Shown here one piece after another: positions 1 through 64,000 of a DNA stretch of 64,000 bases. Source of the stretch: Lentisphaerota bacterium (lineage in GTDB: Bacteria > Verrucomicrobiota > Kiritimatiellia > UBA8416 > VGWJ01); contig VGWJ01000007.1 of NCBI GenBank assembly GCA_016873635.1, positions 4,908 to 68,907 on the forward strand, in the 5' to 3' direction. The position numbers and the translations under genes are program-made. The notes below the pieces were generated by a model. That model was not told where the DNA came from. It made no database searches and worked only from the letters and a program-made list of their open reading frames with translations. Numbering within the stretch: position 1 is the first letter of the stretch; every line of letters starts with the position of its first letter.

Positions 1-711
1 GGCGGCGCCGGGCTCCACGGTGTGGCGGTCGCACGCGATCATCGGCGCGCCCGTGGTCGCGGCGAGGCGCGGCTTCACCTGATCCAGCGAGGGAATGTCC
101 TCCAGGAAGATCGTCCACTGCCGCCGCTCGCCGGGCCGCAGGACGTCGAGTCCGCGCGGATGGCGCTTGGGCAAGGGGCCTCGATGCAAAAGGTCCAGGC
201 ACAAGGTGTAGATACGGTGCTGCCCGGGCTTGTACTCAAGATGCCAGGACGCCACAGGATCCGGCGAACTGATTCCGAGGATGCGGCCGCGGGGACTCAT
301 GGCGTACCCCCAGAAATGCGTCTTCTCGCAACGCAGAAGCGTCGGGAAATAACGGTCGTTCCAGTCGGGATACGCCGCCATGTAGGTGTCGAGGCCCAGG
401 ACCAGGGGCAAACGCCCGGGGGCGAAAGGACGAGCCCCGCGGTTCTCCACGGCAACCGCGATCCGTAGGCGCCCGCCCTCGACCGCGTATCCAAGCCGGT
501 GGTGCACGCCGTCCACCGTCCCGGCGAACACCGGCTCTCCCGGCTCCTCCTGCCGCAGAATGACGCCGCTGCCGAAACGCGGACCCGCCCACGCGTCCGA
601 TCTGAAGCCGATCTCCTCCCAACCCTCAGCGCGGCGCACCCTCAAGGACGCCATGGTCCCGTCGCCACGCAACGCGCACATCACTCCGTCCGTCTCTTGG
701 CCGATCGTCAT
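1..711 (-). CDS. hypothetical protein, N-terminal part only (gene runs off the left edge)
   Basis: Absent from the ORF track because no stop lies in the window. My manual minus-strand translation from ATG 709-711 (MTIGQETDGVMCALRGDG...WHLEYKPGQHRIYTLCLDLL...) stays open for all 237 codons down to position 1. A GAGGTGAG Shine-Dalgarno-like sequence sits just upstream, and the start lies 13 nt after the stop of the GH4 gene. No family recognised. Confidence 0.6.
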   Translation of the reverse strand, partial: MTIGQETDGVMCALRGDGTMASLRVRRAEGWEEIGFRSDAWAGPRFGSGVILRQEEPGEPVFAGTVDGVHHRLGYAVEGGRLRIAVAVENRGARPFAPGRLPLVLGLDTYMAAYPDWNDRYFPTLLRCEKTHFWGYAMSPRGRILGISSPDPVASWHLEYKPGQHRIYTLCLDLLHRGPLPKRHPRGLDVLRPGERRQWTIFLEDIPSLDQVKPRLAATTGAPMIACDRHTVEPGAA

Positions 712-723
712 ATCCGCTCACCT

Positions 724-2598
724 CTACGGCCTGAATCCCGGCAGGAACTTCTTCTCGGCTTCGAAGAGCTCGAACGTCATCTTCCGGATGTCCGCGGGAC
801 AACTCACGGCCGCCGTCAACGGGTCCAGCATCAGGGCCTGGGCCGCGGTCTCGACGGACTTTGTGAGGCACGCGTCGGCGGCCAGGTCGAAGAAACGCAT
901 GTTCCAGTCGCACAGGGCCGCGCACTGGGACGGGAGCCGCCCGTAGTGCGACGGCCGGATGCCGAACCGGTCCACTAGGCACGCCACTTCCACGACGCCG
1001 TCCTGGGGAAGGTTGCTGATCACCCCGTGGTTGGGCATGTTCCCGTAGATCACAAAACTGGCGTTGGTCTCCATGGCCTGGATGATGTAGCTGGCGTACT
1101 CCCAGCTCCGCTCCAGCTTGAGCGGCGCCTTGCCCGAGATCACATCACGCCGGTGCTGGTCGGTGTTCTTGCGGAATCCCGGCCAGGCGGACGCGTAGAA
1201 GCGGCTGCCGCCTTCCCAGTCCTTGCCGCAGTAGCGCTTGAGCATGGCCGGGGTCTTGCGGTAGTAGGGCACGTACTCGCTGTCGTGCCCGCTCATTTCC
1301 GTACAGTAGAACCCGAAGTGCATCATCAGGTCCAGCCGCACCTTGTCCTTCCCGTCGTTGAAATTCTTCTCCGTCAGCACCCGCTCCTTGAGGCGCGGAT
1401 ACAGGTCCACACCGTCGAGGCTCAGTTCCGTGAACCACGCCAGGTGATTGACGCCGGCGCAAGTCCACTTGATCCGGTCATAGGCCACTCCCGCCCAGGC
1501 GGCTAACTGGTGGCTGCCACCCTGGACACTGTGGCAGAGACCGACCACCTTGGCCCTGCTGGCCCGCGCCGCCGACAGGCACATGATGCTCATCGGATTC
1601 GTGTAGTTGAGCACCCACGCTTGCGGGCAGAGCTTCTCCACGTCGCGCAGCACCTCCACAAACACCGGTACCGTGCGCATCCCCTTGAACAGGCCGCCCG
1701 GCCCCATCGTATCGCCAATGCACTGGTCAATCCCGTACTTGAACGGAATGTCATTGTCGAAGGCGACACAGTCCACGCCGCTGACTTCGATGCAGTTGAT
1801 GACATAGTCGGCGCCCTTGAGCACCTTGCGCCGGTCGGCCGTGGCGGTGATTCTCCACTTCGTGCCCATGGCCTCCACGATCTTCCGGCAAACCTTCTCC
1901 GCCAGTTCCAGCCGTACGGGATCGATGTCCACCAGCGCGAATTCACCGCGGTCCGCGCCGGGAATGCTCATCACATCCGTGGCCAGCGTCTGCAGGAACC
2001 CGCTCCCCGCCCCCAGGAACACCACCTTGAGCGGACGAAACACATGGCTGGCAATGCCGAGGTTCCGCGCCCGGGTGGTTTCTGCCTTGCTCAATCCCGT
2101 CTGCACCGGCGTGCCGACCGCCAGCACGGCGCCCACGCTGCCGCTGATCACCTTGACCGCCAGGGTATGCTCGCCCGCATCGAGGCAGACGGAAAACTCG
2201 TGATCATCCTTTCTTGGCGGCTGGAAGCCGTTGCCTTGGGCGAGCGTGTCGCCGACCGCCTTGCCGTCCACCCACGCACTGAACCACCAGTCGGCGCCGA
2301 TGCCGATGCGGTATTCGCCCGTCTTCGGGGCATGGACCGGGATGAACACGTACGCCGTCCGCCCCTCCCGCGCCGGGCCGTGCAACTGGGTGAGGTCCAG
2401 TTTCTCATAGGCCACGTTGATCTTCCGGGGCGAGAGTTGGCGCTTGCCGACCGTCAGCGTTGCCGGGCAACCGGCCAGACGGGCGAAGTCCGGTTCCTGC
2501 GCTTCTCGTTCAACAGGACCGAAAACGGTCCACTTCGTCCCGAACGCAAGCTCCACGGGTCGGCTGTGCTCGGTATGTCCAAGATCTTTCTTTGTCAT
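724..2598 (-). CDS. GH4-family NAD-dependent glycosidase (alpha-galactosidase/alpha-glucosidase type) with an extra ~185-aa N-terminal beta-sandwich-like domain
   Basis: 624-aa ORF. Residues ~190-624 carry GH4 hallmarks: the KVVFLGAGSGF Rossmann start, NYTNPM and GLCHSVQG. The N-terminal extension (..IGADWWFSAWVDGKAVG..GEHTLAVKV..) is homologous to the C-terminus of the 60528-63050 protein. Confidence 0.85.
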   Translation of the reverse strand: MTKKDLGHTEHSRPVELAFGTKWTVFGPVEREAQEPDFARLAGCPATLTVGKRQLSPRKINVAYEKLDLTQLHGPAREGRTAYVFIPVHAPKTGEYRIGIGADWWFSAWVDGKAVGDTLAQGNGFQPPRKDDHEFSVCLDAGEHTLAVKVISGSVGAVLAVGTPVQTGLSKAETTRARNLGIASHVFRPLKVVFLGAGSGFLQTLATDVMSIPGADRGEFALVDIDPVRLELAEKVCRKIVEAMGTKWRITATADRRKVLKGADYVINCIEVSGVDCVAFDNDIPFKYGIDQCIGDTMGPGGLFKGMRTVPVFVEVLRDVEKLCPQAWVLNYTNPMSIMCLSAARASRAKVVGLCHSVQGGSHQLAAWAGVAYDRIKWTCAGVNHLAWFTELSLDGVDLYPRLKERVLTEKNFNDGKDKVRLDLMMHFGFYCTEMSGHDSEYVPYYRKTPAMLKRYCGKDWEGGSRFYASAWPGFRKNTDQHRRDVISGKAPLKLERSWEYASYIIQAMETNASFVIYGNMPNHGVISNLPQDGVVEVACLVDRFGIRPSHYGRLPSQCAALCDWNMRFFDLAADACLTKSVETAAQALMLDPLTAAVSCPADIRKMTFELFEAEKKFLPGFRP

Positions 2599-2613
2599 GT
2601 CTATCTCCGTCGA

Positions 2614-3543
2614 TCACACGCCGCCATGCTTGCGGCAAAACTCCACCAGTTCGTCAATCGTCGTCGTCGCGAGGGCGACGCATTGATCCGCGCCGCCATA
2701 GTAGACGTTGAGCCGGCCGTCCGGGAACTGCACCGCGCCACTGGTGAAAACAACGTTAGGCACCTGCCCCCGGCATTCGTAGTCGTGCACCGGCGCGAGC
2801 AGGAACTTGCGCGGCGCGGCGACGACGCGCGACGGATCGTCGAGATCGAGCAGCGCCACCCCGAGGTAGTAATTGCCGGCCGGCGGCGGCGTCGAGACCG
2901 CGTGGTAGACCTCCAGCCAGCCGTGCGGGGTGCGGATCGGCACCATGCCGGCGCCGTTCTTGGCGAAGTTCCAACTCGTCTCCGGGATCGAGATCGGACG
3001 GCTGTCGCCCCAGTGGACCAGGTCCGGCGAATAAGAAATCCACATGATCTGCGCCTGCCCCTCGGGCCGCTCCAGCCGGCAATAGCGGCCGCCGATCTTC
3101 CCGGGGAAGAGCAGCGCGTTGCGGTTGGTCGGCGTCGAGCAACTGCCGATGGGCGTGAACCGCACAAAGTCATCGGTCCTGGCCAGCGCCACCGTGCTGC
3201 CCAATCCATGCACCCAGGAACAATGGTAGCCGTAGAACGTCCCCTCCATCGCGGTGATCCGCATGTCGAAGCGTATAACGCCGCGCTCCTTCTCCAGCGG
3301 CCGCAGGGGATAGTCAATCTCGCGCGGGTCGAGAGTGAAGTGAATGCCGTCGTCGCTGCGCGCCGTGAAGAAATGACTGCGCCGCTCGTAATCCTCGACG
3401 CGCAGCACCAGCAGCGGCTTGCCCTCGAAGAGCGTCGCCCCCGCATTGAAAACCGCCGAGGCCTCGACCGGCAGGTCGGTGTGGCGCAGGATCGGATTGC
3501 CGGCGTACCGGCGCAATGGTGATGGAGAGTTATCGTGTCGCAT
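2614..3543 (-). CDS. GH130-family glycoside phosphorylase/hydrolase (beta-mannoside type)
   Basis: 309-aa ORF of typical GH130 length and pattern (RYAGNPIL, VFNAGA, GWLEVYHAV, VYYGGADQC). AAGGAG RBS lies before ATG 3543. Confidence 0.8.
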   Translation of the reverse strand: MRHDNSPSPLRRYAGNPILRHTDLPVEASAVFNAGATLFEGKPLLVLRVEDYERRSHFFTARSDDGIHFTLDPREIDYPLRPLEKERGVIRFDMRITAMEGTFYGYHCSWVHGLGSTVALARTDDFVRFTPIGSCSTPTNRNALLFPGKIGGRYCRLERPEGQAQIMWISYSPDLVHWGDSRPISIPETSWNFAKNGAGMVPIRTPHGWLEVYHAVSTPPPAGNYYLGVALLDLDDPSRVVAAPRKFLLAPVHDYECRGQVPNVVFTSGAVQFPDGRLNVYYGGADQCVALATTTIDELVEFCRKHGGV

Positions 3544-3767
3544 GTTTGGCTCCTTGTTTCTGATACGCCTCGTTGTATAACTGCGGGTCCTCGGGAGTCG
3601 CGCTTCCTGTTTTTGTCATCTGTACAGACAAGACTATACAAAAGAGAGTTACGCTGTATAGCCAACCCTTCGCGATGGAAAGGACTGCACCACATGCAAA
3701 GACAAGGGTTGTTGAGCCAGTGTATGATGGGCGGTGCGCTGCCATGCGCCCTGAACAACGTCGTGAT

Positions 3768-4820
3768 TCAGGTGGCTTCCTCCTGCCGTAACGCCTGTGC
3801 CGCTCGGATCATGGCCAGGTAGTTGTCAATCGGGACGTAGTAGGGAATAGAGTTCCCGGAACCCAGGGCATATCCGCGCGCCGACCTCCGGAATCGTCGG
3901 CCCGCTTCACGCACCTTGTCGTAGATGACGTCCGGCGGATTCCCGCACAGGAAATCCATATCAAAACCACCCAACAATCCAATCCTGTCGCCATAATCCG
4001 TGATCCACCGATCGAACGGGGCGATCGCATCCTCATTCGAGTGCTTCGCGTCGATCCCCAGGGCGATCACCTCCTCCATGATCTCGAAAATACACCCGCA
4101 TGAATGCCAGAGGAAACGTCCGCCCGAAGCATGAACCTGGTCGATCACGCGACGATACTGCGGCAGGATGTGCCTGCGAACCGTTGCCGGGTGAGTCAGC
4201 AGCGATGACTTGAAGCCGAGATCGTCCCCAAAGCGGCAGGCGGCAAAGTATGATCCATAGCGCGGCAGGAATTCCTTCCAGATGGCACACATCAGATCGC
4301 CGATGGCCCGGAACACGTCGGCGTAAAGTTCCGGATCATCCGCTTCCATAAACGGGAGGTATTCCAGGCCAACGAGGGCCTCCGCCAGTTCAAACACACC
4401 ATTGCCGATCCCTCCGACCGCCTTCATGCCGGGTGGTAACGACGGCACCAAAGCGCTGAACCGCGGATGGGCTGACCTCCAGAATATGGCTGGAAGTTCC
4501 CGCCAGGGATAACCCTCGAAATCCGAGCGGGATTGAATCGGGCCGCGTCCGCCACAGAGCGCGGTCTCCCCGGGCAGGTGGGAACTGATGCAGACCTCGT
4601 ACGAGACGGTATCGTAGGTCATTTCGCGATGGAAACGGCAGACGTGGCGGAAGAACTCGGCCTGTTCCCCGGCGGCGCCATCAGCCAAATCGGCAAATCG
4701 CACATCCAGGATCTTCTCCATGATCGATGTGCAGACGACGTGCTCGTACAGCGGCAGACGCGCCGGCCGCTCATTCCGCATCACGGCCTCGAAGTTCCGG
4801 TAGTCGGGTTGATGACTCAT
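3768..4820 (-). CDS. uroporphyrinogen decarboxylase (URO-D)/MtaA-like family protein, paralog 1
   Basis: The ORF 3768-4940 is trimmed to the internal ATG at 4820 (MSHQPDYRNFEAVMRNERP...). That start has a GGAG RBS and removes the overlap with the upstream gene. URO-D-like TIM pattern with a WHSCGC motif. Confidence 0.8.
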   Translation of the reverse strand: MSHQPDYRNFEAVMRNERPARLPLYEHVVCTSIMEKILDVRFADLADGAAGEQAEFFRHVCRFHREMTYDTVSYEVCISSHLPGETALCGGRGPIQSRSDFEGYPWRELPAIFWRSAHPRFSALVPSLPPGMKAVGGIGNGVFELAEALVGLEYLPFMEADDPELYADVFRAIGDLMCAIWKEFLPRYGSYFAACRFGDDLGFKSSLLTHPATVRRHILPQYRRVIDQVHASGGRFLWHSCGCIFEIMEEVIALGIDAKHSNEDAIAPFDRWITDYGDRIGLLGGFDMDFLCGNPPDVIYDKVREAGRRFRRSARGYALGSGNSIPYYVPIDNYLAMIRAAQALRQEEAT

Positions 4821-4932
4821 CCTGGTTCTCCTCGTCAATCCTCGAAAAACGCCACCCGGACCAGACAACGCGACACAACCACCTCCAGCACCAGGTTTTC
4901 GCCTTCGTAGCGGTGGCCGTTCACATTCAACT

Positions 4933-7233
4933 TCAAGCATTGCCCATGATCGCCAGCACGTTCACAGTCTTTCCGGGCCGGACGGGCAGCACGCGGCCAG
5001 CCAAGGGCTGGCCGTCCACCCGCACCTCGCGCACGCCGTGTTCGACGCGGTCGGGGTTCTCGACCCGGATCGCATACTCGCAACCCCGGAAGCGGCGGCG
5101 CACGCTGAATCCCGGCCAGGCGGCCGGAATGCACGGGTCAATGATCAGCCCGTCGAAGGTCTTGCGCACGCCCAGAATCCACTCGCTGACCGCCAGCCAG
5201 CTCCAGGCCACGGTGCCCGTGGTCCAGAGGCCGACCGAGCGGCCCGCCAGGTAGGGGTGGCACATGGCGGCGCGGGAGTTCGTGAAGGCGAAGGGAGGGC
5301 AGTCGGCGTTCTCGTTCTGTTGGTCGGCGTCGCCGCCGGGCATGACGGCGCGCAAGGTCCGATAGGCGCGCTCGCCCCGCCCGGCAACGCAATCGGCGAC
5401 GACCTTGAACAGAGCCGCATGGCAGTAGCAGGAACCGTTCTCGAACAGGCCCGAGGGGTTGCCGGTGACCGAGCCCACGCCGCGGTCGACGTCGGTATAG
5501 GCCGGCGCCATGAGATAGGGGCCGACCCGCGAGTCCAGCTCCTCATCAATGGACTTGAGGCAGGCGGCCTTGCGCTCGCCCTCCGCCAATCCGGAGAGGA
5601 CCGCCCAGGATTGCGGATTGAGGTAGATGCGCCCCTCCTTGGCCGTGGCCGTCCCGACAGCGCGGTTATCGTCGTTGTAGGCGAACCGGTACCACTGGCC
5701 GTCCCAGCCGTGCCGGTTCACGGCCTCCTTCACCTCGTCCGCCCGTTGCCGCATCTGCGTGAAGACCTCCGACTTGCCCAGGTGGGCGGCAAGCCGGCCG
5801 GTCTCGTTAAAGGCATGATAAAGGGCGATGGTAAGCCAAACTCCCACTCCCCTGCCCTCCCGGCCCAGGGTCTGGCACATGTCGGCCCAGTCGCCGTCGT
5901 GGATGCGGCACAGTCCGCGCGCGTCGCGGTCGCCGTAGAGGAAGCCCAGGGCGGCCAGCAGGTGCTCCCAGATCGTCGCCTCGCCGCCGTCGTGCCAGGG
6001 GACGACCTCGTCCAGCAGCGCGAGATCGCCGGTCTCGGCTAGATAGGCATTGAGGGCCAGCGGAATCCAGATCGGCCCGTCGGTGTAAAGCTGATCCTGC
6101 AGGGTGTTCACCGCGTCCCAGGCCCGGACGCAGCGGCCGCTCCGGTACACATGTCCCAGTGCCGCCCGGATCTTTTCCCCCGCCTGCTCGGGATCGAGGC
6201 TGCTCGCCCCCATGGCATCCTGCAGGACGTCGCGGAATCCGCGGCTGTAGATGCGGGTCCAGTGGATGTTGAAGCGCAGGTTGTGCTTGGCCCAACTGTT
6301 GAAGAGGCGGTCGAGTTCCGCATCCGGGGTCGTCATCATGAACCGTTCGTTCTGGGCCCGTTCCTCCGGCGTGGTCCCGCGGCGCAACGCCACGGGGCTG
6401 GCAAACATCCGCTCAATCCCTTGGTGGAGTTCAGGAAGTTGGTCGTACGAGCCAAAGACGAAGCGCACCTCGGCCTGCTGGCGGCCGGCCAGACCCACGG
6501 AAGTCTGCAACGCTGCGAGCGTGCCGTAACCGCCATAGGGGGTGTCGGTCAGCGAGCCGCCGTTTCGGAGGCACAGAGGATCGTCCACGCTGCCCTTGCC
6601 GTGCGCGCCATAGAACATCACGGCCGATGCGCTGTAGTGCTCCACTTGCCGGTCGCAGGCCGCGAACCCGTTGAAGAAGGGGAACTCGCATTCAACATCG
6701 ATGTTGATGAACTTGAGGAGATTGCGCCCGCCATCGTATTCGCTGCGGATGCCGGTAATGTGGAACACGGTGGGATAACCGGAGAGATCCATCTGCATGG
6801 CCCCGACCAGATCCAGCCTGCGGTCCTTGCCCGTGGTGTCGGTCAGGCGGACCGTCCAGAGCTCAGCCGGCAGTTCATCGGTCACCGAAATCTGGAGTTC
6901 GATCCGGATGCCCCGCCAGTCGCCGCGCCAGGTCATGTAGCCCTGGCCGAAGACCGCCTCGGCGGAGGCGGTGGGAAAGACCAGTAAATCTTTGCTGGCG
7001 CTGTCCCGCAGGTAAATGCGGCGCGGCCCGCGATTGAGCATGGTGCGGATGCCGCCGACATGACGGAAGAAACTTTGCCCCCCGCCGCCGGAGGTGATCT
7101 GGGCGATGAACCGGTCGTTCCAGAGGCAATTATGCCACTCCCGCGGCTCCAGATCGCGACGGTCAAGGATGAACTCTTCGCCATCTTCGGAGAAGCGGCC
7201 GCATTGGCTGAGTTGATTCGAGTCTTTACGCAT
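4933..7233 (-). CDS. GH94-like glycoside phosphorylase (cellobiose/chitobiose/beta-glucan phosphorylase superfamily)
   Basis: 766-aa ORF with an N-terminal REWHNCLWNDRF..SGGGGQSF. It also has GFRDVLQD, DGDWADMC (equivalent to the catalytic DWND region) and ENGSCYCHAA, all typical of GH94-type phosphorylases. Confidence 0.72.
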   Translation of the reverse strand: MRKDSNQLSQCGRFSEDGEEFILDRRDLEPREWHNCLWNDRFIAQITSGGGGQSFFRHVGGIRTMLNRGPRRIYLRDSASKDLLVFPTASAEAVFGQGYMTWRGDWRGIRIELQISVTDELPAELWTVRLTDTTGKDRRLDLVGAMQMDLSGYPTVFHITGIRSEYDGGRNLLKFINIDVECEFPFFNGFAACDRQVEHYSASAVMFYGAHGKGSVDDPLCLRNGGSLTDTPYGGYGTLAALQTSVGLAGRQQAEVRFVFGSYDQLPELHQGIERMFASPVALRRGTTPEERAQNERFMMTTPDAELDRLFNSWAKHNLRFNIHWTRIYSRGFRDVLQDAMGASSLDPEQAGEKIRAALGHVYRSGRCVRAWDAVNTLQDQLYTDGPIWIPLALNAYLAETGDLALLDEVVPWHDGGEATIWEHLLAALGFLYGDRDARGLCRIHDGDWADMCQTLGREGRGVGVWLTIALYHAFNETGRLAAHLGKSEVFTQMRQRADEVKEAVNRHGWDGQWYRFAYNDDNRAVGTATAKEGRIYLNPQSWAVLSGLAEGERKAACLKSIDEELDSRVGPYLMAPAYTDVDRGVGSVTGNPSGLFENGSCYCHAALFKVVADCVAGRGERAYRTLRAVMPGGDADQQNENADCPPFAFTNSRAAMCHPYLAGRSVGLWTTGTVAWSWLAVSEWILGVRKTFDGLIIDPCIPAAWPGFSVRRRFRGCEYAIRVENPDRVEHGVREVRVDGQPLAGRVLPVRPGKTVNVLAIMGNA

Positions 7234-7269
7234 GCGGCAACTCTCTCTTTTGTCATCTACACCGCACAG

Positions 7270-7297
7270 AATATATGAAGCCTGACGACGCTGTCAA
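7270..7297 (-). promoter_or_regulatory. sigma70-like promoter for the GH94-like operon
   Basis: On the minus strand: TTGACA (7297-7292), a 16-nt spacer, then TATATT (7275-7270). It ends ~37 nt upstream of ATG 7233, inside a lower-GC 248-bp intergenic region. Confidence 0.5.
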
Positions 7298-7481
7298 GAG
7301 TTCAGGGAAGTCACCAGTTACCCCACCTATGAAGCGTGCGCTGATGACAGCGCAATCCCGAAAATTGGTTGCGGACAGCGAGGCACGGTACGTCGCCTGC
7401 GCCCCGCGGTGGCTTTCACGCTGGCAAGCCTCCTTGGGATCCATTGGAATCTCCGGCGATTCGGGGCCTTGGCTGGAACAC

Positions 7482-8186
7482 TCACCCCAACAGCGCCGCC
7501 AGGTTTTCGCGCGTCAGCAACGCCGCGTCCTGAGGCCGTTCGAGAAAGGGGCTGACATCCTCGCTGATCGTCCGCAGGTTCAAGGCAGTCAACCACGCCT
7601 GTACCAGTTCCTTCCAGGCGAAGGCGTCGAGACGGACAGTTCCTTGCGTCTGGTCCAGCGCCGCCTGCAACAAAGGCAGGTTCGGGGCCACCGGCGGCCG
7701 TTGCGAGAGATACCACATGAGATCGTACCAGTCCCGCCCCTTGGCATACTTACGGGTGATGACAGCGTGTAGTTTCCCGGCCAGCAGCGAGGGCAAATCG
7801 TAATGCTTCAGCAGGAAGGTCACGTAGCGCGTAACGAGCCGTCGTTCGCAGTGTCCGCCCGGCGGCGGCCGGGTGTCGATTTCCACCTTGATGGCCAGTT
7901 TCTCCGCCGGCATGGCCGATAGACCCGCCTCGCGGAGGACGCCGGCTATGCGAACCCAGCCGGTGTGCACAACCTTACGGTCATTCCAGGTCACCTCCGG
8001 ATCGAACCCGGCGAGCGTCAAGTCCCGCTTCACCTTGGCCATCCATTCCTTGCCCGCATAACTGATAAGAAATCGCTTTTCAGGCGGCGTTGGCACATGC
8101 CCGCCGACGTCGGAATAAATGAGCGCTTTCATGGGGGGCAAGGTAGAAACCTGTTCGAAGAGAACAAGATAACGGGTCGAATGCAC
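7482..8186 (-). pseudogene. AbiEii/AbiGii-type nucleotidyltransferase toxin, N-terminally decayed
   Basis: The 234-aa ORF has a GTG start. Its C-terminal two thirds match the DUF1814/AbiEii pattern (LLAGKLHAVITRKYAKGRDWYDLMWYL). The GG[TS]AL...D.D nucleotidyltransferase motifs are missing; only degenerate traces appear, in different frames, at 8187-8300 (..FVSGDSAFS*, ..VHSTRYLVLF). No AbiEi antitoxin gene is adjacent. Confidence 0.55.
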
Positions 8187-8360
8187 AACGGCGACGGGCC
8201 TGGGATCAACTGAAGGCGGAGTCTCCCGATACGAACTGGGGAAGATATTCGCGCGGCAAGCTCCACGAACTGGTCGAACAGGAAGGATCGAGCAAGGCGC
8301 CGGAGGCTCGTTGACCTGCGCCGCTTCCAGCCGGGCGGTGAGGCGGCCTTCTCCTACTCC

Positions 8361-11300
8361 TCATTCCGTCTTCACCACCAGTTCCGGATCCTTGAGCAGG
8401 CCGCAGGGCACGAGCTGGTAGCCGTCCAGCCACGTGTCGCCTTCGCGCGTGAATTCGCCCGGCCCGGTCCAGATCGGCCATTTCTCGTTGATATGGAACG
8501 GGCCGTGCGAGTTGCGGCGGCTGCCCACGACCTGGATGACCAGGTGGGCCTCGCCGCCGGAGAGCAGATCCGTGATGTCCACCTCGTTCGGCTCCCAGCC
8601 CACGGTACCCGCCACCTTGCCGTCCACGAGCACGCGCAGCGCCACGCCACGGTATTCCGGCACGCGCACGATGAGCCGCTCCCCCGCCGCCCGTTGCGGC
8701 CGGACGCGCATGCCGTAGCCCACCGAGCCGGAGTAGAAGGCCAGCCCCTGCCCGCACCAGTCGCCGATCGTGAGCGAGGCGGGCGGCGCCGTGACGGACA
8801 CGGCCGTGCCGGCCACCGCGACGCCGAAGGTCCCGAGCAGGTAGACGATCTCCAAGCCCGGGTGGTTCTCGTTGTAGTCGCATTCCAGGATGAGTTCGTT
8901 CGCGCCCGGGCGCAGGAGCGACGGGTCCAGGGGCAACCGGCGCAGGCTCTTGTCCACCCACCAGCCGCCGTCCGTGTCGGAGGAAATCCCGTGCCCGTTG
9001 ACGGCGATGCGGAAGAGGTCCGGCCGCTCCAGGGCCAGGTGCAGGTCGCCGGACACGGCCTCCTGCACCTCGAAGGTGTAGCGCAGGGTGACGTGTGCGG
9101 ACTTTGAGAAAGGCGAGTGTTCGCGTGCCCAGGGCTGTACCATCTCGCCGCCTCGCCGCGGTAATCCCAAGAGGTCGCGCACCGTACCATCCGCGCGCAG
9201 GATGTCGCCGACATCCCGCCAGGCTCCGTCGCCGATTCGCAGGGCGGGCCGATCCAGCACAAGGTTGTTGGCTTCCGAAAGGGAGATCGTCCAGGACTCT
9301 GACCGCAGGGGTTCCGAGCGCACCTCGCGCAGGACGGGCCGGGCTTCGGCCGGCAATTTCAATCCCGCCTTCTTCGGCGCCACAAAGATACGGCTGCCCA
9401 GCACGCCCAGGCTGGTGCGGATGTGCCAGCCGCCGTCCCGGCGCTCGGCATCCGCGGCCAACACCCGACCGCTCGCGGGGTCGAGTTCCACCGGTCGGCC
9501 GGCGCAACCGGCGAATCCACGGATCGTCACCTCCGGGAAGGTCAGGTTCCGATCGCGCGCCATGGGCGGGATCGCCATGAAATCGAAGGTGCGCCCCTCC
9601 TTGGCGGCCAGGAAGTCGAACCCCGTGTTGCACACAAACAGATAGCAGAAGTCCTTGTCCTCGCGCAGCAGGTACAGGGCCGGGGTGATTTCCGCGCCCG
9701 CGCCGTCCAGGATGGAGACGCGGCGGCAGGTCCGCTCCAACTCCGGGCCGGCCACGGAACATTCCGCGTCCGTGCGCGGGCAACCGGCGGCGAAGGCGGC
9801 CACGTCGCCGCTGGGTTCCGCGTCCACGGCCGGCGACGGTTCGCCCGCGAAGACCACGGTGCCGCCCGCGGCCTTGAACTTCTTCAGCAGTTTCAGCGTG
9901 CTGCGCCGCAGGGTGAGGAGTGGCGGCACGAGCACGGCCCGGTACACGCCTTTGGCCAGGCGCAGGACGGGCGCACCGGCTTCGCGGGCGACCTTGCCGT
10001 GGCGGGAAAGCAACTCCTCATCGCCGTAGTCGAAGTCCAGGTGTCTGGCCAGCAGGTGGTCCGTCAGGCGGGCAAAGTTTCGATCCAGAGTTTGGGCGGC
10101 CGGTGCCCAGCGCCAGCCGGTACGGATGGTTGTCCAGATGCTTTCCACGGGATGGATCACCAGCAGGTCGCGGACTTCCCCGCCGCGGGTCATGGCCGCG
10201 TGGACGCGCGCGAAGTAGTCCTCGACCGCCGGGTAGAGTTCCCACCAGGGCGACTGGTGGAGGAGACTGGCTGGAAAGTCACGCTTGGCCTCGCCGAGCA
10301 TGGTGTACCAGGAGAGGTGCTGGCAACGCTGGTTGATGCCGAGCGCGACCTGCCAGTCGCCGACGGCCTTGTGGCCGGCGAAGGGGAAGTCCCAGCCCGT
10401 GCAGCCGTAGGTTTCGGTCAGGCGCCACTTCCAGCCGAACTGCCGCGCCGCGGAACTGACCTGTTTGGCGGTGGCGAACTCGTTCCGGCGTTCGGTCAGG
10501 CTGTCCATGCCCGGGGCCTGCATGTATTCGTAAGTGCGCAGGCAGGAGCCGACCATGTTGGTCTGGCTGGAGGGAGTGGCTTCCTCCAGTTGGTGTCCGG
10601 TGAAGAGTAGTTTGTGCTTGGCGCACCATTCGCCGATCTGGCGGCAGAAAGAGTCCACGTACAGGTGGGTCAGGCAGTCGCCGTAGTGCCAGCGGGTGCG
10701 GGCCGCGTTCGCCCCTTCCACGTCGAAGGCCAGTTCCATCAGGCGCGGCAGGAGGTCGTAGCCGTGGCGCGCCCGGAAGACCCTGGGCAGCGCGCCGGTC
10801 CAGGGCAGCAGGTTCTTCTCCGTACCCCAACGGCCATCCAGAATCCCGCCGTAGCTGGGTTCGTCGCTGAAGATGCCGGGGATGGCTTTGCCGAATTCGT
10901 CGCCGCAATGTTTGCGGTAGGCCTCATGCGTGCGGCGGATGAAGGCGCGCACGGCCGAGTGGGAGAGGGTGTCGAGGTACGCCTGGCCATTGAAGCCGGG
11001 GCTGTCCGGAGCCACCCAGAGACGGAAGCGGACGATACACTCGCCTGGTGCGAGACGCGGCTTTTTTCCACGGGCCAGGGGCCGCACGCCGCGGGCGTTC
11101 GTGCCCTCGATGGCCGCCGCAAACGCGGCGACCGTGTCCGCGGTCCAGCGCAGGTCGCCGGGTTTCTCCAGCAGGTCCACAGCCAGGGCGCGCTGGCGGT
11201 GGCGGCGGTCTTTCGTCACCAACCCGCCGGCCGCGCCCGAGGGCCAGCGGTCCTCGTCGTAGAGCCAGGCTTCCATGTCCTGCTGCTTCGCCTCGTCCAC

Positions 11301-11522
11301 GCAGGCGTCCACGCAAGCGAACCAGTCCTTGCCGAGGTAGGCGGTGTCCAGGCCCACGCGCGAGTGCATGAAGAACCCGCCCAGGCCCATGCGCTTCATC
11401 ACGCGCACCTGCCAGCGGAGTTCGTCCGGCTCCAGCTTCCCGTTCCAGGACCAGAAGGGCTTGCCCCGGAACTCCTTGCCAGGGTTGGCGAAAGCACGAA
11501 AAGGAAATCGATTTATCGGCAT
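8361..11522 (-). CDS. large cytoplasmic glycoside-hydrolase-like protein (TIM-barrel-like N-terminus, jelly-roll C-terminus; possibly GH106-like)
   Basis: 1053-aa ORF with no signal peptide. The N-terminus (GKPFWSWNGKLEPDELRWQVRVMKRMGLGGFFMHSRVGL) is typical of an uncharacterised or rhamnosidase-like GH group. The C-terminus has a galactose-binding-like pattern (RVLVDGKVAGTVGWEPNEVDITDLL). The family assignment is tentative. Confidence 0.6.
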   Translation of the reverse strand: MPINRFPFRAFANPGKEFRGKPFWSWNGKLEPDELRWQVRVMKRMGLGGFFMHSRVGLDTAYLGKDWFACVDACVDEAKQQDMEAWLYDEDRWPSGAAGGLVTKDRRHRQRALAVDLLEKPGDLRWTADTVAAFAAAIEGTNARGVRPLARGKKPRLAPGECIVRFRLWVAPDSPGFNGQAYLDTLSHSAVRAFIRRTHEAYRKHCGDEFGKAIPGIFSDEPSYGGILDGRWGTEKNLLPWTGALPRVFRARHGYDLLPRLMELAFDVEGANAARTRWHYGDCLTHLYVDSFCRQIGEWCAKHKLLFTGHQLEEATPSSQTNMVGSCLRTYEYMQAPGMDSLTERRNEFATAKQVSSAARQFGWKWRLTETYGCTGWDFPFAGHKAVGDWQVALGINQRCQHLSWYTMLGEAKRDFPASLLHQSPWWELYPAVEDYFARVHAAMTRGGEVRDLLVIHPVESIWTTIRTGWRWAPAAQTLDRNFARLTDHLLARHLDFDYGDEELLSRHGKVAREAGAPVLRLAKGVYRAVLVPPLLTLRRSTLKLLKKFKAAGGTVVFAGEPSPAVDAEPSGDVAAFAAGCPRTDAECSVAGPELERTCRRVSILDGAGAEITPALYLLREDKDFCYLFVCNTGFDFLAAKEGRTFDFMAIPPMARDRNLTFPEVTIRGFAGCAGRPVELDPASGRVLAADAERRDGGWHIRTSLGVLGSRIFVAPKKAGLKLPAEARPVLREVRSEPLRSESWTISLSEANNLVLDRPALRIGDGAWRDVGDILRADGTVRDLLGLPRRGGEMVQPWAREHSPFSKSAHVTLRYTFEVQEAVSGDLHLALERPDLFRIAVNGHGISSDTDGGWWVDKSLRRLPLDPSLLRPGANELILECDYNENHPGLEIVYLLGTFGVAVAGTAVSVTAPPASLTIGDWCGQGLAFYSGSVGYGMRVRPQRAAGERLIVRVPEYRGVALRVLVDGKVAGTVGWEPNEVDITDLLSGGEAHLVIQVVGSRRNSHGPFHINEKWPIWTGPGEFTREGDTWLDGYQLVPCGLLKDPELVVKTE

Positions 11523-11549
11523 AGGAACACCTTGCGATCGAACAGCCTC

Positions 11550-12191
11550 TCACCCGCAGCGGGTCAAGAGCGCCACCGACAAATCGGCGGCGCAGTTGAC
11601 GCGGGCATCGCATGGCCCCACGTCGGCGGGGCCGACGCCGACCACGCGCATGCCGGCGCGCCGGGCGGCTTCCACCCCGGCTTCGGCATCCTCAACCACG
11701 ACGCACTCCCGCGGCTTCAGCCCCAGACGCCTGGCCGCCAGCAGGAACACTTCCGGATCCGGCTTGGATTTCGTGATGTCGTTGCCGTCCGCAACGGCAT
11801 CGAAATAGCGGCGGAGATCCGTCTTCTCCATGATCAACGGCGTGTTGCGACTCGACGACCCCACCGCCAGTTTGATGCCGGCGGCGCGCAGCGCCGTCAG
11901 GATTTCACGGGCGCCGGACAGCACATCAGCCGGTGTGAGATCCTGCAGGAAATCCACATAGTAGCCGTTCTTGCGCGCCGCCATCTCGAGTTTCTCCGCC
12001 GGCGCGTAGGGCCTGGCGCTCTTTTCCAGGAGGATGTCGAGGCTCTCCATGCGGCTGACGCCGCGCAGCCGGTGGTTGTCCTCCCGCGTGAAGGGAATGC
12101 CTTCTTCCCCGGCCAGCCTGACCCAGGCGCGGTAATGAAACTCATCGGTGCTGACCAGCACTCCGTCCAGGTCGAAAATGACACCCTTCAT
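11550..12191 (-). CDS. pgmB: beta-phosphoglucomutase (HAD superfamily)
   Basis: The ORF 11550-12596 is trimmed to ATG 12191 (MKGVIFDLDGVLVSTDEFHYRAW...). It shows HAD motif I (DLDGV), KPDPEVF and VVVEDAEAGVEAA. It lies two genes downstream of a GH65 phosphorylase, the classical pairing. Confidence 0.85.
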   Translation of the reverse strand: MKGVIFDLDGVLVSTDEFHYRAWVRLAGEEGIPFTREDNHRLRGVSRMESLDILLEKSARPYAPAEKLEMAARKNGYYVDFLQDLTPADVLSGAREILTALRAAGIKLAVGSSSRNTPLIMEKTDLRRYFDAVADGNDITKSKPDPEVFLLAARRLGLKPRECVVVEDAEAGVEAARRAGMRVVGVGPADVGPCDARVNCAADLSVALLTRCG

Positions 12192-12202
12192 TGCCCTCTC
12201 CG

Positions 12203-13291
12203 CTACCGCCATCTGTCGGCCAGGCGCCGGGCCTGCTCGACCTCCTGCTGGCTGTTGAACCAGGCCAGGATATACACGCCCTTGCCTCCGATGGCCTTGA
12301 GCAACGGCTCGATCTCCCCCACCCCGCCGCCCATGATCTGCACCGACTTTCCGGCGTCGAGGATGCGCTTGTAGAGCGGGAACCAGCGTTCGTGCGTGCC
12401 GGGCTCGATGCCGGCCTGCGGCGTCCACTCGATGGCCCGCAGGGAGTCGATGGACAGCAGGTGGTCGAGATGACAGATGCACTGGGTGCCGTCCAGGTGG
12501 TAGAGGGCATGATCCAGCCACGCGCATTGTTCGGCCAACGCCGGCTTGACGAAGTCGCGGAACATCTCCGGCGAGAACATGGCGCAGGCGTCGCACTGCA
12601 CCTTGGCGGTCTTGCCCGGTCCCCAGAGCCGGAAGGCGCCGAAGGCGGAACTGCCATCGGGTTCCTTGGCAATCTCATAGAGGCGCGAGTAGCCCTCGAA
12701 GAAGGCCTGGTTGATCTCGCGGACCGAGCGGAGGACCCACGCGGGGTTCTCGGCCATATCCATCATCAGCGTCTGCGGATCGCGCAGCGCCGACAGGATG
12801 TCGATGTTCTCGACCAGGTCCGGCAGCGCCGTCAGGTAGCGCCCCCGGCCCAGTTCCCGGTTCCGGCGGAGTTGCCGCTCGTGAACCTGCCACCAGTACG
12901 CGTCGGGGTTGAACCGCAGCGGCGGCAGGGCGTTGACATCCGGCGCGTCCCGGAAGGCCGGCTCGGACCAGACGGTCTCGCGTGAAAAGCCGGGCGCGCT
13001 GCCCAGCGCCAGGGCCAGCGACCCGGGCCCGATATCGCTTTCGGCCATCGGCAGGATCTCGGCCCCGAAATGCGACCGGGCCAGCCGGGCGTGGTTCGAG
13101 TGCGCCCGCCACTCGGTATCCTCATACCAGGTGCGCGGGTCGTCGCCGGGAGGCGACGGCGGCATCACGGCTTCGTGCGGCGTATCGGCCCGGGGCGCCC
13201 CCCAGGCGCCGATGGCCAGACCCCGTCCGTGCCACCACTCGACGAGGTGCCCCTTGGTTTCCTCCCAGTTCGGCTTCCAACGCAAGCTCAT
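12203..13291 (-). CDS. URO-D/MtaA-like family protein, paralog 2 (divergent)
   Basis: The ORF 12203-13993 is trimmed to ATG 13291 (MSLRWKPNWEETKGHLVEWW...), 2 nt after the GH65 stop. The Arg/Gly-rich upstream extension overlaps GH65 and is rejected. It has a URO-D-like C-terminal half, with YHLDGT in place of HSCG. Confidence 0.7.
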   Translation of the reverse strand: MSLRWKPNWEETKGHLVEWWHGRGLAIGAWGAPRADTPHEAVMPPSPPGDDPRTWYEDTEWRAHSNHARLARSHFGAEILPMAESDIGPGSLALALGSAPGFSRETVWSEPAFRDAPDVNALPPLRFNPDAYWWQVHERQLRRNRELGRGRYLTALPDLVENIDILSALRDPQTLMMDMAENPAWVLRSVREINQAFFEGYSRLYEIAKEPDGSSAFGAFRLWGPGKTAKVQCDACAMFSPEMFRDFVKPALAEQCAWLDHALYHLDGTQCICHLDHLLSIDSLRAIEWTPQAGIEPGTHERWFPLYKRILDAGKSVQIMGGGVGEIEPLLKAIGGKGVYILAWFNSQQEVEQARRLADRWR

Positions 13292-13293
13292 CG

Positions 13294-15534
13294 TCACCAC
13301 TCCCCGCACTCGCCCGGGGCCACCCTCGCAATCCGGCCCGCGACCGAGATGTCCAGCGTCTGCGAACCGCGGTTCGTCACCTTCGTCCGGCCGCGCTCCA
13401 TCTCCACATGGACGGGCGTTCCTTTCCACACGATCGGGAACGCCAGTTTCGTCCAGTGCGCGGGCAATTTCGGATTGAAACTGAGCACGTTCGACTGCAG
13501 GGCCGTGCGCATGCCGGCGAAACCGAGAACCAGCACTTGCCAATTCCCCGCGGCGCCGGCGATGTGTATGCCCTGGGCCGCGCCGCCGTGGTCGGTGTCC
13601 AGGTCGATCGCGGCCGACTTCCTGAAAAACGTCCAGGCTTCGTCGAACAAGCCGAGACGAAGGGCGACGATGGCGTGAATCGCCGCGGACAGCGACGAGT
13701 CGTGGGTCGTGACCGGCAGGTAGGTCTCCCAGGCGGCCTTCACTTCCGCGTCGGTGAATTCGTCCGGGAACATGGCCATCAGCAATATGACATCGGCCTG
13801 CTTCAGGTTCTTGCTGCGGTAGAGGCGCTCCTGCGATACCCGGGCGGCGTAGCAGCCCTTGCGGTCGGCCCAGAATTCGTCGAAGCGCGATTCGGCCAGG
13901 CTTTCGAACCCCTCGCATTGCAGCACCAGCTCCGGATTCTTCCTGCTGCGGAGGATCGGCAGCGCCGCCGCCGTGCGGGCGAACGCCGCGCACTCCTCGT
14001 CCGTGGCCCCGCCCCGCCTTCCGACGCGGGCGGCAAAGGCGAGGTTGAAGGCGGCCATACGGTTGGTGTAGGCGTTGTTGTGGGTGATCGGGGCATACTC
14101 GTCCGGCCCCATGACCCCGAGGATGGAGGGCGACGTTTCGCCCTTGCGGTAGTCAATGCGGTCCATCCAGTAGCGGGCGGTCTCGACGGCCAGCCGCGCG
14201 GCCGCGTCGGACGCCTGGGCCACTCCGCCGACGGCGCTGAAGTAGTGCGCCACGCCGTGCGCCACGGCCCCGGTGACGTGGATCTCGTGGTCGCGATACT
14301 GGAATTCGCAGCAGCATTCGCGCCCGTCGGCATCCGATTCCCAGGGGAAACGGGCGCCGCGGCAGCCATAGCTCGCCGCGATCTTCTGGGCTTCGGCAAG
14401 ATTGCCGATACGGAAGTCGATGAACGTCCTGGCCTTTTCGGGGGCGGTGTAGAGGAAGAAGGGCAGCAGGTAGGCCTCGGTGTCCCAGAAGAAGTGCCCC
14501 TTGTAGGCGTCGCCGGCATAGCCCTTGGCGCAAATGGCAACGCGGCCGTCGCCGGGCACGTGAGCCCGGAGCAGGTGGTAGATGGAGGAACGGAGGATGA
14601 TCTGGGATTCATCGTCGCCCTCGATACGGATGTCAGCCCGCTCCCATTCGCCGGCCCAGTGGGCGCAATGCCGCCGGCGCAGATCGTCCCAACTCGCACC
14701 GGCGTGACAATCCAGGACCGCCGCCGGCGTCGTGGAAGCCGGGTCTCGGCTGGTCGTCACCGCCGTGCGCTTCTCCACCACCAGGGGCCGGCCGGGTTGC
14801 ACCGTGACCACGGCTTGCCGCCAGCCGTGACGCTCCGCGTTGCCGTACGTCCAGACCGCTCCGTCGGCGGTCAAGCGCGTCTCCATGCCAATCGTGTCCT
14901 CCGCGTCGGTAACCACCCGGCAGGTGACTCCCCCCGCGGTTTCCCGGATCTCAACGAGCCGGAAATGGTCGAAGCCGTTGGTTGTAACCCGGGCGTCGAT
15001 GCCGCCCAGGATGGTCAGTTCCACGGCCTGATCGCATTCGATGCGCATCCGCTGAACGGATAAGTTGGTGGCGCAGCCGCTGATGAAACGCTCGTGAAGC
15101 ACCCGCAGCGTCTTGCCGGACTTTGTCTGCCATGCGAGCTCCCGGCTGAGGGTCGCGGTCCGCATGTTCAGCGTCCGCCTGAATCCCTGGACGTTGCTGG
15201 CCGTCAGGTCCAGCCGCTCGCCGTCCACCACCGGCGTCAGTTCCAGGAACCAGGGCAGGTTGATCATCTCCTGCAGCAGGAGCGGGTGATGGCCGAAAAC
15301 CCCCGGGACGAAGGTGCCCCAGCGGCCCGGCGCATGCACGAACTTCTCGGCCGTCACATTGGCCGGCCGACGCAGTTCGCGGCTGTCCTGGGGGCAGTCC
15401 GCGAAATGCTCCTCCAGCGAGGCGCGGGTATGCAGAGTGCCGCTGCCCACGGTGAACAAGCCTTCGAAGGCCTGCGCGGTGGCGATGTCGAAGCCCTCCT
15501 GCGTCAGAATCCAATTACCGCCGGTGCAATCCAT
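13294..15534 (-). CDS. GH65 glycoside phosphorylase (maltose/trehalose/kojibiose/nigerose phosphorylase family)
   Basis: 746-aa ORF with the GH65 signature GYAGDAYKGHFFWDTEAYLLPFFL. The N-terminal beta-sandwich, (alpha/alpha)6 layout is consistent with the family. Confidence 0.9.
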   Translation of the reverse strand: MDCTGGNWILTQEGFDIATAQAFEGLFTVGSGTLHTRASLEEHFADCPQDSRELRRPANVTAEKFVHAPGRWGTFVPGVFGHHPLLLQEMINLPWFLELTPVVDGERLDLTASNVQGFRRTLNMRTATLSRELAWQTKSGKTLRVLHERFISGCATNLSVQRMRIECDQAVELTILGGIDARVTTNGFDHFRLVEIRETAGGVTCRVVTDAEDTIGMETRLTADGAVWTYGNAERHGWRQAVVTVQPGRPLVVEKRTAVTTSRDPASTTPAAVLDCHAGASWDDLRRRHCAHWAGEWERADIRIEGDDESQIILRSSIYHLLRAHVPGDGRVAICAKGYAGDAYKGHFFWDTEAYLLPFFLYTAPEKARTFIDFRIGNLAEAQKIAASYGCRGARFPWESDADGRECCCEFQYRDHEIHVTGAVAHGVAHYFSAVGGVAQASDAAARLAVETARYWMDRIDYRKGETSPSILGVMGPDEYAPITHNNAYTNRMAAFNLAFAARVGRRGGATDEECAAFARTAAALPILRSRKNPELVLQCEGFESLAESRFDEFWADRKGCYAARVSQERLYRSKNLKQADVILLMAMFPDEFTDAEVKAAWETYLPVTTHDSSLSAAIHAIVALRLGLFDEAWTFFRKSAAIDLDTDHGGAAQGIHIAGAAGNWQVLVLGFAGMRTALQSNVLSFNPKLPAHWTKLAFPIVWKGTPVHVEMERGRTKVTNRGSQTLDISVAGRIARVAPGECGEW

Positions 15535-15567
15535 AAGTCTCTCTCCATTGGGTCGCGGCCACCCCCA

Positions 15568-17670
15568 TCAGCGAAACTCGACGCCTGTCGCGAACTTCGT
15601 CTGGAGGGGGCCGTCTTCCAGTTTGGTCCATTTCCGGCCCCCGGCCTGAACATTCTCGAAAACCACACCTTCAATGGGGTGCGTCCCGTCGAAGCCCGAC
15701 AGCACCGACGGGGGAATATCCTTCCCTTCGACGCGGATGTTGCGAACCACGATGTCGCGGATATGGCCGCATTCGGCGTCGCGGTTGTAGGGCGACGGCC
15801 GGATCTTGAGATCGGCCAGAAAGCCCAGCGCGTCCTCCACGCGGAGGTCTTCATAGATTACGTCGCTCACCGTGGCCGGATCGCCCGTGTGAATGGCGAG
15901 AACACCTCCCGGTCCCTCGCTGTGGATGAGATCGTTGTTGGTAAAACGAATCTTGCGGATGTTGGCGGCGCGCGGCTCAAACCCGGCCTTCTTCCCCACC
16001 CAATCCGGCGGCCATCCTTGCGTCAGGATCTCCAGCCCGTTCCCCCTCATCCCGCTCCACAGAACACAATCCCGCACCACCACGTTCTCAACATCCCGTT
16101 GGCAATCGAGTTGGGTGAAGTAGGTTACCCCCCCCGCCTTGATCGCCACGCAGGAGTCCTTGGTGCGGATGAAACACTTTTCGACGGTCACGTCACGGCT
16201 GCCCACCACCACCACACCGTCATCCCAGTCGTTACCGCTGACGATCTTGACCCGACGGACGGTCACGCGGTCGGAACCCAGGATCGGCACCGCCCAATGC
16301 CGGCTGTCCAGGAGGGTGACCCCCTCGACCACGACGTCCTCGGCACGACGCATCTCGATCTTCCGGGACTCCACGGGATTGAACATCCCGCCGTCGAGAA
16401 CGCCCCGGCCCAGGATCTTCACGTTCTTGACCTCATCCATGAAGAACGACCCGCGCACCACCGCGCCCCGCTCGATGTAAACCGTCTCGCCCGACTTGAG
16501 CGTCACTTTCCCGACCTCATGAACCTTACCCGCCGCAAAAAACTTCACACCCGGCGTGCCGGGTTTGGGGGCGTCCTGCTCGGGCGGATCGGCGCACAGG
16601 AACAACGGCTGCATGGATTCGCCACCGAACTCCACGCTCAGATAGGCAGGCGCCTGGAGTTGGAAGGAAACCTTCTTGCCGCTGATTTCCGGCCGAATGC
16701 CCAGGGACTTGGGCCGCACGTCCACGCTCTGAATCGCCCGCGCGCATTCGATCTCGACTCTCCCCGCCTGCGCAAGGTCGAATCCGGCGAACGCGGCGAT
16801 CGGGGTGTGATAGGTAAAACACTCGCGCCCTTGGACGCTCACCTTCACCACCGGGGACAACCGCTCGATCACCAGGCCCGCGAGCAGCAGGCGGTACGGG
16901 GGCAACCCCTCCCCGGCCAGCGCACGCGGCGCCAGCCGCGGCAATGCCTTGGCCTGTCCATCGTCCAAGGCAACGCCGAGTCCGGCGTCATCCGGTGCCG
17001 GCACGGGCTTATCCGGCCCGCCCGGCAGGCTCAACTTGTCGATGGCATTCTGCCGGCCGGTGAGTTCGTAGCCCTTGGCCGGGCGGATCTCGTGATTCAC
17101 GGAGACGTCTCTGACGAACCAGTCGATGGCGACCGGCATCTGGCCGGATCTATCCACCATGAAATCGAAATGCACGGGAGCCGGTTCCTGCTTGGGATCC
17201 CAGCGCTTGGGCTGCACAATGCCCTGGATTCCGCCGGCCGCCAGACGCAGTCCGCCGGATTCCGTCTTCGGCGCGCGACTTGGGAGCAGGACCTCCCCGC
17301 CTCCGCCGAACACCAGGCGCAGCGCGATGCTCCCTCCCAACAACTGATTGTACCCATTCTCATCCGGTGCCACGCAGGCGACCAGCGCGTGCAGCCGGTA
17401 CTGGCCGGGCGCCAGGGGCTCCGCGGTCATCGCGCGGACCAGTTGGCCTTCATGGCCGAGCGTCAGATCGGCGACCAGCGCCAGCCCCGAAGCCCGCGCC
17501 TTGTCGAACGCCGCCTGGACCGAAGCAGCCTCCGCCACCACAGCAATCGGAGTTTCATTCGGGGCCGGCGCCGCGTTCGTTGCCGCCAGCGCCGCTGCTC
17601 CGGACGCAAAAACGGCAAGACCCGCAACCAGGCCGAACCGCCAACCGCTCAACAATCCTGTCTTTGTCAT
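15568..17670 (-). CDS. secreted protein: unknown ~330-aa N-terminal module plus GH28/GH49-like right-handed beta-helix domain (paralog A)
   Basis: 700-aa ORF with a hydrophobic leader (GLVAGLAVFASGAAALAA). The beta-helix repeats carry GNDWDDGVVVVGSRDVTVEKCFIRTKDSCVAIK, comparable to the GH28 NTDG/GDDC.AIK motifs. GAGGAG RBS. A paralog lies at 38029-40086. Confidence 0.75.
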   Translation of the reverse strand: MTKTGLLSGWRFGLVAGLAVFASGAAALAATNAAPAPNETPIAVVAEAASVQAAFDKARASGLALVADLTLGHEGQLVRAMTAEPLAPGQYRLHALVACVAPDENGYNQLLGGSIALRLVFGGGGEVLLPSRAPKTESGGLRLAAGGIQGIVQPKRWDPKQEPAPVHFDFMVDRSGQMPVAIDWFVRDVSVNHEIRPAKGYELTGRQNAIDKLSLPGGPDKPVPAPDDAGLGVALDDGQAKALPRLAPRALAGEGLPPYRLLLAGLVIERLSPVVKVSVQGRECFTYHTPIAAFAGFDLAQAGRVEIECARAIQSVDVRPKSLGIRPEISGKKVSFQLQAPAYLSVEFGGESMQPLFLCADPPEQDAPKPGTPGVKFFAAGKVHEVGKVTLKSGETVYIERGAVVRGSFFMDEVKNVKILGRGVLDGGMFNPVESRKIEMRRAEDVVVEGVTLLDSRHWAVPILGSDRVTVRRVKIVSGNDWDDGVVVVGSRDVTVEKCFIRTKDSCVAIKAGGVTYFTQLDCQRDVENVVVRDCVLWSGMRGNGLEILTQGWPPDWVGKKAGFEPRAANIRKIRFTNNDLIHSEGPGGVLAIHTGDPATVSDVIYEDLRVEDALGFLADLKIRPSPYNRDAECGHIRDIVVRNIRVEGKDIPPSVLSGFDGTHPIEGVVFENVQAGGRKWTKLEDGPLQTKFATGVEFR

Positions 17671-17702
17671 GTTACGTCTCCTCGGATGTTCGCTTGATAA
17701 GA

Positions 17703-17768
17703 AAAGCAGCGGTATGAATCATACTCGACCAAATGGCTCACGCTGTAGTCCACCTGCGGGACGTAGCC
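17703..17768 (-). pseudogene. remnant of the C-terminus of a URO-D-like paralog
   Basis: Intergenic translation gives RGYVPQVDYSVSHLVEYDSYRCF. The C-terminus of the 27146-28276 protein reads GGYVLQVDHSVSHLVEYGTYRFF. The DNA is also clearly alignable with 27175-27240. Confidence 0.6.
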
Positions 17769-17790
17769 GCGGGTGAGGCGTTCGGCGCCT

Positions 17791-18579
17791 TCATGCCTCT
17801 CCCCGAATCGGGTTGCGCAGGACGCCGATCCCTTCCACCTCCACCTCGAACACATCGCCGGGCTTGAGGTATACCGGAGGCTTGCGGGCAAACCCGACTC
17901 CGGCCGGCGTCCCGGTCAGCAGCAGCGTGCCCGGCAGCAGCGTCATGCCGCGCGAGAGGTGGCTGATCAGGAACGGGATGCTGAAGATCATCAGCGAGGT
18001 GGAAGCATCCTGCATGGTCTGGCCGTTCAGCCGGCCCTGGACCCGCACGTTGAGCGGATTCAGATCCGTCTCCAGCCACGGTCCGATCGGACAGAAGGTC
18101 TCGAACGACTTGGCGCGGCACCATTGGCCGTCGCCGCGCTGGCAATCCCGGGCGCTGACGTCGTGGGCGCAGGTGTAGCCGAGCACATATTTCAGCGCTT
18201 CGCTCTCCGGCACATGCCGGGCCGTCTTGCCGATCACCAGGGCCAGTTCAGCCTCGTAGTCCACCTCGGCCGGGGCGATCTTCGGGATCAGCACGGGTTC
18301 GTCCGGCCCGATGACCGCCGTGGTGGTCTTCATGAACAGGATCGGCGCCTTGGGCAGATTGGCGCCGCCCTCTTCGACATGCGCCTTGTAGTTCTGGCCG
18401 ATGCACAACACGTTCACCGGCTCGACCGGCGCCAACAGCTTCACGCCCGCCAGCGGCACGGTGGCGTCCGTCCGCTTCAAACCCCTGATCGGATCACCCG
18501 CGGCCACCGCGATCGCCTCGCCTTCGATCATTCCATACCGCGTCGCGCCCGTCCCCTTCTTGAACCGTACGATTTTCAT
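17791..18579 (-). CDS. fumarylacetoacetate hydrolase (FAH) family protein (2-keto-4-pentenoate hydratase / diketo-deoxy-sugar-acid hydrolase type)
   Basis: 262-aa ORF. It shows the typical FAH-domain pattern (DYEAELALVIGK, GDGQWCRAKSFETFCPIGPW, LLLTGTPAGVG). Confidence 0.85.
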   Translation of the reverse strand: MKIVRFKKGTGATRYGMIEGEAIAVAAGDPIRGLKRTDATVPLAGVKLLAPVEPVNVLCIGQNYKAHVEEGGANLPKAPILFMKTTTAVIGPDEPVLIPKIAPAEVDYEAELALVIGKTARHVPESEALKYVLGYTCAHDVSARDCQRGDGQWCRAKSFETFCPIGPWLETDLNPLNVRVQGRLNGQTMQDASTSLMIFSIPFLISHLSRGMTLLPGTLLLTGTPAGVGFARKPPVYLKPGDVFEVEVEGIGVLRNPIRGEA

Positions 18580-18624
18580 TCCGTCTCCTGCTTTTGTTTA
18601 TTGCCTGCCCAATCGTGTGCCCGC

Positions 18625-19482
18625 TCAATTCGTCCCGTCCCACATCCGGTGATACCGCTCGATTCCAAGCAGTTCGTTCAGCGAGCGATACGTCATCATG
18701 TTGCGAAATTCCTTGCCGGTATCGCCGCTTTCCCGCAGGTCCGCCATAAGCCGATCAAGAGTGCCCGCCGTCGCCAGAATGCTGGAAATGGGATGAATCG
18801 CCACGGAGTAGCCCATGGCCTTCAAATCCTCCGCGCGCGTGCGCGCCGGGGCATTGACTTCCACGATGCTGCCGACGAGCTTGCCGCGAACGCCTTCCCG
18901 GATGCGGCGGAAATCCTCCGGCAGGCTGACTCCGTCCACAAACAGGAGATCCACGCCGGTTTCAGCATAGAGGTTGGCGCGCCGGATTGCCTCGTCCACA
19001 CCGTTCACCCGGAACGCGTCGGTACGTCCGATAATCAGCATGTCGCCCGCGCCCCGCGTGTTCACGGCCACGCGGAGTTTCGAGGCCATGGCTTCGGCCT
19101 CGATCAGGCGCACGCCGCTCGTCTGCCCGCAACGCTTCGGACTGGCCTGATCCTCCAGATGGATGGCCGCCACGCCGGCCTGCTGGTAGGCCTGCACGGT
19201 ACGATCCACATTGGACAGCCCGCCGTAGCCGGTGTCGGCGTCGGCGATCACGGGAATCTTCACGGCGGAGACGATCAGATCCGCCTGCCGGACCATTTCG
19301 GCCATGCCCAGGAGTTCCAGGTCGGGCCGCGCGAGCAGCGAAGCCGTGACCGCCAGCCCGCTCATGTAGACGGCGCCGAACCCGTGCTGCTCCGCGATAC
19401 GCGCACTCAGCGCGTCGTAGCAGCCCGGCGCCACCACAAACGTCCGCGCCTCCAGTGCGTTGCGCAATCCGTTTTTTGTCAT
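18625..19482 (-). CDS. isocitrate lyase/PEP mutase superfamily protein (methylisocitrate lyase / carboxyvinyl-carboxyphosphonate phosphorylmutase-like)
   Basis: 285-aa ORF with VAPGCYDALSARI, IPVIADADTGYGG and AAIHLEDQASPKRCG, all typical of the ICL/PEPM fold. Confidence 0.85.
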   Translation of the reverse strand: MTKNGLRNALEARTFVVAPGCYDALSARIAEQHGFGAVYMSGLAVTASLLARPDLELLGMAEMVRQADLIVSAVKIPVIADADTGYGGLSNVDRTVQAYQQAGVAAIHLEDQASPKRCGQTSGVRLIEAEAMASKLRVAVNTRGAGDMLIIGRTDAFRVNGVDEAIRRANLYAETGVDLLFVDGVSLPEDFRRIREGVRGKLVGSIVEVNAPARTRAEDLKAMGYSVAIHPISSILATAGTLDRLMADLRESGDTGKEFRNMMTYRSLNELLGIERYHRMWDGTN

Positions 19483-19498
19483 TTTGATTCTCCTTCTT

Positions 19499-19570
19499 CA
19501 GGTTTCAGGTGTCACTTGCTCAGAAACAAGCACGACTCGCTGCCTCGCTGAAACCTGAAACCCGACACCT
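19499..19570 (-). promoter_or_regulatory. intercistronic heptad-repeat / stem-loop element (site A)
   Basis: On the plus strand, 19550-19570 reads GAAACCT GAAACCC GACACCT. An inverted copy, CAGGTTTCAGGTGTC, lies at 19499-19513. The arms can pair (~12 of 14) around a ~35-nt loop. The element sits between the LarA-like stop and the ICL/PEPM start. See site B at 21685-21712. Confidence 0.45.
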
Positions 19571-19575
19571 TCCCC

Positions 19576-20838
19576 CTACCCCTGCCCGCCGTCGTTTACC
19601 ACCGGCGCGATGTACGCGCCCTTGGGCAGACACAGGATGCCGGCGTCCTTCCCGTGGATCGCCATGGCCTTTTCGATCGCCTCCTCCACGCTCTTCACGG
19701 GCACGAAGCCGAACTCCTTCACCTGATCCGGCGGCAACGACGACTTCAGGAATATCTCCGAGGCCTTCTCCATCCCGGAATGCAGGATGTCGGCCATGAA
19801 GTGAACGCTCTCGCCCGCCTCCACCCGCTTGAAGAACTCGTCGGAATCCATCCGCAGGAAATGATCCAGCTCCTTGTCGCCGACGCCGTCCTTGCAGTCC
19901 GCCACCAGGATCACGCACCCCCCGCGCTTCATCACCAGATACGACTGCTGGTACGCCTTGAGCGACTGGAACACGGTGTCGTCAGCGGGGCTTCCCCCGG
20001 CCGATGTGATGACGATTTCCGGCCGGCGGGCCAGCGGAACCGTGTAATGCTTCTGCGCAAACCGAACCCCCTCCATCCACGCCTGGACCAGGTCGCCGGC
20101 CACGGCCTTGATGATCTGGAGTTTCAGGTTCAGCACCACGTTCGCGATGAAATGCACCTTGGCCAGGTGCGCCGCCTCCAGGGCGTCGTCGTGCATCACG
20201 TTGTGCTCGATGTTCCCGAAGTTGGCCTTGGTGATCCACGCGTGCCGGTGGTTGAAGTAGATCGTGTTCCGGCCGGCCACCGCCGGCAGCACGCTCTTCC
20301 GTCCGCCCGAGAAGCCGAAGCCGATGATCCCGATCTGGCCGGTCAGCACCCTGACATCCGCCTGCGCGAAGATCCGGTTGACCCAGACCGCGTTGCCGCG
20401 CGACGTCATCCCCAGGAACACCAGATTGTCCTTGTCGTCCATGTTGTGGTTGACCACCCGGTACCGCGCCGTGATGTCCTTTCCCAGCAGGCGGTCCATT
20501 TCCTCCCGCGTGCAGGGCCGGTGGGTGCCGCAGCCCATGATGATGGTGATATCCTCGTCGCGGACGCCGGCTTCCGCAAGTTCCGACAGGACCGCCGGCA
20601 CAACCTTGTAGCCGATGGTCGGTCGGGCGTAGTCGTCGGTCACGATCGCCACGGTATCGCCCGGTCTGGCGATCTTGCTCAGGCGTTTCGATCCGATGGG
20701 GTTGTGCACCGCCTGGCGCACCATCTCCATCTCGTCGCCGGCCTCGGGGATGTCGCCGGGCTCCACGACGGCCAGCACGTTCGCCTTTCGGCACGTGACA
20801 CTGATCTCTCCCTTGCCGTAGCGGAAGGGTATTTTCAT
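19576..20838 (-). CDS. LarA-like protein (nickel-pincer-dependent 2-hydroxyacid racemase/epimerase superfamily, DUF2088)
   Basis: The ORF 19576-20883 has a GTG at 20883, but I prefer the ATG at 20838 (MKIPFRYGKGEI...). LarA-like motifs are present: IIMGCGTHRPCT, GFGFSGGRKSVLPAV and NHRH. Confidence 0.8.
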   Translation of the reverse strand: MKIPFRYGKGEISVTCRKANVLAVVEPGDIPEAGDEMEMVRQAVHNPIGSKRLSKIARPGDTVAIVTDDYARPTIGYKVVPAVLSELAEAGVRDEDITIIMGCGTHRPCTREEMDRLLGKDITARYRVVNHNMDDKDNLVFLGMTSRGNAVWVNRIFAQADVRVLTGQIGIIGFGFSGGRKSVLPAVAGRNTIYFNHRHAWITKANFGNIEHNVMHDDALEAAHLAKVHFIANVVLNLKLQIIKAVAGDLVQAWMEGVRFAQKHYTVPLARRPEIVITSAGGSPADDTVFQSLKAYQQSYLVMKRGGCVILVADCKDGVGDKELDHFLRMDSDEFFKRVEAGESVHFMADILHSGMEKASEIFLKSSLPPDQVKEFGFVPVKSVEEAIEKAMAIHGKDAGILCLPKGAYIAPVVNDGGQG

Positions 20839-20876
20839 CGTTGGCGTGGTTGTTCCTTTCCTCTTGTCTTTCAAGC

Positions 20877-21662
20877 TCACCACACGGTGTATCCGCCATC
20901 CATCACCAGCGTGCCGCCCGTCATGAACGACGAGGCGTCGGACGCCAGGAAAACGATGGCGCCCTTCAACTCGTCAATACGGCCGTAGCGCTTCATCGGC
21001 GTGTTCTCGATATTGCGCTTGAGCGCCTCGGGAATCGCCGCTGTGGCCGCGGTCTGCTGCGTGTGAATATAGCCGGGCGCCAGCGTGTTCACACGAATGT
21101 TCCGCGGCGCCCACTGGGCGGCCATGCTCTTGCTCAGATTCTCGACGGCCGCCTTGGCGGCGCAGTACGCCGCGTTGTAGCGCGGGGCGATGTTGCTGAT
21201 GACGTGCGCGTTGATCGAGGCGATGTTGATGATGCTGCCGCCCGCGCCGGCTGCCGCCATCCGCGCCGCCGCCCGCTTGGCGACGTAGAAGACGCTCGCC
21301 AGGTTCGTCTCCAGGATCTCCCGCCAGAGCCTGTCGTCCAGGTCGGCCAGGGCGCACCCCTCCGACGGCCGCGCGGCGTTGTTGACAAGGATGCGAACCG
21401 GCCCCAGATTGGCCTCGACGTCTCGGATGAACCCGTCGATCTCGTCAGCGGCGGTCACATTGACCTTGCCGAACAACGCCTTTACTCCCAGAGATTCCAG
21501 CTCCCGCCGCGTCTGCCCGCCCTCGGCCTCCAGCAGATCGCAGATCGCAACGTCGGCCCCGGCTTCGGCCAGCGCCAGTGCGTGCTGGCGTCCCAGCCCG
21601 CGCGCGCCGCCCGTGACGATCGCCACACGGCCCTTCAGACTGAAGGCATCCAGTACGTTCAT
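20877..21662 (-). CDS. SDR-family oxidoreductase (KduD / 2-keto-3-deoxy-sugar-acid dehydrogenase-like)
   Basis: The ORF is trimmed to ATG 21662 (MNVLDAFSLKGRVAIVTGGARGLG), which has a GGGGAG RBS. It has the TGxxxGxG motif and YCAAK (the catalytic YxxxK). Confidence 0.88.
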   Translation of the reverse strand: MNVLDAFSLKGRVAIVTGGARGLGRQHALALAEAGADVAICDLLEAEGGQTRRELESLGVKALFGKVNVTAADEIDGFIRDVEANLGPVRILVNNAARPSEGCALADLDDRLWREILETNLASVFYVAKRAAARMAAAGAGGSIINIASINAHVISNIAPRYNAAYCAAKAAVENLSKSMAAQWAPRNIRVNTLAPGYIHTQQTAATAAIPEALKRNIENTPMKRYGRIDELKGAIVFLASDASSFMTGGTLVMDGGYTVW

Positions 21663-21684
21663 GTTTTCTCCCCAGAGGTTTCCT

Positions 21685-21712
21685 GAAACCTGAAACCTGA
21701 CACCCGACACCT
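21685..21712 (-). promoter_or_regulatory. intercistronic heptad-repeat element (site B)
   Basis: Four tandem heptads, GAAACCT GAAACCT GACACCC GACACCT. They are immediately preceded by AGGTTTC (21677-21683), which can pair with a GAAACCT unit. The element lies between the transaldolase-like stop (21718) and the SDR RBS/ATG (21662). Confidence 0.45.
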
Positions 21713-21717
21713 CATTT

Positions 21718-22386
21718 CTACTCCGGCCAAGTCTTCTCCCCGAACACGCCCTTCCAGTCGGCCATGAAACCATTCAGTCGCTGCTCGGTGTAGGGATGAT
21801 CGAAAAGCAGTTTCATGAACTCGAACCGCAGGGTGCAGATATCCGTGCCCGCCACCGCAAACTGGCCAAAGGCGCGGGGAAACCGGCCGCACGACAGGAC
21901 CTTGGTCTTGAACCCGTAGTTGGCATAGATCCGTTTCACCGGACCCACCATATCCACTTCCTGGTCCTGCGCCAAGTCAAGGGGGCCGTTGAAGAGCGCC
22001 ACAATGTCGGCCCCGAACTTCCCCGCCAGGTACGCCTGGGACAAGGAACACACAAGTGTGATGGCTACCTTCATATTCGGAGTCTCGCGCTTGAGTTCCC
22101 GCAGCGCGCGGAAGCCAGCCGGGCTCGGCGGCAGTTTGGCGACGATCTTCTCCGAGACCTTGTGCAGCCAGCGCGCCTGCGCCTTCAGCGGCTCCGCCTC
22201 GCGCGCCCCGATGGCCTGACAAAGCACGACGCCCGGCGACGCGTCAACCACCCTCCGCAGGGTCGCCTGCATGTCCGGCCCGCCCTTGCTGATGAGCGTC
22301 GGATTTGTCGTGACGCCGTCAATCAATCCCCACTCGCGCGCCTGCCGGATTTCGTCCGGGCTCGAACTGTCAATGAACACCTGCAT
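21718..22386 (-). CDS. transaldolase / fructose-6-phosphate aldolase family protein (type 3B, divergent)
   Basis: 222-aa ORF with MQVFIDSSSPDEIRQAREWGLIDGVTTNPTLI, typical of TalC/FSA. A candidate Schiff-base Lys lies in VAKLP. Confidence 0.8.
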   Translation of the reverse strand: MQVFIDSSSPDEIRQAREWGLIDGVTTNPTLISKGGPDMQATLRRVVDASPGVVLCQAIGAREAEPLKAQARWLHKVSEKIVAKLPPSPAGFRALRELKRETPNMKVAITLVCSLSQAYLAGKFGADIVALFNGPLDLAQDQEVDMVGPVKRIYANYGFKTKVLSCGRFPRAFGQFAVAGTDICTLRFEFMKLLFDHPYTEQRLNGFMADWKGVFGEKTWPE

Positions 22387-22408
22387 GCCAACCTTCCTTT
22401 CCTCTCCG

Positions 22409-23854
22409 CTAGCGAAACTTCACGTACACGGCCTTGTGCCGGGTGAAGAACTCGACCCCCATCTTCCCCGCCTCCGGCAATCCGACGCCGGACTGCTTGA
22501 TGCCGCCAAAGGGAAGCTGGGGTTCCTTGAACGCCGTCGGCAGGTTCACATGCGTCAACCCCACGTCGGTCGCCTCGACAAACCGCAGCGCCTTCTCCAG
22601 CGAAGTTGTAAACACCGACGAACTCAGGCCGAACGCCACGGCGTTCGCCAGGCGCACCGCCTCCTCGAAGCCATCGACCTTCATCAGGCAAAGTACCGGC
22701 CCGAAGATCTCCTCGCGGGCAATGACCATCTCCGGTCTGACCCCGGTGAACACAGTGGGTTCAATGAAGCACCCCGGCCCCTCTTGCCGGCGCCCGCCGG
22801 CAACCAGGGTCGCACCCTCGCGCTTTCCGATCTCGATGTACTTAAGTATGTCACGCACCTGCTGTTCGCCGCAGACCGGGCCCATCGTCGTCGCCGGATC
22901 CGCGCCGTCGCCGACCTTCACCCTCTCAACGCGGCGGAGCACCTCCTGCTGAAAGCGCTCATACACCGGCGCCTCGACGATTGCGCGGCTTGTGGAGGTG
23001 CACCATTGCCCGGCGCACGCGTACGCTGCCAGCACCACGGCATCCGCCGCCGCCGCCAGGTCCGCGTCGGTCAGAACCACCGCCGGGTTCTTGCCGCCCA
23101 TTTCAAGCTGGGTGCGCGCCAGCGTGGCCGCCGCCTTCTGATGGATTCCCATGCCCACCGGCGTGGAACCCGTGAAGGAAATCGCCTTGATGTGCGGATT
23201 GACGACCAGTTCGTCGCCCGCCGTGCTTCCCGGGCCGGTGATGAAGTTGAGCACCCCGCGCGGCAGTCCGGCTTCGGCCAACGCTTCCACGAAGAGGGCG
23301 GCGGTGCGCGGCGTGAGGCTGGCCGGCTTGAGCACGACCGTGTTGCCGGTGATAAGCGCCGGCACACACTTGCGGCAGATGACATTGAAGGGAAAGTTCC
23401 AGGGGCTGATCACGCTCACGACGCCCAGCGGCTGGCGAATCGAATAGGCAAACACGCCGTCGCGTTCCGCCGGAACAGTTTCGCCGTACAGGCGCCGCCC
23501 TTCGCCGATCTGCCAGTCCATTTCCTTGATCGCCGCCGCCACCTCGATCCGGGATTCGGCCAGGGTCTTCCCGTTCTCCCGCGTGATGGATGCGGCGATT
23601 TCCTCCTGGCGGCGTATCAACACCGCCTGCGCGCGAATCAGGAACTCGGCCCGCCTGGGCGCCGTCGTTGCCGCCCAGCCCGCCTGCGCTGCTTCCGCCG
23701 CCGCAATCGCCGCGCGGGCATCCTCCCGGCCGGACTGCTGGAACCGGCACGTCACCTGCGTCAGGTCCACCGGATTGCGCTGTTCCGCGTCGGCGCCCGT
23801 CGCGGCGGTGACCCACTCACCGTTGATGAAGTTCTTCAGCACAACTGCGATCAT
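22409..23854 (-). CDS. NAD(P)-dependent aldehyde dehydrogenase
   Basis: The ORF is trimmed to ATG 23854 (MIAVVLKNFINGEWV), which has an AAGGAG RBS. ALDH signatures are present: FTGSTPVG, ELGGKNP and the catalytic Cys region CAGQWCTSTSR. Confidence 0.9.
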   Translation of the reverse strand: MIAVVLKNFINGEWVTAATGADAEQRNPVDLTQVTCRFQQSGREDARAAIAAAEAAQAGWAATTAPRRAEFLIRAQAVLIRRQEEIAASITRENGKTLAESRIEVAAAIKEMDWQIGEGRRLYGETVPAERDGVFAYSIRQPLGVVSVISPWNFPFNVICRKCVPALITGNTVVLKPASLTPRTAALFVEALAEAGLPRGVLNFITGPGSTAGDELVVNPHIKAISFTGSTPVGMGIHQKAAATLARTQLEMGGKNPAVVLTDADLAAAADAVVLAAYACAGQWCTSTSRAIVEAPVYERFQQEVLRRVERVKVGDGADPATTMGPVCGEQQVRDILKYIEIGKREGATLVAGGRRQEGPGCFIEPTVFTGVRPEMVIAREEIFGPVLCLMKVDGFEEAVRLANAVAFGLSSSVFTTSLEKALRFVEATDVGLTHVNLPTAFKEPQLPFGGIKQSGVGLPEAGKMGVEFFTRHKAVYVKFR

Positions 23855-23865
23855 CTCCGACTCCT

Positions 23866-25575
23866 TTAGAACAAGTCCTTCGCCAGTTCGCACAGGCGCG
23901 CCGCCACGCGCCGTTCGTAATCCCGCTGGAACGCGCCCGGCAGGGCGTAGAAGCGGTCGCGGTGCAGGAAACGCCCGTTCGGGGCCCGCCGCCCCACGAA
24001 GGCGAAACTATAGTGATGAAACACCTGACCGCGCGCCGACGGCTTCCCGCCTGCCGCCGCATCCGTGCGAAGACAGTCCGCCGCGAACACAGAGCCTGCA
24101 GTCGCTTCCCGCCGCGCGTAGGCTTGCGCATCCTCGCACCATTCCCGGAAGAGCCGCGCATCGTGATCCGCCAACGTATCCGCGAACAGCAATTGCAGCG
24201 ACGGCGAGATCTTGTAGTGCAGCCGGCCGCCGGTCGCGCGGCGGATCGCCTGCCGCACCGGGCGGGAAAGATCGTCGGCGGAATGGACATCGAGCATCAC
24301 GCCGAACCCGTCGGCGATGGCGATCTGTTCCCGCATGCGTTTCTCAAGGCCGTTCAACCCGTCGGGGCAGCGGTAGTCCCAGCCCTTTTCCTGGCCGAAA
24401 TTCGGAGCCACGTACGTTACGGGCAGTCCCCGCCGCCGGATCTCGCGCAGGACAAACAGGAGTTCCTCTGCGGTCGTCAGACAGTCGAACGCGGCCACTT
24501 CCGGCGGATGCTCATCAATCGTGAACTCAAGATCGAACGTTTCGCCGCCTTTGAGCCCGCTGATGCTGTCCGCCAGCTCCGCCAGCGCGTCCAGCGCATC
24601 CCAGTACTTGGCGATCAGCCGCCCGATGGTCCGGTCAGCGAGGACATACCGGTGCTTTCCCATCCGCACCGGTTCCCGGTGGTACGCCAGCACCATCCGC
24701 CGCTCGGCGGCGTTGGACAAGCGGCGTTCGCGCCCGCTGTAGTCCAGCACATCCGCCATGTCGAGCGTGAAGAACGTATAGTAGCGCGCCGCCTGCGCCA
24801 AACGCCGTGCGCGGGCCAACCCGCTTGCGCCGCGCTTGACTTGCAGGTGATCGGCATCGGCGCCATAGCGCAGGGCGTGTTCCGAATGGAGCGCGGCCAG
24901 CACACCGGATACCCAGAGGCCCTCCCAGGTGCTGCCGGTATACCCGGTTTCGATCGTCCCGAAGCCGCAGGCATAATTCTTCGGTGCCGGCCGCCCCGCC
25001 AGAATATCGGCCAGCAGATTCAACTCCCGCACCGAGTTCTGGATCGTGTTCGCCGCAAACCCGCCTCGCCGCATCGCCTCAAACGCGCCGGGCCACAGTA
25101 GCGTGGTCATACGCGAACCAATACCGAGGCGGGGCGTCGCCCCCAGCGCGCGCGGGCGGTTGAGCGGGCGCAGCACCCGGCAATAGCGGTCAAGGATCGC
25201 CGCATCGGTCGGATACGCTGCCACGCGCAAACCGCTCTTCAGCGTCATTTCGCCCAGCGGCTCGCCAAGCGCCGCGCCCCCGCGGCCGAGTTCCACGAAC
25301 ACCTGCTGACCGTCCGGCAGACGAACGAGATCGAAAACCGCCGCGCCGCGCCGGACCCCCGCGCCCGAGCTGGCGCAGTGTTTGGCCCATTGCTCGCCCT
25401 TGCCGCGCACCGCCCGCCACGCAGCGGCACGGTCCCAGGTCGCGGTGTCGAGCACCGCCGGGTTGCGCGCGGCATCGAACGGGAACTGACGTGCCTTTAT
25501 GCTTGGCCATTGGCGGCCGAAGCCGGCCGCCCTCGTTTGTCGCAGCGCGCAATGTGTTCCGTTCGTTCCGCTCAT
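23866..25575 (-). CDS. TIM-barrel sugar-acid epimerase-like protein (tagaturonate/fructuronate epimerase UxaE-like)
   Basis: ~569-aa ORF. ATG 25573-25575 overlaps the upstream TGA by 1 nt. It resembles the UxaE family as I remember it (YGADADHLQVK, YYTFFTLDMADVL, LDVHSADDLS, LHYKISPS). This assignment comes from memory only. Confidence 0.5.
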   Translation of the reverse strand: MSGTNGTHCALRQTRAAGFGRQWPSIKARQFPFDAARNPAVLDTATWDRAAAWRAVRGKGEQWAKHCASSGAGVRRGAAVFDLVRLPDGQQVFVELGRGGAALGEPLGEMTLKSGLRVAAYPTDAAILDRYCRVLRPLNRPRALGATPRLGIGSRMTTLLWPGAFEAMRRGGFAANTIQNSVRELNLLADILAGRPAPKNYACGFGTIETGYTGSTWEGLWVSGVLAALHSEHALRYGADADHLQVKRGASGLARARRLAQAARYYTFFTLDMADVLDYSGRERRLSNAAERRMVLAYHREPVRMGKHRYVLADRTIGRLIAKYWDALDALAELADSISGLKGGETFDLEFTIDEHPPEVAAFDCLTTAEELLFVLREIRRRGLPVTYVAPNFGQEKGWDYRCPDGLNGLEKRMREQIAIADGFGVMLDVHSADDLSRPVRQAIRRATGGRLHYKISPSLQLLFADTLADHDARLFREWCEDAQAYARREATAGSVFAADCLRTDAAAGGKPSARGQVFHHYSFAFVGRRAPNGRFLHRDRFYALPGAFQRDYERRVAARLCELAKDLF

Positions 25576-26549
25576 CACACCAAAACCCCATTCACCACAT
25601 TCACCAGCGGCTCTCCCTTGATGCGGCGGGCCACGGCGTGAGCCACGTCTTCGCGGAGCTTTTTCACCGCCTGCGGCGAGACCGAGGCGATATGGCTGGT
25701 GATGATGACGTTATCCATCTTCAAAAGCGGGCTGTCGGTGTTGATCGGCTCGGGATCGCACACGTCCAGCGCCGCGGCGGAGATGTGCCCGCTCTGGAGC
25801 GCGGCGACCAGGTCCGGCGTCTTGCAGAGCGTGCCGCGCGAGGCGTTCACGAAGATCACGCCCTTCTTCATCTTGGCGATGCTTCCGGCGTTGATCATGT
25901 ACTTCGTCTGCTCGGTGCTCGGGCAGTGAAGGGAGATCAGGTCGCTTTGCGCGTAAAGGCTGTCCAGCGTCACCGGCTCGCAGCCCGCGGCGCGGATTTT
26001 GTCAGCGCTCAGCGCCGGATCGAACCCCACCACGCGGCACTTGAACGGCTTCAGCCGGTTGACCACCTCGCGGCCGATGCGGCCGAGCGCCACGATGCCC
26101 ACCGTCATGTGCTTGAGGGCGTGCAGCGCCGTCAGGGGCACCGGCAGTTTCCACTGGCCGGCCTTGATGACGTTGGCGCAGGGAACGGTCTGCCGCGTCG
26201 CCGCCAGGATCAGCGCCAGCGTGTGGTCCGCCACCTCGTCAATACAGTAGTCCGGCACGTTGCAGACCGGAATGCCCTTGGCGGCGGCGGCCTTGAGGTC
26301 CACGTTGTCCACGCCGATCCCGTAGCGCACGATGATCCGCGCTTTTTTCATGGCCCCGATGACCTTGGCGGTAACCGGCGCGAACTGGGTGATGATGTAG
26401 TCGGCGTCGCCGACTCTCGCCGCGAGGCCGTCCTCGGTCTTGTCGGTGCTGAGCGTCACCTCGGAGCCGAGCGGTTTAAGGATGGATTCCTCGATATCGA
26501 TCGGCGGGGTGGCAAAATCAGTCACCAGTGTTTTCGATACGGTCTGCAT
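25575..26549 (-). CDS. D-isomer-specific 2-hydroxyacid dehydrogenase family protein
   Basis: 324-aa ORF. It has the NAD-binding VGIVALGRIGREV, plus FVNASRG and SHIAS (the catalytic His region). Confidence 0.9.
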   Translation of the reverse strand: MQTVSKTLVTDFATPPIDIEESILKPLGSEVTLSTDKTEDGLAARVGDADYIITQFAPVTAKVIGAMKKARIIVRYGIGVDNVDLKAAAAKGIPVCNVPDYCIDEVADHTLALILAATRQTVPCANVIKAGQWKLPVPLTALHALKHMTVGIVALGRIGREVVNRLKPFKCRVVGFDPALSADKIRAAGCEPVTLDSLYAQSDLISLHCPSTEQTKYMINAGSIAKMKKGVIFVNASRGTLCKTPDLVAALQSGHISAAALDVCDPEPINTDSPLLKMDNVIITSHIASVSPQAVKKLREDVAHAVARRIKGEPLVNVVNGVLV

Positions 26550-26587
26550 AGTCTGTCCTTTCTTGATTTACACTAACCACAACATCT

Positions 26588-26657
26588 GGCGGCCAAGAAC
26601 GGCCGCCCGCTGTCATCGCGGTGCGTCTGTCACCGCGGTGCGCCATTATTGGCGCAC
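26588..26657 (-). terminator. three consecutive GC-rich hairpins after the small secreted ORF
   Basis: GTGCGCCA-ttat-TGGCGCAC lies at 26638-26657, starting 3 nt after the stop. CGCGGTG-n7-CACCGCG lies at 26617-26637, and GGCGGCC-aagaac-GGCCGCC at 26588-26607. No U-tract follows, so terminator function is uncertain. Confidence 0.3.
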
Positions 26658-26659
26658 AC

Positions 26660-27082
26660 TCATCGCCTCGCATCCAATGCAACGCTCACGTCGAGAGCAA
26701 GAACCGTCGCCGGCCGGCCCATGCCCATGAGCGGGCCGATCGACGCGTTGTAGCGGTTATTCTCCGGCTTCATGCCGTCAATGCGCTCGTACGGCGGATT
26801 GACGTTCGTGAACGTCGCCGGCTGCTCCTGACCGACCTGGCGCAACAACCGTTCCGGGGTCAGCGTTTCGTCCTGCTTAAACTGTGCAGTACTGCTCTCA
26901 AGCATCGACTTCTTTCCTCCTGACAGGTTGTACTCCGGATCCTCCGCGTTGCGGTCGGACACGTACACCGCGGGCGAACGAGTCGCCGGTGTGCCGGGTT
27001 CCGCCCACGCCGCCGTCACGGCAAGCCAGAAGGTGGCCAGAGCCAGGGAGGCCAGCGGTCGTCGTGTTTCTGTCTGGTTCAT
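26660..27082 (-). CDS. small secreted hypothetical protein
   Basis: ORF trimmed to ATG 27082. It has a signal-peptide-like MNQTETRRPLASLALATFWLAVTAAWA. GC3-rich codon usage is consistent with coding. No family recognised. Confidence 0.4.
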   Translation of the reverse strand: MNQTETRRPLASLALATFWLAVTAAWAEPGTPATRSPAVYVSDRNAEDPEYNLSGGKKSMLESSTAQFKQDETLTPERLLRQVGQEQPATFTNVNPPYERIDGMKPENNRYNASIGPLMGMGRPATVLALDVSVALDARR

Positions 27083-27145
27083 TCCGTTTCTTCTTTTCCT
27101 GACTCCACTCGACTGGAGTCGACTGGAGTCGATTGCCACCGATTC

Positions 27146-28276
27146 TTACCAATACCGCCCCATCTCCAATCCGCGTTCGACGAAGAACCGGTACGTGCCG
27201 TACTCGACCAGGTGACTCACGCTGTGGTCAACCTGCAGCACGTAGCCGCCGCCGGCCATGGCGCCCGGCAACTTGGCGGCAAGCTCGCGCTCCACGGCCT
27301 TGAGATCGTTGGTCTCCAGTACCCGCTCGTCCATGCCGCCGATCAGGGCGATCTGGTCGCCGAAGTTCTTCTTGATGCGCAGCAAGTCCATGCCCGCCTT
27401 GATCTCGATCGGCTGCAGACAGTTGATCCCCGCCTCGATGAGCGACGGGATCAGCGCCTCGACAAAGCCGTCGCAGTGCAGCACCACCGGCAACCCGCGG
27501 CTGTGCGCGAAGTCGAAGAGTTTCTTGTGCGCGGGCATGATCAGCTCGCGGTACATGGCCGGCGACATGAACGGCGTGTGCTTGTAGCCGAGATCGTCCC
27601 AGACCCACAGGCCGTCCGGCAGTCCCTCGCGCGCGAAGAGCGTTTCCAGCAGACGCACCGACAGGTCGGCATACAGGCCGGCCATACGGCGCACCCAATC
27701 GGGATCCGCGGCCATGCCCATCAGCAGGTTTTCGTGCCCGCACATGGGCGACATGACGTCGAACGCGCCCATCACACCGCAGGTCATGAACGTCTGGTCG
27801 CGGGCGCACTTCTGCCGCGTTTCACGGTAGACCGCGAAGTTGATCCGCTTCTCATGGGTCCTTTCATCGAGCAGACGCGGCAGGATCTTGTCCTCCCAGT
27901 CCTGCCGCTCTGCAACGCCAAACCCGACGTGTTCCGGTGCACCGGCCCCGTTCTTGATCCAGCGCAGCAACGCTCCATTGCCATCCCGCACCAACTTGGT
28001 GGTTTCCGTTTCCTCGACCACAACATCAGCCGTCTCCACATCGCCCACCAGGTTGATCAGCTTGTAGTTGCCCGGCGTGATCTCGCCGCCGGTACGGCGC
28101 ACGTCCAGCCCGAAGTGGTCGCTGATGTCCTCCGGCCTGGCAAAGTGCCCCTCAGCCGCCCACTTCACGGCCGTTTCCCGCCAGAACACCTCAAATAGCC
28201 CGATCCGATCCACCGGCTGGTGTCTTAGAATCCTGCTCATTAACTCTTTGCTGTTCAAAGCGCTCACCCTTCCCAA
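27146..28276 (-). CDS. URO-D/MtaA-like family protein, paralog 3
   Basis: 376-aa ORF with a URO-D-like pattern (RHQPVDRIGLFE.., LPVVLHCDGFVEALIPSLIEAGINCLQPIE, GGGYVLQVDHS). Confidence 0.8.
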   Translation of the reverse strand: MGRVSALNSKELMSRILRHQPVDRIGLFEVFWRETAVKWAAEGHFARPEDISDHFGLDVRRTGGEITPGNYKLINLVGDVETADVVVEETETTKLVRDGNGALLRWIKNGAGAPEHVGFGVAERQDWEDKILPRLLDERTHEKRINFAVYRETRQKCARDQTFMTCGVMGAFDVMSPMCGHENLLMGMAADPDWVRRMAGLYADLSVRLLETLFAREGLPDGLWVWDDLGYKHTPFMSPAMYRELIMPAHKKLFDFAHSRGLPVVLHCDGFVEALIPSLIEAGINCLQPIEIKAGMDLLRIKKNFGDQIALIGGMDERVLETNDLKAVERELAAKLPGAMAGGGYVLQVDHSVSHLVEYGTYRFFVERGLEMGRYW

Positions 28277-28303
28277 GTCGGTCGTGTACGCGATGTTCCC
28301 CTG

Positions 28304-29608
28304 TCAACGGGCCGGGGTTTGCGGAATACCCCCGACCGCTTCGATCCGTTGTCGCAGCGCCTCCAGGAACCGCGCCGCGGGCGCGCCGTCCACGAGGCGG
28401 TGGTCGAAGGTCAGGCTCAGCCACAGGCGGTCGCCGGCAACTACCCTGGCACCCTTCACCACAGGCTCCTTCGTGATCCGCCCCACACCGAGCACCGCGC
28501 ACTCCGGCCAGTTGATGATCGGCGTAAAGGCATCAATGCCGGCCATGCCCAGGTTGGTGATTGTGAACGTCCCGCCGCTCATCTCCTCGGCCGCCAGGCG
28601 GCGCGCCCGCGCCCGCTCGGCCAGTTCGCGCGTCAGATCAGCCAGCTTCGGCAGGTCATACTTCGGCGCGTCGCGCACCACCGGCACCACCAGCCCCGCT
28701 TCCGTATCCACCGCGAACCCGATGTTCACGGAATCGGGATGCCGGATGTGGTCGTTCTCCCAGCGGGCGTTGAGCGCCGGATGCTCCAGCAGGGCCTGCG
28801 CCACCTCGCGCATGATGATATCGCCGTAGGCCGGAACCGTTCCTTTCCCCTTGGTCTTTGCCTTGAGTCTTTCGCGCAGCGACACCAGCGCGCCGGCATC
28901 CACCCGTGTCGTCAACGTCACAGGGGCTGTGATGGTCTTGCTGCGGTGCATGCGGTCGGCCACGGTCCGGCGCAGCGTCGAGATCTTCTCGTCGCGTCCG
29001 GGGACCGGCGGGACGGACTGCGCCGCCGCAACGGGCGCCGTCACCGCTGCCGCTCCCCCGCACTGAGTCGCCGCCAGAACATCGCGTTCGCGGATACGTC
29101 CGCCGCGGCCCGTGCCCGGCACCGCTCGCAAATCCACGCCCTCCAGCACGGCACGCCGCGCGGCGCGCGGGGACACGGGCCGAGCGGGGGTAGGCTCTGG
29201 GAGAAACCGCGTGGAACGTAGATCCCCCGCAGGGCCTTCGCTAGTCGAAGGCCGTCTTTGAAGCGGCTCTCCGGTAAGCGGCGGCCCTACATGCCCTCCG
29301 GTCGGCGGCGTAACATCTTTGCCGGCAGCCGGCACAACCGCCTTCCCCGTCGGCGTCGCCTCGCCCGGCGCCACCAGGTAGCCCAGCACATCGGCCACCC
29401 GCACCTTGTCGTCCTTACGGGGCGAGTTGGGCGTCAGGCGCAAAATGCCCTCATCCAGCGATTCGATCTCCTGCACGGCCTTGTCGGTCTCCACCGCGAA
29501 CAACGGCTCGCCGGCCTTCACCGGGTCGCCGTCCTTCTTGAGCCACTCGACGAAGACGGCCTCTTCCATGGACCAACCCTGGCGGGGCAATGTGATTTCA
29601 ATGGCCAT
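28304..29608 (-). CDS. dihydrolipoamide acyltransferase (E2) of a 2-oxoacid/acetoin dehydrogenase complex
   Basis: 434-aa ORF. It has a lipoyl domain with VETDKAV, an E3-binding domain (PRAARRAVLEGVDLRAVPGTGRGGRI) and a catalytic domain with LSLTFDHRLVDGA. Confidence 0.92.
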   Translation of the reverse strand: MAIEITLPRQGWSMEEAVFVEWLKKDGDPVKAGEPLFAVETDKAVQEIESLDEGILRLTPNSPRKDDKVRVADVLGYLVAPGEATPTGKAVVPAAGKDVTPPTGGHVGPPLTGEPLQRRPSTSEGPAGDLRSTRFLPEPTPARPVSPRAARRAVLEGVDLRAVPGTGRGGRIRERDVLAATQCGGAAAVTAPVAAAQSVPPVPGRDEKISTLRRTVADRMHRSKTITAPVTLTTRVDAGALVSLRERLKAKTKGKGTVPAYGDIIMREVAQALLEHPALNARWENDHIRHPDSVNIGFAVDTEAGLVVPVVRDAPKYDLPKLADLTRELAERARARRLAAEEMSGGTFTITNLGMAGIDAFTPIINWPECAVLGVGRITKEPVVKGARVVAGDRLWLSLTFDHRLVDGAPAARFLEALRQRIEAVGGIPQTPAR

Positions 29609-29610
29609 GT

Positions 29611-31620
29611 CTACTCCTCCATCAGTTCCCGCACGGCCTGCGCGATGGCCGCCGCATCGGGCACCAACTGCTTCTCCAGGGGCGGACTGTACGGCACCGG
29701 CGCGAACGCGCCGTGCAGCCGTTTCACCGGCGCGTCCAGATCGTCGAATCCTTCCGAGGCGACGGCCGTCGCGATCTCGCTGGCCACGCTGTAGGGTGCG
29801 AAATCCTCGTCCACAATCAAAAGCCGCCCGGTCTTGCGCACCGACTCCAGCACCGTCGCCGTGTCCAGTGGCGCGAGGGTGCGCGGATCGATCAACTCGA
29901 CGTCAACGCCTTCCGTCGCCAGTGCGTCCGCCGCCTTTTTCGCGTGGTGGACCATCATCGCCAGCGCCACGACGGTCACGTCGCGGCCTTCGCGCACCAC
30001 AGCGGCCTTCCCGAACTCGATCTCGTAATCCGCCTCCGGCACCGGGCATTTGAACCCGATCAACTCCCGGTGTTCCAGGAACAGGACGGGATCGTTGCCC
30101 CGCAGCGCCCGCATGAACAGCCCCTTGGCGTCGTAGGCGTTGGACGGCATGGCCACCTTCAAACCGGGAAAATGCGCGAACAGGGATCCGTAGTTTCCCG
30201 AGTGGTGGGTGGCCGCCGAATGCCCGATGCCGATGCAGCCCCGCAAGAGTACCGGCATGTTCAGCCGCCCGTTGCTCATGTAGCGCATCTTGGCGATCTG
30301 GTTGATGATCTCGCCGACGCCATCCAGCACGAAGTCGGCGAACATGAAGTCGATGACCGGCCGCGCGCCGGCCATGGCCGCGCCGCAGGCGAGCCCCACG
30401 AAACCGCGCTCGCAGATCGGCGTATCGCACAGCCGGTCCGCGCCATACTTCTGGAAGAGCCCGGCCGTCGTGGCGAAGTTGCCGCCGCGCACGCCGATGC
30501 CTTCGCCCATCACGAAGATTCCCGGCTGACGCGCCATTTCCGCGTCCAGCGCTTCCAGCGTGCCGCGGATCACGTTGATCTCGCGCGTGCCGGCCGGCCG
30601 TTCCGGCGCGGGCCCGGGCGGCGTTTCGTCAAACACGTGCTGTGTGGCGGTTGCCTCCGCCGGCCAAGGCTCGGCCTCCGCCGTCTTGAGCGCGGCCGCC
30701 GCCTTTTCGCCGATCTCCTTCTCGATGGCAACCAGTTCAACCTCCGCGGCGACCTTGCCCTGGAGCAGCCGCTTGCGCAGGGCCTGGATCGGACACTTGG
30801 CGCGCCACGCCTCCACCTCCTCGCGGGTGCGGTAGGTGTAGTCGCCCATCCCTTCGGCGTGGGGGCGTGTGCGGTAGGTGCGGCACTCGATCAGCGTCGG
30901 GCCGTTTCCGGAGCGCGCCCGCTCCACGGCCTCCTTCGCCGCAGCCGACACCGCGAGCACGTCGTTGCCGTCCACGGCGATGCCGGGAATGCTGTAGGCG
31001 GCCGCGCGCTCGGCGATCTCGGGATTACCGCCGGAATAGCCGATCGGAATCTCCGTCGCGTATTGGTTGTTCTCGCAGACGAACAGTACCGGCAGTTTCC
31101 AGATGGCGGCCATGTTCAGGCCCTCGTGGAACGCTCCGTTGTTCGACGCTCCATCGCCGAAGAAGGCGACAGCCACCCGTCCATCCTTGAGCACCTTCGC
31201 GGCGTACCCCGCGCCCGCGGCCTGCAGGATGCACGGACCGACAATGCCGGTCGTTCCCATGAGCCCGATTTCCGGCGCGAACAGGTGCATACTGCCGCCG
31301 CGCCCGCTCGAGCAGCCCGTCGCGCGGCCCAGAAGTTCGGCGATCAGCGCGCGCGGTTCCAGCCCCTTGGCCAACGCATGCCCGTGACCGCGATGCGTAC
31401 TGAAAATCGGATCCTGAGGCCGCAGGTGAGCGCAAACACCGGCAGCGACCGCCTCTTCACCAATGTACGTGTGGCACGCTCCGTGAATAAGCCCGCGCTG
31501 GTGCGCCCGCAGCAGTTGCTCCTCCGTCAACCGGATCGTCAGCATGGTCCGGTAAAGGGCGAGCGCCCGCTCACGGTCAACGCCGGCCGCCGCCCCAGGC
31601 TTGTGTTGTTTGGTTGTCAT
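29611..31620 (-). CDS. fused TPP-dependent dehydrogenase E1 component (alpha and beta subunits in one polypeptide)
   Basis: The ORF is trimmed to ATG 31620 (MTTKQHKPG..), which has a GAAGGAAG RBS. The N-terminal half is E1-alpha-like (GACHTYIGEEAV, TPP motif GDGASNNG..NN). The C-terminal half is E1-beta-like (VFVMGEGIG, transketolase C-terminal domain). The stop lies 2 nt before the E2 start. Confidence 0.9.
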   Translation of the reverse strand: MTTKQHKPGAAAGVDRERALALYRTMLTIRLTEEQLLRAHQRGLIHGACHTYIGEEAVAAGVCAHLRPQDPIFSTHRGHGHALAKGLEPRALIAELLGRATGCSSGRGGSMHLFAPEIGLMGTTGIVGPCILQAAGAGYAAKVLKDGRVAVAFFGDGASNNGAFHEGLNMAAIWKLPVLFVCENNQYATEIPIGYSGGNPEIAERAAAYSIPGIAVDGNDVLAVSAAAKEAVERARSGNGPTLIECRTYRTRPHAEGMGDYTYRTREEVEAWRAKCPIQALRKRLLQGKVAAEVELVAIEKEIGEKAAAALKTAEAEPWPAEATATQHVFDETPPGPAPERPAGTREINVIRGTLEALDAEMARQPGIFVMGEGIGVRGGNFATTAGLFQKYGADRLCDTPICERGFVGLACGAAMAGARPVIDFMFADFVLDGVGEIINQIAKMRYMSNGRLNMPVLLRGCIGIGHSAATHHSGNYGSLFAHFPGLKVAMPSNAYDAKGLFMRALRGNDPVLFLEHRELIGFKCPVPEADYEIEFGKAAVVREGRDVTVVALAMMVHHAKKAADALATEGVDVELIDPRTLAPLDTATVLESVRKTGRLLIVDEDFAPYSVASEIATAVASEGFDDLDAPVKRLHGAFAPVPYSPPLEKQLVPDAAAIAQAVRELMEE

Positions 31621-31673
31621 GGCGTCTTCCTTCAGTTCGATCTCTGGCACGGACAAGGCTCAGGCACCGCCTT

Positions 31674-32912
31674 TCATGTCAGCGGATACGTCCCGCATTC
31701 CAAAACGGTGCGGATCATCGCTTCGACGTTCTGAGGCGGCACCCCGTGCTGAAGATTGTGAACGGCGGCAAACACGAATCCGCCGCCCGGCGCGAAGACG
31801 CGCAGCCGTTCCCTGACGTGCGCGGCCACCTCCCGGACCGTGCCGCCGGGCAGTACCCTCTGCGTATCGGCTCCGCCTCCCCAAAACACGATCCGTCCGC
31901 CAAATCGTTCCTTGAGTCTGGCTGGCTCCATGCGCACACAACTGGTTTGCACGGGATTCAGAATATCCACCCCCGCCGCGATGAAATGTTCGATCAGATT
32001 CCAGTTTGAGCCGCAAGAGTGGAACATGGTCTTGGCCCGGCTGTGGCCATGCACATAATCGTTCATGCGCCGGTACCGCGGCAGATAAAGGCGCGCGAAC
32101 GTATCCGGGCTGAACAACTCGCCGTTCTGCGTCCCGAAGTCGGTGCCCGAGATCAGGATCGTGTCGATATGCGGCCCCACGGCCTGGAGATACAGCCGCA
32201 GGTTCTCGATGGTCCGCTCGGCCGTGGCGGCCAGGATGCCGGAGACATAATCCTCGTCCGAGGCCAGGAGGCAGAGCCAGTCGCCGATGGTATGACCGGC
32301 GAAAATGCCGTTGGTGCCCAACCCGCCCTTCAGGAAGCCGCCGTGGACCGAATATTCGGTGTTGTCGTGCAGAAACCGCGCGCGCGTTTCCAGTTTGCGA
32401 AGCTCCTCGTCGGTGTACAAGGGAATGGATCGTTTCCACGCCTCCGGGTCGGTTCGCGGAATATCGCCCGCCGACATCCCGGTCGCGCAGTCGCGATCGA
32501 AGTACAGCGCCGTCGGCGCCATCACCGCCAGCGACACGCCTCGCGCGTCATAAAGGCGCAAGTAGCCCCGCTCGTCCTTGACCGGCCGGAACCCGCCGGG
32601 CATGAGGACGCTCGATCCCACATTCGTTTGCCAGAGTTTCCAATCCTTGTTTTCCAACCCCCACGTCTCCACGGGGTTCTCCAGCTCGATGACGTCGGAG
32701 TGAAACCAGCGCCGCATGTCGTCGTTCAGACGCGCCAGCATCTGAAACTGCTCATAGACTTTCGGCGGTTCGACGTCCAGACCGAGATACCTGCCCAGCG
32801 CAACGCAATGATCCACGTGCACTCCGGTGACCTTCGTGCCGCCGATATCGATCGGCACCCGGTCCGGTTCCTCGTGATTGATCGCCTTGCGTACACGTTC
32901 GCGTGAGTTCAT
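31674..32912 (-). CDS. URO-D/MtaA-like family protein, paralog 4
   Basis: 412-aa ORF with MNSRERVRKAINHEEPDRVPIDIG, FHSCGSNWNLIEHFIAAGVDILNPVQ and FVFAAVHNLQ. Confidence 0.8.
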   Translation of the reverse strand: MNSRERVRKAINHEEPDRVPIDIGGTKVTGVHVDHCVALGRYLGLDVEPPKVYEQFQMLARLNDDMRRWFHSDVIELENPVETWGLENKDWKLWQTNVGSSVLMPGGFRPVKDERGYLRLYDARGVSLAVMAPTALYFDRDCATGMSAGDIPRTDPEAWKRSIPLYTDEELRKLETRARFLHDNTEYSVHGGFLKGGLGTNGIFAGHTIGDWLCLLASDEDYVSGILAATAERTIENLRLYLQAVGPHIDTILISGTDFGTQNGELFSPDTFARLYLPRYRRMNDYVHGHSRAKTMFHSCGSNWNLIEHFIAAGVDILNPVQTSCVRMEPARLKERFGGRIVFWGGGADTQRVLPGGTVREVAAHVRERLRVFAPGGGFVFAAVHNLQHGVPPQNVEAMIRTVLECGTYPLT

Positions 32913-32916
32913 GTTC

Positions 32917-33028
32917 CTAGACTCGCCCTACCGTAAGACCCTCGCCTGGCCGGAGCAGTATGGCCTTGACGCCGGCACATCGCGGCGCAGGCGTTGATGA
33001 AACCGGGAGGCCGCGGATCATCAACCAG
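32917..33028 (-). pseudogene. frameshifted remnant of the C-terminus of an MBL-fold hydrolase paralog
   Basis: Minus-strand translation gives LVDDPRPPGFINACAAMC, then after a 1-nt frameshift GVKAILLRPGEGLTVGRV*. This parallels GDPAGFLNACAVMCPGVKAMLLRPGEGFTVERRG of the 37215-38012 gene. The DNA is alignable with 37215-37330. Confidence 0.6.
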
Positions 33029-33062
33029 GCACTTCATAGTTCACCCTTTTCTCCACCGAGTG

Positions 33063-33845
33063 TCAGAAATCCCTCGAATACCCGGCGGTCCAGCCGCCGT
33101 CCACGGTCACCACCGAACCGGTCATGTACTCGTTCTCCGGCGCCACCAGGAACAGCGCGGCAGTCGCGATGTCCGTAACCTTGCCGAAGCGGTGGAGAGG
33201 TATGTGCGACAGCATGGCCTCCAGCCGGGCCTTCATGATCGGGTTCGCACCGGTGAAGAGCCCCGTCGCGCCTTCGATCGGGATCGAGCCCGGAGCAATG
33301 GCATTGACCAGCACGCCACGTTCGGCAAACTCCAGCGCCATGGCCTTGGTCAGGTTCACCACGCCGGCCTTGGCCGCAACAAAGGCGCACTGCAGCCGCG
33401 CCGGCACCAGGCCGAACACCGAGGCGATGTTGACGATCCGGCCCCCGCCGCGCTCGAAGAGCAGCGGAACGAACGCCTTCGTCATGCGGTAGCAGCCGGT
33501 CAGGTCGGTGTTCACGATCCAGTCCCACTCCTCCTGCGGGAACTGCTCCAGCGTGACGCGGTGCTTCATCGTGTTCACCCCGGCGTTGTTGATCAGGATG
33601 TCGAGTCCGCCGAAGGTCTCGCGCACCCATCCCACCGCGGCCTCGATGTCCGCCTGGCTCGTGACGTCCAGCCGCCGCGCCGCGCAGCCGGCCCTGGCGG
33701 CCGCTCCCTGCCGGACGCCTTCCTCGACGATGTCGGTGTACGCCACCCGCGCCCCGTTCGCCGCCAGCATGTCGGCAATCGCCTTGCCAATGCCCCGCGC
33801 CGCGCCGGTGACCAGGGCCGTCTTGCCATTCAGGTCTACGTTCAT
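33063..33845 (-). CDS. SDR-family oxidoreductase (FabG-like)
   Basis: 260-aa ORF with KTALVTGAARGIG, NNAG and the catalytic YVAAK-type motif (FVAAKAG). Confidence 0.9.
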   Translation of the reverse strand: MNVDLNGKTALVTGAARGIGKAIADMLAANGARVAYTDIVEEGVRQGAAARAGCAARRLDVTSQADIEAAVGWVRETFGGLDILINNAGVNTMKHRVTLEQFPQEEWDWIVNTDLTGCYRMTKAFVPLLFERGGGRIVNIASVFGLVPARLQCAFVAAKAGVVNLTKAMALEFAERGVLVNAIAPGSIPIEGATGLFTGANPIMKARLEAMLSHIPLHRFGKVTDIATAALFLVAPENEYMTGSVVTVDGGWTAGYSRDF

Positions 33846-33859
33846 GTCCTAGCCTCTCT

Positions 33860-34297
33860 TCACTCCACTTCCGCCACCACGCTCGTCATCTGCCTCAGGT
33901 TGTCCGATACGGGACAACGTTCGTCCACTTCCTTCAGGAATTCGCGCTTCTGTTCCTCCGTGAGATCCGCATCGATCTTCACGCGCACGACGAAGCCGCC
34001 GAAACCGGCGCGGTTCGCCTGGGATTTTCCCAGCAGCACGTCCGTGTCCAGTTCGCCGCCGACGGCGATCTCCATGCCGCGCAGCGCGATCTTCTTCTGG
34101 TGCGCCACAATGCGGCCGATGGACCCGATGCACCCAGCCAGCGCAACCATCTGGTACTCCAGCGGAGTCGGGCCGGCATCCGTACCGCCGGCCGGTCTAG
34201 GCTGGTCAACGATCACACGGTGGCCGCGGACCTGGCTCTCGATCTTCATGCCCGGCCCCAATGCCGCAACGATCTCGACTCGTTTCATGTTGGACAT
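33860..34297 (-). CDS. OsmC/Ohr-family peroxiredoxin-like protein
   Basis: The ORF is trimmed to ATG 34297 (MSNMKRVEIVAALGPG...), which has a GAGGAG RBS. It has GPTPLEYQMVALAGC and a CPVSDNL C-terminal Cys motif. Confidence 0.82.
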   Translation of the reverse strand: MSNMKRVEIVAALGPGMKIESQVRGHRVIVDQPRPAGGTDAGPTPLEYQMVALAGCIGSIGRIVAHQKKIALRGMEIAVGGELDTDVLLGKSQANRAGFGGFVVRVKIDADLTEEQKREFLKEVDERCPVSDNLRQMTSVVAEVE

Positions 34298-34430
34298 GTC
34301 TGGCTCCTCGCAACCGACCTCATCCTTCTTCGGACACGGGCTACTGTAGCATACGCGATTCGATAGACATCCGCTGTTTGTGCCCGTATATTTATCCCTT
34401 TGTGCTCCAGGTGGCCTTCCGGGAGGTTCC

Positions 34431-35285
34431 ATGCCGTTGTCATCGAGTCCCATCCGCCTCATCGCGCGCTCGCAGGCGCCCATGCCCGGTCCCAAGGGCC
34501 GCTCGGCGGGCGACCGCGGCGTGCATCAGCACCCCGAGGTGGAACTGCTGGTCTTCGAGCACGGCGCCGTGACCATGCTCTACGGCGGGCGCTCCCTGGA
34601 AGTTCCGCCGGAACGCCTGGCGCTCTTCTGGGGTGCCATGCCGCATCAGGCGCTGGATGCCGATCCGCGCGCCGTATCGCACGTCGTGTACCTGCCGGTG
34701 CCGATGCTGATGCACTGGCAACTGCCGGCGGGGTTCATGCGCTCCCTGCTGGACTTCGAGGTGCTGATCGAAGCGGCCCCGGGAGCGCCGGCGGGCGACC
34801 TCGACTGTGTGAAGCATTGGATCCGGATGCTGGGGCGGCGCTCGGTCGAGGCCGACCGGATTGTACTGCTCGAGGTGGAGGCGCGGCTGCGCCGGATGGC
34901 GCTCGACCGCCACGCCGCCTCCGTGCTGGCGCCGCGCGCCGCCGGCGCCGGCCGGCTCGAACGCATGGTGGAAACCATCGCCCGGCGTTGTCTGAGTGCG
35001 CCCAGGGCCGAGGAAGTGGCCCGGGAGGCCGGCTTGACCCGCGCCTATGCGGCCCGCCTGTTCCGGCGCGAGACCGGCATGACCATGCTCGAGTACATCA
35101 CGCGCCAGCGCATCTCGCATGCCCAGCGCCTGCTGGCCACCACCAATCGCGGCGTGCTGGATATCATGGGGGAGTGCGGCTTCAAGTCGCCGACCCGCTT
35201 CTATGCCGCCTTCCGCCGCTATGCCGAAGGCACACCCGCGCAATACCGCCGCCGCTTCTTCCCCGCCGGCGCGGCCGCGCGCTGA
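34431..35285 (+). CDS. AraC-family transcriptional regulator (cupin sensor plus HTH)
   Basis: ATG 34431 is preceded by GGGAGG. The N-terminus is cupin-like (HQHPEVELLVFEHG). The C-terminal AraC HTH reads AREAGLTRAYAARLFRRETGMT...GFKSPTRFYAAFRRY. It is the only plus-strand gene and is divergent from OsmC. Confidence 0.88.
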   Translation: MPLSSSPIRLIARSQAPMPGPKGRSAGDRGVHQHPEVELLVFEHGAVTMLYGGRSLEVPPERLALFWGAMPHQALDADPRAVSHVVYLPVPMLMHWQLPAGFMRSLLDFEVLIEAAPGAPAGDLDCVKHWIRMLGRRSVEADRIVLLEVEARLRRMALDRHAASVLAPRAAGAGRLERMVETIARRCLSAPRAEEVAREAGLTRAYAARLFRRETGMTMLEYITRQRISHAQRLLATTNRGVLDIMGECGFKSPTRFYAAFRRYAEGTPAQYRRRFFPAGAAAR

Positions 35286-35300
35286 GCCTGCCTGCTCCTC

Positions 35301-36323
35301 TCACGCGAGGCCCGGACCGAGCAGAATCGCCGCGATTCCCTGGACCGCATCGGCGGAGCCGCGGAACGCCCAGACGCGCGACTCGTCCTGACGACAACCC
35401 GCCGGCGCGTGATACTCCAGTTCGTTAAACAGCTCGGCGCCGTTGCGGACGCAACAAGCCTGGAACCCCCAGCCCGTCTCGTGCGGCGGCTCCCAGAGCG
35501 CGTCGACGTAGTCCCCGCCCGGAACGACCGTGAACTCGCGCACCACGAGGTCGGCCGTGCCGCTGGCGGCGTCGCGGCGCAGGTATCCCGCCCGGCCGGT
35601 CAGTGCGCCGGCTTTCAGCGATATCTTGGTGTCAGGGCCGGGCGACGCCATCCGCCAACGCACGCCGCGGGCCGAGGCCGTTAACTCGCCTTCGGCAAAA
35701 GCGCCAAAGACTTTTTGCGGAGCGGTCGCGCCGCGGGTGGGAACCAGCATGGTTCCGGGCGAAGGCAATTGCAGAAGGCTCCAGAGGCCCAACCGAACCG
35801 GAACACCGGTTGGCGCCATCATCTCCAACGTCGTGGTCTGGCTGTAGCCGGCAAACCTTAGACCGGCGTCAGGGAGCGGATTGACGGCGGGCCGCAGAAC
35901 CTTCCCCATGCGCACCCCGATATCGCGCTTCGAACGATGCAACTTGAGGCGGGTCGTCTGGGCGAGACGCATCTCGCCGTCAGTGGCGGAAACCAGCGCC
36001 CATCGACCCGGGTCGAGGGCGCGCTGAACGGAGTAGGTCTCGAACGGCCGCGCCGGGTCGCCGATGAACAGCTCGATCTCCGGAGCCAGCCAGGTACGAT
36101 CGCCGCCGGGATTCGGCCAGCCGTCGCGGCGTAAGTAGGCGGCGGCGGACTCTACCGTGGTCAGCGTGGGATTGAGCCATAGGAAGCTCTCGTCTGAGTT
36201 CGGCGGATAGAGCGCAAGGACGCGCCCGCCGGACGGCAGCACCAACAGCCGCCCGCCGCCGGGCGCGTTGAGAATGACCGTCGGTTTTCCGGCCCGCGCC
36301 AGATTGTCATGCAACAGTTTCAC
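35301..36323 (-). CDS. hypothetical protein, aldose-epimerase/DUF4380-like
   Basis: The ORF 35301-36566 is trimmed to GTG 36323 (VKLLHDNLARAGKP...), which has a GAGGAGG RBS. GGDRTWLAPE and an overall beta-rich pattern resemble mutarotase-like DUF4380 proteins. The family call is tentative. Confidence 0.55.
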   Translation of the reverse strand: MKLLHDNLARAGKPTVILNAPGGGRLLVLPSGGRVLALYPPNSDESFLWLNPTLTTVESAAAYLRRDGWPNPGGDRTWLAPEIELFIGDPARPFETYSVQRALDPGRWALVSATDGEMRLAQTTRLKLHRSKRDIGVRMGKVLRPAVNPLPDAGLRFAGYSQTTTLEMMAPTGVPVRLGLWSLLQLPSPGTMLVPTRGATAPQKVFGAFAEGELTASARGVRWRMASPGPDTKISLKAGALTGRAGYLRRDAASGTADLVVREFTVVPGGDYVDALWEPPHETGWGFQACCVRNGAELFNELEYHAPAGCRQDESRVWAFRGSADAVQGIAAILLGPGLA

Positions 36324-36367
36324 GCCACCGGCCTCCTCACCTGACACCTGCCTCCAGCCCCCTGACA

Positions 36368-37198
36368 CTACACTCCCGGCACGTAGCCCTGGCCGAACTG
36401 GGTGGTCATGGGCTCCTTGAAATCCTCGCCAAAATGCATCAGCGACACCGTGCCGCCGTCGGCCACCAGCGTCTGCCCGACGATATACCGCGCCGATGGC
36501 GAGGCCAGGAAGACCGCGATTTCGCCGATATCGCGGGGCGTGCCCGCGAAACCGCTGGGGATGCACTTGCCGATCTCGCGGATGGCCTTTCCCATGTCAA
36601 CAGCCGGCGTGCCCTTGTAGTGGCTGGGAATGGGCACCGCGCCGGGTGCAAGCCCCACCACCCGGATGCCGCGCGGCGCCAACTCGATGGCCAGGTTCCG
36701 CGTGAACGTGACGATCGCGCCGCGGGTGCCGGCATAGACCGTGTGCTCCACATACGCCCGGAAGGCGTGGATCGAGGCGATGTTGATGATGACCCCCTTC
36801 GACTTCTCGAGATCCGGCACCACCGCCTGGCTCATGAAGTAGGGCGCACGGACGTTCACCGCGTAGAGCGTATCGAACTGCTCGACCGTGGTCTTCTCGA
36901 ACGGCCGGTTCATGGTGATCCCGGCGTTGTTGACCAGAACGTCCAAGCCGCCCAGAAACGCCACCGCTTCCCGCGCCAGCACCGGAATCGGCGCCGTCTC
37001 GCGGAAATCGGCCTTGAACGCCGCGGCCTTGCCGCCGGCGGCCAAGATCTGCTTGACCGTCGCCTCCGCCCCTGTCGCGCTGTGCGAATAGTGGACGGCC
37101 ACAGCCGCCCCCTGCCGCGCGAATTCCAACGCCATTCCCTGCCCCAGACCGGTCCCCGCCCCCGTCACCAATACCCGCTTGCCTTTCATATCGTTCAT
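36368..37198 (-). CDS. SDR-family oxidoreductase
   Basis: ORF trimmed to ATG 37198 (MNDMKGKRVLVTGAGTGLGQG). It has NNAG and the catalytic YAGTRGA region. Confidence 0.9.
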   Translation of the reverse strand: MNDMKGKRVLVTGAGTGLGQGMALEFARQGAAVAVHYSHSATGAEATVKQILAAGGKAAAFKADFRETAPIPVLAREAVAFLGGLDVLVNNAGITMNRPFEKTTVEQFDTLYAVNVRAPYFMSQAVVPDLEKSKGVIINIASIHAFRAYVEHTVYAGTRGAIVTFTRNLAIELAPRGIRVVGLAPGAVPIPSHYKGTPAVDMGKAIREIGKCIPSGFAGTPRDIGEIAVFLASPSARYIVGQTLVADGGTVSLMHFGEDFKEPMTTQFGQGYVPGV

Positions 37199-37214
37199 CG
37201 TATGTCTCCGCGCG

Positions 37215-38012
37215 CTACTTGTTCGTGCCACCCCTGCGCTCCACCGTGAACCCTTCGCCCGGCCGGAGCAGCATGGCCTTCACACCGGGGCACATCACGG
37301 CGCAGGCGTTGAGGAAACCGGCGGGATCGCCCGCGCCCTGCTCGGCCAGGGTCCAGAAGTGACAGGGAATCGCGAACCGCGGTTTCGCTTCCGACACCAG
37401 CCGGGCGGCGTCGATGTGGTTCATGTTGCCGAAGACGCCGTTGATCGCCGGCAGAACCACGTCCGGCTGCAGGTCGTAGAGCGGCTTGAACAGCGCGGGC
37501 CGCCACGACGTGTCTCCGGTCGCCATCACGCGCACGCCGCCGAATTCCAGGACCAGCGCCAACGCGCTGGCCGAGATGTCGCCATGGTCGGCGGGAACGG
37601 TGTGCACGGCCAGATCGCCCAGGTCATGTCGCCGATTCGGTTCCAGCAGCACACGCCGTTCCGCCGGCACACCCGCCGCATCCAGCCCCGGCACACAGCC
37701 GGCGGGGCCGGCGAAGCGGCAGTTCGGATTGTTGCGGGCGATCACCGGCAGGGCGTCCGGATCCTGGTGGTCGGCATGCTCATGGGTCAGGATTACCCAG
37801 TCGGCCTCGACGTCGTCCGGCCGCAGTGCCGGCAGCGAAAGTCGCTTGAAGCCGAACAGCCGCTCGCAGGCGTCGGAGAGGTATGGATCGAGAAAGATCC
37901 GCTTGCCGGAGGCGGTGCAGAAGGCGAACCCCGCCTGACCCAGCCAATAGAACCGGATGCCGTCGGCCGGAACGCGACCCTCCCGCATCTCCCGTGTCAG
38001 TTCATTACACAT
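37215..38012 (-). CDS. MBL-fold metallo-hydrolase (UlaG/lactonase-like)
   Basis: The ORF 37215-38315 is trimmed to ATG 38012 (MCNELTREMREGRVPADGIRFYWLGQAGF). The upstream extension overlaps the neighbouring gene. It has THEHADH metal motif. The start could instead be the ATG at 37991. Confidence 0.78.
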   Translation of the reverse strand: MCNELTREMREGRVPADGIRFYWLGQAGFAFCTASGKRIFLDPYLSDACERLFGFKRLSLPALRPDDVEADWVILTHEHADHQDPDALPVIARNNPNCRFAGPAGCVPGLDAAGVPAERRVLLEPNRRHDLGDLAVHTVPADHGDISASALALVLEFGGVRVMATGDTSWRPALFKPLYDLQPDVVLPAINGVFGNMNHIDAARLVSEAKPRFAIPCHFWTLAEQGAGDPAGFLNACAVMCPGVKAMLLRPGEGFTVERRGGTNK

Positions 38013-38028
38013 ACTGAATCGTTCCGCC

Positions 38029-40086
38029 TTAACGAAACTCCACTCCCGTCGCAAACTTCGTCGCGACCAGTCCGTCTTGCGGTTTGGCCCATTTCCGGCC
38101 ACCCGATTGAACGTTCTCGAAGGCCACCCCTTCAACCCGGTGCGACTCGTCAAAACCCGACAGTTCCGACGGAGGAATAGCGTTCCCTTCGATACGGATG
38201 TTACGGAACACAATGTCACGGACGTGGCCGCGCTCCGCGTCGCGACCGAAGCGCGACGGGAGGATCCTGACATCAGCCAGCATGCCTTCCGCGCCTTCCA
38301 CGCGGAGGTCTTCACAGATCACGTCGCTGACTGCGGCCTGGTCGCCATGATGAATGGCGACGACACCCCCGGGGCCTTCACCGTGAATGAGGTCGTTATG
38401 GGTGAAGCGGATCTTGCGGATATTGGCGGCGCGCGGCTCAAACCCCGCCTTCTTCCCGACCCAATCCGGCGCCCAGCCTTGGGTCAGGATCTCCAGCCCG
38501 TTCCCACGGACGCCGTTCCACAGGACGCAATCCCGCACGATCACGTTCTCCGTGTCCCGCTGGCAATCGAACTGGGTAAAGTAGGTCACGCCCCCCGACT
38601 TGACCGCCACGCAGGAGTCTTGCGTACGGATGAAACACTGCTCGACGGTTATCTCCCGACTGCCCACCGCGACCACGCCGTCGTCCCACGGGTTACCGCT
38701 GACGATCTTGACCCGGCGGACGGTCACACGATCGGAGCCCAGGATCGCCACCGCCCAATGCCGGCTGTCCAGGATGGTGAGGCCTTCCACCACGACATCC
38801 TCGGCGCGATTGATCTCGATCATCCGGGACTGCGCGGGTCCGAACACCCCGCCGTCGAGAATGCCCCGCCCCCGGATCTTCACGTTCTTGACCTCGTCCA
38901 TGAAGAACGCCCCCCGAACCACCGCGCCCCGTTCGATATAGACCGTCTCGCCCGACTTGACCGTGACTTTCCCGACCTCGTGGACCTTGCCCGCGGCATA
39001 GAACTTCACGCCCGGCGTGTCGGGTTTGGGGACGTCCTGCTCGGGCGGGTCGGCGAACAGGAACAATGGCTCACTGGGATCGCCGTTGATCTCCACGCTC
39101 AGAGAGGCGGGAGCACTGAGCGGGAACGTGATCTTATTGCCGGCGATTTGGGGGCGAATGCCCAAGGCCTTGGGCCGTACGTCCACACTTTGAATCGCCC
39201 CCGCGCACTCGATTTCGACATTCCCCGCCTGCGCCAGGTCGAATCCGGCGAACGCCGCGCCCGGGGTGTAATAGACCACGCGTTCGCGCCCATCGATGCG
39301 GGTCAGTCCCATCGGCGGGTCCGGCTGGCCAACACGCGTGTAGCGGACAGCACACTCGCGCCCATCGAAGCTGACCTTCGTCACCGGGGACAGGCGTTCG
39401 AGCGTCAGGCCGGCGACCATCAGGCGGTACGGAGGCAGGCCCGCCCCGGCCAGCGCGCGGGGCGCCAGCCGCGTCTCCTTGTCTTTGCCCAGCAAATCGC
39501 CCATGCCGCCGAGGCCCGATTCATCGGGCGCCGAATCGCGCGGCGTGTCAGGCCCGTCATTCAGGCTCAACTTGTTGATGGCGTTTTGCCGCTGGGCAAG
39601 ATAGGCAGGAAGCGACGCGGCGGTTTCCGATTCGCCAACGCCCCAATCGACGGCGATTGGAAGCTGGCCGGGCTTGTCCACAACGAAATCGAAATACACC
39701 GGCGCCAGTTTCCCTTGCTCGGGAAACCAGGACGCGGCTGCAAAGACACATTTGCTTCCTCCCGCCACCACCCGCAAAACGACCGCCTTGCCCAGCACCT
39801 GATCCTGCCCCGTGCTGCCCACCAGCGCGTGCAACCGGTAGCGGCCGGGTGACAGGGATTCCGAGGTCTTCGCGCGGACGATTTGTCCTTCATGGCCGAG
39901 CGTCAGATCGGCGACGAGCGCCTGCCCCGAGGCCCGCGCCTTGTCGAGCGCCGTTCGGACCGAAGCGGCATCAGCCGCCACAGCCACTGGGACTTCACCA
40001 GGGCGCGGCGCCGGGGCCTTGGCTGCCTGCGCCGCTGCCGCCAGAGCGACTGCCGCCAGCGCTAACCAACTTGTTGTCTTTTTCAT
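38029..40086 (-). CDS. secreted protein: unknown N-terminal module plus GH28/GH49-like beta-helix (paralog B)
   Basis: 685-aa ORF, collinear with the 15568-17670 protein. Both have the same ALDKARASGQALVADLTLGHEG start and the GNPWDDGVVAVGSREITVEQCFIRTQDSCVAVK helix. The signal peptide is MKKTTSWLALAAVALAAAAQA. Confidence 0.78.
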   Translation of the reverse strand: MKKTTSWLALAAVALAAAAQAAKAPAPRPGEVPVAVAADAASVRTALDKARASGQALVADLTLGHEGQIVRAKTSESLSPGRYRLHALVGSTGQDQVLGKAVVLRVVAGGSKCVFAAASWFPEQGKLAPVYFDFVVDKPGQLPIAVDWGVGESETAASLPAYLAQRQNAINKLSLNDGPDTPRDSAPDESGLGGMGDLLGKDKETRLAPRALAGAGLPPYRLMVAGLTLERLSPVTKVSFDGRECAVRYTRVGQPDPPMGLTRIDGRERVVYYTPGAAFAGFDLAQAGNVEIECAGAIQSVDVRPKALGIRPQIAGNKITFPLSAPASLSVEINGDPSEPLFLFADPPEQDVPKPDTPGVKFYAAGKVHEVGKVTVKSGETVYIERGAVVRGAFFMDEVKNVKIRGRGILDGGVFGPAQSRMIEINRAEDVVVEGLTILDSRHWAVAILGSDRVTVRRVKIVSGNPWDDGVVAVGSREITVEQCFIRTQDSCVAVKSGGVTYFTQFDCQRDTENVIVRDCVLWNGVRGNGLEILTQGWAPDWVGKKAGFEPRAANIRKIRFTHNDLIHGEGPGGVVAIHHGDQAAVSDVICEDLRVEGAEGMLADVRILPSRFGRDAERGHVRDIVFRNIRIEGNAIPPSELSGFDESHRVEGVAFENVQSGGRKWAKPQDGLVATKFATGVEFR

Positions 40087-40131
40087 TGAGGCCGTCCTAT
40101 TCCGTCTATTTACCTCGTTCGCCCGCTTCTC

Positions 40132-42141
40132 TCATGGCGCGCCGGTTGCGTCCCTCACCAGGCGACAACCCGTATTGGGCAGGCGTGAATCCGGAATCCA
40201 CTGGCCGCGTTCCGCGGAACGGCAGTATTTGGGATAGTCGGCCCAACTGCCGCCGCGGAGGATCCGGTTGCCGCCCGACCGCGGGCCTGCCGGATCCGTC
40301 ACGGCCACATTCGGGTATCTGGCCGCCCTTCCCCTGGCATCCGCGGCCGCGACGCCCGTAAATCCGCCGGCTTGCCGGTCGAGGCACCACTCCCACACAT
40401 TGCCGTGCATGTCGTACAACCCCCAGGCATTGGGCTTCTTTGTGCCGACGGCGTGCGTGCTGCCTTCGCTGTTGCCAAGGTACCAGCCCATCTCGTCCAA
40501 CGCCCCGGCATACGGGCCTTTGGTTCCCGCCCGGCAGGCGTATTCCCATTCCGCCTCGGTTGGCAGACGCAGTCCGGCGCCGGCCTTCTGGGAGAAGGTC
40601 TGGCAATCCTCCCACGACACCATCTCCACCGGCGCGGCCGAACCCGCGTTCTTGAAACGAGAGGGGTTGCTTGCCATCACCTTTTCCCATTGCGCCTGCG
40701 TCACCTCGGTCTTCGCCATGTAGAACCCTTTCGTCAGCGTCACCCGGTGCTGCGGCCACTCGAAAGGCGTCGCCCACGTCTCGTCTTCGGGGCTGCCCAT
40801 GAAAAAGTATCCCGCCGGGACGTAGACCATTTCCATACCGGTAGCCTCGTGCACGATCGCCTGCGCCCAACCGGACTGCGTGTAGGGCTCGGCCTGCGTC
40901 CCGGCTGCCGCGCGGCAGCCCGGCGGCACGCGCAAGGTCAGATCCCTCGGCGCCGCCGCCGAAGAGCCCGTCGCGGCCGGCGCCTGGAATGAAGTCCCCT
41001 CCTTTGCCGGCGCGGGGCCTGTGCTGGCCGGAACCGTCAACGGCGTCAAGGCCACGGCCACGCGAATCCCAACTTGCGGCGGGATGCGGGTGGGAGCGTG
41101 CAACGGACGGGAGGTGGGTTTGGGGCCGCTGCGCATAATGTGATACGGCCCGCCACAGGTGCCGGGCGGACTGAAGCCGGGCCCCACCGGGTCGATCGTG
41201 GGCGCGCTTGCGAAAGACTCCGCGCACCAATCCCAACACCACTCGGCAACATTCCCGATCATGTCATACAAGCCCCAGGCGTTGGGCTTGAATGACCCAA
41301 CGGGCGCCGTTCCGTCAAATCCGCCGGTCTTCGCCTCGGATCTCGGCTCTTTACCCGTTCCGTTGCAGCGAGCACAGACACCCGCAGTCTCTCCGGACGA
41401 CACGTCGTCCCGACCGGTTCCCTGACAAGCCGAACAAGGCTTCTGCCCTGCTGGATCGCCGGGCACAACGTCCGGCACATTGGCGTACTTGTGCATCTCC
41501 TTCTCGTCATTCCCGAAGAAGAACAACGTCTGGCTCCCGGCACGGCAGGCATATTCCCACTGCGCCTCGGTGGGCAACGAAACCTTCCTGCCGATCTTGA
41601 CCGACATCTTCTCGCAGAACGCCACGGCCAACTCCCACGGCCATACCTGCTCCACGGGCCGCGTCTTGCCCTTGTACTTGCTGGGGTTGTTGCCCATCAC
41701 CTGCTCGTACTGCTCCTGCGTCACCTCGTAGACGCCCATGTAGAACGGCTGACTGATCGTCACCTCGCGCGGAGGGCCTTCATACTCGCGCGGATCTTTC
41801 ATGGTGTGAACCTGCTGCAAATAGGTGGCGACGGGAACATTCGCCCCATCCTTCCGAACCAGCACGGTGCCCCCTTCAACGGATGCCACCTCGTGCATCG
41901 GCACGCCCATGATGAACGTGCCGGCGGGGATGAGGGTCAACTTCATCAAGACGCCGCCGCCGAGATCCAGATCGGTCTGCACATCCTTGAGCCCCGCGCG
42001 CTTGGCGTAATCTGCCACCGACTCTTTGCCATCCCATAGGGGCCATGGCGACTTCGCCATCACCGACGGTTCCGCGGCATTCACCATGCCCGCCGACAAC
42101 ACGGCCGCCGACAGCGCCAGCCAACTTCTTGTCTTATGCAT
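40132..42141 (-). CDS. secreted tandem FGE-sulfatase-domain (SUMF1/EgtB/PvdO-type) protein with a CxxCxGxG x2 insertion
   Basis: 669-aa ORF with leader MHKTRSWLALSAAVLSAGMVNA and two FGE-type domains (TEAQWEYACRAG, PNAWGLYDMIGNVAEWC and PNAWGLYDMHGNVWEWC, RGGSWADYPKYCRSAER). The insertion CSACQGTGRDDVSSGETAGVCARCNGTGK lies at 41350-41436. Confidence 0.85.
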   Translation of the reverse strand: MHKTRSWLALSAAVLSAGMVNAAEPSVMAKSPWPLWDGKESVADYAKRAGLKDVQTDLDLGGGVLMKLTLIPAGTFIMGVPMHEVASVEGGTVLVRKDGANVPVATYLQQVHTMKDPREYEGPPREVTISQPFYMGVYEVTQEQYEQVMGNNPSKYKGKTRPVEQVWPWELAVAFCEKMSVKIGRKVSLPTEAQWEYACRAGSQTLFFFGNDEKEMHKYANVPDVVPGDPAGQKPCSACQGTGRDDVSSGETAGVCARCNGTGKEPRSEAKTGGFDGTAPVGSFKPNAWGLYDMIGNVAEWCWDWCAESFASAPTIDPVGPGFSPPGTCGGPYHIMRSGPKPTSRPLHAPTRIPPQVGIRVAVALTPLTVPASTGPAPAKEGTSFQAPAATGSSAAAPRDLTLRVPPGCRAAAGTQAEPYTQSGWAQAIVHEATGMEMVYVPAGYFFMGSPEDETWATPFEWPQHRVTLTKGFYMAKTEVTQAQWEKVMASNPSRFKNAGSAAPVEMVSWEDCQTFSQKAGAGLRLPTEAEWEYACRAGTKGPYAGALDEMGWYLGNSEGSTHAVGTKKPNAWGLYDMHGNVWEWCLDRQAGGFTGVAAADARGRAARYPNVAVTDPAGPRSGGNRILRGGSWADYPKYCRSAERGQWIPDSRLPNTGCRLVRDATGAP

Positions 42142-42173
42142 TGCGTTGCTACTTTCTAGTGGTGGTTAGGCCC

Positions 42174-44273
42174 TCACTCGATTGCCTCGCCCAGCACCAG
42201 GAACGAGGTCAGCGGCGTGTCGAGGCGCAGGCGCAAGCCAGCATCGCACAACGCCTGTCCGTCAAGGATGCGAACCCTGCCGTCGGGCTCGGTGGTCACG
42301 CGATAGCGCCGCGCGGGATCAACGCCCCGGAAACGCAGACAGTACTCGTCCGTCTCGGCATTGACCAGCCGGAACACGCCGGCCGCGACACGGCTCCGGT
42401 CAACGGCGGCCAGTTCCAGGGCGCACCAACCGCTGCCGTCGGCTCCGGGTATGACCGGGGTGTGGTGGTAGACACGGGCCTCCCGGTGGAAAGGCCGAAT
42501 GAACTCCTTGTAGATGCCGAGGTATTTCTTGGTGGCGCGCAGCACTTCGGGGTTGATCTCGCCCAGGCTCGGCGTCAGTCCGCTGACCGTCGGATGGCAG
42601 AGCACGATGACGTGCAACTGGGTTTCGAGGTTGCCGCGGTAACTGCCGTTCATGCAGACACCGAAGATCCGGTCAAGCATGTCCGGGGGCATGGCCATGG
42701 ACATACCGTTGAGGATCCGCACCGTGCGCGGCATCCGCATCCAGTCGGAGATCCAGGCCGTGGTGAAGCGGCTGTTCATGCCCAGGTCCGTGCGGCCGCC
42801 GCCGCTGGAGCAGTTCTCGAGTTGCAGCGCCGGGTAGCGGGCGCGCACGGTGTCGAAGATGGCATACATGGCCTCGACATGCCGCCAGAGGGTGTTCTCC
42901 TGGCGACCGTCGCGCGGGTTGAAGCCGCCCTCCCAGGCGTCGAGATTGTAGTCGAGCCGGAACATGTCGAGCCGGTACCGCTCGATCAGGCGCAGGATGG
43001 TGCTTTCGACATACTCCCGCACCACCGGCTTGGCGAGGTCGAGGACGCGGTCCACCGGCTTGCCGTAGCGCGTGATGAACCAGTCCGGGTGCTCGGCCGC
43101 CAGCTTCGAAGCCTTGCCGGCGCTCTCGATCTCCACCCACAGGCCGCAGCGCAGCCCCTTGCTCCGGGCATAGTCGAAGGCGGGGAAGAGATCGTTCGGG
43201 AGACGGTTGCCGGTCTGCCAGTCGCCGCTCGTGTCGAACCAGGGCGTGTTGGCGTCGGCAAACCAGCCGGCATCGACCATGAACAGATCGGCGCCGACCT
43301 CCGCGGCGATGTCGATCTCGCGCCGCAGGCCCGGCTCGGACATCTCATGCTGCATGTAGCCCCAGTGGTTGTAGATCACCGGCTGGACGCCGTCGCCGAC
43401 ACGGTAGAGAACATGCCGCCGCAGATACGCATGCCAGCACTGCACGGCATCGTCGAAACTCACATGGTTGAGACCGAAGTGGACCTCGGGCAGGTCCACA
43501 CACTCGCCGGGGGCGATGACGCGCATGGGCGCAAGCGCATCCGGACGCAGCGCAAACTGCAGCTTGCAGTTTCCGCCGCGCGAGTAGTCACAGTAGAAAC
43601 TCATGCGCCAGTTCGCCGACCAAGACAGGCCGGCGACCATGAATCCGCCACAGAGGTTGTTGTGCGCCACCGCGAACGGCGTCGTATGGCCACTGCGGCC
43701 GTGGCGCGACCCGAAAACCAGCTCGGTGTTGAGCGGAACCGGCTGCCACTGGAAGTTGCCTTCGTTGCCCCACTCCGTGTCCTGCAGCCAGCCGACCCGG
43801 TACGGCACGTCCCCCGTATCGTGCAGGTTCTCGCGCACGTTGTCCGACATGGCCCAGACGGCGCCGGACAACGGCGTGACCGAGGTCAGACCCAGCGCGG
43901 TCGAGGCCGAGGTGTTCCGTAACCGCATCCGCCGGCGGAAAAAGCCGTCCCCGGCGGCGAGAGTGACAATCTCCAGTTCCACCGGCTTGCGGGCATGCCG
44001 CAGCACCAGGCGCACGCTGGGCGCCGCCGTGTCCGCGCCAAGGGTCTCGGCCTCGGCCAAGGCCCAGTCAAAGGAGAGCGATTCGCCGTCGATTTGCAGA
44101 TCGAAGGCGATCAGTTCCTTGCCTTCGTCGTTGGCGTAGTAGGGAACGCCGGTATCCTGCAAGGAGGCGGCGATAAGCCGCCCGTCAATCAGGCGCTCGG
44201 TGTAGAGGGTGGTGCCCGAGTGGTAGCGCCACCCGCGCTGGGGTTCGTTCAGTTCGGTAATACGTGTTGTCAT
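42174..44273 (-). CDS. GH36-family alpha-galactosidase-like enzyme (no signal peptide)
   Basis: ORF trimmed to ATG 44273 (MTTRITELNEPQ...). GH36-type motifs are present: FMVDAGWF, GLWVEIE, FRLDYN and LENCSSGGGRTDLG. Confidence 0.82.
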   Translation of the reverse strand: MTTRITELNEPQRGWRYHSGTTLYTERLIDGRLIAASLQDTGVPYYANDEGKELIAFDLQIDGESLSFDWALAEAETLGADTAAPSVRLVLRHARKPVELEIVTLAAGDGFFRRRMRLRNTSASTALGLTSVTPLSGAVWAMSDNVRENLHDTGDVPYRVGWLQDTEWGNEGNFQWQPVPLNTELVFGSRHGRSGHTTPFAVAHNNLCGGFMVAGLSWSANWRMSFYCDYSRGGNCKLQFALRPDALAPMRVIAPGECVDLPEVHFGLNHVSFDDAVQCWHAYLRRHVLYRVGDGVQPVIYNHWGYMQHEMSEPGLRREIDIAAEVGADLFMVDAGWFADANTPWFDTSGDWQTGNRLPNDLFPAFDYARSKGLRCGLWVEIESAGKASKLAAEHPDWFITRYGKPVDRVLDLAKPVVREYVESTILRLIERYRLDMFRLDYNLDAWEGGFNPRDGRQENTLWRHVEAMYAIFDTVRARYPALQLENCSSGGGRTDLGMNSRFTTAWISDWMRMPRTVRILNGMSMAMPPDMLDRIFGVCMNGSYRGNLETQLHVIVLCHPTVSGLTPSLGEINPEVLRATKKYLGIYKEFIRPFHREARVYHHTPVIPGADGSGWCALELAAVDRSRVAAGVFRLVNAETDEYCLRFRGVDPARRYRVTTEPDGRVRILDGQALCDAGLRLRLDTPLTSFLVLGEAIE

Positions 44274-44302
44274 GAGTTTGTTCCGTCCGATGCTGTCATC
44301 GA

Positions 44303-46453
44303 CTAGTCCACATACGTCACGACCGGATCCCACACCACGCGGTCCGCCGGCGTGGGCTGCTCCCGGCTCTTTTCGACGACGAAATACAACACGTCGCCCG
44401 CCGCCAGTTCTACGGTGAAGTCCGGCGACTCGGCCTTGCCATGCTCCAACTTGCGGCGTGCCCGCAGCGGCGATACGGCTCCGGCGTGGCGATGCAGGAT
44501 TTCGACCATCGCCTCGCCGCCCGTGTCCGCAATCTCAATCGGACCTTCGATCCGGACTTTCCCGTCATGCGGCGCCACCCAGGCGCGCACCGCCGCGCAG
44601 ACGGGACCCGGCCGCATATGGAAGTGCCCCACTTCCGGACCGTGGCCCCTTTGGTCCCAGATATCGGTCCGCACCCAATTCGGATGCTCGAACCGCATGT
44701 TCATGTACCACGGCCCGGTCACCCGCGTCTCATTCCGGTACGGCGTTTCCCGCGCCGGCTCCCGCTCCTGGTTGAACCAGCCGTGCTTGCCCACCACGCC
44801 GGAGAAGCAGTCCGACGCCCGGTAACTCTCCGCTCCGTACTCGAACAGCAGGTGCCGGATCGCCGTTCCCGTCGCCGCCGCGTTCTTCTCCCCGCGCACG
44901 ACCACCTTGATCGTATGCTCTTGCTTCGGATCCAGGCCGGTCTTGATAAAACCGAACTGGAACGGCGTGCCGGCCGCCGCCCAGCAGTCCACCGTCTTTT
45001 CCAGTTTGCCGTCCAGATAGACGTCCGCCTTGCCCGCGTCCGGCCCCTTGAACACGCGCCAGTAGATCGCGTCCGAACGGAAAACCAGCCCCGCACTGGC
45101 GCCCTTCACGTCGCTCGTCCGCGCCGCGTTCTCATAATACAGTTCGCCGTTCTCTTGCCGCCAGTCGCCCGCGTACACCGTTTCGGCGCTGAGGCAGCCC
45201 ACCCGCCGCGTCCGCCGGCTCTCGATCGGGTCCGACGAGTCGAAAACGGGCTCCAGGGGATACCATTGCGCCGACTCCGTGCTGACGATGCGCCACGGAT
45301 GCGACTGCGAACCCATGGGATTGAAGGCCGGCGCCAGGCACCCCGTGGCCGGCGACGTGTTCATGCCGGGCGCAACCTCTATCCGATAGGCGCCGCCAAA
45401 CTTTTGGTTGAAACAAGTATAAAGGAACATGGTCTTGCCGGCAACGAACAGGTTGGTCTTGCCCTCATCCACCACGTGGAAGCCGATGGTCTCGTTTCGC
45501 GGCCCGCCCCACAAGTCCTCGCCCAGGGGAACGATCGGCCCCCAGTCCTGCTTGGACAGATCGCGGCAAACGGTCAAGCCGCTGCCGTAGGTGAAGGCCA
45601 GATACTTGCCGAGCGCCGTGTTGTAGATGACACGAAATCCGTTCACGTAGGAGCCCTTGCCGCCGAGGCCCGGCTCCTCCCAGGCCCCGTTGTAGAACCG
45701 TTTCCACTTGCCCGGCGCCATCTTGTCCCGGATCGCGCAGCGCGCCACCCGGTAGCGGAGCAAACCCGGCCGCCGCACGCCCGGCTTGAACCAGGTGTAA
45801 TGCGACGTGAACAGGTAGATGTACCCGCCGCGTTCGTCCACGTAGAGCATGAAATCCCCATCGCCCCCGTCCCAGTAGAGACCGGAGAACTCCGCCCCCC
45901 GGCGCATCCGCTCCGGCACATCCCGCGTCACGATCGGCCCCTCGTACCGCCACGACAGGCCCTTGTCGCCGCTCGAGGCCAGGTGGATCTGGCGGTTGAT
46001 GGTCGGATGCGAGGCGTTCGGAACCTCCACCGTCGGGTACCCCGGCGTCTCGCAATGCATCGCCGTGTAGAGCCGCTTCCCGTCCTCGTCGTACCACATC
46101 GCTCCGCCAAGCATGTAGGGCCGCTCGACGGGAAACGGCGGCGCGTCGCCGTCGGGCTGCATCACGGCGTTCTCAATGTTCGTCCCCTTGAACCGGTGCG
46201 TGCGCGTCCCCGCCGGCCGGTCGATCATCCAGAACTCATCCCCGATCTTCACGCCGCACGGTGGAAAATCCCCGGTGTACCGCCCGCCCAGATAGTCCGG
46301 CAGTGGATCAAGTTTCTCCAGCGGCGTCACCTTGACCGAAAACGGCAGCGCCGGGGTTTCCGCCTGCGCACGTTGGCTGTCCATCCCCATCCTCTTCTCT
46401 GTCTGTTGCATGGATTGCTCTTCCTTTATGCCAGTCGTTGAAAATTCCGTCAT
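44303..46453 (-). CDS. hypothetical protein, Asp-box-containing beta-propeller-like N-terminus plus two beta-sandwich-like C-terminal modules (candidate glycosidase)
   Basis: 716-aa ORF with no signal peptide. It has one Asp-box-like SSGDKGLSW. The C-terminal part (VYLDGKLEKTVDCW...HTIKVVVRGEKNAAATGTAIRHLLFEY) is typical of CBM-like modules. An alternative start, ATG 46411, has a stronger AAAGGAAGAG RBS. Confidence 0.6.
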   Translation of the reverse strand: MTEFSTTGIKEEQSMQQTEKRMGMDSQRAQAETPALPFSVKVTPLEKLDPLPDYLGGRYTGDFPPCGVKIGDEFWMIDRPAGTRTHRFKGTNIENAVMQPDGDAPPFPVERPYMLGGAMWYDEDGKRLYTAMHCETPGYPTVEVPNASHPTINRQIHLASSGDKGLSWRYEGPIVTRDVPERMRRGAEFSGLYWDGGDGDFMLYVDERGGYIYLFTSHYTWFKPGVRRPGLLRYRVARCAIRDKMAPGKWKRFYNGAWEEPGLGGKGSYVNGFRVIYNTALGKYLAFTYGSGLTVCRDLSKQDWGPIVPLGEDLWGGPRNETIGFHVVDEGKTNLFVAGKTMFLYTCFNQKFGGAYRIEVAPGMNTSPATGCLAPAFNPMGSQSHPWRIVSTESAQWYPLEPVFDSSDPIESRRTRRVGCLSAETVYAGDWRQENGELYYENAARTSDVKGASAGLVFRSDAIYWRVFKGPDAGKADVYLDGKLEKTVDCWAAAGTPFQFGFIKTGLDPKQEHTIKVVVRGEKNAAATGTAIRHLLFEYGAESYRASDCFSGVVGKHGWFNQEREPARETPYRNETRVTGPWYMNMRFEHPNWVRTDIWDQRGHGPEVGHFHMRPGPVCAAVRAWVAPHDGKVRIEGPIEIADTGGEAMVEILHRHAGAVSPLRARRKLEHGKAESPDFTVELAAGDVLYFVVEKSREQPTPADRVVWDPVVTYVD

Positions 46454-46483
46454 CTCGATTCTCTCTAAGCCTGACGCCTCCCC

Positions 46484-48451
46484 CTACTGCGCCCCGCCCG
46501 CGGGGATCACGAAGCGGCAGCCCACGGCCAAGAACGTCTGATTTCTATCGGTCGTGAACCCACCGCGAATTGCAGAAATGCAGTGGGGGCCATAGTCACC
46601 CCAGCCGCCGCCGCGGATCACATGCGGATTACCGTAACCTCCCGTTGCCGGTCCAGACGGATCCGTCACCGCCTCCCGCGACGCCGTGCCCCAATAGTCC
46701 TGGCACCACTCCCAGACATTACCATGCATGTCATGGAGCCCCCAAGCGTTCGGCTTTTTCGTGCCCACGGGATGCGTGGTGCCGTTGCTGTTTTCAAAGT
46801 ACCATCCCATTTGCGCCAGATCCCCGGCATATGGCTCCTTGGTCCCTGCGCGGCAGGCATATTCCCACTCCGCCTCGGTCGGCAGGCGCAGGCCACCGCC
46901 GGCCTTCTTACAGAACTCCTGGCACTTAGCCCAAAACACCGTGTCCACCGGCGCCTCCGGCCCCACGTTCTTGAAGAGCGACGGATTGTGCCCCATTATT
47001 TTCTCCCACTGCGCCTGCGTCACCTCGTACTTGCCCATGTAGAACCCCTTGGTCAGCGTCACCCGGTGCGGCTTCTCCTCAATGGCCCTGCGCCTCAGCA
47101 GGGATTGCGGCTGCAGAGGGGTCGTGTCAGGCGGGGTGCCCATGAGAAACTTCCCCGCCGGAATATAAACCATCTCCATGCCGGTGGCCTCATGCACGAT
47201 CGCCTGCGCCCAGCCGGACTTCGTGTAGGACTCCGCCTTTGTCCCGGCCGCCGCGCGACAACCGGCCGGCACGCGCACGTTCGGATCCGCGGGGCCTGTC
47301 GTCGCGGGCGCCTTGGGGAGAATCTTGTCCTTGGCCGCGGCCGTCGCGACCGACGCCTTGGATGGATTTTCGGCCTTCGTTCCCAGCGCCCTTTCATCGG
47401 TGGACTTCATGGCTACGACCACCCGGAACCCTGGACCGCGATGCTTTGAGCCATCCCATTCGAACGGGCGACCGACGGATCCGGGGTATCCATAATGCGA
47501 ACTGAATATATCGCTGCGCCACACATGCATCAGGCCAGTATGCCAATGATCGGGCGGGGAGATCCCCGGGCCCGTCGGATCAAGCGCGGGCGCATCATCA
47601 TGATAACGCCAGTACCAGTCGTGACACCATTCTCTGACATTGCAAATCATGTCGTAGAGACCCCAGGGGTTGGGTTTGAATGACCCCACGGGCGCGATTC
47701 CGCGGAACCCGCTGGTGGCCTTGGCGGTGGCCAGGGTTTCTTTCTTCTGGGTATTTATATAGACGAAGTTTTCGTAGTTGTGGAAGTCGGCCTTGTCCTT
47801 AGGCCCGCCGTACCAAGAGTCGTTCGGCTTGCTCCCAGCCTTGCAAGCCCATTCCCATTGCGCCTCGGTGGGCAACCACACCTTACTGCCGGTCTTGGCC
47901 GAAACTTTGTCGCAGAACTCCGCCGCTTCCTCCCATAGCAGGAGACACTCGGGGTATGTCTTACCTTTGGTGTACCCCTCAGGAGAAGCAATGTTATTAC
48001 ATACCTGACTTTGCCAGCCCATTTTGTAGCGACTGTCCCATGTGTCACCCATGATCTGCGCGTACTGCTCCTGGGTCACCTCGTAGATGCCCATATAAAA
48101 AGGCCTGCTGAGCGTCACCTCGTGGTCAGGCATCATCCAGTCCCCGTTTGTAAACTCCATTCCCTGTACGACCACTTCGACGCCTTCGACCACCTCGCGC
48201 CGTTCATCAGGAGCCCCCATCTTGAACTTGCCGGCCGGGATGAGCGTCAGTTTCAGCGAGACCCCCCCGCCAAGATCCAGTTCCTTCTGCACCTCCGCAA
48301 TCCCTGCGCGCTTGGCGTAGTCCGCCACCGACTCCTTGCCATCCCACAACGGCCACGGCGACTTCGCCGTCGCCGGTTCCGCCGCGTTCACTACGCCCGC
48401 CGCCAACACGGCAGCCGCCACACTCGCTAGCCAACTCATTGTCTTTCTCAT
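46484..48451 (-). CDS. secreted tandem FGE-sulfatase-domain protein
   Basis: ORF trimmed to ATG 48451 (MRKTMSWLASVAAAVLAAGVVNA), which has a GAAGGAAGG RBS. Two FGE-type domains are present; the N-terminal one is degenerate at the GGSW..C segment. Confidence 0.85.
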   Translation of the reverse strand: MRKTMSWLASVAAAVLAAGVVNAAEPATAKSPWPLWDGKESVADYAKRAGIAEVQKELDLGGGVSLKLTLIPAGKFKMGAPDERREVVEGVEVVVQGMEFTNGDWMMPDHEVTLSRPFYMGIYEVTQEQYAQIMGDTWDSRYKMGWQSQVCNNIASPEGYTKGKTYPECLLLWEEAAEFCDKVSAKTGSKVWLPTEAQWEWACKAGSKPNDSWYGGPKDKADFHNYENFVYINTQKKETLATAKATSGFRGIAPVGSFKPNPWGLYDMICNVREWCHDWYWRYHDDAPALDPTGPGISPPDHWHTGLMHVWRSDIFSSHYGYPGSVGRPFEWDGSKHRGPGFRVVVAMKSTDERALGTKAENPSKASVATAAAKDKILPKAPATTGPADPNVRVPAGCRAAAGTKAESYTKSGWAQAIVHEATGMEMVYIPAGKFLMGTPPDTTPLQPQSLLRRRAIEEKPHRVTLTKGFYMGKYEVTQAQWEKIMGHNPSLFKNVGPEAPVDTVFWAKCQEFCKKAGGGLRLPTEAEWEYACRAGTKEPYAGDLAQMGWYFENSNGTTHPVGTKKPNAWGLHDMHGNVWEWCQDYWGTASREAVTDPSGPATGGYGNPHVIRGGGWGDYGPHCISAIRGGFTTDRNQTFLAVGCRFVIPAGGAQ

Positions 48452-48483
48452 TGAGACCTTCCTTCTTCGTCTTTCATGGCTAT

Positions 48484-50358
48484 TCAGTCCGCGCACAGCA
48501 CAACCCGAAAACCAATGGTGCTATTGAGGGGATAAAGGAAATCGGCCTTCTCCCGAACTGTGGAACGACAGTAGGCCGCGCCGTTACGCCAGCTCCCGCC
48601 GCGAATGACCTTGTCCGGAGTTTCACCGGGACCGGCGGGATCAACGACCAGATCGGTTGGATACTTGCCGTACCCATCCGCGCACCACTCCCAGACATTC
48701 CCGTGCATGTCATAAAGCCCCCAGGCGTTGGCCTGCTTCTGCGCGACTCCGTGCGTCTGTCCGCCGCTATTGGCCTTGTACCAGGCCATGGCGTCCAGAT
48801 CTCCGGCATAGTCCTCCTTGCTCCCCGCCCGGCAGGCATATTCCCATTGCGCTTCCGTGGGTAAACGATAGGAGAACCCCTCCTGCAGACGCCCGGCAGC
48901 ACGCTCCCGCTCCGTCAACTTGCGACAGAATACGGCGCAATGCCAAAACGTGTCTCCTCCTGGCGGAGCGACGCCAACCCGCTCCACCGGACGATCCGGG
49001 CCCTTGAATTTGCTCGGGTTGGTGATCCGCAAGGCCTCTTTTCCCATAACCGCTTCCCACTGCGCCTGCGTCACCTCGGTCCGGCCCATCCAGAACCCCT
49101 TCGTCAACCGGACCCGATGCACCGGTTTCTCGTCCTCATCGCCGTTTTCCGAGCCCATTAGGAACTCTCCGGGCGGGCACCACTGCATCGCCAGTCCAAG
49201 ATCCGTCGCGAAGGTTCGCGACTCGCCGGGCTTGTCTCCCTCCAGGCTGGAGACGATAAACCGCGCTTTGCTCATGCTCGGACGGAACGCCCCGACCGTG
49301 GCCTCCACGCACGCATGCCCGACCCCACCCGCGATCCCGGCGGTGGTCAGCGGATCAACCAGTTCCACCGTGCGCTGTTCGCCCGCCGCCAAGGACACGG
49401 CCTGTTCATGCCGCAACCCGGTCTCCTTCGGGGCCTTGGTCGCTTCGACCGTCCATGTCAGTTTCACCGTCACCGGCTTTGCCTCCACATTGCACAGGTC
49501 CACCGTCACGCGCCCGGTGACGCCAGGCTTGTAGAGGGTCGGGACCGTGCGCGCCGCCACAATGGCAACCGGGCACATCCGCTCGATCGTCAGACCTGCG
49601 AGCATCATGCGGTGTACGGGAAGCTTATCGCTGTTCAACGCGACAGGGGCCAAACGCAGGAGCTTCTTGGCCTGCGGATCGACCAACTCATCCAGGCCAT
49701 TGTCCACAGGCGCCGGGGCATCCAGACTCACTTGAGAACTGTCCTTCAGGTCCTTCAGGCTCAAACGATCGCGAAACTTCTTAATGAACTCCTCACGCTT
49801 CTTATCGTAGGCCATACGCTTGTCATCCGGGCTGCCAGAAAAACCGCTCGCATAGGAGTCGCCCACGACCCACTCCATATCGACGTTGAAGTCGTCGGGT
49901 TTCTCCAGCGTAAAATCGAAATCGATCGACGCCAATTTCCCCGGCTGGGGAAAGAAGTAGACTCGCTCGAAAGCCTGACCGCGACCGCGAACCGCCACCC
50001 ACAACAGGACCGCCTCGCCGACGATGTTGTCATGCGAAGTGCTCCCGACCAGGGCGTGCAACCGGTAGCGGCCGGGAGGCAGCGATTCAGCAGGTTTCGC
50101 ATGCACCAGAAGGCATTTGGCTGGGGCACCCTTGTTGTTACGGAGCGTCAGATCGGCCACCAGCGCCTGTCCCGATTCCCGCGCCTTGTCCAGCGCCGAC
50201 TGGGCCGCCGCGGCGCTCGCTACGACCGGAATCGGCGTCTCGCTCGGTGCGGGACTGTCTGCCCCCCAGGCCGGGGCCAGTACGGCGATCGGCCCGAAGC
50301 CGCAGAGCAGCGAACTCAAAAACCGGGAGAGACACAGCTTTCGCGTTTCTGCGGTCAT
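48484..50358 (-). CDS. secreted fusion of the GH28-paralog N-terminal module with one FGE-sulfatase domain
   Basis: ORF trimmed to ATG 50358 (MTAETRKLCLSRFLSSLLCGFGPIAVLAPAWG). The N-terminus (ALDKARESGQALVADLTL...PPGRYRLHALVGS...RLAPVAL..LAGLTIER) is homologous to the 15568 and 38029 proteins. The C-terminus is an FGE domain (PTEAQWEYACRAG, ANAWGLYDMHGNVWEWC, RGGSWRNGAAYCRST). The ATG overlaps the upstream TGA (ATGA, 50355-50358). Confidence 0.8.
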   Translation of the reverse strand: MTAETRKLCLSRFLSSLLCGFGPIAVLAPAWGADSPAPSETPIPVVASAAAAQSALDKARESGQALVADLTLRNNKGAPAKCLLVHAKPAESLPPGRYRLHALVGSTSHDNIVGEAVLLWVAVRGRGQAFERVYFFPQPGKLASIDFDFTLEKPDDFNVDMEWVVGDSYASGFSGSPDDKRMAYDKKREEFIKKFRDRLSLKDLKDSSQVSLDAPAPVDNGLDELVDPQAKKLLRLAPVALNSDKLPVHRMMLAGLTIERMCPVAIVAARTVPTLYKPGVTGRVTVDLCNVEAKPVTVKLTWTVEATKAPKETGLRHEQAVSLAAGEQRTVELVDPLTTAGIAGGVGHACVEATVGAFRPSMSKARFIVSSLEGDKPGESRTFATDLGLAMQWCPPGEFLMGSENGDEDEKPVHRVRLTKGFWMGRTEVTQAQWEAVMGKEALRITNPSKFKGPDRPVERVGVAPPGGDTFWHCAVFCRKLTERERAAGRLQEGFSYRLPTEAQWEYACRAGSKEDYAGDLDAMAWYKANSGGQTHGVAQKQANAWGLYDMHGNVWEWCADGYGKYPTDLVVDPAGPGETPDKVIRGGSWRNGAAYCRSTVREKADFLYPLNSTIGFRVVLCAD

Positions 50359-51446
50359 TGCGAGATCTCCTTTGCTTCCGCCTGCTTCAGGCTCACGACA
50401 ACCCGGAACCCGTAACCGTTGCCGCTGTGATAGGGGCGACATCCGGCGGACCGGCACCCCTGCGGAGAGTCCCCCCACGATCCTCCGCGAAAGACGTGAT
50501 ACCAGTCGGGAGTTTGAGGCGCTCCGGCCGGATCCAGTGAACCGGCATTGGCATAAGACCCTCCTCTCTTTCCGCCGCTGACCATATCGTCGCCCATCCA
50601 ATCGCTGCAATGCTCGACAACATTGCCATGCGTGTCATACAGCCCCCAGGGATTGGGCTTGAAGGAACCGACCGGGGCCAAACCATCGAAGGGATCGTGG
50701 TATTCCTTGCTCTGGTACCGCCTTCCATAGTTGGCGTACAGGTATAGGTCTTCTTCGTCATCCCCGAACCAGAACCGCGTCGTGGTTCCCGCCCGGCAGG
50801 CGTATTCCCACTGCGCCTCGGTCGGCAGCGTCACCTGCTTGCCGGTCAAGCCGGACACCCGCTTGCAGAACTCCGTGGCATCGGTCCACCCTATTCCGTC
50901 AACAGGCAACGTCTTGCCTTGGGCTTGGAGCTTCCTATGACCGAAAAGCTTGATCTCTTTCATGACCTGCAGGTACTGCTCCTGCGTCACCTCGAAGACT
51001 CCCATGTAGAAGGGCTTGCTAAGCGTCACCTCGTGCCGGGGGAATTCGGTCGCCATGGCGCCCTCCTCGGGTCCCCGCACCATCGTTCGCACCCCGTCAA
51101 TCAGGGCAAACTCCGCTTCGCGCGCGCCCATCATGAACGTGCCGGCGGGGACGAGGGTCAGTTTCAGTGAAACGCCACCGCCGAGATCCAGGCTCATCTC
51201 CACATCCTTGATCCCCGCGCGCTTCGCGTAGTCGGCCACCGACTCCTTGCCGTCCCAGCGAGGCCAGCGCGTCGCCTCGGCCTTCCTGGCCTGCTCGGCC
51301 TTTTCCGCCGTTTCCGCTTTGTCGATGTCGCCGAGAAGCGCGTCCACCGCATCCGGAACGCCCCCGCCGGGTTCCGCCGCGTTCACCCACGCCGCCGCCA
51401 GCACGGCGGCGGCCGACAGCACCCTCCAACTCGTTGTCTTCTTCAT
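50355..51446 (-). CDS. secreted single FGE-sulfatase-domain protein
   Basis: ORF trimmed to ATG 51446 (MKKTTSWRVLSAAAVLAAAWVNA), which has an AGGAGAG RBS. It carries one FGE-type domain (PTEAQWEYACRAG, PNPWGLYDTHGNVVEHC, RGGSWGDSPQGCRSA). Confidence 0.85.
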   Translation of the reverse strand: MKKTTSWRVLSAAAVLAAAWVNAAEPGGGVPDAVDALLGDIDKAETAEKAEQARKAEATRWPRWDGKESVADYAKRAGIKDVEMSLDLGGGVSLKLTLVPAGTFMMGAREAEFALIDGVRTMVRGPEEGAMATEFPRHEVTLSKPFYMGVFEVTQEQYLQVMKEIKLFGHRKLQAQGKTLPVDGIGWTDATEFCKRVSGLTGKQVTLPTEAQWEYACRAGTTTRFWFGDDEEDLYLYANYGRRYQSKEYHDPFDGLAPVGSFKPNPWGLYDTHGNVVEHCSDWMGDDMVSGGKRGGSYANAGSLDPAGAPQTPDWYHVFRGGSWGDSPQGCRSAGCRPYHSGNGYGFRVVVSLKQAEAKEISQ

Positions 51447-51471
51447 CGTCGCTCTCCTATGATAAATGCCT

Positions 51472-53007
51472 TCACGGTTCCTTTGGCGCGCGGGTGAGAA
51501 TGCTCGCGTTACTCTGTACACCAATCACATAGTTGCCCGGCGCGATCGACAGCGTTACCGACTTGGGGACCTGGTCGCCAAAGCGGAAGCTGGGAACCAC
51601 CGTCAAACGTGCCTCGGACGCACCGGCGGGAATGACCACCGGGCTTTCGATCAGATCGTAGTCGCGGTCGTTGCCCCCCGTGCCGCCGAGGGTGAAGTTC
51701 ACCGCCAGCGCGCCGTCGGTGGCCGTGGCTGGCCGGAAGATGACGAAGTCCGCCGGCTTGTCTTCCGAACTCTCGCGCCGGCTGGCCTTGACCCCGACCG
51801 CGCCGGAGAGAAGACTCACCGGATCAGCCGCCACCACGTTGGTCTTCGCGTCCGCGACGCCGAAGGTGTAGTAGTACATCCGGTCCGGCGTGAGGCTGAT
51901 GTTGGTGGCCGGCCGCGAGTCGTTCTTCCAGGCCCCCTCCTTCCACCGGTTGGTATGGGCCCACGCGCCGGTGGCGGCGCCGTTCTCCTCGCCCCACAGC
52001 ACGTACACTGTCGTGGCCAAAGTCCCGGTGTTCACCAGCCAGCTGTTGAACGTGGCGCCGCTCGTCCTCACATCGGTCGCGGGCGCGTTCGCGATGCCGG
52101 TCAACGCCACGTACCGCACAATCACGATGCCCGATCCGCCGTTGCCGCCGGCAAGCCCACAACCGCCTCCACCACCTCCGCCGCCCAATCCATTTGTGCC
52201 GGCAACGCCATTTACGCCATTACCACCCGCCCCGCCGCCGCCAACTCCACCGTCACCCGGGAGATTTCCTTGACCAAACGCGGCCCCGCCGCCGCCGCCG
52301 GCATAGTACTCGTTCGTGCCAGTCCGGAGATTGAACGGCAACCCGTCGCCTCCCTTTCCGGCAACGGCGCCCACGGCATTGCTGCCCGCGGTGCCAGCCC
52401 CGCCGCCGGCGCCGGCCAGATTGACGCCGCCGGGAGCACCGTTGCGCCCCTGGGCTTCGCTATTCGTTGCCATGCCGCCCGCGCCGCCATAACGATCCGC
52501 CGGGCTGCCGCCACCGCCACAGGCGCCGTCCGCCCCCTTTACGCCGTCTTGGTAACTGACGGTATCGTCGCGCGAGCCTCCTCCGCCGCCGCCGTAGGCA
52601 ACGATGTTACCAAAGGAGGAATTGGCGCCGCTACCGCCGGTCCCGCCGACATTCGTATCCCCCCAACCCCCGCCGCCCACCATCACCGCGTAGTTGCTTC
52701 CGGCAACAAGGGTGAAGCCGTTGCTGTAGACAAGTCCGCCGGCGCCGCCCCCCCCGCCGAACATGCCGCCGCCGCCGCCACCCGCCACGACCAGCACCTC
52801 CGCGTTGCCGCCGCGTATGACATGGAGGTTGGTGGCCACGGTGCCCGTGAAGATGTGCGCCGCGAAGTGCGCGCGGCCCACCGTGTAGTTCGTCACCGTC
52901 CCGCCCGTAGCGGACACCGCCTCCGCCCGCGGCGCCAGCCAGAGTCCCAACCCCGCCGCCAGTGCGGCGGCCGCCGTCCTTGCCAACCAACTCATTGCTC
53001 TTTTCAT
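51472..53007 (-). CDS. secreted glycine-rich-domain protein with C-terminal Calx-beta-like domain
   Basis: 511-aa ORF with leader MKRAMSWLARTAAAALAAG. A long G-rich region ends in GGNGGSGIVIVRY. The C-terminal part (DGALAVNFTLGGTGGNDRDYDL...IPAGASEARLTVVP) matches the Calx-beta pattern. Confidence 0.75.
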   Translation of the reverse strand: MKRAMSWLARTAAAALAAGLGLWLAPRAEAVSATGGTVTNYTVGRAHFAAHIFTGTVATNLHVIRGGNAEVLVVAGGGGGGMFGGGGGAGGLVYSNGFTLVAGSNYAVMVGGGGWGDTNVGGTGGSGANSSFGNIVAYGGGGGGSRDDTVSYQDGVKGADGACGGGGSPADRYGGAGGMATNSEAQGRNGAPGGVNLAGAGGGAGTAGSNAVGAVAGKGGDGLPFNLRTGTNEYYAGGGGGAAFGQGNLPGDGGVGGGGAGGNGVNGVAGTNGLGGGGGGGGCGLAGGNGGSGIVIVRYVALTGIANAPATDVRTSGATFNSWLVNTGTLATTVYVLWGEENGAATGAWAHTNRWKEGAWKNDSRPATNISLTPDRMYYYTFGVADAKTNVVAADPVSLLSGAVGVKASRRESSEDKPADFVIFRPATATDGALAVNFTLGGTGGNDRDYDLIESPVVIPAGASEARLTVVPSFRFGDQVPKSVTLSIAPGNYVIGVQSNASILTRAPKEP

Positions 53008-53049
53008 GGTCGCACTCCCTGTTCGTGTTAGGCGCTAGACTCTTCGCCC

Positions 53050-53125
53050 ACTTTTCGCGCAAAAACGTTTGTCTGTGGCTGCCGTGCCGCGCCGAAGCGT
53101 ACTCGCGAAGGCGGGTAGCCCCTAA
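53050..53125. repeat. degenerate half-copy of the 57440-57549 palindromic element
   Basis: By eye, CGCGCAAAAACGTTTGTCTG...GCCGCGCCGAAGCGTACTCGCGAAGGCGGGTAGCCCCT aligns with 57468-57545 (CGCGTCACAAACGCCTGTCC...GTCGCGGCGCAGGCTACTACGCCAAGG..CGGGTAGCGCCCCT). Both copies lie just upstream of genes starting MKRAMSWLAR. Confidence 0.4.
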
Positions 53126-53137
53126 CGCCTTCCTCCC

Positions 53138-55084
53138 TCAGGGTGCTCCGGCGGCCGTGAGCACGACACGGCAACCGATGTGGGTTGTCCCTGAAACACC
53201 AGGTTTCCCGCTATAGTCCGTGGTGTCGATCGCCGTGCGCGTCGCGGAACGGCAGAAGGAGGAATAGTCGCCCCAACCGCCGCCGCGGATTACCCGCGGT
53301 CTCATGCCACCCAATTCCTTCGGGCCGGTCGGATCCGTCACCTCATCCTCCGAGAGAGAACTATAGTAATCCTGGCACCACTCCCACACATTGCCGTGCA
53401 TGTCATAGAGCCCCCAGGCGTTCGGCTTCATTGTACCAACCGTGTGCGTCGTGTCATCGCTGTTCTCGCGGTACCACCCCATTTCATTCAGCTCCTCGGC
53501 ATACATACCTTCCGTCCCCGCCCGGCACGCGTATTCCCACTCCGTTTCGGTCGGCAGGCGCAGCCCACTGCCAGCTTTCTGGACGAAGGCTTGACAGTCC
53601 CCCCAGGTCACCGACTCCACCGGCGCCTCCGGACCCACGTTCTTGAAGTGCGACGGGTTCTGGCCCATCACCTTTTCCCACTGCGCCTGCGTCACCTCGG
53701 TCTTACCCATGTAGAACCCCTTGGTCAACGTCACCCGGCGTTGGGCTCCATCGTGAACGTACGGACTCTCCTTGGCCTCTTTTGAGGTGCCCATTAGAAA
53801 ACTTCCCGCCGGGACATAGACCATTTCCAGGCCGCTGGCCTCATGCACGATCGCCTGCGCCCAACCGGATTTCGTGTAAGGCTCCGCCTGCGTCCCGGGC
53901 GCGGCGCGGCAGCCCGCCGGCACCCGCGCCTGCGGATCCGCTGGACCCGCCGCCTTGGGCGCCTTCTTGTCCTTGGCCGATGCGGCAACGCTCGCGGCCT
54001 TGGCCGCCTGAACCGGTGCGCCGACAGATGGCAGGGCCGCCACGACCCGGAACCCGAATTGCACAAAAATGGGCGGGCCATGCACGGGATGCCCAAACGC
54101 CCCGCCAGGACCGGAAGAAAAACAACCACCTTTCCAAATGCGCCATGCACCGCCGACCGTGTACGCCGGTCCCGCCGGGTCAATCGTAGGCGCGCCAAAG
54201 TAGTAAGACGGGGCCCAGTCGCTGACCCACTCAAAGACATTGCCGAGCATGTCATACAGACCCCAGGGATTGGGCTTGAATGACCCCACCGGCGCCATCT
54301 TGTCAAACCCGTCGTCCTGGTTCTCGTTGCGATATGTGAATTGCTGCGTGTATTTGCACAACCCGGCCTTCGTGAAGGACTTGTCGCCGAGGTTTTCGTA
54401 CTTGCTGGCCTCGGCGGGGTCATCTCCCCAGTAGAAAGTTGTCGTGGTCCCCGCCCGGCAGGCGTATTCCCACTGCGCCGCTGTGGGCAAAGAAACCTTC
54501 ATCCCGGCCTTGGCCGAGACTTTCTCGCAGAACGCGTCGGCCCAGCCATCCTTGGGATTGACCGACATACTCGCGCCGGTATTGCGTATATTATTCACGG
54601 CCCGATTCTTGCCCACAAACATTTCGGGTTTGAAGTCCGTGGCGGGCCAGATATTGTCCTCCACGGCGCTGGGGTTGAACCCCATGACCTGCTCGAACTG
54701 CTCCTGCGTCACTTCGTAAACGCCCATGTAGAACGGCTTCGAGATCGTCACCTCCCGCTGGGGGCCAACACTTGGGCTCCAGCCCTTGTCGGCCTCGCGC
54801 ACCAGCACGCGGACACCTTCGATGGTTTCGACTTCTTCTTCACGCAATCCGCGGAGATACTTGCCGGCCGGGATGAGCGTCATCTTGAGTTTAACGCCGC
54901 CGCCGAGATCCAAACTCGTCTCCACGTCCTTGATCCCCGCGCGCTTGGCGTAGTCGGCCACCGACTCCTTGCCGTCCCACAACGGCCATGGCGACTTCGC
55001 CGCCGCCGGTTCCGCTGCGTTCACCACACCTGCCGCCAACACGGCCGCCGCCGATCTCGCCAGCCAACTCGTTGTTTTCCTCAT
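53138..55084 (-). CDS. secreted tandem FGE-sulfatase-domain protein
   Basis: 648-aa ORF with ATG 55084 and leader MRKTTSWLARSAAAVLAAGVVNA. Two FGE-type domains are present. The second has PNAWGLYDMHGNVWEWCQD and RGGGWGDYSSFCRSATR. Confidence 0.85.
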   Translation of the reverse strand: MRKTTSWLARSAAAVLAAGVVNAAEPAAAKSPWPLWDGKESVADYAKRAGIKDVETSLDLGGGVKLKMTLIPAGKYLRGLREEEVETIEGVRVLVREADKGWSPSVGPQREVTISKPFYMGVYEVTQEQFEQVMGFNPSAVEDNIWPATDFKPEMFVGKNRAVNNIRNTGASMSVNPKDGWADAFCEKVSAKAGMKVSLPTAAQWEYACRAGTTTTFYWGDDPAEASKYENLGDKSFTKAGLCKYTQQFTYRNENQDDGFDKMAPVGSFKPNPWGLYDMLGNVFEWVSDWAPSYYFGAPTIDPAGPAYTVGGAWRIWKGGCFSSGPGGAFGHPVHGPPIFVQFGFRVVAALPSVGAPVQAAKAASVAASAKDKKAPKAAGPADPQARVPAGCRAAPGTQAEPYTKSGWAQAIVHEASGLEMVYVPAGSFLMGTSKEAKESPYVHDGAQRRVTLTKGFYMGKTEVTQAQWEKVMGQNPSHFKNVGPEAPVESVTWGDCQAFVQKAGSGLRLPTETEWEYACRAGTEGMYAEELNEMGWYRENSDDTTHTVGTMKPNAWGLYDMHGNVWEWCQDYYSSLSEDEVTDPTGPKELGGMRPRVIRGGGWGDYSSFCRSATRTAIDTTDYSGKPGVSGTTHIGCRVVLTAAGAP

Positions 55085-55109
55085 TGAGACCTTCCTTCTT
55101 TGTCTTTCT

Positions 55110-55315
55110 TCTTATGGGGTATCCCTTTGACTGGCGTTCACACCATGCCTGCCACACAAAAAAGGCGCCTTTTGTCATGCTGAGCGAAGCGTAGCGGAGT
55201 CGAAGCATCTCCTACTAAACGCGTTGCGACAACGACGGAGATCCCTCGACAAGCTCGGGATGACAGAGTCCACGCTACATGTTGTGGTCACGCCAGTGAA
55301 GTGGATACCCCGTTT
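55110..55315. mobile_element. MITE-like long imperfect palindrome inserted in a gene leader
   Basis: It is flanked by a 15-bp direct repeat, CTTCTTTGTCTTTCT (55095-55109 and 55316-55330). The terminal inverted repeats are GGGGTATCC (55116-55124) and GGATACCCC (55303-55311) and extend imperfectly for ~35 bp (..ACTGGCGT..). The core arms are TGTCATGCTGAGCGAAGC..GTCGAAGCATCTCC and GGAGATCCCTCGAC..GCTCGGGATGACA. Confidence 0.5.
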
Positions 55316-55404
55316 CTTCTTTGTCTTTCTACTTCGTCTTCTTACAAAGAAATCTGAATGATTCTGCCTTCTCCCCTTGCCTCCTGACTTCTGCCCCCTC
55401 TCCC

Positions 55405-57393
<1,989 letters not shown>

Positions 57394-57439
57394 TATCGCA
57401 CTCCCTGTTCGGTTTCCATTCAACCTCGTATTGCGCTTT

Positions 57440-57549
57440 GTGGGAGGGGCGCTACGCGCCGCGACCTCGCGTCACAAACGCCTGTCCAGTCACGTCGCGG
57501 CGCAGGCTACTACGCCAAGGCTACGCAGCCCGGGTAGCGCCCCTCCCAC
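57440..57549. repeat. nested perfect inverted repeats (structured intergenic element)
   Basis: The outer arms are GTGGGAGGGGCGCTAC (57440-57455) and GTAGCGCCCCTCCCAC (57534-57549), a perfect 16 bp. The inner arms are GCGCCGCGAC (57456-57465) and GTCGCGGCGC (57494-57503), a perfect 10 bp. The element lies between the 57590 stop and the 57393 start. Confidence 0.6.
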
Positions 57550-57589
57550 GTTCTCACTCTCCCACGCATTTCTTCCCAACGCCTAACGC

Positions 57590-60427
57590 CTAATCCCTTC
57601 TTCCCTGGCGCCCACCCCCCCCTGCCACCTGCGCCACCGCGCCAGCCAGGTCCAACAGCTTGGCGTCTTCCATGTCCTGCATGTAGCGGGGCATGAACGC
57701 GCCATTCCAGAAGGTCCGGTCCCGTTCGCCGGTCTTCGGCGCGAGGTAGCGCTCCGCCCGCTCTTTCAACTCGCCGCTGAGCAGCCCCTTGTGCAGCGCG
57801 TGGCGCACGAAGATGACCGCCTCGGCCAGCTCCAACCCTTCGCGGAACATCTCAAACCGTTCGGTCGCCACCGGACCGTCGGGGGCGGGATAGAGCAGCG
57901 ACATGGTGGTCCGATCCATACCCCCCCAACCTGCCCCGCCGGCAACCGGCGGAACGTCATACCGGCCGGTCGGTGATTTCACCTTGAAGACATCCGCCCC
58001 GAACTCGCCGACTCCGTCAAAGCCCCGGTGCAGGGTGTTGATCTCGATCATCCGACGCACTTCCCGCAGCGCTGACTTGTCCATGATGGCGCCACGGGCC
58101 GTCGTGCCATAGGAATTGCGCCGGGGGCCATCGAGCGTCCAGAGCGGCGGAAGCTTGCCGGTCGGGGTCGCCTTCACGCTGTAGGAGTGGCGGACGGTCA
58201 TCCGCACGATCTTCTCCGGATCAACTCCCGCTTGCGGGTTCTGCTTCACCCAGGCCTCAAGACCACCGGGGTTGGCGAAACCAAAAGCCGTCCCCATCGT
58301 GGAACCATCGTCGGCGCCTTTGAACATGCCCACGAAGCGGGCGCCTTCAAAGGTCCAGTGGCTGATCCACGTCCACTGGCCCTCCGGCCAGAGCTTGTGG
58401 GCGTTCTCCACCATGGCGGGTTGTGGCGTGCCGAATTCCCGGTTGTATCCCAGGGTCGTCTGGCTCAGCCAGCCGCGATTCTTGAGCCGCAGGAGCATTT
58501 CATCGAAGACCGGCTTCCAGAAGGCGTAGCTCTCGGGCGTGCCGGGCGCGGGTTGGGGCATCTTGTCCAACTTGCCGGTGGCCGGATCGAGTACGGAAAC
58601 CATCGTGCCGCCCCATTCAGGCACATTCCGGTCGCCAAGGGTGGATTGAGCCCCCGGCCAGCAGTTTAGCCGCAAAGTATTGGGGGTCCCGACGGACTTT
58701 GCGACCATGTCCAGGTACTTGTCGAAGACCGTGAAGTCGTGTTTGAACGACCCGTCCGGCTGCTTGATCCAGCGCACGATCGTTTCCGGGTTGTCCCGCC
58801 CGCAGAAATTGATGGTCAGGTTGGCCTGAACCTGACGCGAGTTCAACTCCGCCAACAAGGCCAGCGACTTGCCCACCAGCTCGAGGTGCCGGTCGGAGTA
58901 ATTGGGCACGTCATAGTGCCGGGCCACCACTTCCTCAGCTTCATAGAGACCGTTCTGAATCCGGAAGTCCTTGGGGTCGGGCATCGTCCACGCGGACACC
59001 TTCACCCGCAGCGGCGCCTTGGTTTCCGCCAGCCCCTCGGCCACCACGCGCACCTGCCCCTCGTACTCGCCCGCCGGGAGGTCGCGCGGCACCTTCACGG
59101 TGAACCACAGCGGCGCCATCGCCACCGTCGGCAGGGCCCGGCGCTCCAGCTTCTGGTGGTAGAAGCTACCCTTCGGCAAGGATGCCTCGATGACGGGGAT
59201 CTCCGCCGGAATGGCATCGAGCAGTCCGTCGAACCGATACGCCGGCGGCGCATAACTCTTCGCCGTGGTCGCCGGCACTGCATAGCGTACCCGCACGGCC
59301 GCGGCGGGCAATTTCACCCCCGCCTTCGCCTGGAGATCCGTCACCGTGACCTTCAACCCCTTGATCGGCTGATCGGAGCTGACCATCAGCCGGCCGGAGA
59401 AGACGCTGTTGCGGGCGGCGCGAATTTCGATCGGCCGCAGCGGCCGGGTGGTATCGCCGTAGTCGAAGGTGGTGACGGTGTCGTAGGGCATGACGTTCCA
59501 GACCTGAATGCCTACCGGCCTAGGCCCCGTTGCCGAAGTTCCCGGCGAGACCGTCAGTCGTGCTTTCAGGATGCCGATCGGGGGCCAGTCAGCCCCGGAG
59601 CCCTTGGCCTGCACCGCCTGGCTGGGAAACGGGGCGGCGCGACATTCGATGGCGAGCACGTTGACGCCAGGGCGCAGGAGCGCAGCGGGAATCGCGAAAT
59701 CTCTCAACTGGCGGTCGCGCAGCACGAGGCGTTCCTTGTTCTTGTCGTCATCGGCCGGGAGCGGCTTTCCATCCGGCATCAGGAACGCCTCCAGCGGATA
59801 GTCCTTGGCCACGATCTCCGCCTGATCCTTCTGGGCGTCGGCCAGATCGGCGCGCATCGCTTCCTTGCCGTTGACATAAACCACCACCCCGCCCCAGTAG
59901 TCCAGGGAAAGCCGGAGCGACTTCACCTGCGCCGGGTCCTTCACCGTGAACGTGGCGCGCGTCAGCAACTTGGTCGTGTCGAATTGGTTGAAGGTCCCGG
60001 TGCTGCCGAAGAGATTCCCCGTCTGATGGGCAGGAAGCCACAACGAACCCGAAGGCAGGGGCAACCGCTCGCGGGGCCAGGCGCCAGCGTCGAAGGTCGG
60101 GCTGGCCCAATCCGGCGCCGGCGCCGGCGTGGCATCTGCGGCGTCCCAATCACCGGTCAGATTCCAGGAACCTCTCTGATCAACACTTTCCACACGGCTG
60201 AGCTCAAAGCTGTTGATCTTTATTTTCACCCGGCTCAACGAGCCGTCCGCGTTGCGGACATAGTTCGGGCCGGCGACGCGGAACTGTGCCCAGAGCGTGT
60301 TTTCGCCCAGCAACACCGTTTCATCAACCGCGGGTGCCGCCGGCCTTGCCGGTTCCGCCGCCTGCACCCACCCCGCCGCCAACACGGCGGCCACCGACAT
60401 TGCCAACCAGCTCATTGTCTTCTTCAT
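57590..60427 (-). CDS. large secreted hypothetical protein (jelly-roll-like N-terminal region; possible DUF4091-like glycosidase domain)
   Basis: ORF trimmed to ATG 60427 (MKKTMSWLAMSVAAVLAAGWVQA). The segment SLRLSLDYWGGVVVYVNGKEAMR resembles GH2-type sugar-binding jelly rolls. The rest is unassigned, and the DUF4091 idea rests on weak recollection. Confidence 0.6.
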   Translation of the reverse strand: MKKTMSWLAMSVAAVLAAGWVQAAEPARPAAPAVDETVLLGENTLWAQFRVAGPNYVRNADGSLSRVKIKINSFELSRVESVDQRGSWNLTGDWDAADATPAPAPDWASPTFDAGAWPRERLPLPSGSLWLPAHQTGNLFGSTGTFNQFDTTKLLTRATFTVKDPAQVKSLRLSLDYWGGVVVYVNGKEAMRADLADAQKDQAEIVAKDYPLEAFLMPDGKPLPADDDKNKERLVLRDRQLRDFAIPAALLRPGVNVLAIECRAAPFPSQAVQAKGSGADWPPIGILKARLTVSPGTSATGPRPVGIQVWNVMPYDTVTTFDYGDTTRPLRPIEIRAARNSVFSGRLMVSSDQPIKGLKVTVTDLQAKAGVKLPAAAVRVRYAVPATTAKSYAPPAYRFDGLLDAIPAEIPVIEASLPKGSFYHQKLERRALPTVAMAPLWFTVKVPRDLPAGEYEGQVRVVAEGLAETKAPLRVKVSAWTMPDPKDFRIQNGLYEAEEVVARHYDVPNYSDRHLELVGKSLALLAELNSRQVQANLTINFCGRDNPETIVRWIKQPDGSFKHDFTVFDKYLDMVAKSVGTPNTLRLNCWPGAQSTLGDRNVPEWGGTMVSVLDPATGKLDKMPQPAPGTPESYAFWKPVFDEMLLRLKNRGWLSQTTLGYNREFGTPQPAMVENAHKLWPEGQWTWISHWTFEGARFVGMFKGADDGSTMGTAFGFANPGGLEAWVKQNPQAGVDPEKIVRMTVRHSYSVKATPTGKLPPLWTLDGPRRNSYGTTARGAIMDKSALREVRRMIEINTLHRGFDGVGEFGADVFKVKSPTGRYDVPPVAGGAGWGGMDRTTMSLLYPAPDGPVATERFEMFREGLELAEAVIFVRHALHKGLLSGELKERAERYLAPKTGERDRTFWNGAFMPRYMQDMEDAKLLDLAGAVAQVAGGGGRQGRRD

Positions 60428-60527
60428 TGAGATACTCATTCTTCGTCCGTCTATTTCGTTTTTCACATCGTCTTTCTACTTCGTCTTCCGCATCCCCTGC
60501 GCCTGCCAGTCGCCGGAGACGAGGCAC

Positions 60528-63050
60528 CTATTTCTTTTTCTCCTCCCGCCTATACTGGATCAGCGCCGAACCCGGCGCGGTGATACGTTCGTCCCTGAGA
60601 TCGCGCGGGCCGGCGCCGACCGCGAGCAACGCCGAGTCGTGCCCCCGCACGAAGCGCAGCACCAACAAATGCTCGCCCTTCGACAACTCCCTCAGCACCA
60701 TACGGTCCCGGATGGTGGGCGGATTGGTCACGTTCCCCAAGATGCCGTTCGAGAACGTCTCGCTGATCACGACGCCGTCCAAGTACGCCTCATACCACCA
60801 GTCCGCACCGACACCAAACACCGCCCGGCCGCTTTCCGGCGCGTTAAACGGCAGATACACAAACGCCACCTCGCCATCGGCCTTGAGCAGGCTGGCCAGA
60901 TCCATCACACGATCCCGGAAGGCAAAGGTTCGGCCCCGGGCACGGACACCGCCCAATGCGACCTCCGCCGGCACCTGACGCAGCGCCTCGGTGGACGGGA
61001 CGCCCGCCTCGCGCGTAAACGGCCCGAAGGCCACGCCTTCCCCCGGCAAGGCGATGTCCAGACAGTCGTCCGGCGGCATCTTCTCGAACGCCTGGTCGCG
61101 AATTTCCACCGTCATCCCCTTCGCCATCAAATCGCGCCCGGAGACGGACATGGGCGAACCGCCGGCGTCGAGGTTCGTGACCTCGTACCGCGCCGCCGGA
61201 TCGAGGCCGCGCAGGAAGAAGGTTTGCGCCGCCTCCACGCACTGGGCGCGCCGGAAGGCCAGGATCAGGCCGCCGCCAAGATCCGGGCGGTCGAGTTGGT
61301 AGGCGAACCAGTCTTTCGGTGCGGTCGAGCAACTTGTCAGCGCGTAGTAGTCACCGGTGTAGTACGGCAGTGCCCGGCGGTATTCCTTGATCATCCGCCG
61401 GTGCCACTCGACCGGATAGTCCGGGGCGGGCGCCAACGGCGCATGGCCCAAACCAACGGGATGAAAAAGACCGAAGGGAATGCCGCCGCTCCAACTGCTG
61501 CGAAAATTGTAGGTGTCGCCCGGACGGGCCGGCGCCCCGCCGCCCACCAGGGGGACCCAGTGCGCCAGACCGTGCGTGCCGGCCTGCATCCCGATGGGGT
61601 CGGCGTGGGGATGGCAGTTGTAGTCGCTGCGCCACAGGACCAGGCTGCGGCTGATCGTCTCCAGATCAATGCGCGTGCCGCCGCCGCCGCAGTTGTCAAT
61701 CAACATGCCCGGGTGCCGCCGGAGCAGCTCGTCCCAGAAGGCGTAGAAGCCCTCGACGCCGCGGATTTCCGTCATCCCTTGCCGATCCGGCGCATCCCCG
61801 CTGCCGTCGCCGATGGGAACCACCCAGTCATCCCGGAAGTAATCCACGCCGTTTTCCGCCAGCGTCGCCGAGATGTAATCAAGCAGGTATTGGCGCGCCT
61901 CGGGAATCCCGATGTTGATGTTCTGCGGCGCATGCGGCTTCTCGCGCAGGACGGCGGAGTTGAACGATGCGGACAGGCCTTCCAGCCACTCGGGGTGCTC
62001 TTTCACCAGCGGCGAATCGGCCACGGCGCCGTACGGCGCAAACCACAGCAACAACTTCATGCCCGCGGCATGCGCGGCGTCCGCAATGGGCTTCAGCCCC
62101 CGCGGATGCACCGTGCGGTTCACCCGCCAGTTCCCGATGTGGTGGGGAAAGACATCGTTGCAAAGGTTTTGGAACTCATCCGTTTCGTGGTCGGGGCCGT
62201 ACCAGCAAGCGTCAATCCAGTAGCAGTTAAAGGGCAGACGATGCTCCCGGATGAATTGGATATTCTTGAGATGGTTATGCGTCTTCATGCCGCCCCACGA
62301 TGTGCTACAGATGGGCGGTTCGACCGTGCGGCCGTTCACCTTCGGGAGGTGGTGCGTCACCAGGTGCCGGCGCAGCAGGTGGTGCCCGCGCTCGCGTTCC
62401 CCTTCCCAGGAGAGAATAAGAATGCGCGGTGTGCGGATCTCCTCGCCGGGATGCAGCCGGAGGTGCGTCCTGCTCATGCCGGCACACAGGCGGACGCCGG
62501 CGCCGTCCCCGGAACGCTGGATCGTGCATTTCCAGTTTCCAGTCCAGCCGACGGCCCCGATGACGCCGCGCCCGCCGAGATCCAGGTTGAAGAAAGGCAG
62601 CACCTGGCGGGAGCCGCAGGAGGCCAATTCGGTCGCCTGCCCCGCCGGCAACAGGCGCTCCTCCAGCGCAAAGTCGTCTATCACGGCTTTGGTGCCCTTG
62701 GAATAAGAGATGCGCGGTTGGGCATTCTGGGCAACCTCGTTGGCCATGTCCAAGGCGAGGACATTCTCCAGGATCGGCGTGTCCGCCGTGCCGGTGTTCT
62801 TGAACCACACCGTCCACTCGACCGCCGGCGAGTCGGCGTAATCCACCGCCACGCAGCGCACCTCCAGACCGGTTTGGGGATCGGTCCACGTCAGCGTGTG
62901 CTGGGTACGGCTGGCGTCGAACCGTTCGTCGGCCACTTTCGACGGCCACTTCGCCAGCAACGGCGCGGAGGGCCGCCCATCATAGGTGAAGGAAAACGGC
63001 AGGCTGGACTTGCCATTCATCAGGTGTTTCTCGAACCACGTGTTTTTCAT
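60528..63050 (-). CDS. GH36/clan-D alpha-galactosidase-like enzyme with a C-terminal GADWW beta-sandwich-like domain (no signal peptide)
   Basis: ORF trimmed to ATG 63050 (MKNTWFEKHLMNGKSSLPFSFTYDG). It has CYWIDACWYG, GMKLLLWFAPY, DYFRDDW and IDNCGGGGTRIDLE. The C-terminal ~190 aa (..VGADWWYEAYLDGVVIS..GEHLLVLRF..) is homologous to the GH4 N-terminal domain at 2043-2598. Confidence 0.75.
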   Translation of the reverse strand: MKNTWFEKHLMNGKSSLPFSFTYDGRPSAPLLAKWPSKVADERFDASRTQHTLTWTDPQTGLEVRCVAVDYADSPAVEWTVWFKNTGTADTPILENVLALDMANEVAQNAQPRISYSKGTKAVIDDFALEERLLPAGQATELASCGSRQVLPFFNLDLGGRGVIGAVGWTGNWKCTIQRSGDGAGVRLCAGMSRTHLRLHPGEEIRTPRILILSWEGERERGHHLLRRHLVTHHLPKVNGRTVEPPICSTSWGGMKTHNHLKNIQFIREHRLPFNCYWIDACWYGPDHETDEFQNLCNDVFPHHIGNWRVNRTVHPRGLKPIADAAHAAGMKLLLWFAPYGAVADSPLVKEHPEWLEGLSASFNSAVLREKPHAPQNINIGIPEARQYLLDYISATLAENGVDYFRDDWVVPIGDGSGDAPDRQGMTEIRGVEGFYAFWDELLRRHPGMLIDNCGGGGTRIDLETISRSLVLWRSDYNCHPHADPIGMQAGTHGLAHWVPLVGGGAPARPGDTYNFRSSWSGGIPFGLFHPVGLGHAPLAPAPDYPVEWHRRMIKEYRRALPYYTGDYYALTSCSTAPKDWFAYQLDRPDLGGGLILAFRRAQCVEAAQTFFLRGLDPAARYEVTNLDAGGSPMSVSGRDLMAKGMTVEIRDQAFEKMPPDDCLDIALPGEGVAFGPFTREAGVPSTEALRQVPAEVALGGVRARGRTFAFRDRVMDLASLLKADGEVAFVYLPFNAPESGRAVFGVGADWWYEAYLDGVVISETFSNGILGNVTNPPTIRDRMVLRELSKGEHLLVLRFVRGHDSALLAVGAGPRDLRDERITAPGSALIQYRREEKKK

Positions 63051-63214
63051 GCTTTTCACACTCGCCAAGGCGGGCTATCGCTCGCAACCCAATCTTCGTC
63101 GTAAGCTTTGGCGTAAACTTCGTCGACAGGGCTTACGCGAAAACTCGCGACAAAGATCTGACGCATCTGCGTCACATGTCTAAACGGAACAGCCTGTCGC
63201 TGATAACTGATCAC

Positions 63215-63380
63215 CCCAAACGGAGCAGTTGACAGGATGTACAGGATGCTACATCCAGAAGATCAACAGGATATGTCGGAAAGACCTTTCACCAGTTTGG
63301 TGAAAGGTCTTTCCGACGTAAATCCATTCCGCCGATCCTGTTATCCTGTCTACTCCTTCTGATCTGCTCTTTCTAGGATC
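63215..63380. mobile_element. MITE-like palindromic element with a perfect 20-bp central hairpin
   Basis: It is flanked by a 9-bp direct repeat, ACTGATCAC (63206-63214 and 63381-63389). The sub-terminal inverted repeats are GAGCAG..GACAGGATGTACAGGAT (left) and ATCCTGTTATCCTGTC..CTGCTC (right). The central hairpin is GTCGGAAAGACCTTTCACCA-gtt-TGGTGAAAGGTCTTTCCGAC (63275-63317). GC is lower than in the flanks. Confidence 0.45.
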
Positions 63381-63395
63381 ACTGATCACTTCATC

Positions 63396-64000
63396 CTACC
63401 GGTTCACGGTCATGACGACGCGAAAGCCCCCTTCAGAATGCCCATGCAGCGGACGTGTCGCGGCCCGGCAGAATGCCGGAGACGATTTGAAACTTCCGCC
63501 TCGACTGATCTTGTAGGAACCAACACCCTCAGGCCACGTCCCGTCCGGACCGGTCGGATCCAGTGTGCCCTCTTTATGATACGGACGCCCCCGTTTGCGA
63601 TTGACATCGTCATTGCCCATCCAGTCGTTGACCCACTCGCTCACGTTGCCGTGCATGTCGTACAGACCGAACTTGCTGGGTTTGAATGACCCGACCGGCG
63701 CGTAGCCGTCGAAGCCGTCGTCGTAGGTCACATCCTTTCCTTCCTCGTTCAAGGTCTTGTGATTCTTGCTGTCATAGTTGGCGTACTGACAGAGCTTTTC
63801 CTCTTCGTCCCCGAAGCAGAACCGCTCGGTGCTCCCCGCCCGGCAGGCATATTCCCACTGCGCCTCGGTCGGCAGGGTGACGGTTTGACCGGTCAGCGTT
63901 GAGACCCGTCTGCAAAATTCCACCGTGTCTTCCCAGCGGTTCCCGTCAACGGGAAGGGTCCTCCCCCGGGATTGGAGCGAGCCGTAGTGGGCAAACTGGA
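63396..64000 (-). CDS. FGE-sulfatase-domain protein, C-terminal part (gene continues past the right edge)
   Basis: The ORF-track M at 63923 is a GTG. The frame stays open upstream to 64000 (..QFAHYGSLQSRGRTLPVDGNRWEDTVEFCRRVS..), paralleling the 50355-51446 protein. Motifs present: PTEAQWEYACRAG, FGLYDMHGNVSEWV and RGGSFKSSPAFCRAATR. Confidence 0.8.
   Translation of the reverse strand, partial: QFAHYGSLQSRGRTLPVDGNRWEDTVEFCRRVSTLTGQTVTLPTEAQWEYACRAGSTERFCFGDEEEKLCQYANYDSKNHKTLNEEGKDVTYDDGFDGYAPVGSFKPSKFGLYDMHGNVSEWVNDWMGNDDVNRKRGRPYHKEGTLDPTGPDGTWPEGVGSYKISRGGSFKSSPAFCRAATRPLHGHSEGGFRVVMTVNR

Follow-up and report, generated by a model that had tools for sequence, protein, structure and literature searches.

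Genes of the URO-D fold and their neighbourhood

The window analysed here, a stretch of 64,000 nucleotides from a Lentisphaerota bacterium that is an uncultured anaerobe, contains four open reading frames for proteins of the URO-D fold, all on the minus strand, together with a short remnant. These genes are co-directional with runs of glycoside hydrolase (GH), phosphorylase and E1/E2 genes, and the features are listed below by coordinate, the neighbours being assigned by Pfam.

724-2598, minus strand: GH4 gene, downstream of gene 1
2614-3543, minus strand: GH130 phosphorylase-type gene, downstream of gene 1
3768-4820, minus strand: URO-D-fold gene 1, 350 aa, HSCG, Asn at the beta-8 position; PF01208 E 3.1e-12
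4933-7233, minus strand: GH94 phosphorylase-type gene (PF17167 E 7e-78), upstream of gene 1
8361-11522, minus strand: GH106-like gene, downstream of gene 2
11550-12212, minus strand: HAD/beta-phosphoglucomutase-type gene, downstream of gene 2
12203-13291, minus strand: URO-D-fold gene 2, 362 aa, HLDG; large family without Pfam match
13294-15534, minus strand: GH65 phosphorylase, upstream of gene 2
15568-17670, minus strand: GH28-like gene, upstream of gene 2
17703-17768, minus strand: C-terminal remnant of gene-3 type, 22 codons (tblastn)
17791-26549, minus strand: sugar-acid block with FAH, PEP-mutase/ICL, LarA-like, SDR, FSA/TAL, ALDH, UxaE-like and 2-hydroxyacid dehydrogenase genes
27146-28240, minus strand: URO-D-fold gene 3, 364-376 aa, HCDG + E + DH; PF01208 E 2.7e-18
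28304-29608, minus strand: E2 of a 2-oxoacid/acetoin-type dehydrogenase, between genes 4 and 3
29611-31656, minus strand: fused E1 alpha-beta of a 2-oxoacid/acetoin-type dehydrogenase, between genes 4 and 3
31674-32912, minus strand: URO-D-fold gene 4, 412 aa, HSCG + Q + xH; PF01208 E 5.6e-13

The initial annotation had placed four intact genes and the remnant at these positions, which was confirmed in the sequence, and the motifs that it gave for each gene match exactly (WHSCG in gene 1, YHLDG in gene 2, LHCDG in gene 3 and FHSCG in gene 4). The likely start of gene 1 is 4820, an ATG preceded by GAGGAG and chosen on the ribosome-binding site and GC3; the frame extends upstream to 4940, and the GC3 of the extension is that of non-coding DNA. 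For genes 2 and 4 the likely starts are 13291 and 32912, and for gene 3 it is 28240, with 28276 as a possible alternative. The remnant corresponds to residues 344-365 of gene 3 (77% identity over 22 residues, tblastn E 9.7e-6) and lies within the intergenic spacer between the FAH gene and the GH28-like gene, with the conserved D-H of gene 3 reading D-Y. A recent copy of gene 3, 93% identical, is found on another contig of the same genome, which at 3.2 Mb holds about 31 URO-D-like genes.

The four genes had been described as paralogs, and this stands insofar as all have the URO-D fold, but their pairwise identity is only 25-28%, with gene 2 barely detectable against the others. At about 25% identity they are separate ancient subfamilies and not recent copies, and a recent tandem duplication is ruled out by the same values.

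Each gene is adjacent to a GH, phosphorylase or E1/E2 gene, as initially claimed. Gene 2 lies 2 nt from the GH65 gene and overlaps the beta-phosphoglucomutase-type HAD gene by 10 nt, and the gaps along gene 4, E1, E2 and gene 3 are 17, 2 and 63 nt. The neighbours of other URO-D-like copies in the genome include GH43, GH29, fucose isomerase, PL8 and sulfatase, and relatives of gene 2 adjoin sulfatase, GH38, GH5 and GH42.

Family membership and fold

Genes 1, 3 and 4 match PF01208 with 46.6, 66.6 and 49.1 bits, respectively, against a cut-off of 23.9. Gene 2, which belongs to a family of 1015 cluster representatives at E<=1e-30, gave no match in Pfam or NCBIfam profile searches. Its family profile aligns to that of the gene 3 family (HHalign probability 90%, E 1.6e-6), with HLDG placed over HCDG, and its AlphaFold model (pLDDT 94.8) has MtaA 4ay7 as best match in the PDB (E 1.6e-7, TM 0.61-0.64), followed by HemE structures, the TM range over these top matches being 0.53-0.64. 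By the profile alignment and this model, gene 2 has the URO-D fold despite the absent Pfam match. The model of gene 3 (pLDDT 87.4) gives TM values of 0.62-0.69 to HemE/MtaA. Single-sequence searches of the PDB with these proteins were nearly empty, and the profile of the whole family matches MtaA 4ay7 and the MT I enzyme CdmB 9rui (the latter with E 3.9e-14).

A predicted metal site and the absence of HemE features

Automatic annotation names such genes "uroporphyrinogen decarboxylase" and the best fold matches include HemE structures, which would be expected if they coded for HemE or for spare copies of the haem pathway. However, a true HemE is absent from the genome, where the best TIGR01464 score is 38.9 bits against an equivalog cut-off of 303, and genes 1-4 are not among the TIGR01464 matches. 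The N-terminal RQAGR-type motif of HemE, present as MRQAGRY in HemE 4wsh, was found by regular expression in 0 of the 31 genomic copies, and the URO-D-like family consensus has no such motif at that place. The Pfam URO-D match covers the C-terminal half only, and there are no haem genes among the Pfam-scanned open reading frames of the window. The doubt already expressed in the initial annotation is borne out by the model score, motif and context, and the HemE identity, refuted on the score and motif, retains a negligible probability. Decarboxylation of the HemE type is unlikely on the same motif count, and the predicted metal site described below would replace the HemE chemistry.

The only NCBIfam models that match are of the MtaA/CmuA types (TIGR01463, NF040654) and not hemE, in agreement with the affinity originally proposed, at 22-42 bits, which is below the cut-offs (235-600), and with the alignment restricted to the C-terminal half. 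The zinc site of MtaA (H-x-C...C) is incomplete in these proteins, with H-x-C in genes 1 and 4 only and H-x-D in genes 2 and 3, and the ligand position in the last strand is occupied by Asn in gene 1 and by His in genes 3 and 4, with Cys in none of these three. A metal site is predicted on barrel strands 6-8, formed by [H/D]-x-[C/D]-G, E/Q and D-H/x-H.

Conservation of the gene neighbourhoods

The orthologues of gene 3 are 72-91% identical and spread over several phyla. In metagenome loci the E1/E2 pairing adjoins these orthologues in 5 of 29 cases, and homologues of the SDR, 2-HADH, FSA and UxaE genes recur next to them. A conserved GH65/gene 2/beta-phosphoglucomutase module was rejected, being present in only 2 of 32 loci (the nearest relative and one Puniceicoccaceae MAG), as was a conserved GH130/gene 1/GH94 module, present in none of the 19 loci of the phylum. 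The suggestion that the family was recruited to carbohydrate metabolism agrees with the position of the genes in carbohydrate and sugar-acid operons, but finds no support in the GH genes that directly flank genes 1 and 2, as these are not conserved in other genomes.

No corrinoid protein or RACo was found within 8-10 kb of gene-3 orthologues (0/29 loci) or in loci of the gene 2 family (0/32), nor near gene-1 orthologues in 19 loci with 1.5-kb flanks, bar one RACo fragment. A comparison of URO-D-like copy number with corrinoid-protein number over 151 genomes was uninformative, most B12-binding_2 matches being MetH; small corrinoid carriers number 1-3 per genome, even in relatives with up to 33 URO-D-like candidates. 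Relatives of gene 2 are present in lineages that are not known as strict anaerobes, among them Gemmatimonadaceae and Fimbriimonadaceae.

Corrinoid machinery and corrinoid-linked relatives

The initial observation that the genes have no corrinoid partner holds for the window, where neither a corrinoid protein nor RACo was found (tblastn, best E 0.58), but not for the genome. The genome search for corrinoid proteins and B12 genes that had been proposed as a check revealed one MtaC-like corrinoid protein, with the motif DLHDIG, on contig C6, as well as CobS, CbiB and two RACo genes, one of which stands alone on C34, outside the acs cluster. Genes for S-methyl_trans and Pterin_bind proteins lie side by side on C17 and represent a split methionine synthase, a fused MetH not being found in this genome, and C35 carries a CODH/ACS (Wood-Ljungdahl) cluster that includes AcsE. 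The carrier, reductive activase and methyl-acceptor enzyme that an MT I system requires are all encoded.

In the gene 2 family, several members are fused to cobalamin-binding domains. P0156 joins a gene-2-like domain to homocysteine S-methyltransferase and B12-binding_2/B12-binding domains, and is a MetH-like protein with the gene-2 domain in place of the folate module. P0193 combines Pterin_bind, B12 domains and a gene-2-like domain, and P0158 a gene-2-like domain and B12 domains, an architecture present in three full-length cluster members of 615 aa, each on a different contig. All three fused types retain the motifs of the gene 2 family. Another relative of gene 2, P0268, is a GH106-like fusion or a read-through.

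In genomes of the same phylum, relatives of genes 3 and 4 are found beside corrinoid proteins. Genome G010 has AraC alongside a run of MtaA-like, corrinoid protein, gene-3-like (48.7% identity) and RACo genes, and in G118 a corrinoid protein adjoins a gene-3-like gene (46%), which places the gene 3 clade relatives next to corrinoid proteins at 46-49% identity. Gene-4-like genes adjoin a corrinoid protein in G035 and G080 (35-37%), and the range for gene 4 clade relatives beside corrinoid proteins is 35-39% when G117 is included. Clade relatives of genes 3 and 4 share a run with a RACo-type activase in two genomes, and a URO-D-like gene is adjacent in 13 of 30 small corrinoid-protein loci. In the related genome G117, 12 URO-D-like genes share 19 kb with a corrinoid protein, RACo and a homocysteine methyltransferase; among the 12 are members of the gene-2, gene-3 and gene-4 types and every ligand variant of the window genes. 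In a quick maximum-likelihood tree, genes 2, 3 and 4 each fall in a clade with corrinoid-locus genes (SH-aLRT 99). No close relative of gene 1 was found beside a corrinoid protein, and searches for longer or fused relatives gave one 684-aa match with PF01208 only for gene 1 and none for the whole family alignment. Identity between the window genes and their corrinoid-linked relatives is only 28-49%, which leaves room for differences in specificity and even in chemistry.

The domain fusions, the corrinoid operons of clade relatives and the corrinoid machinery of the genome strengthen the option of a corrinoid-dependent demethylase put forward in the initial annotation. We consider that genes 2-4 are probably corrinoid-dependent methyltransferases, whereas for gene 1, with no corrinoid-linked relative, the chances are evenly balanced.

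The proteins could instead be corrinoid-independent, metal-dependent TIM-barrel enzymes acting on sugars or sugar acids (decarboxylase, hydratase/dehydratase or isomerase), in which case one gene might fill the dehydratase step of the sugar-acid route and the corrinoid protein would serve the split methionine synthase only. This would fit the true orthologues with no adjacent corrinoid protein, the low number of carriers relative to candidate genes here and in relatives, and the conservation of gene-3 orthologues over several phyla, such as a central catabolic enzyme would show; the N/O-type ligands of genes 2 and 3 (H-x-D, E, D-H) also resemble metal-dependent lyases and not thiol-activating zinc sites. 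However, the same ligand variants (H-x-D/E/D-H and D-x-D/E/D-H) are found in the G117 array and beside corrinoid proteins in G010 and G118, cobalamin-binding domains are fused to members of the gene 2 family, and the sole characterised decarboxylase of the superfamily is HemE, whose motif is absent here. We regard this alternative as unlikely.

Proposed function and substrates

We propose that each of genes 1-4 belongs to a separate old subfamily of URO-D-fold methyltransferases of the MT I type, which depend on a corrinoid protein, with a shared distant carrier and sugar-type substrates; this reading in its entirety we hold to be about as probable as its negation. Such enzymes would transfer a methyl group from the substrate to Co(I) of a corrinoid protein, a direction that for genes 1, 3 and 4 is presumed, and the partner in trans would be the single MtaC-like protein on C6, with the stand-alone RACo-type activase on C34 maintaining this carrier in its active state. 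The split methionine synthase on C17 would then move the methyl group from the carrier to homocysteine or tetrahydrofolate, and the Wood-Ljungdahl enzymes (C35) could receive it in turn. The predicted metal site would polarise the substrate heteroatom. The likeliest substrates would be methyl ethers on sugars or sugar acids freed from glycans, since the operons that contain the genes are of the cytoplasmic glycoside-phosphorylase and sugar-acid kinds; if the proteins are indeed corrinoid-dependent methyltransferases, we lean slightly towards sugars. Methyl ethers block ordinary sugar catabolism, and the sugars concerned include 2-O- and 3-O-methyl deoxyhexoses, 2-O-methyl-xylose, 4-O-methyl-glucuronate and 6-O-methyl-galactose.

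Corrinoid-dependent methyltransferases could also act on non-sugar donors, such as methoxylated aromatic aglycones, methylated thiols or other small methyl compounds. The aglycones would come from plant glycosides through the neighbouring rhamnosidase- or glucosidase-type enzymes, and the proximity of GH genes would reflect glycoside processing or loose clustering. Methoxylated aromatics and halomethanes are the substrates of all characterised bacterial URO-D-fold MT I enzymes (PMC13222342). Genes 1 and 4 retain the H-x-C motif that serves thiol chemistry in MtaA, the GH genes next to genes 1 and 2 differ among genomes, and the corrinoid operons with clade relatives show no clear sugar genes (the neighbours of those in G010 and G035, compared with the PDB, gave Sel1, Ig-like and CBM-like fragment matches only). 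Against such donors, gene 2 is wedged between the GH65 phosphorylase and the beta-phosphoglucomutase gene, the UxaE-like, FSA, SDR and 2-hydroxyacid dehydrogenase genes recur with gene-3 orthologues across metagenomes, and the Pfam-scanned open reading frames of the window include no aromatic-ring catabolic genes. We consider non-sugar donors improbable.

Several observations count against the proposed corrinoid methyltransferases with a shared carrier. No corrinoid protein or RACo stands beside the sampled true orthologues, and about 31 candidates to one carrier would differ from acetogen O-demethylase operons, which usually include their own carrier. The C6 carrier may serve methionine synthesis only, because a fused MetH was not found. 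The presence of gene-2 relatives in lineages not known as strict anaerobes, the lack of a corrinoid-linked relative for gene 1 and the unconserved GH partners of genes 1 and 2 point in the same direction.

A broader and more speculative proposal, which we find possible but rather doubtful, is an oxygen-independent, cobamide-dependent network of sugar demethylation, in which dozens of substrate-specific URO-D-fold enzymes, encoded here and there in glycan-utilisation operons, would share one hub carrier that doubles as the cobalamin module of the split methionine synthase, delivering methyl groups to methionine, folate and the Wood-Ljungdahl pathway. If the enzymes do remove methyl groups from sugars by way of a corrinoid carrier, this would account for the way in which anaerobic degraders of glycans cope with methylated polysaccharides, assign a role to thousands of genes that now bear the name "uroporphyrinogen decarboxylase", and tie glycan breakdown to methionine, C1 metabolism and vitamin B12 demand.

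Comparison with known systems

Among URO-D-fold proteins, the MT I enzymes form a recognised group, found in bacterial and archaeal three-component corrinoid methyltransferase systems and including MtvB, OdmB, VdmB, MtoB and CdmB (structure 9rui) (PMC13222342). The window genes share with these systems the URO-D-type TIM barrel and the large number of paralogues in a genome. Their clade relatives, too, are encoded alongside a corrinoid protein and a RACo/AE-type activase, and the genome has a methyl sink (THF, Wood-Ljungdahl). In contrast, the window genes lack a corrinoid protein, an activase and an MT II in cis, are embedded in glycoside-phosphorylase and sugar-acid operons and often have an N/O-type ligand set, there is one carrier per about 31 genes, and MT I enzymes are known to act on methoxylated aromatics and halomethanes, not on sugars. 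With the MtaA/MtbA/MtsA methylcobamide:coenzyme M methyltransferases (TIGR01463; 4ay7/4ay8) they share the fold and, in genes 1 and 4, H-x-C-G on the same strand, but the third zinc ligand changes from Cys to His or Asn, and Asp replaces Cys in genes 2 and 3; coenzyme M synthesis is not known from bacteria of this kind. HemE is alike in fold and automatic annotation, and differs by the failed tests of model, motif and context.

In the roseobacter glycine-betaine system, a split methionine synthase is reported to share its corrinoid protein with an MttB-family methyltransferase (PMC12478193). The genome studied here likewise encodes its homocysteine and pterin modules separately, together with a single small corrinoid protein, and a fused MetH was not found in it, so that a shared carrier would have a precedent. 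There, however, the donor enzyme is of the MttB family and acts on glycine betaine, whereas here dozens of URO-D-fold proteins would be involved.

The only sugar demethylation route found in the literature searched is a cytochrome P450 that demethylates 6-O-methyl-D-galactose in an oxygen-dependent reaction releasing formaldehyde (PMC6292453). It also removes a sugar methyl ether that blocks catabolism, and its gene lies inside a glycan-utilisation locus (PMC6292453), but its fold is unrelated, and our proposal is for a route that would need no oxygen and would conserve the methyl group. In the same literature we found no link of URO-D-family proteins to polysaccharide loci, nor of corrinoids to methylated sugars, consistent with the earlier statement that no function of this kind is established.

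Finally, the fused relatives of gene 2 resemble CmuA in combining methyltransferase and B12 domains, and MetH in combining a donor module, a homocysteine module and B12 domains. The gene 2 of the window differs from both in being stand-alone, and the donor module is distinct both from the CmuA type and from the module that binds pterin in MetH. These fused relatives are constructs open to direct testing.

URO-D-fold genes of the window

The window has a G+C content of 65%, and almost all of its genes lie on the minus strand. With gene starts picked by ribosome-binding sites and third-position G+C, we annotated four intact URO-D-fold genes, whose translations carry all four of the motifs (HSCG, HLDG, HCDG and HSCG) that the initial annotation had assigned to them:

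Gene 1: 3768-4820, minus strand, intact, WHSCG in the translation
Gene 2: 12203-13291, minus strand, intact, YHLDG in the translation
Gene 3: 27146-28240 or 28276, minus strand, intact, LHCDG in the translation
Gene 4: 31674-32912, minus strand, intact, FHSCG in the translation

Pairwise identities among the genes are 25-28%, with gene 2 barely detectable against the others. For genes 1, 3 and 4 the Pfam URO-D match covers the C-terminal halves only, and the NCBIfam matches to the window genes are of MtaA/CmuA types only, at 22-42 bits, far below the cut-offs. A profile of the gene 2 family (34 relatives) aligned with the gene 3 family at 90% probability, the gene 2 model (pLDDT 94.8) matched MtaA (4ay7) best in the PDB and HemE structures next, and the gene 3 model has the same fold. 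As judged from profile and predicted structure, gene 2 is a URO-D-fold protein despite its near-undetectable similarity. The nearest named relatives are from an uncultured Verrucomicrobiota MAG for gene 2 (88%) and a Kiritimatiellia MAG for gene 3 (83%).

The C-terminal remnant noticed earlier at 17703-17768, immediately downstream of a FAH gene, is real: it is 77% identical to the C-terminus of gene 3 (E 1e-5), and its conserved D-H has become D-Y, with loss of the His. Since FAH and 2-HADH genes are found upstream of intact gene-3 orthologues in two metagenome loci (L098 and L106), an ancestral gene-3-type copy was probably deleted at this site.

Gene neighbourhoods

On the coding strand, the genes are arranged in the following order:

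Gene 1 block: GH94, gene 1, GH130, GH4
Gene 2 block: GH28-like, GH65, gene 2, beta-phosphoglucomutase-type HAD, GH106-like
Genes 4/3 block: gene 4, fused E1, E2, gene 3, small ORF; then 2-hydroxyacid dehydrogenase, UxaE-like, ALDH, FSA/TAL, SDR, LarA-like, PEP-mutase/ICL, FAH

GH65 and gene 2 are 2 nt apart, gene 2 overlaps the HAD gene by 10 nt, and the spacing along gene 4/E1/E2/gene 3 is 17, 2 and 63 nt; genes 2, 3 and 4 therefore almost certainly share transcripts with the sugar genes. In the NCBI-sourced protein P0268 (1011 aa), a gene-2-like N-terminal part that ends after the HL of HLDG is followed by a GH106-like region. Whether this is a real fusion or two neighbouring genes read through as one, it brings the gene-2 family together with a GH106-like gene, a pairing also seen in the window.

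The fused E1 alpha-beta (681 aa) and lipoyl-domain E2 between two URO-D-like genes (28304-31656) belong to a 2-oxoacid/acetoin-type dehydrogenase, for which no E3 was found in the window, and in 5 of the 29 metagenome gene-3 loci the orthologue has this pairing as a neighbour. The GH4 protein (724-2598) has an N-terminal extension of ~190 residues, the Pfam match starting at residue 191. A lone AbiEii-type nucleotidyltransferase toxin gene (7482-8186), with wider gaps on either side than anywhere else in the region, lies between GH94 and GH106-like genes, and 40132-57423 holds six co-directional FGE-sulfatase (SUMF1-like) domain genes, four of them with two matched stretches each, with a glycine-rich-domain gene interspersed.

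Family members in the genome and active-site pattern

The assembly holding the window (3.24 Mb, 92% complete) has PF01208 matches at 21 places, and an iterative family profile retrieved 31 ORFs. Six URO-D-like genes form an array within 11 kb on one contig (G000:C18:1-11303, L002), and four lie on another (G000:C64:952-16218, L003); in both arrays GFO/IDH/MocA-type and other genes are interspersed. Recent duplication was seen only once in the family: gene 3 has a further copy, of 93% identity, at G000:C1:25908-28955 (L004:5909-8953), two genes from another URO-D-like paralogue. Among the genes directly beside the other copies are those for GH43, GH29, L-fucose isomerase, PL8, sulfatase, xylose-isomerase-like barrels and GFO/IDH/MocA oxidoreductases, as well as housekeeping genes.

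None of the 31 copies is HemE: TIGR01464 scores in the genome reach at most 38.9 bits, where the cut-off is 303, and the RQAGR-type motif is absent from all 31.

Among all 31 copies, variation is correlated at four positions that lie at the ends of successive strands (x-D/E-D; [H/D]-x-[C/D]-G; E or Q; D-H, x-H or N), and H255, E279, D338 and H339 are invariant in the gene 3 family. The co-varying positions are equivalent to the zinc site (H-x-C / E / C) of MetE- and MtaA-group enzymes, and we infer that they form a metal site with harder ligands.

Corrinoid links of relatives

The gene 2 family profile matched 1015 cluster representatives at E<=1e-30. Three long relatives keep the family motifs: P0156 (gene-2-like, homocysteine S-methyltransferase and B12-binding_2/B12-binding), P0193 (Pterin_bind, B12 domains and gene-2-like) and P0158 (gene-2-like and B12 domains), the P0158 architecture being shared by three 615-aa, full-length sequences of its cluster, each from one contig, with contigs of different length. 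The gene-2 domain of P0156 occupies the place of the methyl-donor module in MetH, and is therefore most simply a donor-side module, i.e. a substrate:corrinoid methyltransferase (MT I).

Within the phylum, a URO-D-like gene adjoins a small corrinoid protein in 13 of 30 loci. The order is AraC | MtaA-like, corrinoid protein, gene-3-like (48.7%) and corrinoid reductive activase (RACo) in genome G010, corrinoid protein and gene-3-like (46%) in G118, and corrinoid protein and gene-4-like (35-37%) in G035 and G080. A 19-kb island of G117 (G117:C4:88000-107000, L027) has 12 URO-D-like genes, which include the gene-2, gene-3 and gene-4 types and every ligand variant, alongside genes for a corrinoid protein, RACo and homocysteine S-methyltransferase; this RACo is without a Fer2 domain, and a GDSL-type gene is also present. 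In a quick ML tree genes 2, 3 and 4 each grouped with corrinoid-locus genes (SH-aLRT 99) and gene 1 was without placement; because the corrinoid-locus rows were selected for nearness to corrinoid proteins, the tree shows just that each subfamily has corrinoid-locus members.

Corrinoid machinery of the genome

The earlier statement that a corrinoid partner is missing holds for the window, where neither corrinoid protein nor RACo was found, but not for the genome, which encodes both elsewhere. The one MtaC-like corrinoid protein, with DLHDIG, lies beside an AraC regulator (G000:C6:37676-38431, L001), a CODH/ACS cluster has its own RACo and AcsE (G000:C35:21197-32453, L005), and a second RACo is stand-alone; CobS and CbiB are also encoded. 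The CODH/ACS locus comprises the full carbonyl-branch cluster of the Wood-Ljungdahl pathway (CooS, AcsB, AcsC, RACo, CooC, AcsD, AcsE, DUF166), found here in a glycan-degrading Verrucomicrobiota-type genome. The gene-2-family protein P0164 (549 aa) is joined to a DUF362 fragment, and a DUF362/4Fe-4S gene (G000:C6:33960-35126, L001:3961-5127) is found three genes away from that for the corrinoid protein, a link that may be a coincidence.

A homocysteine S-methyltransferase gene is directly upstream of a pterin-binding gene (G000:C17:1821-3709, L023), and no fused MetH was found in the genome; these modules and the MtaC-like protein appear to make up a split methionine synthase of three genes, at two loci. 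The single carrier may serve methionine synthesis alone, and small corrinoid proteins number just 1-3 in relatives that have as many as 33 URO-D-like candidates. Beside true orthologues, sampled over 8-10 kb for genes 2 and 3 and 1.5-kb flanks for gene 1, no corrinoid protein was found (gene 3, 0/29 loci; gene-2 family, 0/32; gene 1, 0/19). Gene-3 orthologues 72-91% identical occur in sequences named Kiritimatiellia, Thermoguttaceae, Anaerolineae, Caldilineales and Spirochaetia, in the company of a gene-4-like paralogue (17 of 29 loci), SDR (11) and 2-hydroxyacid dehydrogenase (8), and less often of E1/E2 (5), FSA (5) and UxaE-like (4) genes. Because of these orthologue contexts, the carrier numbers and the possibly methionine-only carrier, a metal-dependent role on sugar acids that needs no corrinoid stands as a rival, less likely, to corrinoid-dependent sugar demethylation. 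A methyl donor other than a sugar is a second rival, of about the same lower likelihood.

Comparison with known systems

URO-D-fold MT I enzymes (MtvB, OdmB, VdmB, MtoB, CdmB) are well established and include numerous paralogues without known substrate (PMC13222342), and coenzyme M methyltransferases belong to the same superfamily (PMC10418091). For sugar O-demethylation, the literature searched yielded solely the oxygen-dependent P450 reaction (PMC6292453), and nothing on a corrinoid-dependent one. From this comparison, we class the window genes as putative variants of the URO-D-fold MT I kind, with methylated sugars as candidate substrates.

Follow-up and report, generated by a model that had tools for sequence, protein, structure and literature searches.

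The window, i.e., the whole 64,000-nucleotide stretch of DNA analysed here, carries an array of seven minus-strand genes that runs from position 40132 to the window end and in which every gene matches the FGE-sulfatase family (PF03781) in Pfam (Table 1; genes and proteins are named below by their first coordinate). These genes hold 11 such domains in total, with E-values spanning 2.9e-30 to 1.5e-81, and four of the seven (40132, 46484, 53138, and 55405) have two PF03781 stretches each. A seven-gene FGE-like array is far beyond chance. Genes 50355 and 48484 are joined by a stop/start overlap (ATGA, at 50355-50358). A promoter and terminator scan returned nothing above shuffles. The gene cut by the window end extends on the parent contig to window-equivalent position 64478 and encodes 360 aa (L003:2916-3998). 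Orthologs of 40132 keep the 2x CxxCxGxG insert of its N-terminal domain, and the 55405 protein has an 85% identical ortholog in a Verrucomicrobiota metagenome-assembled genome (MAG). The labels of the closest MAGs conflict (Verrucomicrobiota, Lentisphaerae, Planctomycetes, Pirellulales), and the host, described as a freshwater PVC-group bacterium, is therefore placed only to the PVC superphylum.

Table 1. Features of the FGE-like array and of other genes in the window
Positions	Strand	Feature	Evidence
15568..17670	-	Second GH28-like paralog, same N-terminal module as 38029	Pfam GH28; 66% identical to 38029 protein
34380..35285	+	AraC-family regulator	Pfam HTH_18 / HTH_AraC
38029..40086	-	GH28-like beta-helix protein with N-terminal module, secreted	Pfam GH28, E 2.2e-12
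40132..42141	-	Tandem FGE-like protein, N-domain with 2x CxxCxGxG insert	Pfam E 4.9e-78
42174..44273	-	GH36-type, leaderless	Pfam Melibiase, E 2.6e-43
44303..46411	-	702-aa protein, unknown family, leaderless	
46484..48451	-	Tandem FGE-like protein, Sec-type leader	Pfam, two stretches, E 3.5e-72
48484..50358	-	Fusion of GH-associated N-terminal beta-sandwich module and C-type FGE-like domain	Pfam FGE, aa 392-620
50355..51446	-	Single-domain FGE-like protein, N-type, RGGSW..C retained, leader	Pfam E 4e-38
51472..53007	-	Glycine-rich protein, secreted	Pfam Gly_rich_2, E 4.7e-18
53138..55084	-	Tandem FGE-like protein, leader	Pfam, two stretches, E 1.5e-73
55405..57393	-	Tandem FGE-like protein (N-type + C-type domain), leader	Pfam, two stretches, E 1.5e-81
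57590..60424	-	GH123-like protein, 958 aa, secreted	Pfam GH123_cat, E 8e-15, and GH123 N-terminal domains
60528..63050	-	GH36-type (Melibiase), leaderless	Pfam Melibiase, E 2e-24, and GH36C
63396..64000 (cut by window end)	-	Single-domain FGE-like protein, N-type, RGGSF..C retained	Pfam E 2.9e-30

Export of the encoded proteins was assessed with a heuristic that looks for a K/R-containing n-region, then a 12-residue hydrophobic core with a mean Kyte-Doolittle value of at least 1.9, and then VNA|AEP. It was positive for all FGE-like genes (7/7), as well as for the GH28-like, glycine-rich, and 958-aa genes; the two GH36 genes and 44303 gave negative results. The FGE-like leaders end in VNA|AEP and contain no lipobox Cys; their MKKTMSWLA start is common to the GH123-like protein too. 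A preliminary description made from the sequence alone had listed seven genes with 11 FGE-sulfatase domains and signal-peptide-like leaders, and Pfam, the heuristic, and the sequence itself, as regards coordinates, strand, and ATGA overlap, all agree with it.

Its account of the neighbouring genes needs some amendment. The GH28-like, glycine-rich, and two leaderless GH36-type neighbours are all recovered by Pfam, but the Calx-beta assignment of 51472 is not (E<=0.01), Gly_rich_2 being found instead. The product of 57590, listed as a secreted protein of 958 aa, does have a leader and can be further identified as GH123-like; a second GH123-like copy lies directly upstream of the window on the parent contig. 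Conversely, the supposed leaderless Asp-box protein encoded by 44303 is indeed leaderless, but is without an Asp-box assignment: it has no match in Pfam or NCBIfam, and in the PDB only a weak, unconvincing one to the cytochrome c oxidase assembly protein CtaG (E 0.02), while being conserved on sister contigs. Among the GH36-type proteins, 42174 has a weak NCBIfam match, under the cut-off, to a beta-L-arabinopyranosidase model, and 60528 is probably cytoplasmic. The AraC-family gene is the sole plus-strand gene near the array, and an AraC gene also adjoins the FGE pair on the related contig L048; it may be a regulator.

The Cys336/Cys341 pair (human FGE numbering) is the Cu(I) site of formylglycine-generating enzymes (FGEs), essential in the human as well as in the bacterial enzymes. 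Alignment of the 11 array domains shows that the Cys336 equivalent is absent from all of them, so that none has the pair. Seven keep the Cys341 equivalent, with D, N, or S in the Cys336 column (Asp in five of the seven; in 63396, S at the first position and C at the second), whereas the N-terminal domains of the four tandem proteins have neither Cys and have lost the whole segment, as had been noted from the sequence. The same trend is seen among the best 120 homologs, where both Cys occur in only one of 180 motif instances, the Cys341 equivalent is retained in 103, and Asp is the commonest residue in the Cys336 column (61/180). Aerobic FGEs (human SUMF1 and those of Streptomyces, Mycobacterium, and Thermomonospora) belong to the same Pfam family, have the same fold, and share with the array the motifs PTEAEWEYACRAG, GLYDMxGNVWEW, and RGGS, including positions aligned to the calcium-site region. 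Unlike them, the array proteins are without the copper site and the roughly 50-residue canonical insertion; they also have Sec leaders, a tandem organization, and no sulfatase context.

Regarding this last point, the preliminary description had seen no sulfatase in the 64 kb, and no Pfam sulfatase match is indeed present in the 43 open reading frames that span the window. The precomputed Pfam annotation of the contig flanks, searched at both ends, does not include one either; with the window, this covers about 72 kb of the 75,210-bp parent contig, from ~2.9 kb of the record onward. One contig end beyond the window carries the second GH123-like gene, and the other GH130, GH4, GH30, and GH71 genes and a gene for an unknown 787-aa protein. 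It would be very improbable that the array proteins are genuine FGEs whose sulfatase substrates are encoded in other parts of the genome, even though their PF03781 matches are strong, their database name is 'formylglycine-generating enzyme required for sulfatase activity', and PVC bacteria are commonly rich in sulfatases (PMC6388578). The missing Cys pair, the four domains devoid of the entire Cys segment, the sulfatase-free ~72 kb, and the export signals all speak against it, as does the best structure and sequence match, TvpA, which is non-catalytic. The earlier proposal that these proteins are not sulfatase maturases is thus well supported.

TvpA (Treponema denticola variable protein 1, PDB 2Y3C), a non-catalytic, ligand-binding DGR target with an FGE-type C-type-lectin fold, is the best sequence match, with an E-value of 5e-28 for one domain and 1.5e-41 for an 11-domain profile. 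It is also the best Foldseek match of an AF2 model of the 55405 protein (pLDDT 81, pTM 0.82), ahead of human FGE (probability 1.00) and PvdO; matches in the PDB include the C336S and C341S mutant structures of human FGE. Like the array proteins, TvpA is exported and has RGGSW......C with the Cys341 equivalent alone, G standing at the Cys336 position. In TvpA the variable region, which presumably binds the ligand, lies in the C-terminal segment, and the C-terminal tail is likewise the most variable part of the FGE-like domains: tail identity is 75-80% between orthologs and 15-25% between paralogs of the same locus, compared with 67-71% for the domain core. The former active-site loop is thus conserved among orthologs and different among paralogs. 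In contrast to TvpA, the array owes its diversity to paralogs that have diverged (60-85% DNA identity) and whose variable segment does not change from ortholog to ortholog; it also has a tandem two-domain architecture and lies in a GH locus. The TvpA match had raised the idea of a DGR, which was rejected: no reverse transcriptase domain is present in the window and none was seen on related contigs, nor is there a template repeat, all repeats being diverged coding paralogs without a non-coding tail copy.

PvdO raises another question, namely whether the array proteins could be enzymes that catalyse something else than the formation of formylglycine, such as a PvdO-like periplasmic oxidation or the modification of a glycan or aglycone, carried out through the Asp and the single Cys. 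PvdO is periplasmic, has an FGE fold without the Cys pair, shares YDMHGNV(W/Y)EW with the array, and has an acidic residue, Glu, in the Cys336 column; unlike the array domains, it does not retain the Cys341 equivalent. The Asp found there in five of seven domains, together with the Glu of PvdO, which Ringel et al. in 2018 are said to have found essential, therefore leaves room for a catalytic role, and the frequency of Asp and of the Cys341 equivalent in the best 120 homologs points the same way. PvdO is moreover the top NCBIfam match, and is genetically required for oxidation despite lacking the pair (PMC6206403). However, this match scores 162 bits, far under the equivalog cut-off of 500, the window contains no pyoverdine (pvd) genes, and purified PvdO is inactive and free of cofactor, so that this precedent is not a demonstrated enzyme (PMC6206403). 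In addition, the surroundings of the site vary strongly among paralogs, as a catalytic centre seldom does, the segment is gone altogether from four domains, and the nearest structure is non-catalytic. On balance, such a chemistry appears rather unlikely. The sulfoxide synthases EgtB, OvoA, and SenA were rejected as well. Their mark is an N-terminal DinB-like domain with an iron-binding His triad; the array proteins match only PF03781 in Pfam, reach 54 bits against a cut-off of 360 with the EgtB model, and have weak EgtB matches in the PDB (E 1e-6 to 1e-9).

Independently of gene order, a link to glycosidases is provided by the 48484 protein, whose N-terminal part is 44% identical to the N-terminal module of the GH28-like protein 38029. 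This module is rare. A word-indexed homolog search with it found four proteins only, and an exhaustive profile search was needed to find 37 representative clusters out of 1.84 billion, the module being N-terminal in all of them. Eight of the 24 carriers scanned have a classifiable C-terminal part, which is GH66-like in four, GH71/99 in two, GH28 in one, and FGE in one. The FGE domain of 48484 thus holds the slot of the GH-like parts, which suits a catalytic function of that domain, as considered above. The module is a beta-sandwich without a PDB match at E<1e-3, and the name carbohydrate-binding module (CBM) is therefore not justified; resemblances to the isopullulanase N-domain, the EclA lectin, and CBMs are weak and were not taken as evidence.

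Gene neighbourhoods in relatives also point, indirectly, to glycan degradation. Within the close tandem clade, five of six contigs have the genes among glycoside hydrolases, with GH71/99, DUF3604, GH31, FG-GAP, and GH36 as one set of neighbours, GH43, SASA, and GH28 on contig L055, GH28 on L054, and BNR sialidase, DHDPS, and MFS besides AraC on L048. A tandem FGE gene followed by a GH28-like gene forms an orthologous pair conserved in three genomes, with intergenic gaps of 45 nt in the window (40132 upstream, 38029 downstream), 19 nt in L054, and 35 nt in L055, where the two proteins are 74%/74% identical to those of the window. In distant homologs, by contrast, a Pfam census of 99 neighbours from 31 genomes is heterogeneous, without visible GH enrichment, and includes caspase, DUF4384, SASA, sulfatase, and housekeeping genes; an association with GHs throughout the family was rejected on this basis, and the link is claimed for the close clade only. 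This heterogeneity would also fit an array functionally unlinked to the glycosidases, i.e., a tandemly duplicated exported family, for instance for adhesion, sensing, or defence, whose place in a GH-rich region of a GH-rich genome is coincidental. GH genes are dense along the entire 75-kb contig, and GH adjacency is therefore expected from position alone. Yet different GH families recur beside close-clade genes on independent contigs, the FGE/GH28-like pair is kept in L054 outside any glycan locus, and the N-terminal module is shared with GH-type proteins, which together make the absence of a functional link quite improbable.

The tightness of the conserved pair, including in L054, raises the possibility that the FGE-like proteins bind the neighbouring secreted hydrolases, the GH28-like one first, as inhibitor or immunity factor, chaperone, or scaffold. 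To our knowledge, the ligands of characterised relatives with an FGE fold are proteins or peptides (the FGE substrate peptide, Tsi3-Tse3, PorK-PorN), and none of these relatives is known to bind a glycan, which counts against glycan binding by the array. Paralog-specific loops would suit partner-specific recognition. Tsi3-type T6SS immunity proteins are exported, non-enzymatic FGE-fold binders found in arrays of adjacent paralogs, and Tsi3 itself binds an effector protein (bioRxiv 10.1101/2021.05.21.445229). PorK/GldK and GldJ of the T9SS and gliding machineries, in which the FGE fold is a structural, non-catalytic periplasmic part and PorK assembles with PorN, are among the PDB and NCBIfam matches. 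Nevertheless, a hydrolase partner would be an unlikely explanation for the array: it has seven FGE-like genes for three or four secreted enzymes, and in 48484 the FGE domain replaces a GH part instead of accompanying it. No vgrG, tse3, or other T6SS genes are annotated in the window and contig flanks, and no T9SS genes were seen in the window; PorK/GldK and GldJ are Bacteroidota lipoproteins with T9SS partners, which the array proteins, devoid of a lipobox, are not, and the GldK model reaches only 144 bits against a cut-off of 350.

Taken together, it appears a nearly even chance that the array arose by lineage-specific expansion of a set of exported, non-catalytic, TvpA-type proteins with an FGE/C-type-lectin fold, acting as ligand-binding accessories of an extracytoplasmic glycan-degrading apparatus in an uncultured member of the PVC superphylum. 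Each paralog would recognise a distinct glycan or glycoconjugate epitope through its variable segment, and these proteins would hold or present the substrate to the secreted GH28-like and GH123-like hydrolases. The products could then be taken up, their breakdown being completed by the leaderless GH36 enzymes together with the phosphorylases and sugar-acid pathway encoded elsewhere in the window. In the tandem proteins, the degenerate N-terminal domain may be a structural or second binding unit. The FGE subclass is not known to have the loop architecture that carries the EPN/QPD and WND sugar-binding motifs of canonical C-type lectins. Elsewhere, the same domain clade occurs as a module at the C-terminus of kinases and caspases, and in fusions with dockerin, NPCBM, LamG, and LysM domains. 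The FGE fold is described as a reusable scaffold for ligand binding, both in DGR targets and in conflict systems (PMC7159879). The earlier suggestion that the family binds or modifies glycans alongside the neighbouring GHs gains indirect support from the recurrent neighbours in the close clade, the FGE/GH28-like pair, and the N-terminal module; a glycan ligand is nonetheless putative, and protein binding or another catalysis fits equally well.

Surface glycan-binding proteins of Bacteroidota polysaccharide utilization loci (SusD, SGBPs) offer a functional analogy only: they are non-catalytic, exported, encoded between glycoside hydrolases, and have paralog-specific binding surfaces. Their fold is unrelated, a SusC-like transporter is not found here, and glycan binding by the array proteins is only putative. 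We know of no SusC/D-type systems in PVC bacteria, and the uptake machinery of Verrucomicrobiota, Lentisphaerota, and Planctomycetota is poorly understood. A bolder version, which we regard as doubtful but worth stating, is that diversified secreted FGE-fold 'lectins' could be dedicated glycan-capture proteins of this lineage, tuned by the loop at the former active site, physically coupled to secreted hydrolases via the N-terminal module and gene pairs, and a counterpart of the Bacteroidota SGBPs. If true, it would explain the many oxygen-dependent-looking 'FGE' genes in strictly anaerobic PVC polysaccharide degraders, where multiple PF03781 genes have been reported and an alternative function suspected (PMC6388578). 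The locus is in this respect less new than 'uncharacterised' implied, since both the expansion of PF03781 in PVC bacteria and the FGE fold as a binding scaffold are published (PMC6388578; PMC7159879; bioRxiv 10.1101/2021.05.21.445229). No publication dealing with FGE-like proteins at glycan loci of PVC bacteria came up in literature searches.

For annotation, the FGE name is almost certainly wrong for this clade. It is carried by thousands of such proteins and inflates the sulfatase-maturation capacity attributed to PVC bacteria. Were the glycan-accessory role to be true, the family would represent a missing polysaccharide-capture component in Verrucomicrobiota, Lentisphaerota, and Planctomycetota, as well as a set of naturally diversified binding scaffolds, and the tandem-FGE/GH28-like pair provides a small two-gene system in which this role can be tested directly.

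Pfam assigns 11 FGE-sulfatase (PF03781) domains to seven genes of the window (E-values from 2.9e-30 to 1.5e-81), the count already reached in the preliminary description, within a sequence of 65% G+C that carries almost all of its genes on the minus strand (see table; proteins are named below by the window start of their gene). The ATGA overlap described earlier is likewise found, at 50355-50358. The gene formerly taken to encode a 958-aa secreted protein stands, its product now being recognised as GH123-like. Pfam did not recover the Calx-beta domain attributed to the glycine-rich protein, and the supposed Asp-box protein, of 702 aa, matches nothing in Pfam or NCBIfam and nothing convincingly in the PDB. 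Among the genes in the first 38 kb are those for GH4, GH130, GH94, GH106-like and GH65 enzymes, for another GH28-like protein and for an AraC regulator, as well as a catabolic set for sugar acids/2-oxoacids.

Features of the window, with residues aligned to Cys336 and Cys341 of human FGE (local alignment)
Position	Strand	Product	Cys336/Cys341 positions	88-nt cassette	C-terminal tail
3768-4940		URO-D-like
7482-8186		AbiEii-type nucleotidyltransferase toxin
15568-17670		GH28-like
19576-20883		LarA-like
27146-28276		URO-D-like
31674-32912		URO-D-like
38029-40086	minus	GH28-like beta-helix protein		40010-40097
40132-42141	minus	FGE-like, two PF03781 domains (Pfam)	C-type D/C; N-terminal absent/absent		40132-40150
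42174-44273	minus	GH36
44303-46411	minus	702-aa protein
46484-48451	minus	FGE-like, two PF03781 domains (Pfam)	C-type D/C; N-terminal absent/absent	48375-48462	46484-46502
48484-50358	minus	FGE-like, one PF03781 domain (Pfam)	N/C
50355-51446	minus	FGE-like, one PF03781 domain (Pfam)	D/C	51370-51457
51472-53007	minus	Glycine-rich protein		52931-53018
53138-55084	minus	FGE-like, two PF03781 domains (Pfam)	C-type D/C; N-terminal absent/absent	55008-55095	53138-53156
55405-57393	minus	FGE-like, two PF03781 domains (Pfam)	C-type D/C; N-terminal absent/absent	57317-57404	55405-55423
57590-60424	minus	GH123-like		60351-60438
60528-63050	minus	GH36
63396 to past window end	minus	FGE-like, one PF03781 domain (Pfam), 360 aa when complete	S/C

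Seven genes share an 88-nt 5' cassette (64-77% DNA identity) that takes in ribosome-binding region and start codon together with a leader, MK(K/R)T(T/M)SWLA...AAVLAAG.VNAAEP; three of them (GH28-like, glycine-rich and GH123-like) have no further relationship to the FGE-like genes. Each of the four tandem proteins terminates with the conserved sequence GCR(F/V/L)V..(A/G)GA(P/Q). The N-terminal FGE-like domain of the 40132 protein contains an insert (aa 228-261, window 41359-41460) with two CxxCxGxG motifs (CSACQGTG and CARCNGTG) that looks like a putative DnaJ-type zinc finger and is kept in the orthologs P0023, P0024 and P0026 while missing from the other paralogs. G+C is 0.60-0.62, and third-position GC 0.74-0.82, in the FGE-like stretches 46001-50000, 54001-56000 and 62001-64000, versus 0.64-0.68 and 0.82-0.88 in the remaining window.

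When a profile of the 11 domains is aligned to human FGE, the single Cys of the family falls on Cys341, and D, N or S takes the Cys336 position; the residues in the table come from aligning the domains locally to segments of TvpA, PvdO and the human and Streptomyces FGEs. In FGE, Cu(I) is bound by this cysteine pair, neither member of which is dispensable for catalysis. Both are present in one of the 180 RGGS motifs of the 120 best homologs, and structures of the C336S and C341S FGE mutants are among the PDB sequence and Foldseek matches. The flanks were read from the 75,210-bp JGI contig Ga0194125_10000369, of which the window is the reverse strand and which has near-identical counterparts in three sister samples; the source samples are JGI 3300020222, 3300020074, 3300020603 and 3300020221. 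Past window position 64000, the contig completes the 360-aa FGE-like gene and carries another GH123-like gene; past position 1, it has genes for a 787-aa protein of no known family, a GH30 and a GH71. Pfam finds no sulfatase in the window or in either contig flank, over about 72 kb of the contig. The preliminary description had reported the missing Cys pair, the lack of even a single Cys in the N-terminal tandem domains and the absence of sulfatases, and its doubts about a maturase are borne out: with the Cys pair lost, export signals present and no sulfatase found, the proteins are very unlikely to mature sulfatases, and that these are true FGEs is barely credible.

The best PDB sequence match and best fold match of the array proteins (55405 model: pLDDT 81, pTM 0.82) is TvpA (2Y3C), from Treponema. 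This ligand-binding protein is the variable protein of a diversity-generating retroelement and, like the array domains, has a single Cys (G at Cys336, C at Cys341). Such a retroelement was rejected for the window, which holds no reverse transcriptase and whose sole repeats are paralogous coding sequences with 60-85% DNA identity. Other characterised FGE-fold relatives bind peptides or proteins, FGE its substrate and PorK PorN. The array proteins might by analogy be partners or inhibitors of the neighbouring hydrolases, which we consider unlikely; the FGE-like protein Tsi3 binds the protein Tse3 (bioRxiv 10.1101/2021.05.21.445229). Assignment to known families was also rejected, with NCBIfam scores of 54 bits against a cut-off of 360 for EgtB-type enzymes (the DinB domain is lacking), 162 against 500 for PvdO, and 144 against 350 for PorK/GldK (no lipobox). 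PvdO has, in the Cys336 column, a Glu that is reportedly essential for it and is mirrored by the Asp of five of the array domains. This likeness favours enzymes with another chemistry, but purified PvdO was inactive (PMC6206403), and the odds of such an activity seem low.

The likeliest reading, which we propose tentatively, is that the array proteins would serve as non-catalytic binding accessories to the secreted part of a glycan-degrading apparatus, with a specificity particular to each paralog. Across 26 aligned close homologs, the C-type domain has a well-conserved core and varies strongly in three places: the loop that follows PAGxFxMG, residues 571-600 and, most of all, residues 611-650, between CRSAxR and GCR, where the FGE active-site loop and the TvpA variable region are located. 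Orthologs are 75-80% identical to the 55405 protein over residues 611-650 and 88% over the C-domain core, versus 15-25% and 67-71% for three paralogs of the same locus. As a sequence pattern, this points to stable, paralog-specific recognition, and does not look like either arms-race hypervariation or a conserved catalytic centre.

The close tandem clade occurs in six independent neighbourhoods in addition to the window. Two comprise GH2-like/GH71-99, tandem-FGE, DUF3604, GH31, a second tandem-FGE, FG-GAP and GH36 genes; a third (contig stretch L055) GH43, SASA, two unknowns, then tandem-FGE and GH28-like genes; a fourth (L054) the latter two genes amid housekeeping genes; a fifth BNR sialidase, AraC, MFS and DHDPS genes, then single-domain and tandem FGE-like genes; and the sixth three FGE-like genes and a discoidin-domain protein. 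The window pair 40132-38029 is orthologous to the L055 pair (74% identity for each protein) and homologous to the L054 pair (48% and 56%, respectively), with 19-45 nt between the paired genes in all three. Aligned to the Thermotoga exo-polygalacturonosidase 3JUR, both GH28-like proteins of the window retain the NTD-motif Asp, and in their DD motif Gln replaces the first Asp (TQDSC) but not the second; they may represent a divergent beta-helix hydrolase family or not be classical GH28 enzymes. The 99 neighbours recorded around more distant homologs, from 31 genomes, are led by DUF4384, SASA, caspase, penicillin-binding protein and sulfatase, with 2-4 proteins each; the GH association is limited to the close tandem clade and does not extend to the wider PF03781 family. 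There, Ser/Thr kinases and caspases have the same domain as their C-terminal module, and fusions of it to dockerin, NPCBM, LamG or LysM also occur, which fits a general extracytoplasmic recognition module and is silent as to its ligand.

Over its first ~240 mature residues, the 48484 protein shares 44% identity with the module at the N-terminus of the GH28-like proteins; this module is modelled as a beta-sandwich for which no significant structural match was found. An exhaustive profile search of 1.84 billion proteins placed this module in only 37 representative clusters, always directly behind the leader. Among 24 full-length carriers, eight have a classifiable C-terminal part, GH66-like in four, GH71/GH99-like in two, GH28-like in one and FGE-like in one, so that the FGE-like domain of 48484 occupies the slot of the GH-like part of the other classifiable carriers. 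At the level of sequence, the module is a second link of FGE-like proteins to GHs, independent of gene order; that the array has no functional link with the glycosidases strikes us as decidedly improbable. Several PF03781 genes had been noted in strictly anaerobic Kiritimatiellales, with an alternative function suggested (PMC6388578), and the FGE fold is an established binding scaffold (PMC7159879; bioRxiv 10.1101/2021.05.21.445229). What appears to be new is that one tandem clade lies systematically within GH loci, along with its conserved pairing with a GH28-like enzyme gene and the N-terminal module held in common with GH-type proteins.

By genome, the nearest relative is an uncultured Verrucomicrobiota MAG, with 85% identity for the 55405 protein; for a housekeeping-type dehydrogenase of the window, proteins carrying the labels Lentisphaerae and Planctomycetes reach 86-87% identity. 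On these labels, the organism can be assigned to the PVC superphylum and no more narrowly. In L008, a MAG labelled Pirellulales, a tandem FGE homolog (7073-9754, 78% identical) adjoins a PSD/PSCyt (DUF1592/1588/1585/1587) protein typical of planctomycetes; this label, set against the Verrucomicrobiota label of the closest full ortholog, implies either that the gene moved horizontally within the PVC group or that the contig was binned wrongly.

Two large leaderless proteins without a Pfam domain, the 702-aa 44303 protein and a 787-aa protein (16523-18886 of the related contig stretch L050), both lie between glycosidases and are retained on sister contigs; they are candidate carbohydrate-active enzymes outside the classified families. 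Midway through the carbohydrate cluster, a lone AbiEii-type toxin gene separates the GH106-like gene from the GH94 gene. Three URO-D-like (uroporphyrinogen decarboxylase family) paralogs are dispersed in the sugar-catabolic region, with no tetrapyrrole genes nearby. Finally, the LarA-like (lactate racemase family) gene lies amid sugar-acid genes (UxaE-like epimerase, aldehyde dehydrogenase, SDRs and 2-hydroxyacid dehydrogenase) and may encode a sugar-acid epimerase or racemase instead of a lactate racemase.
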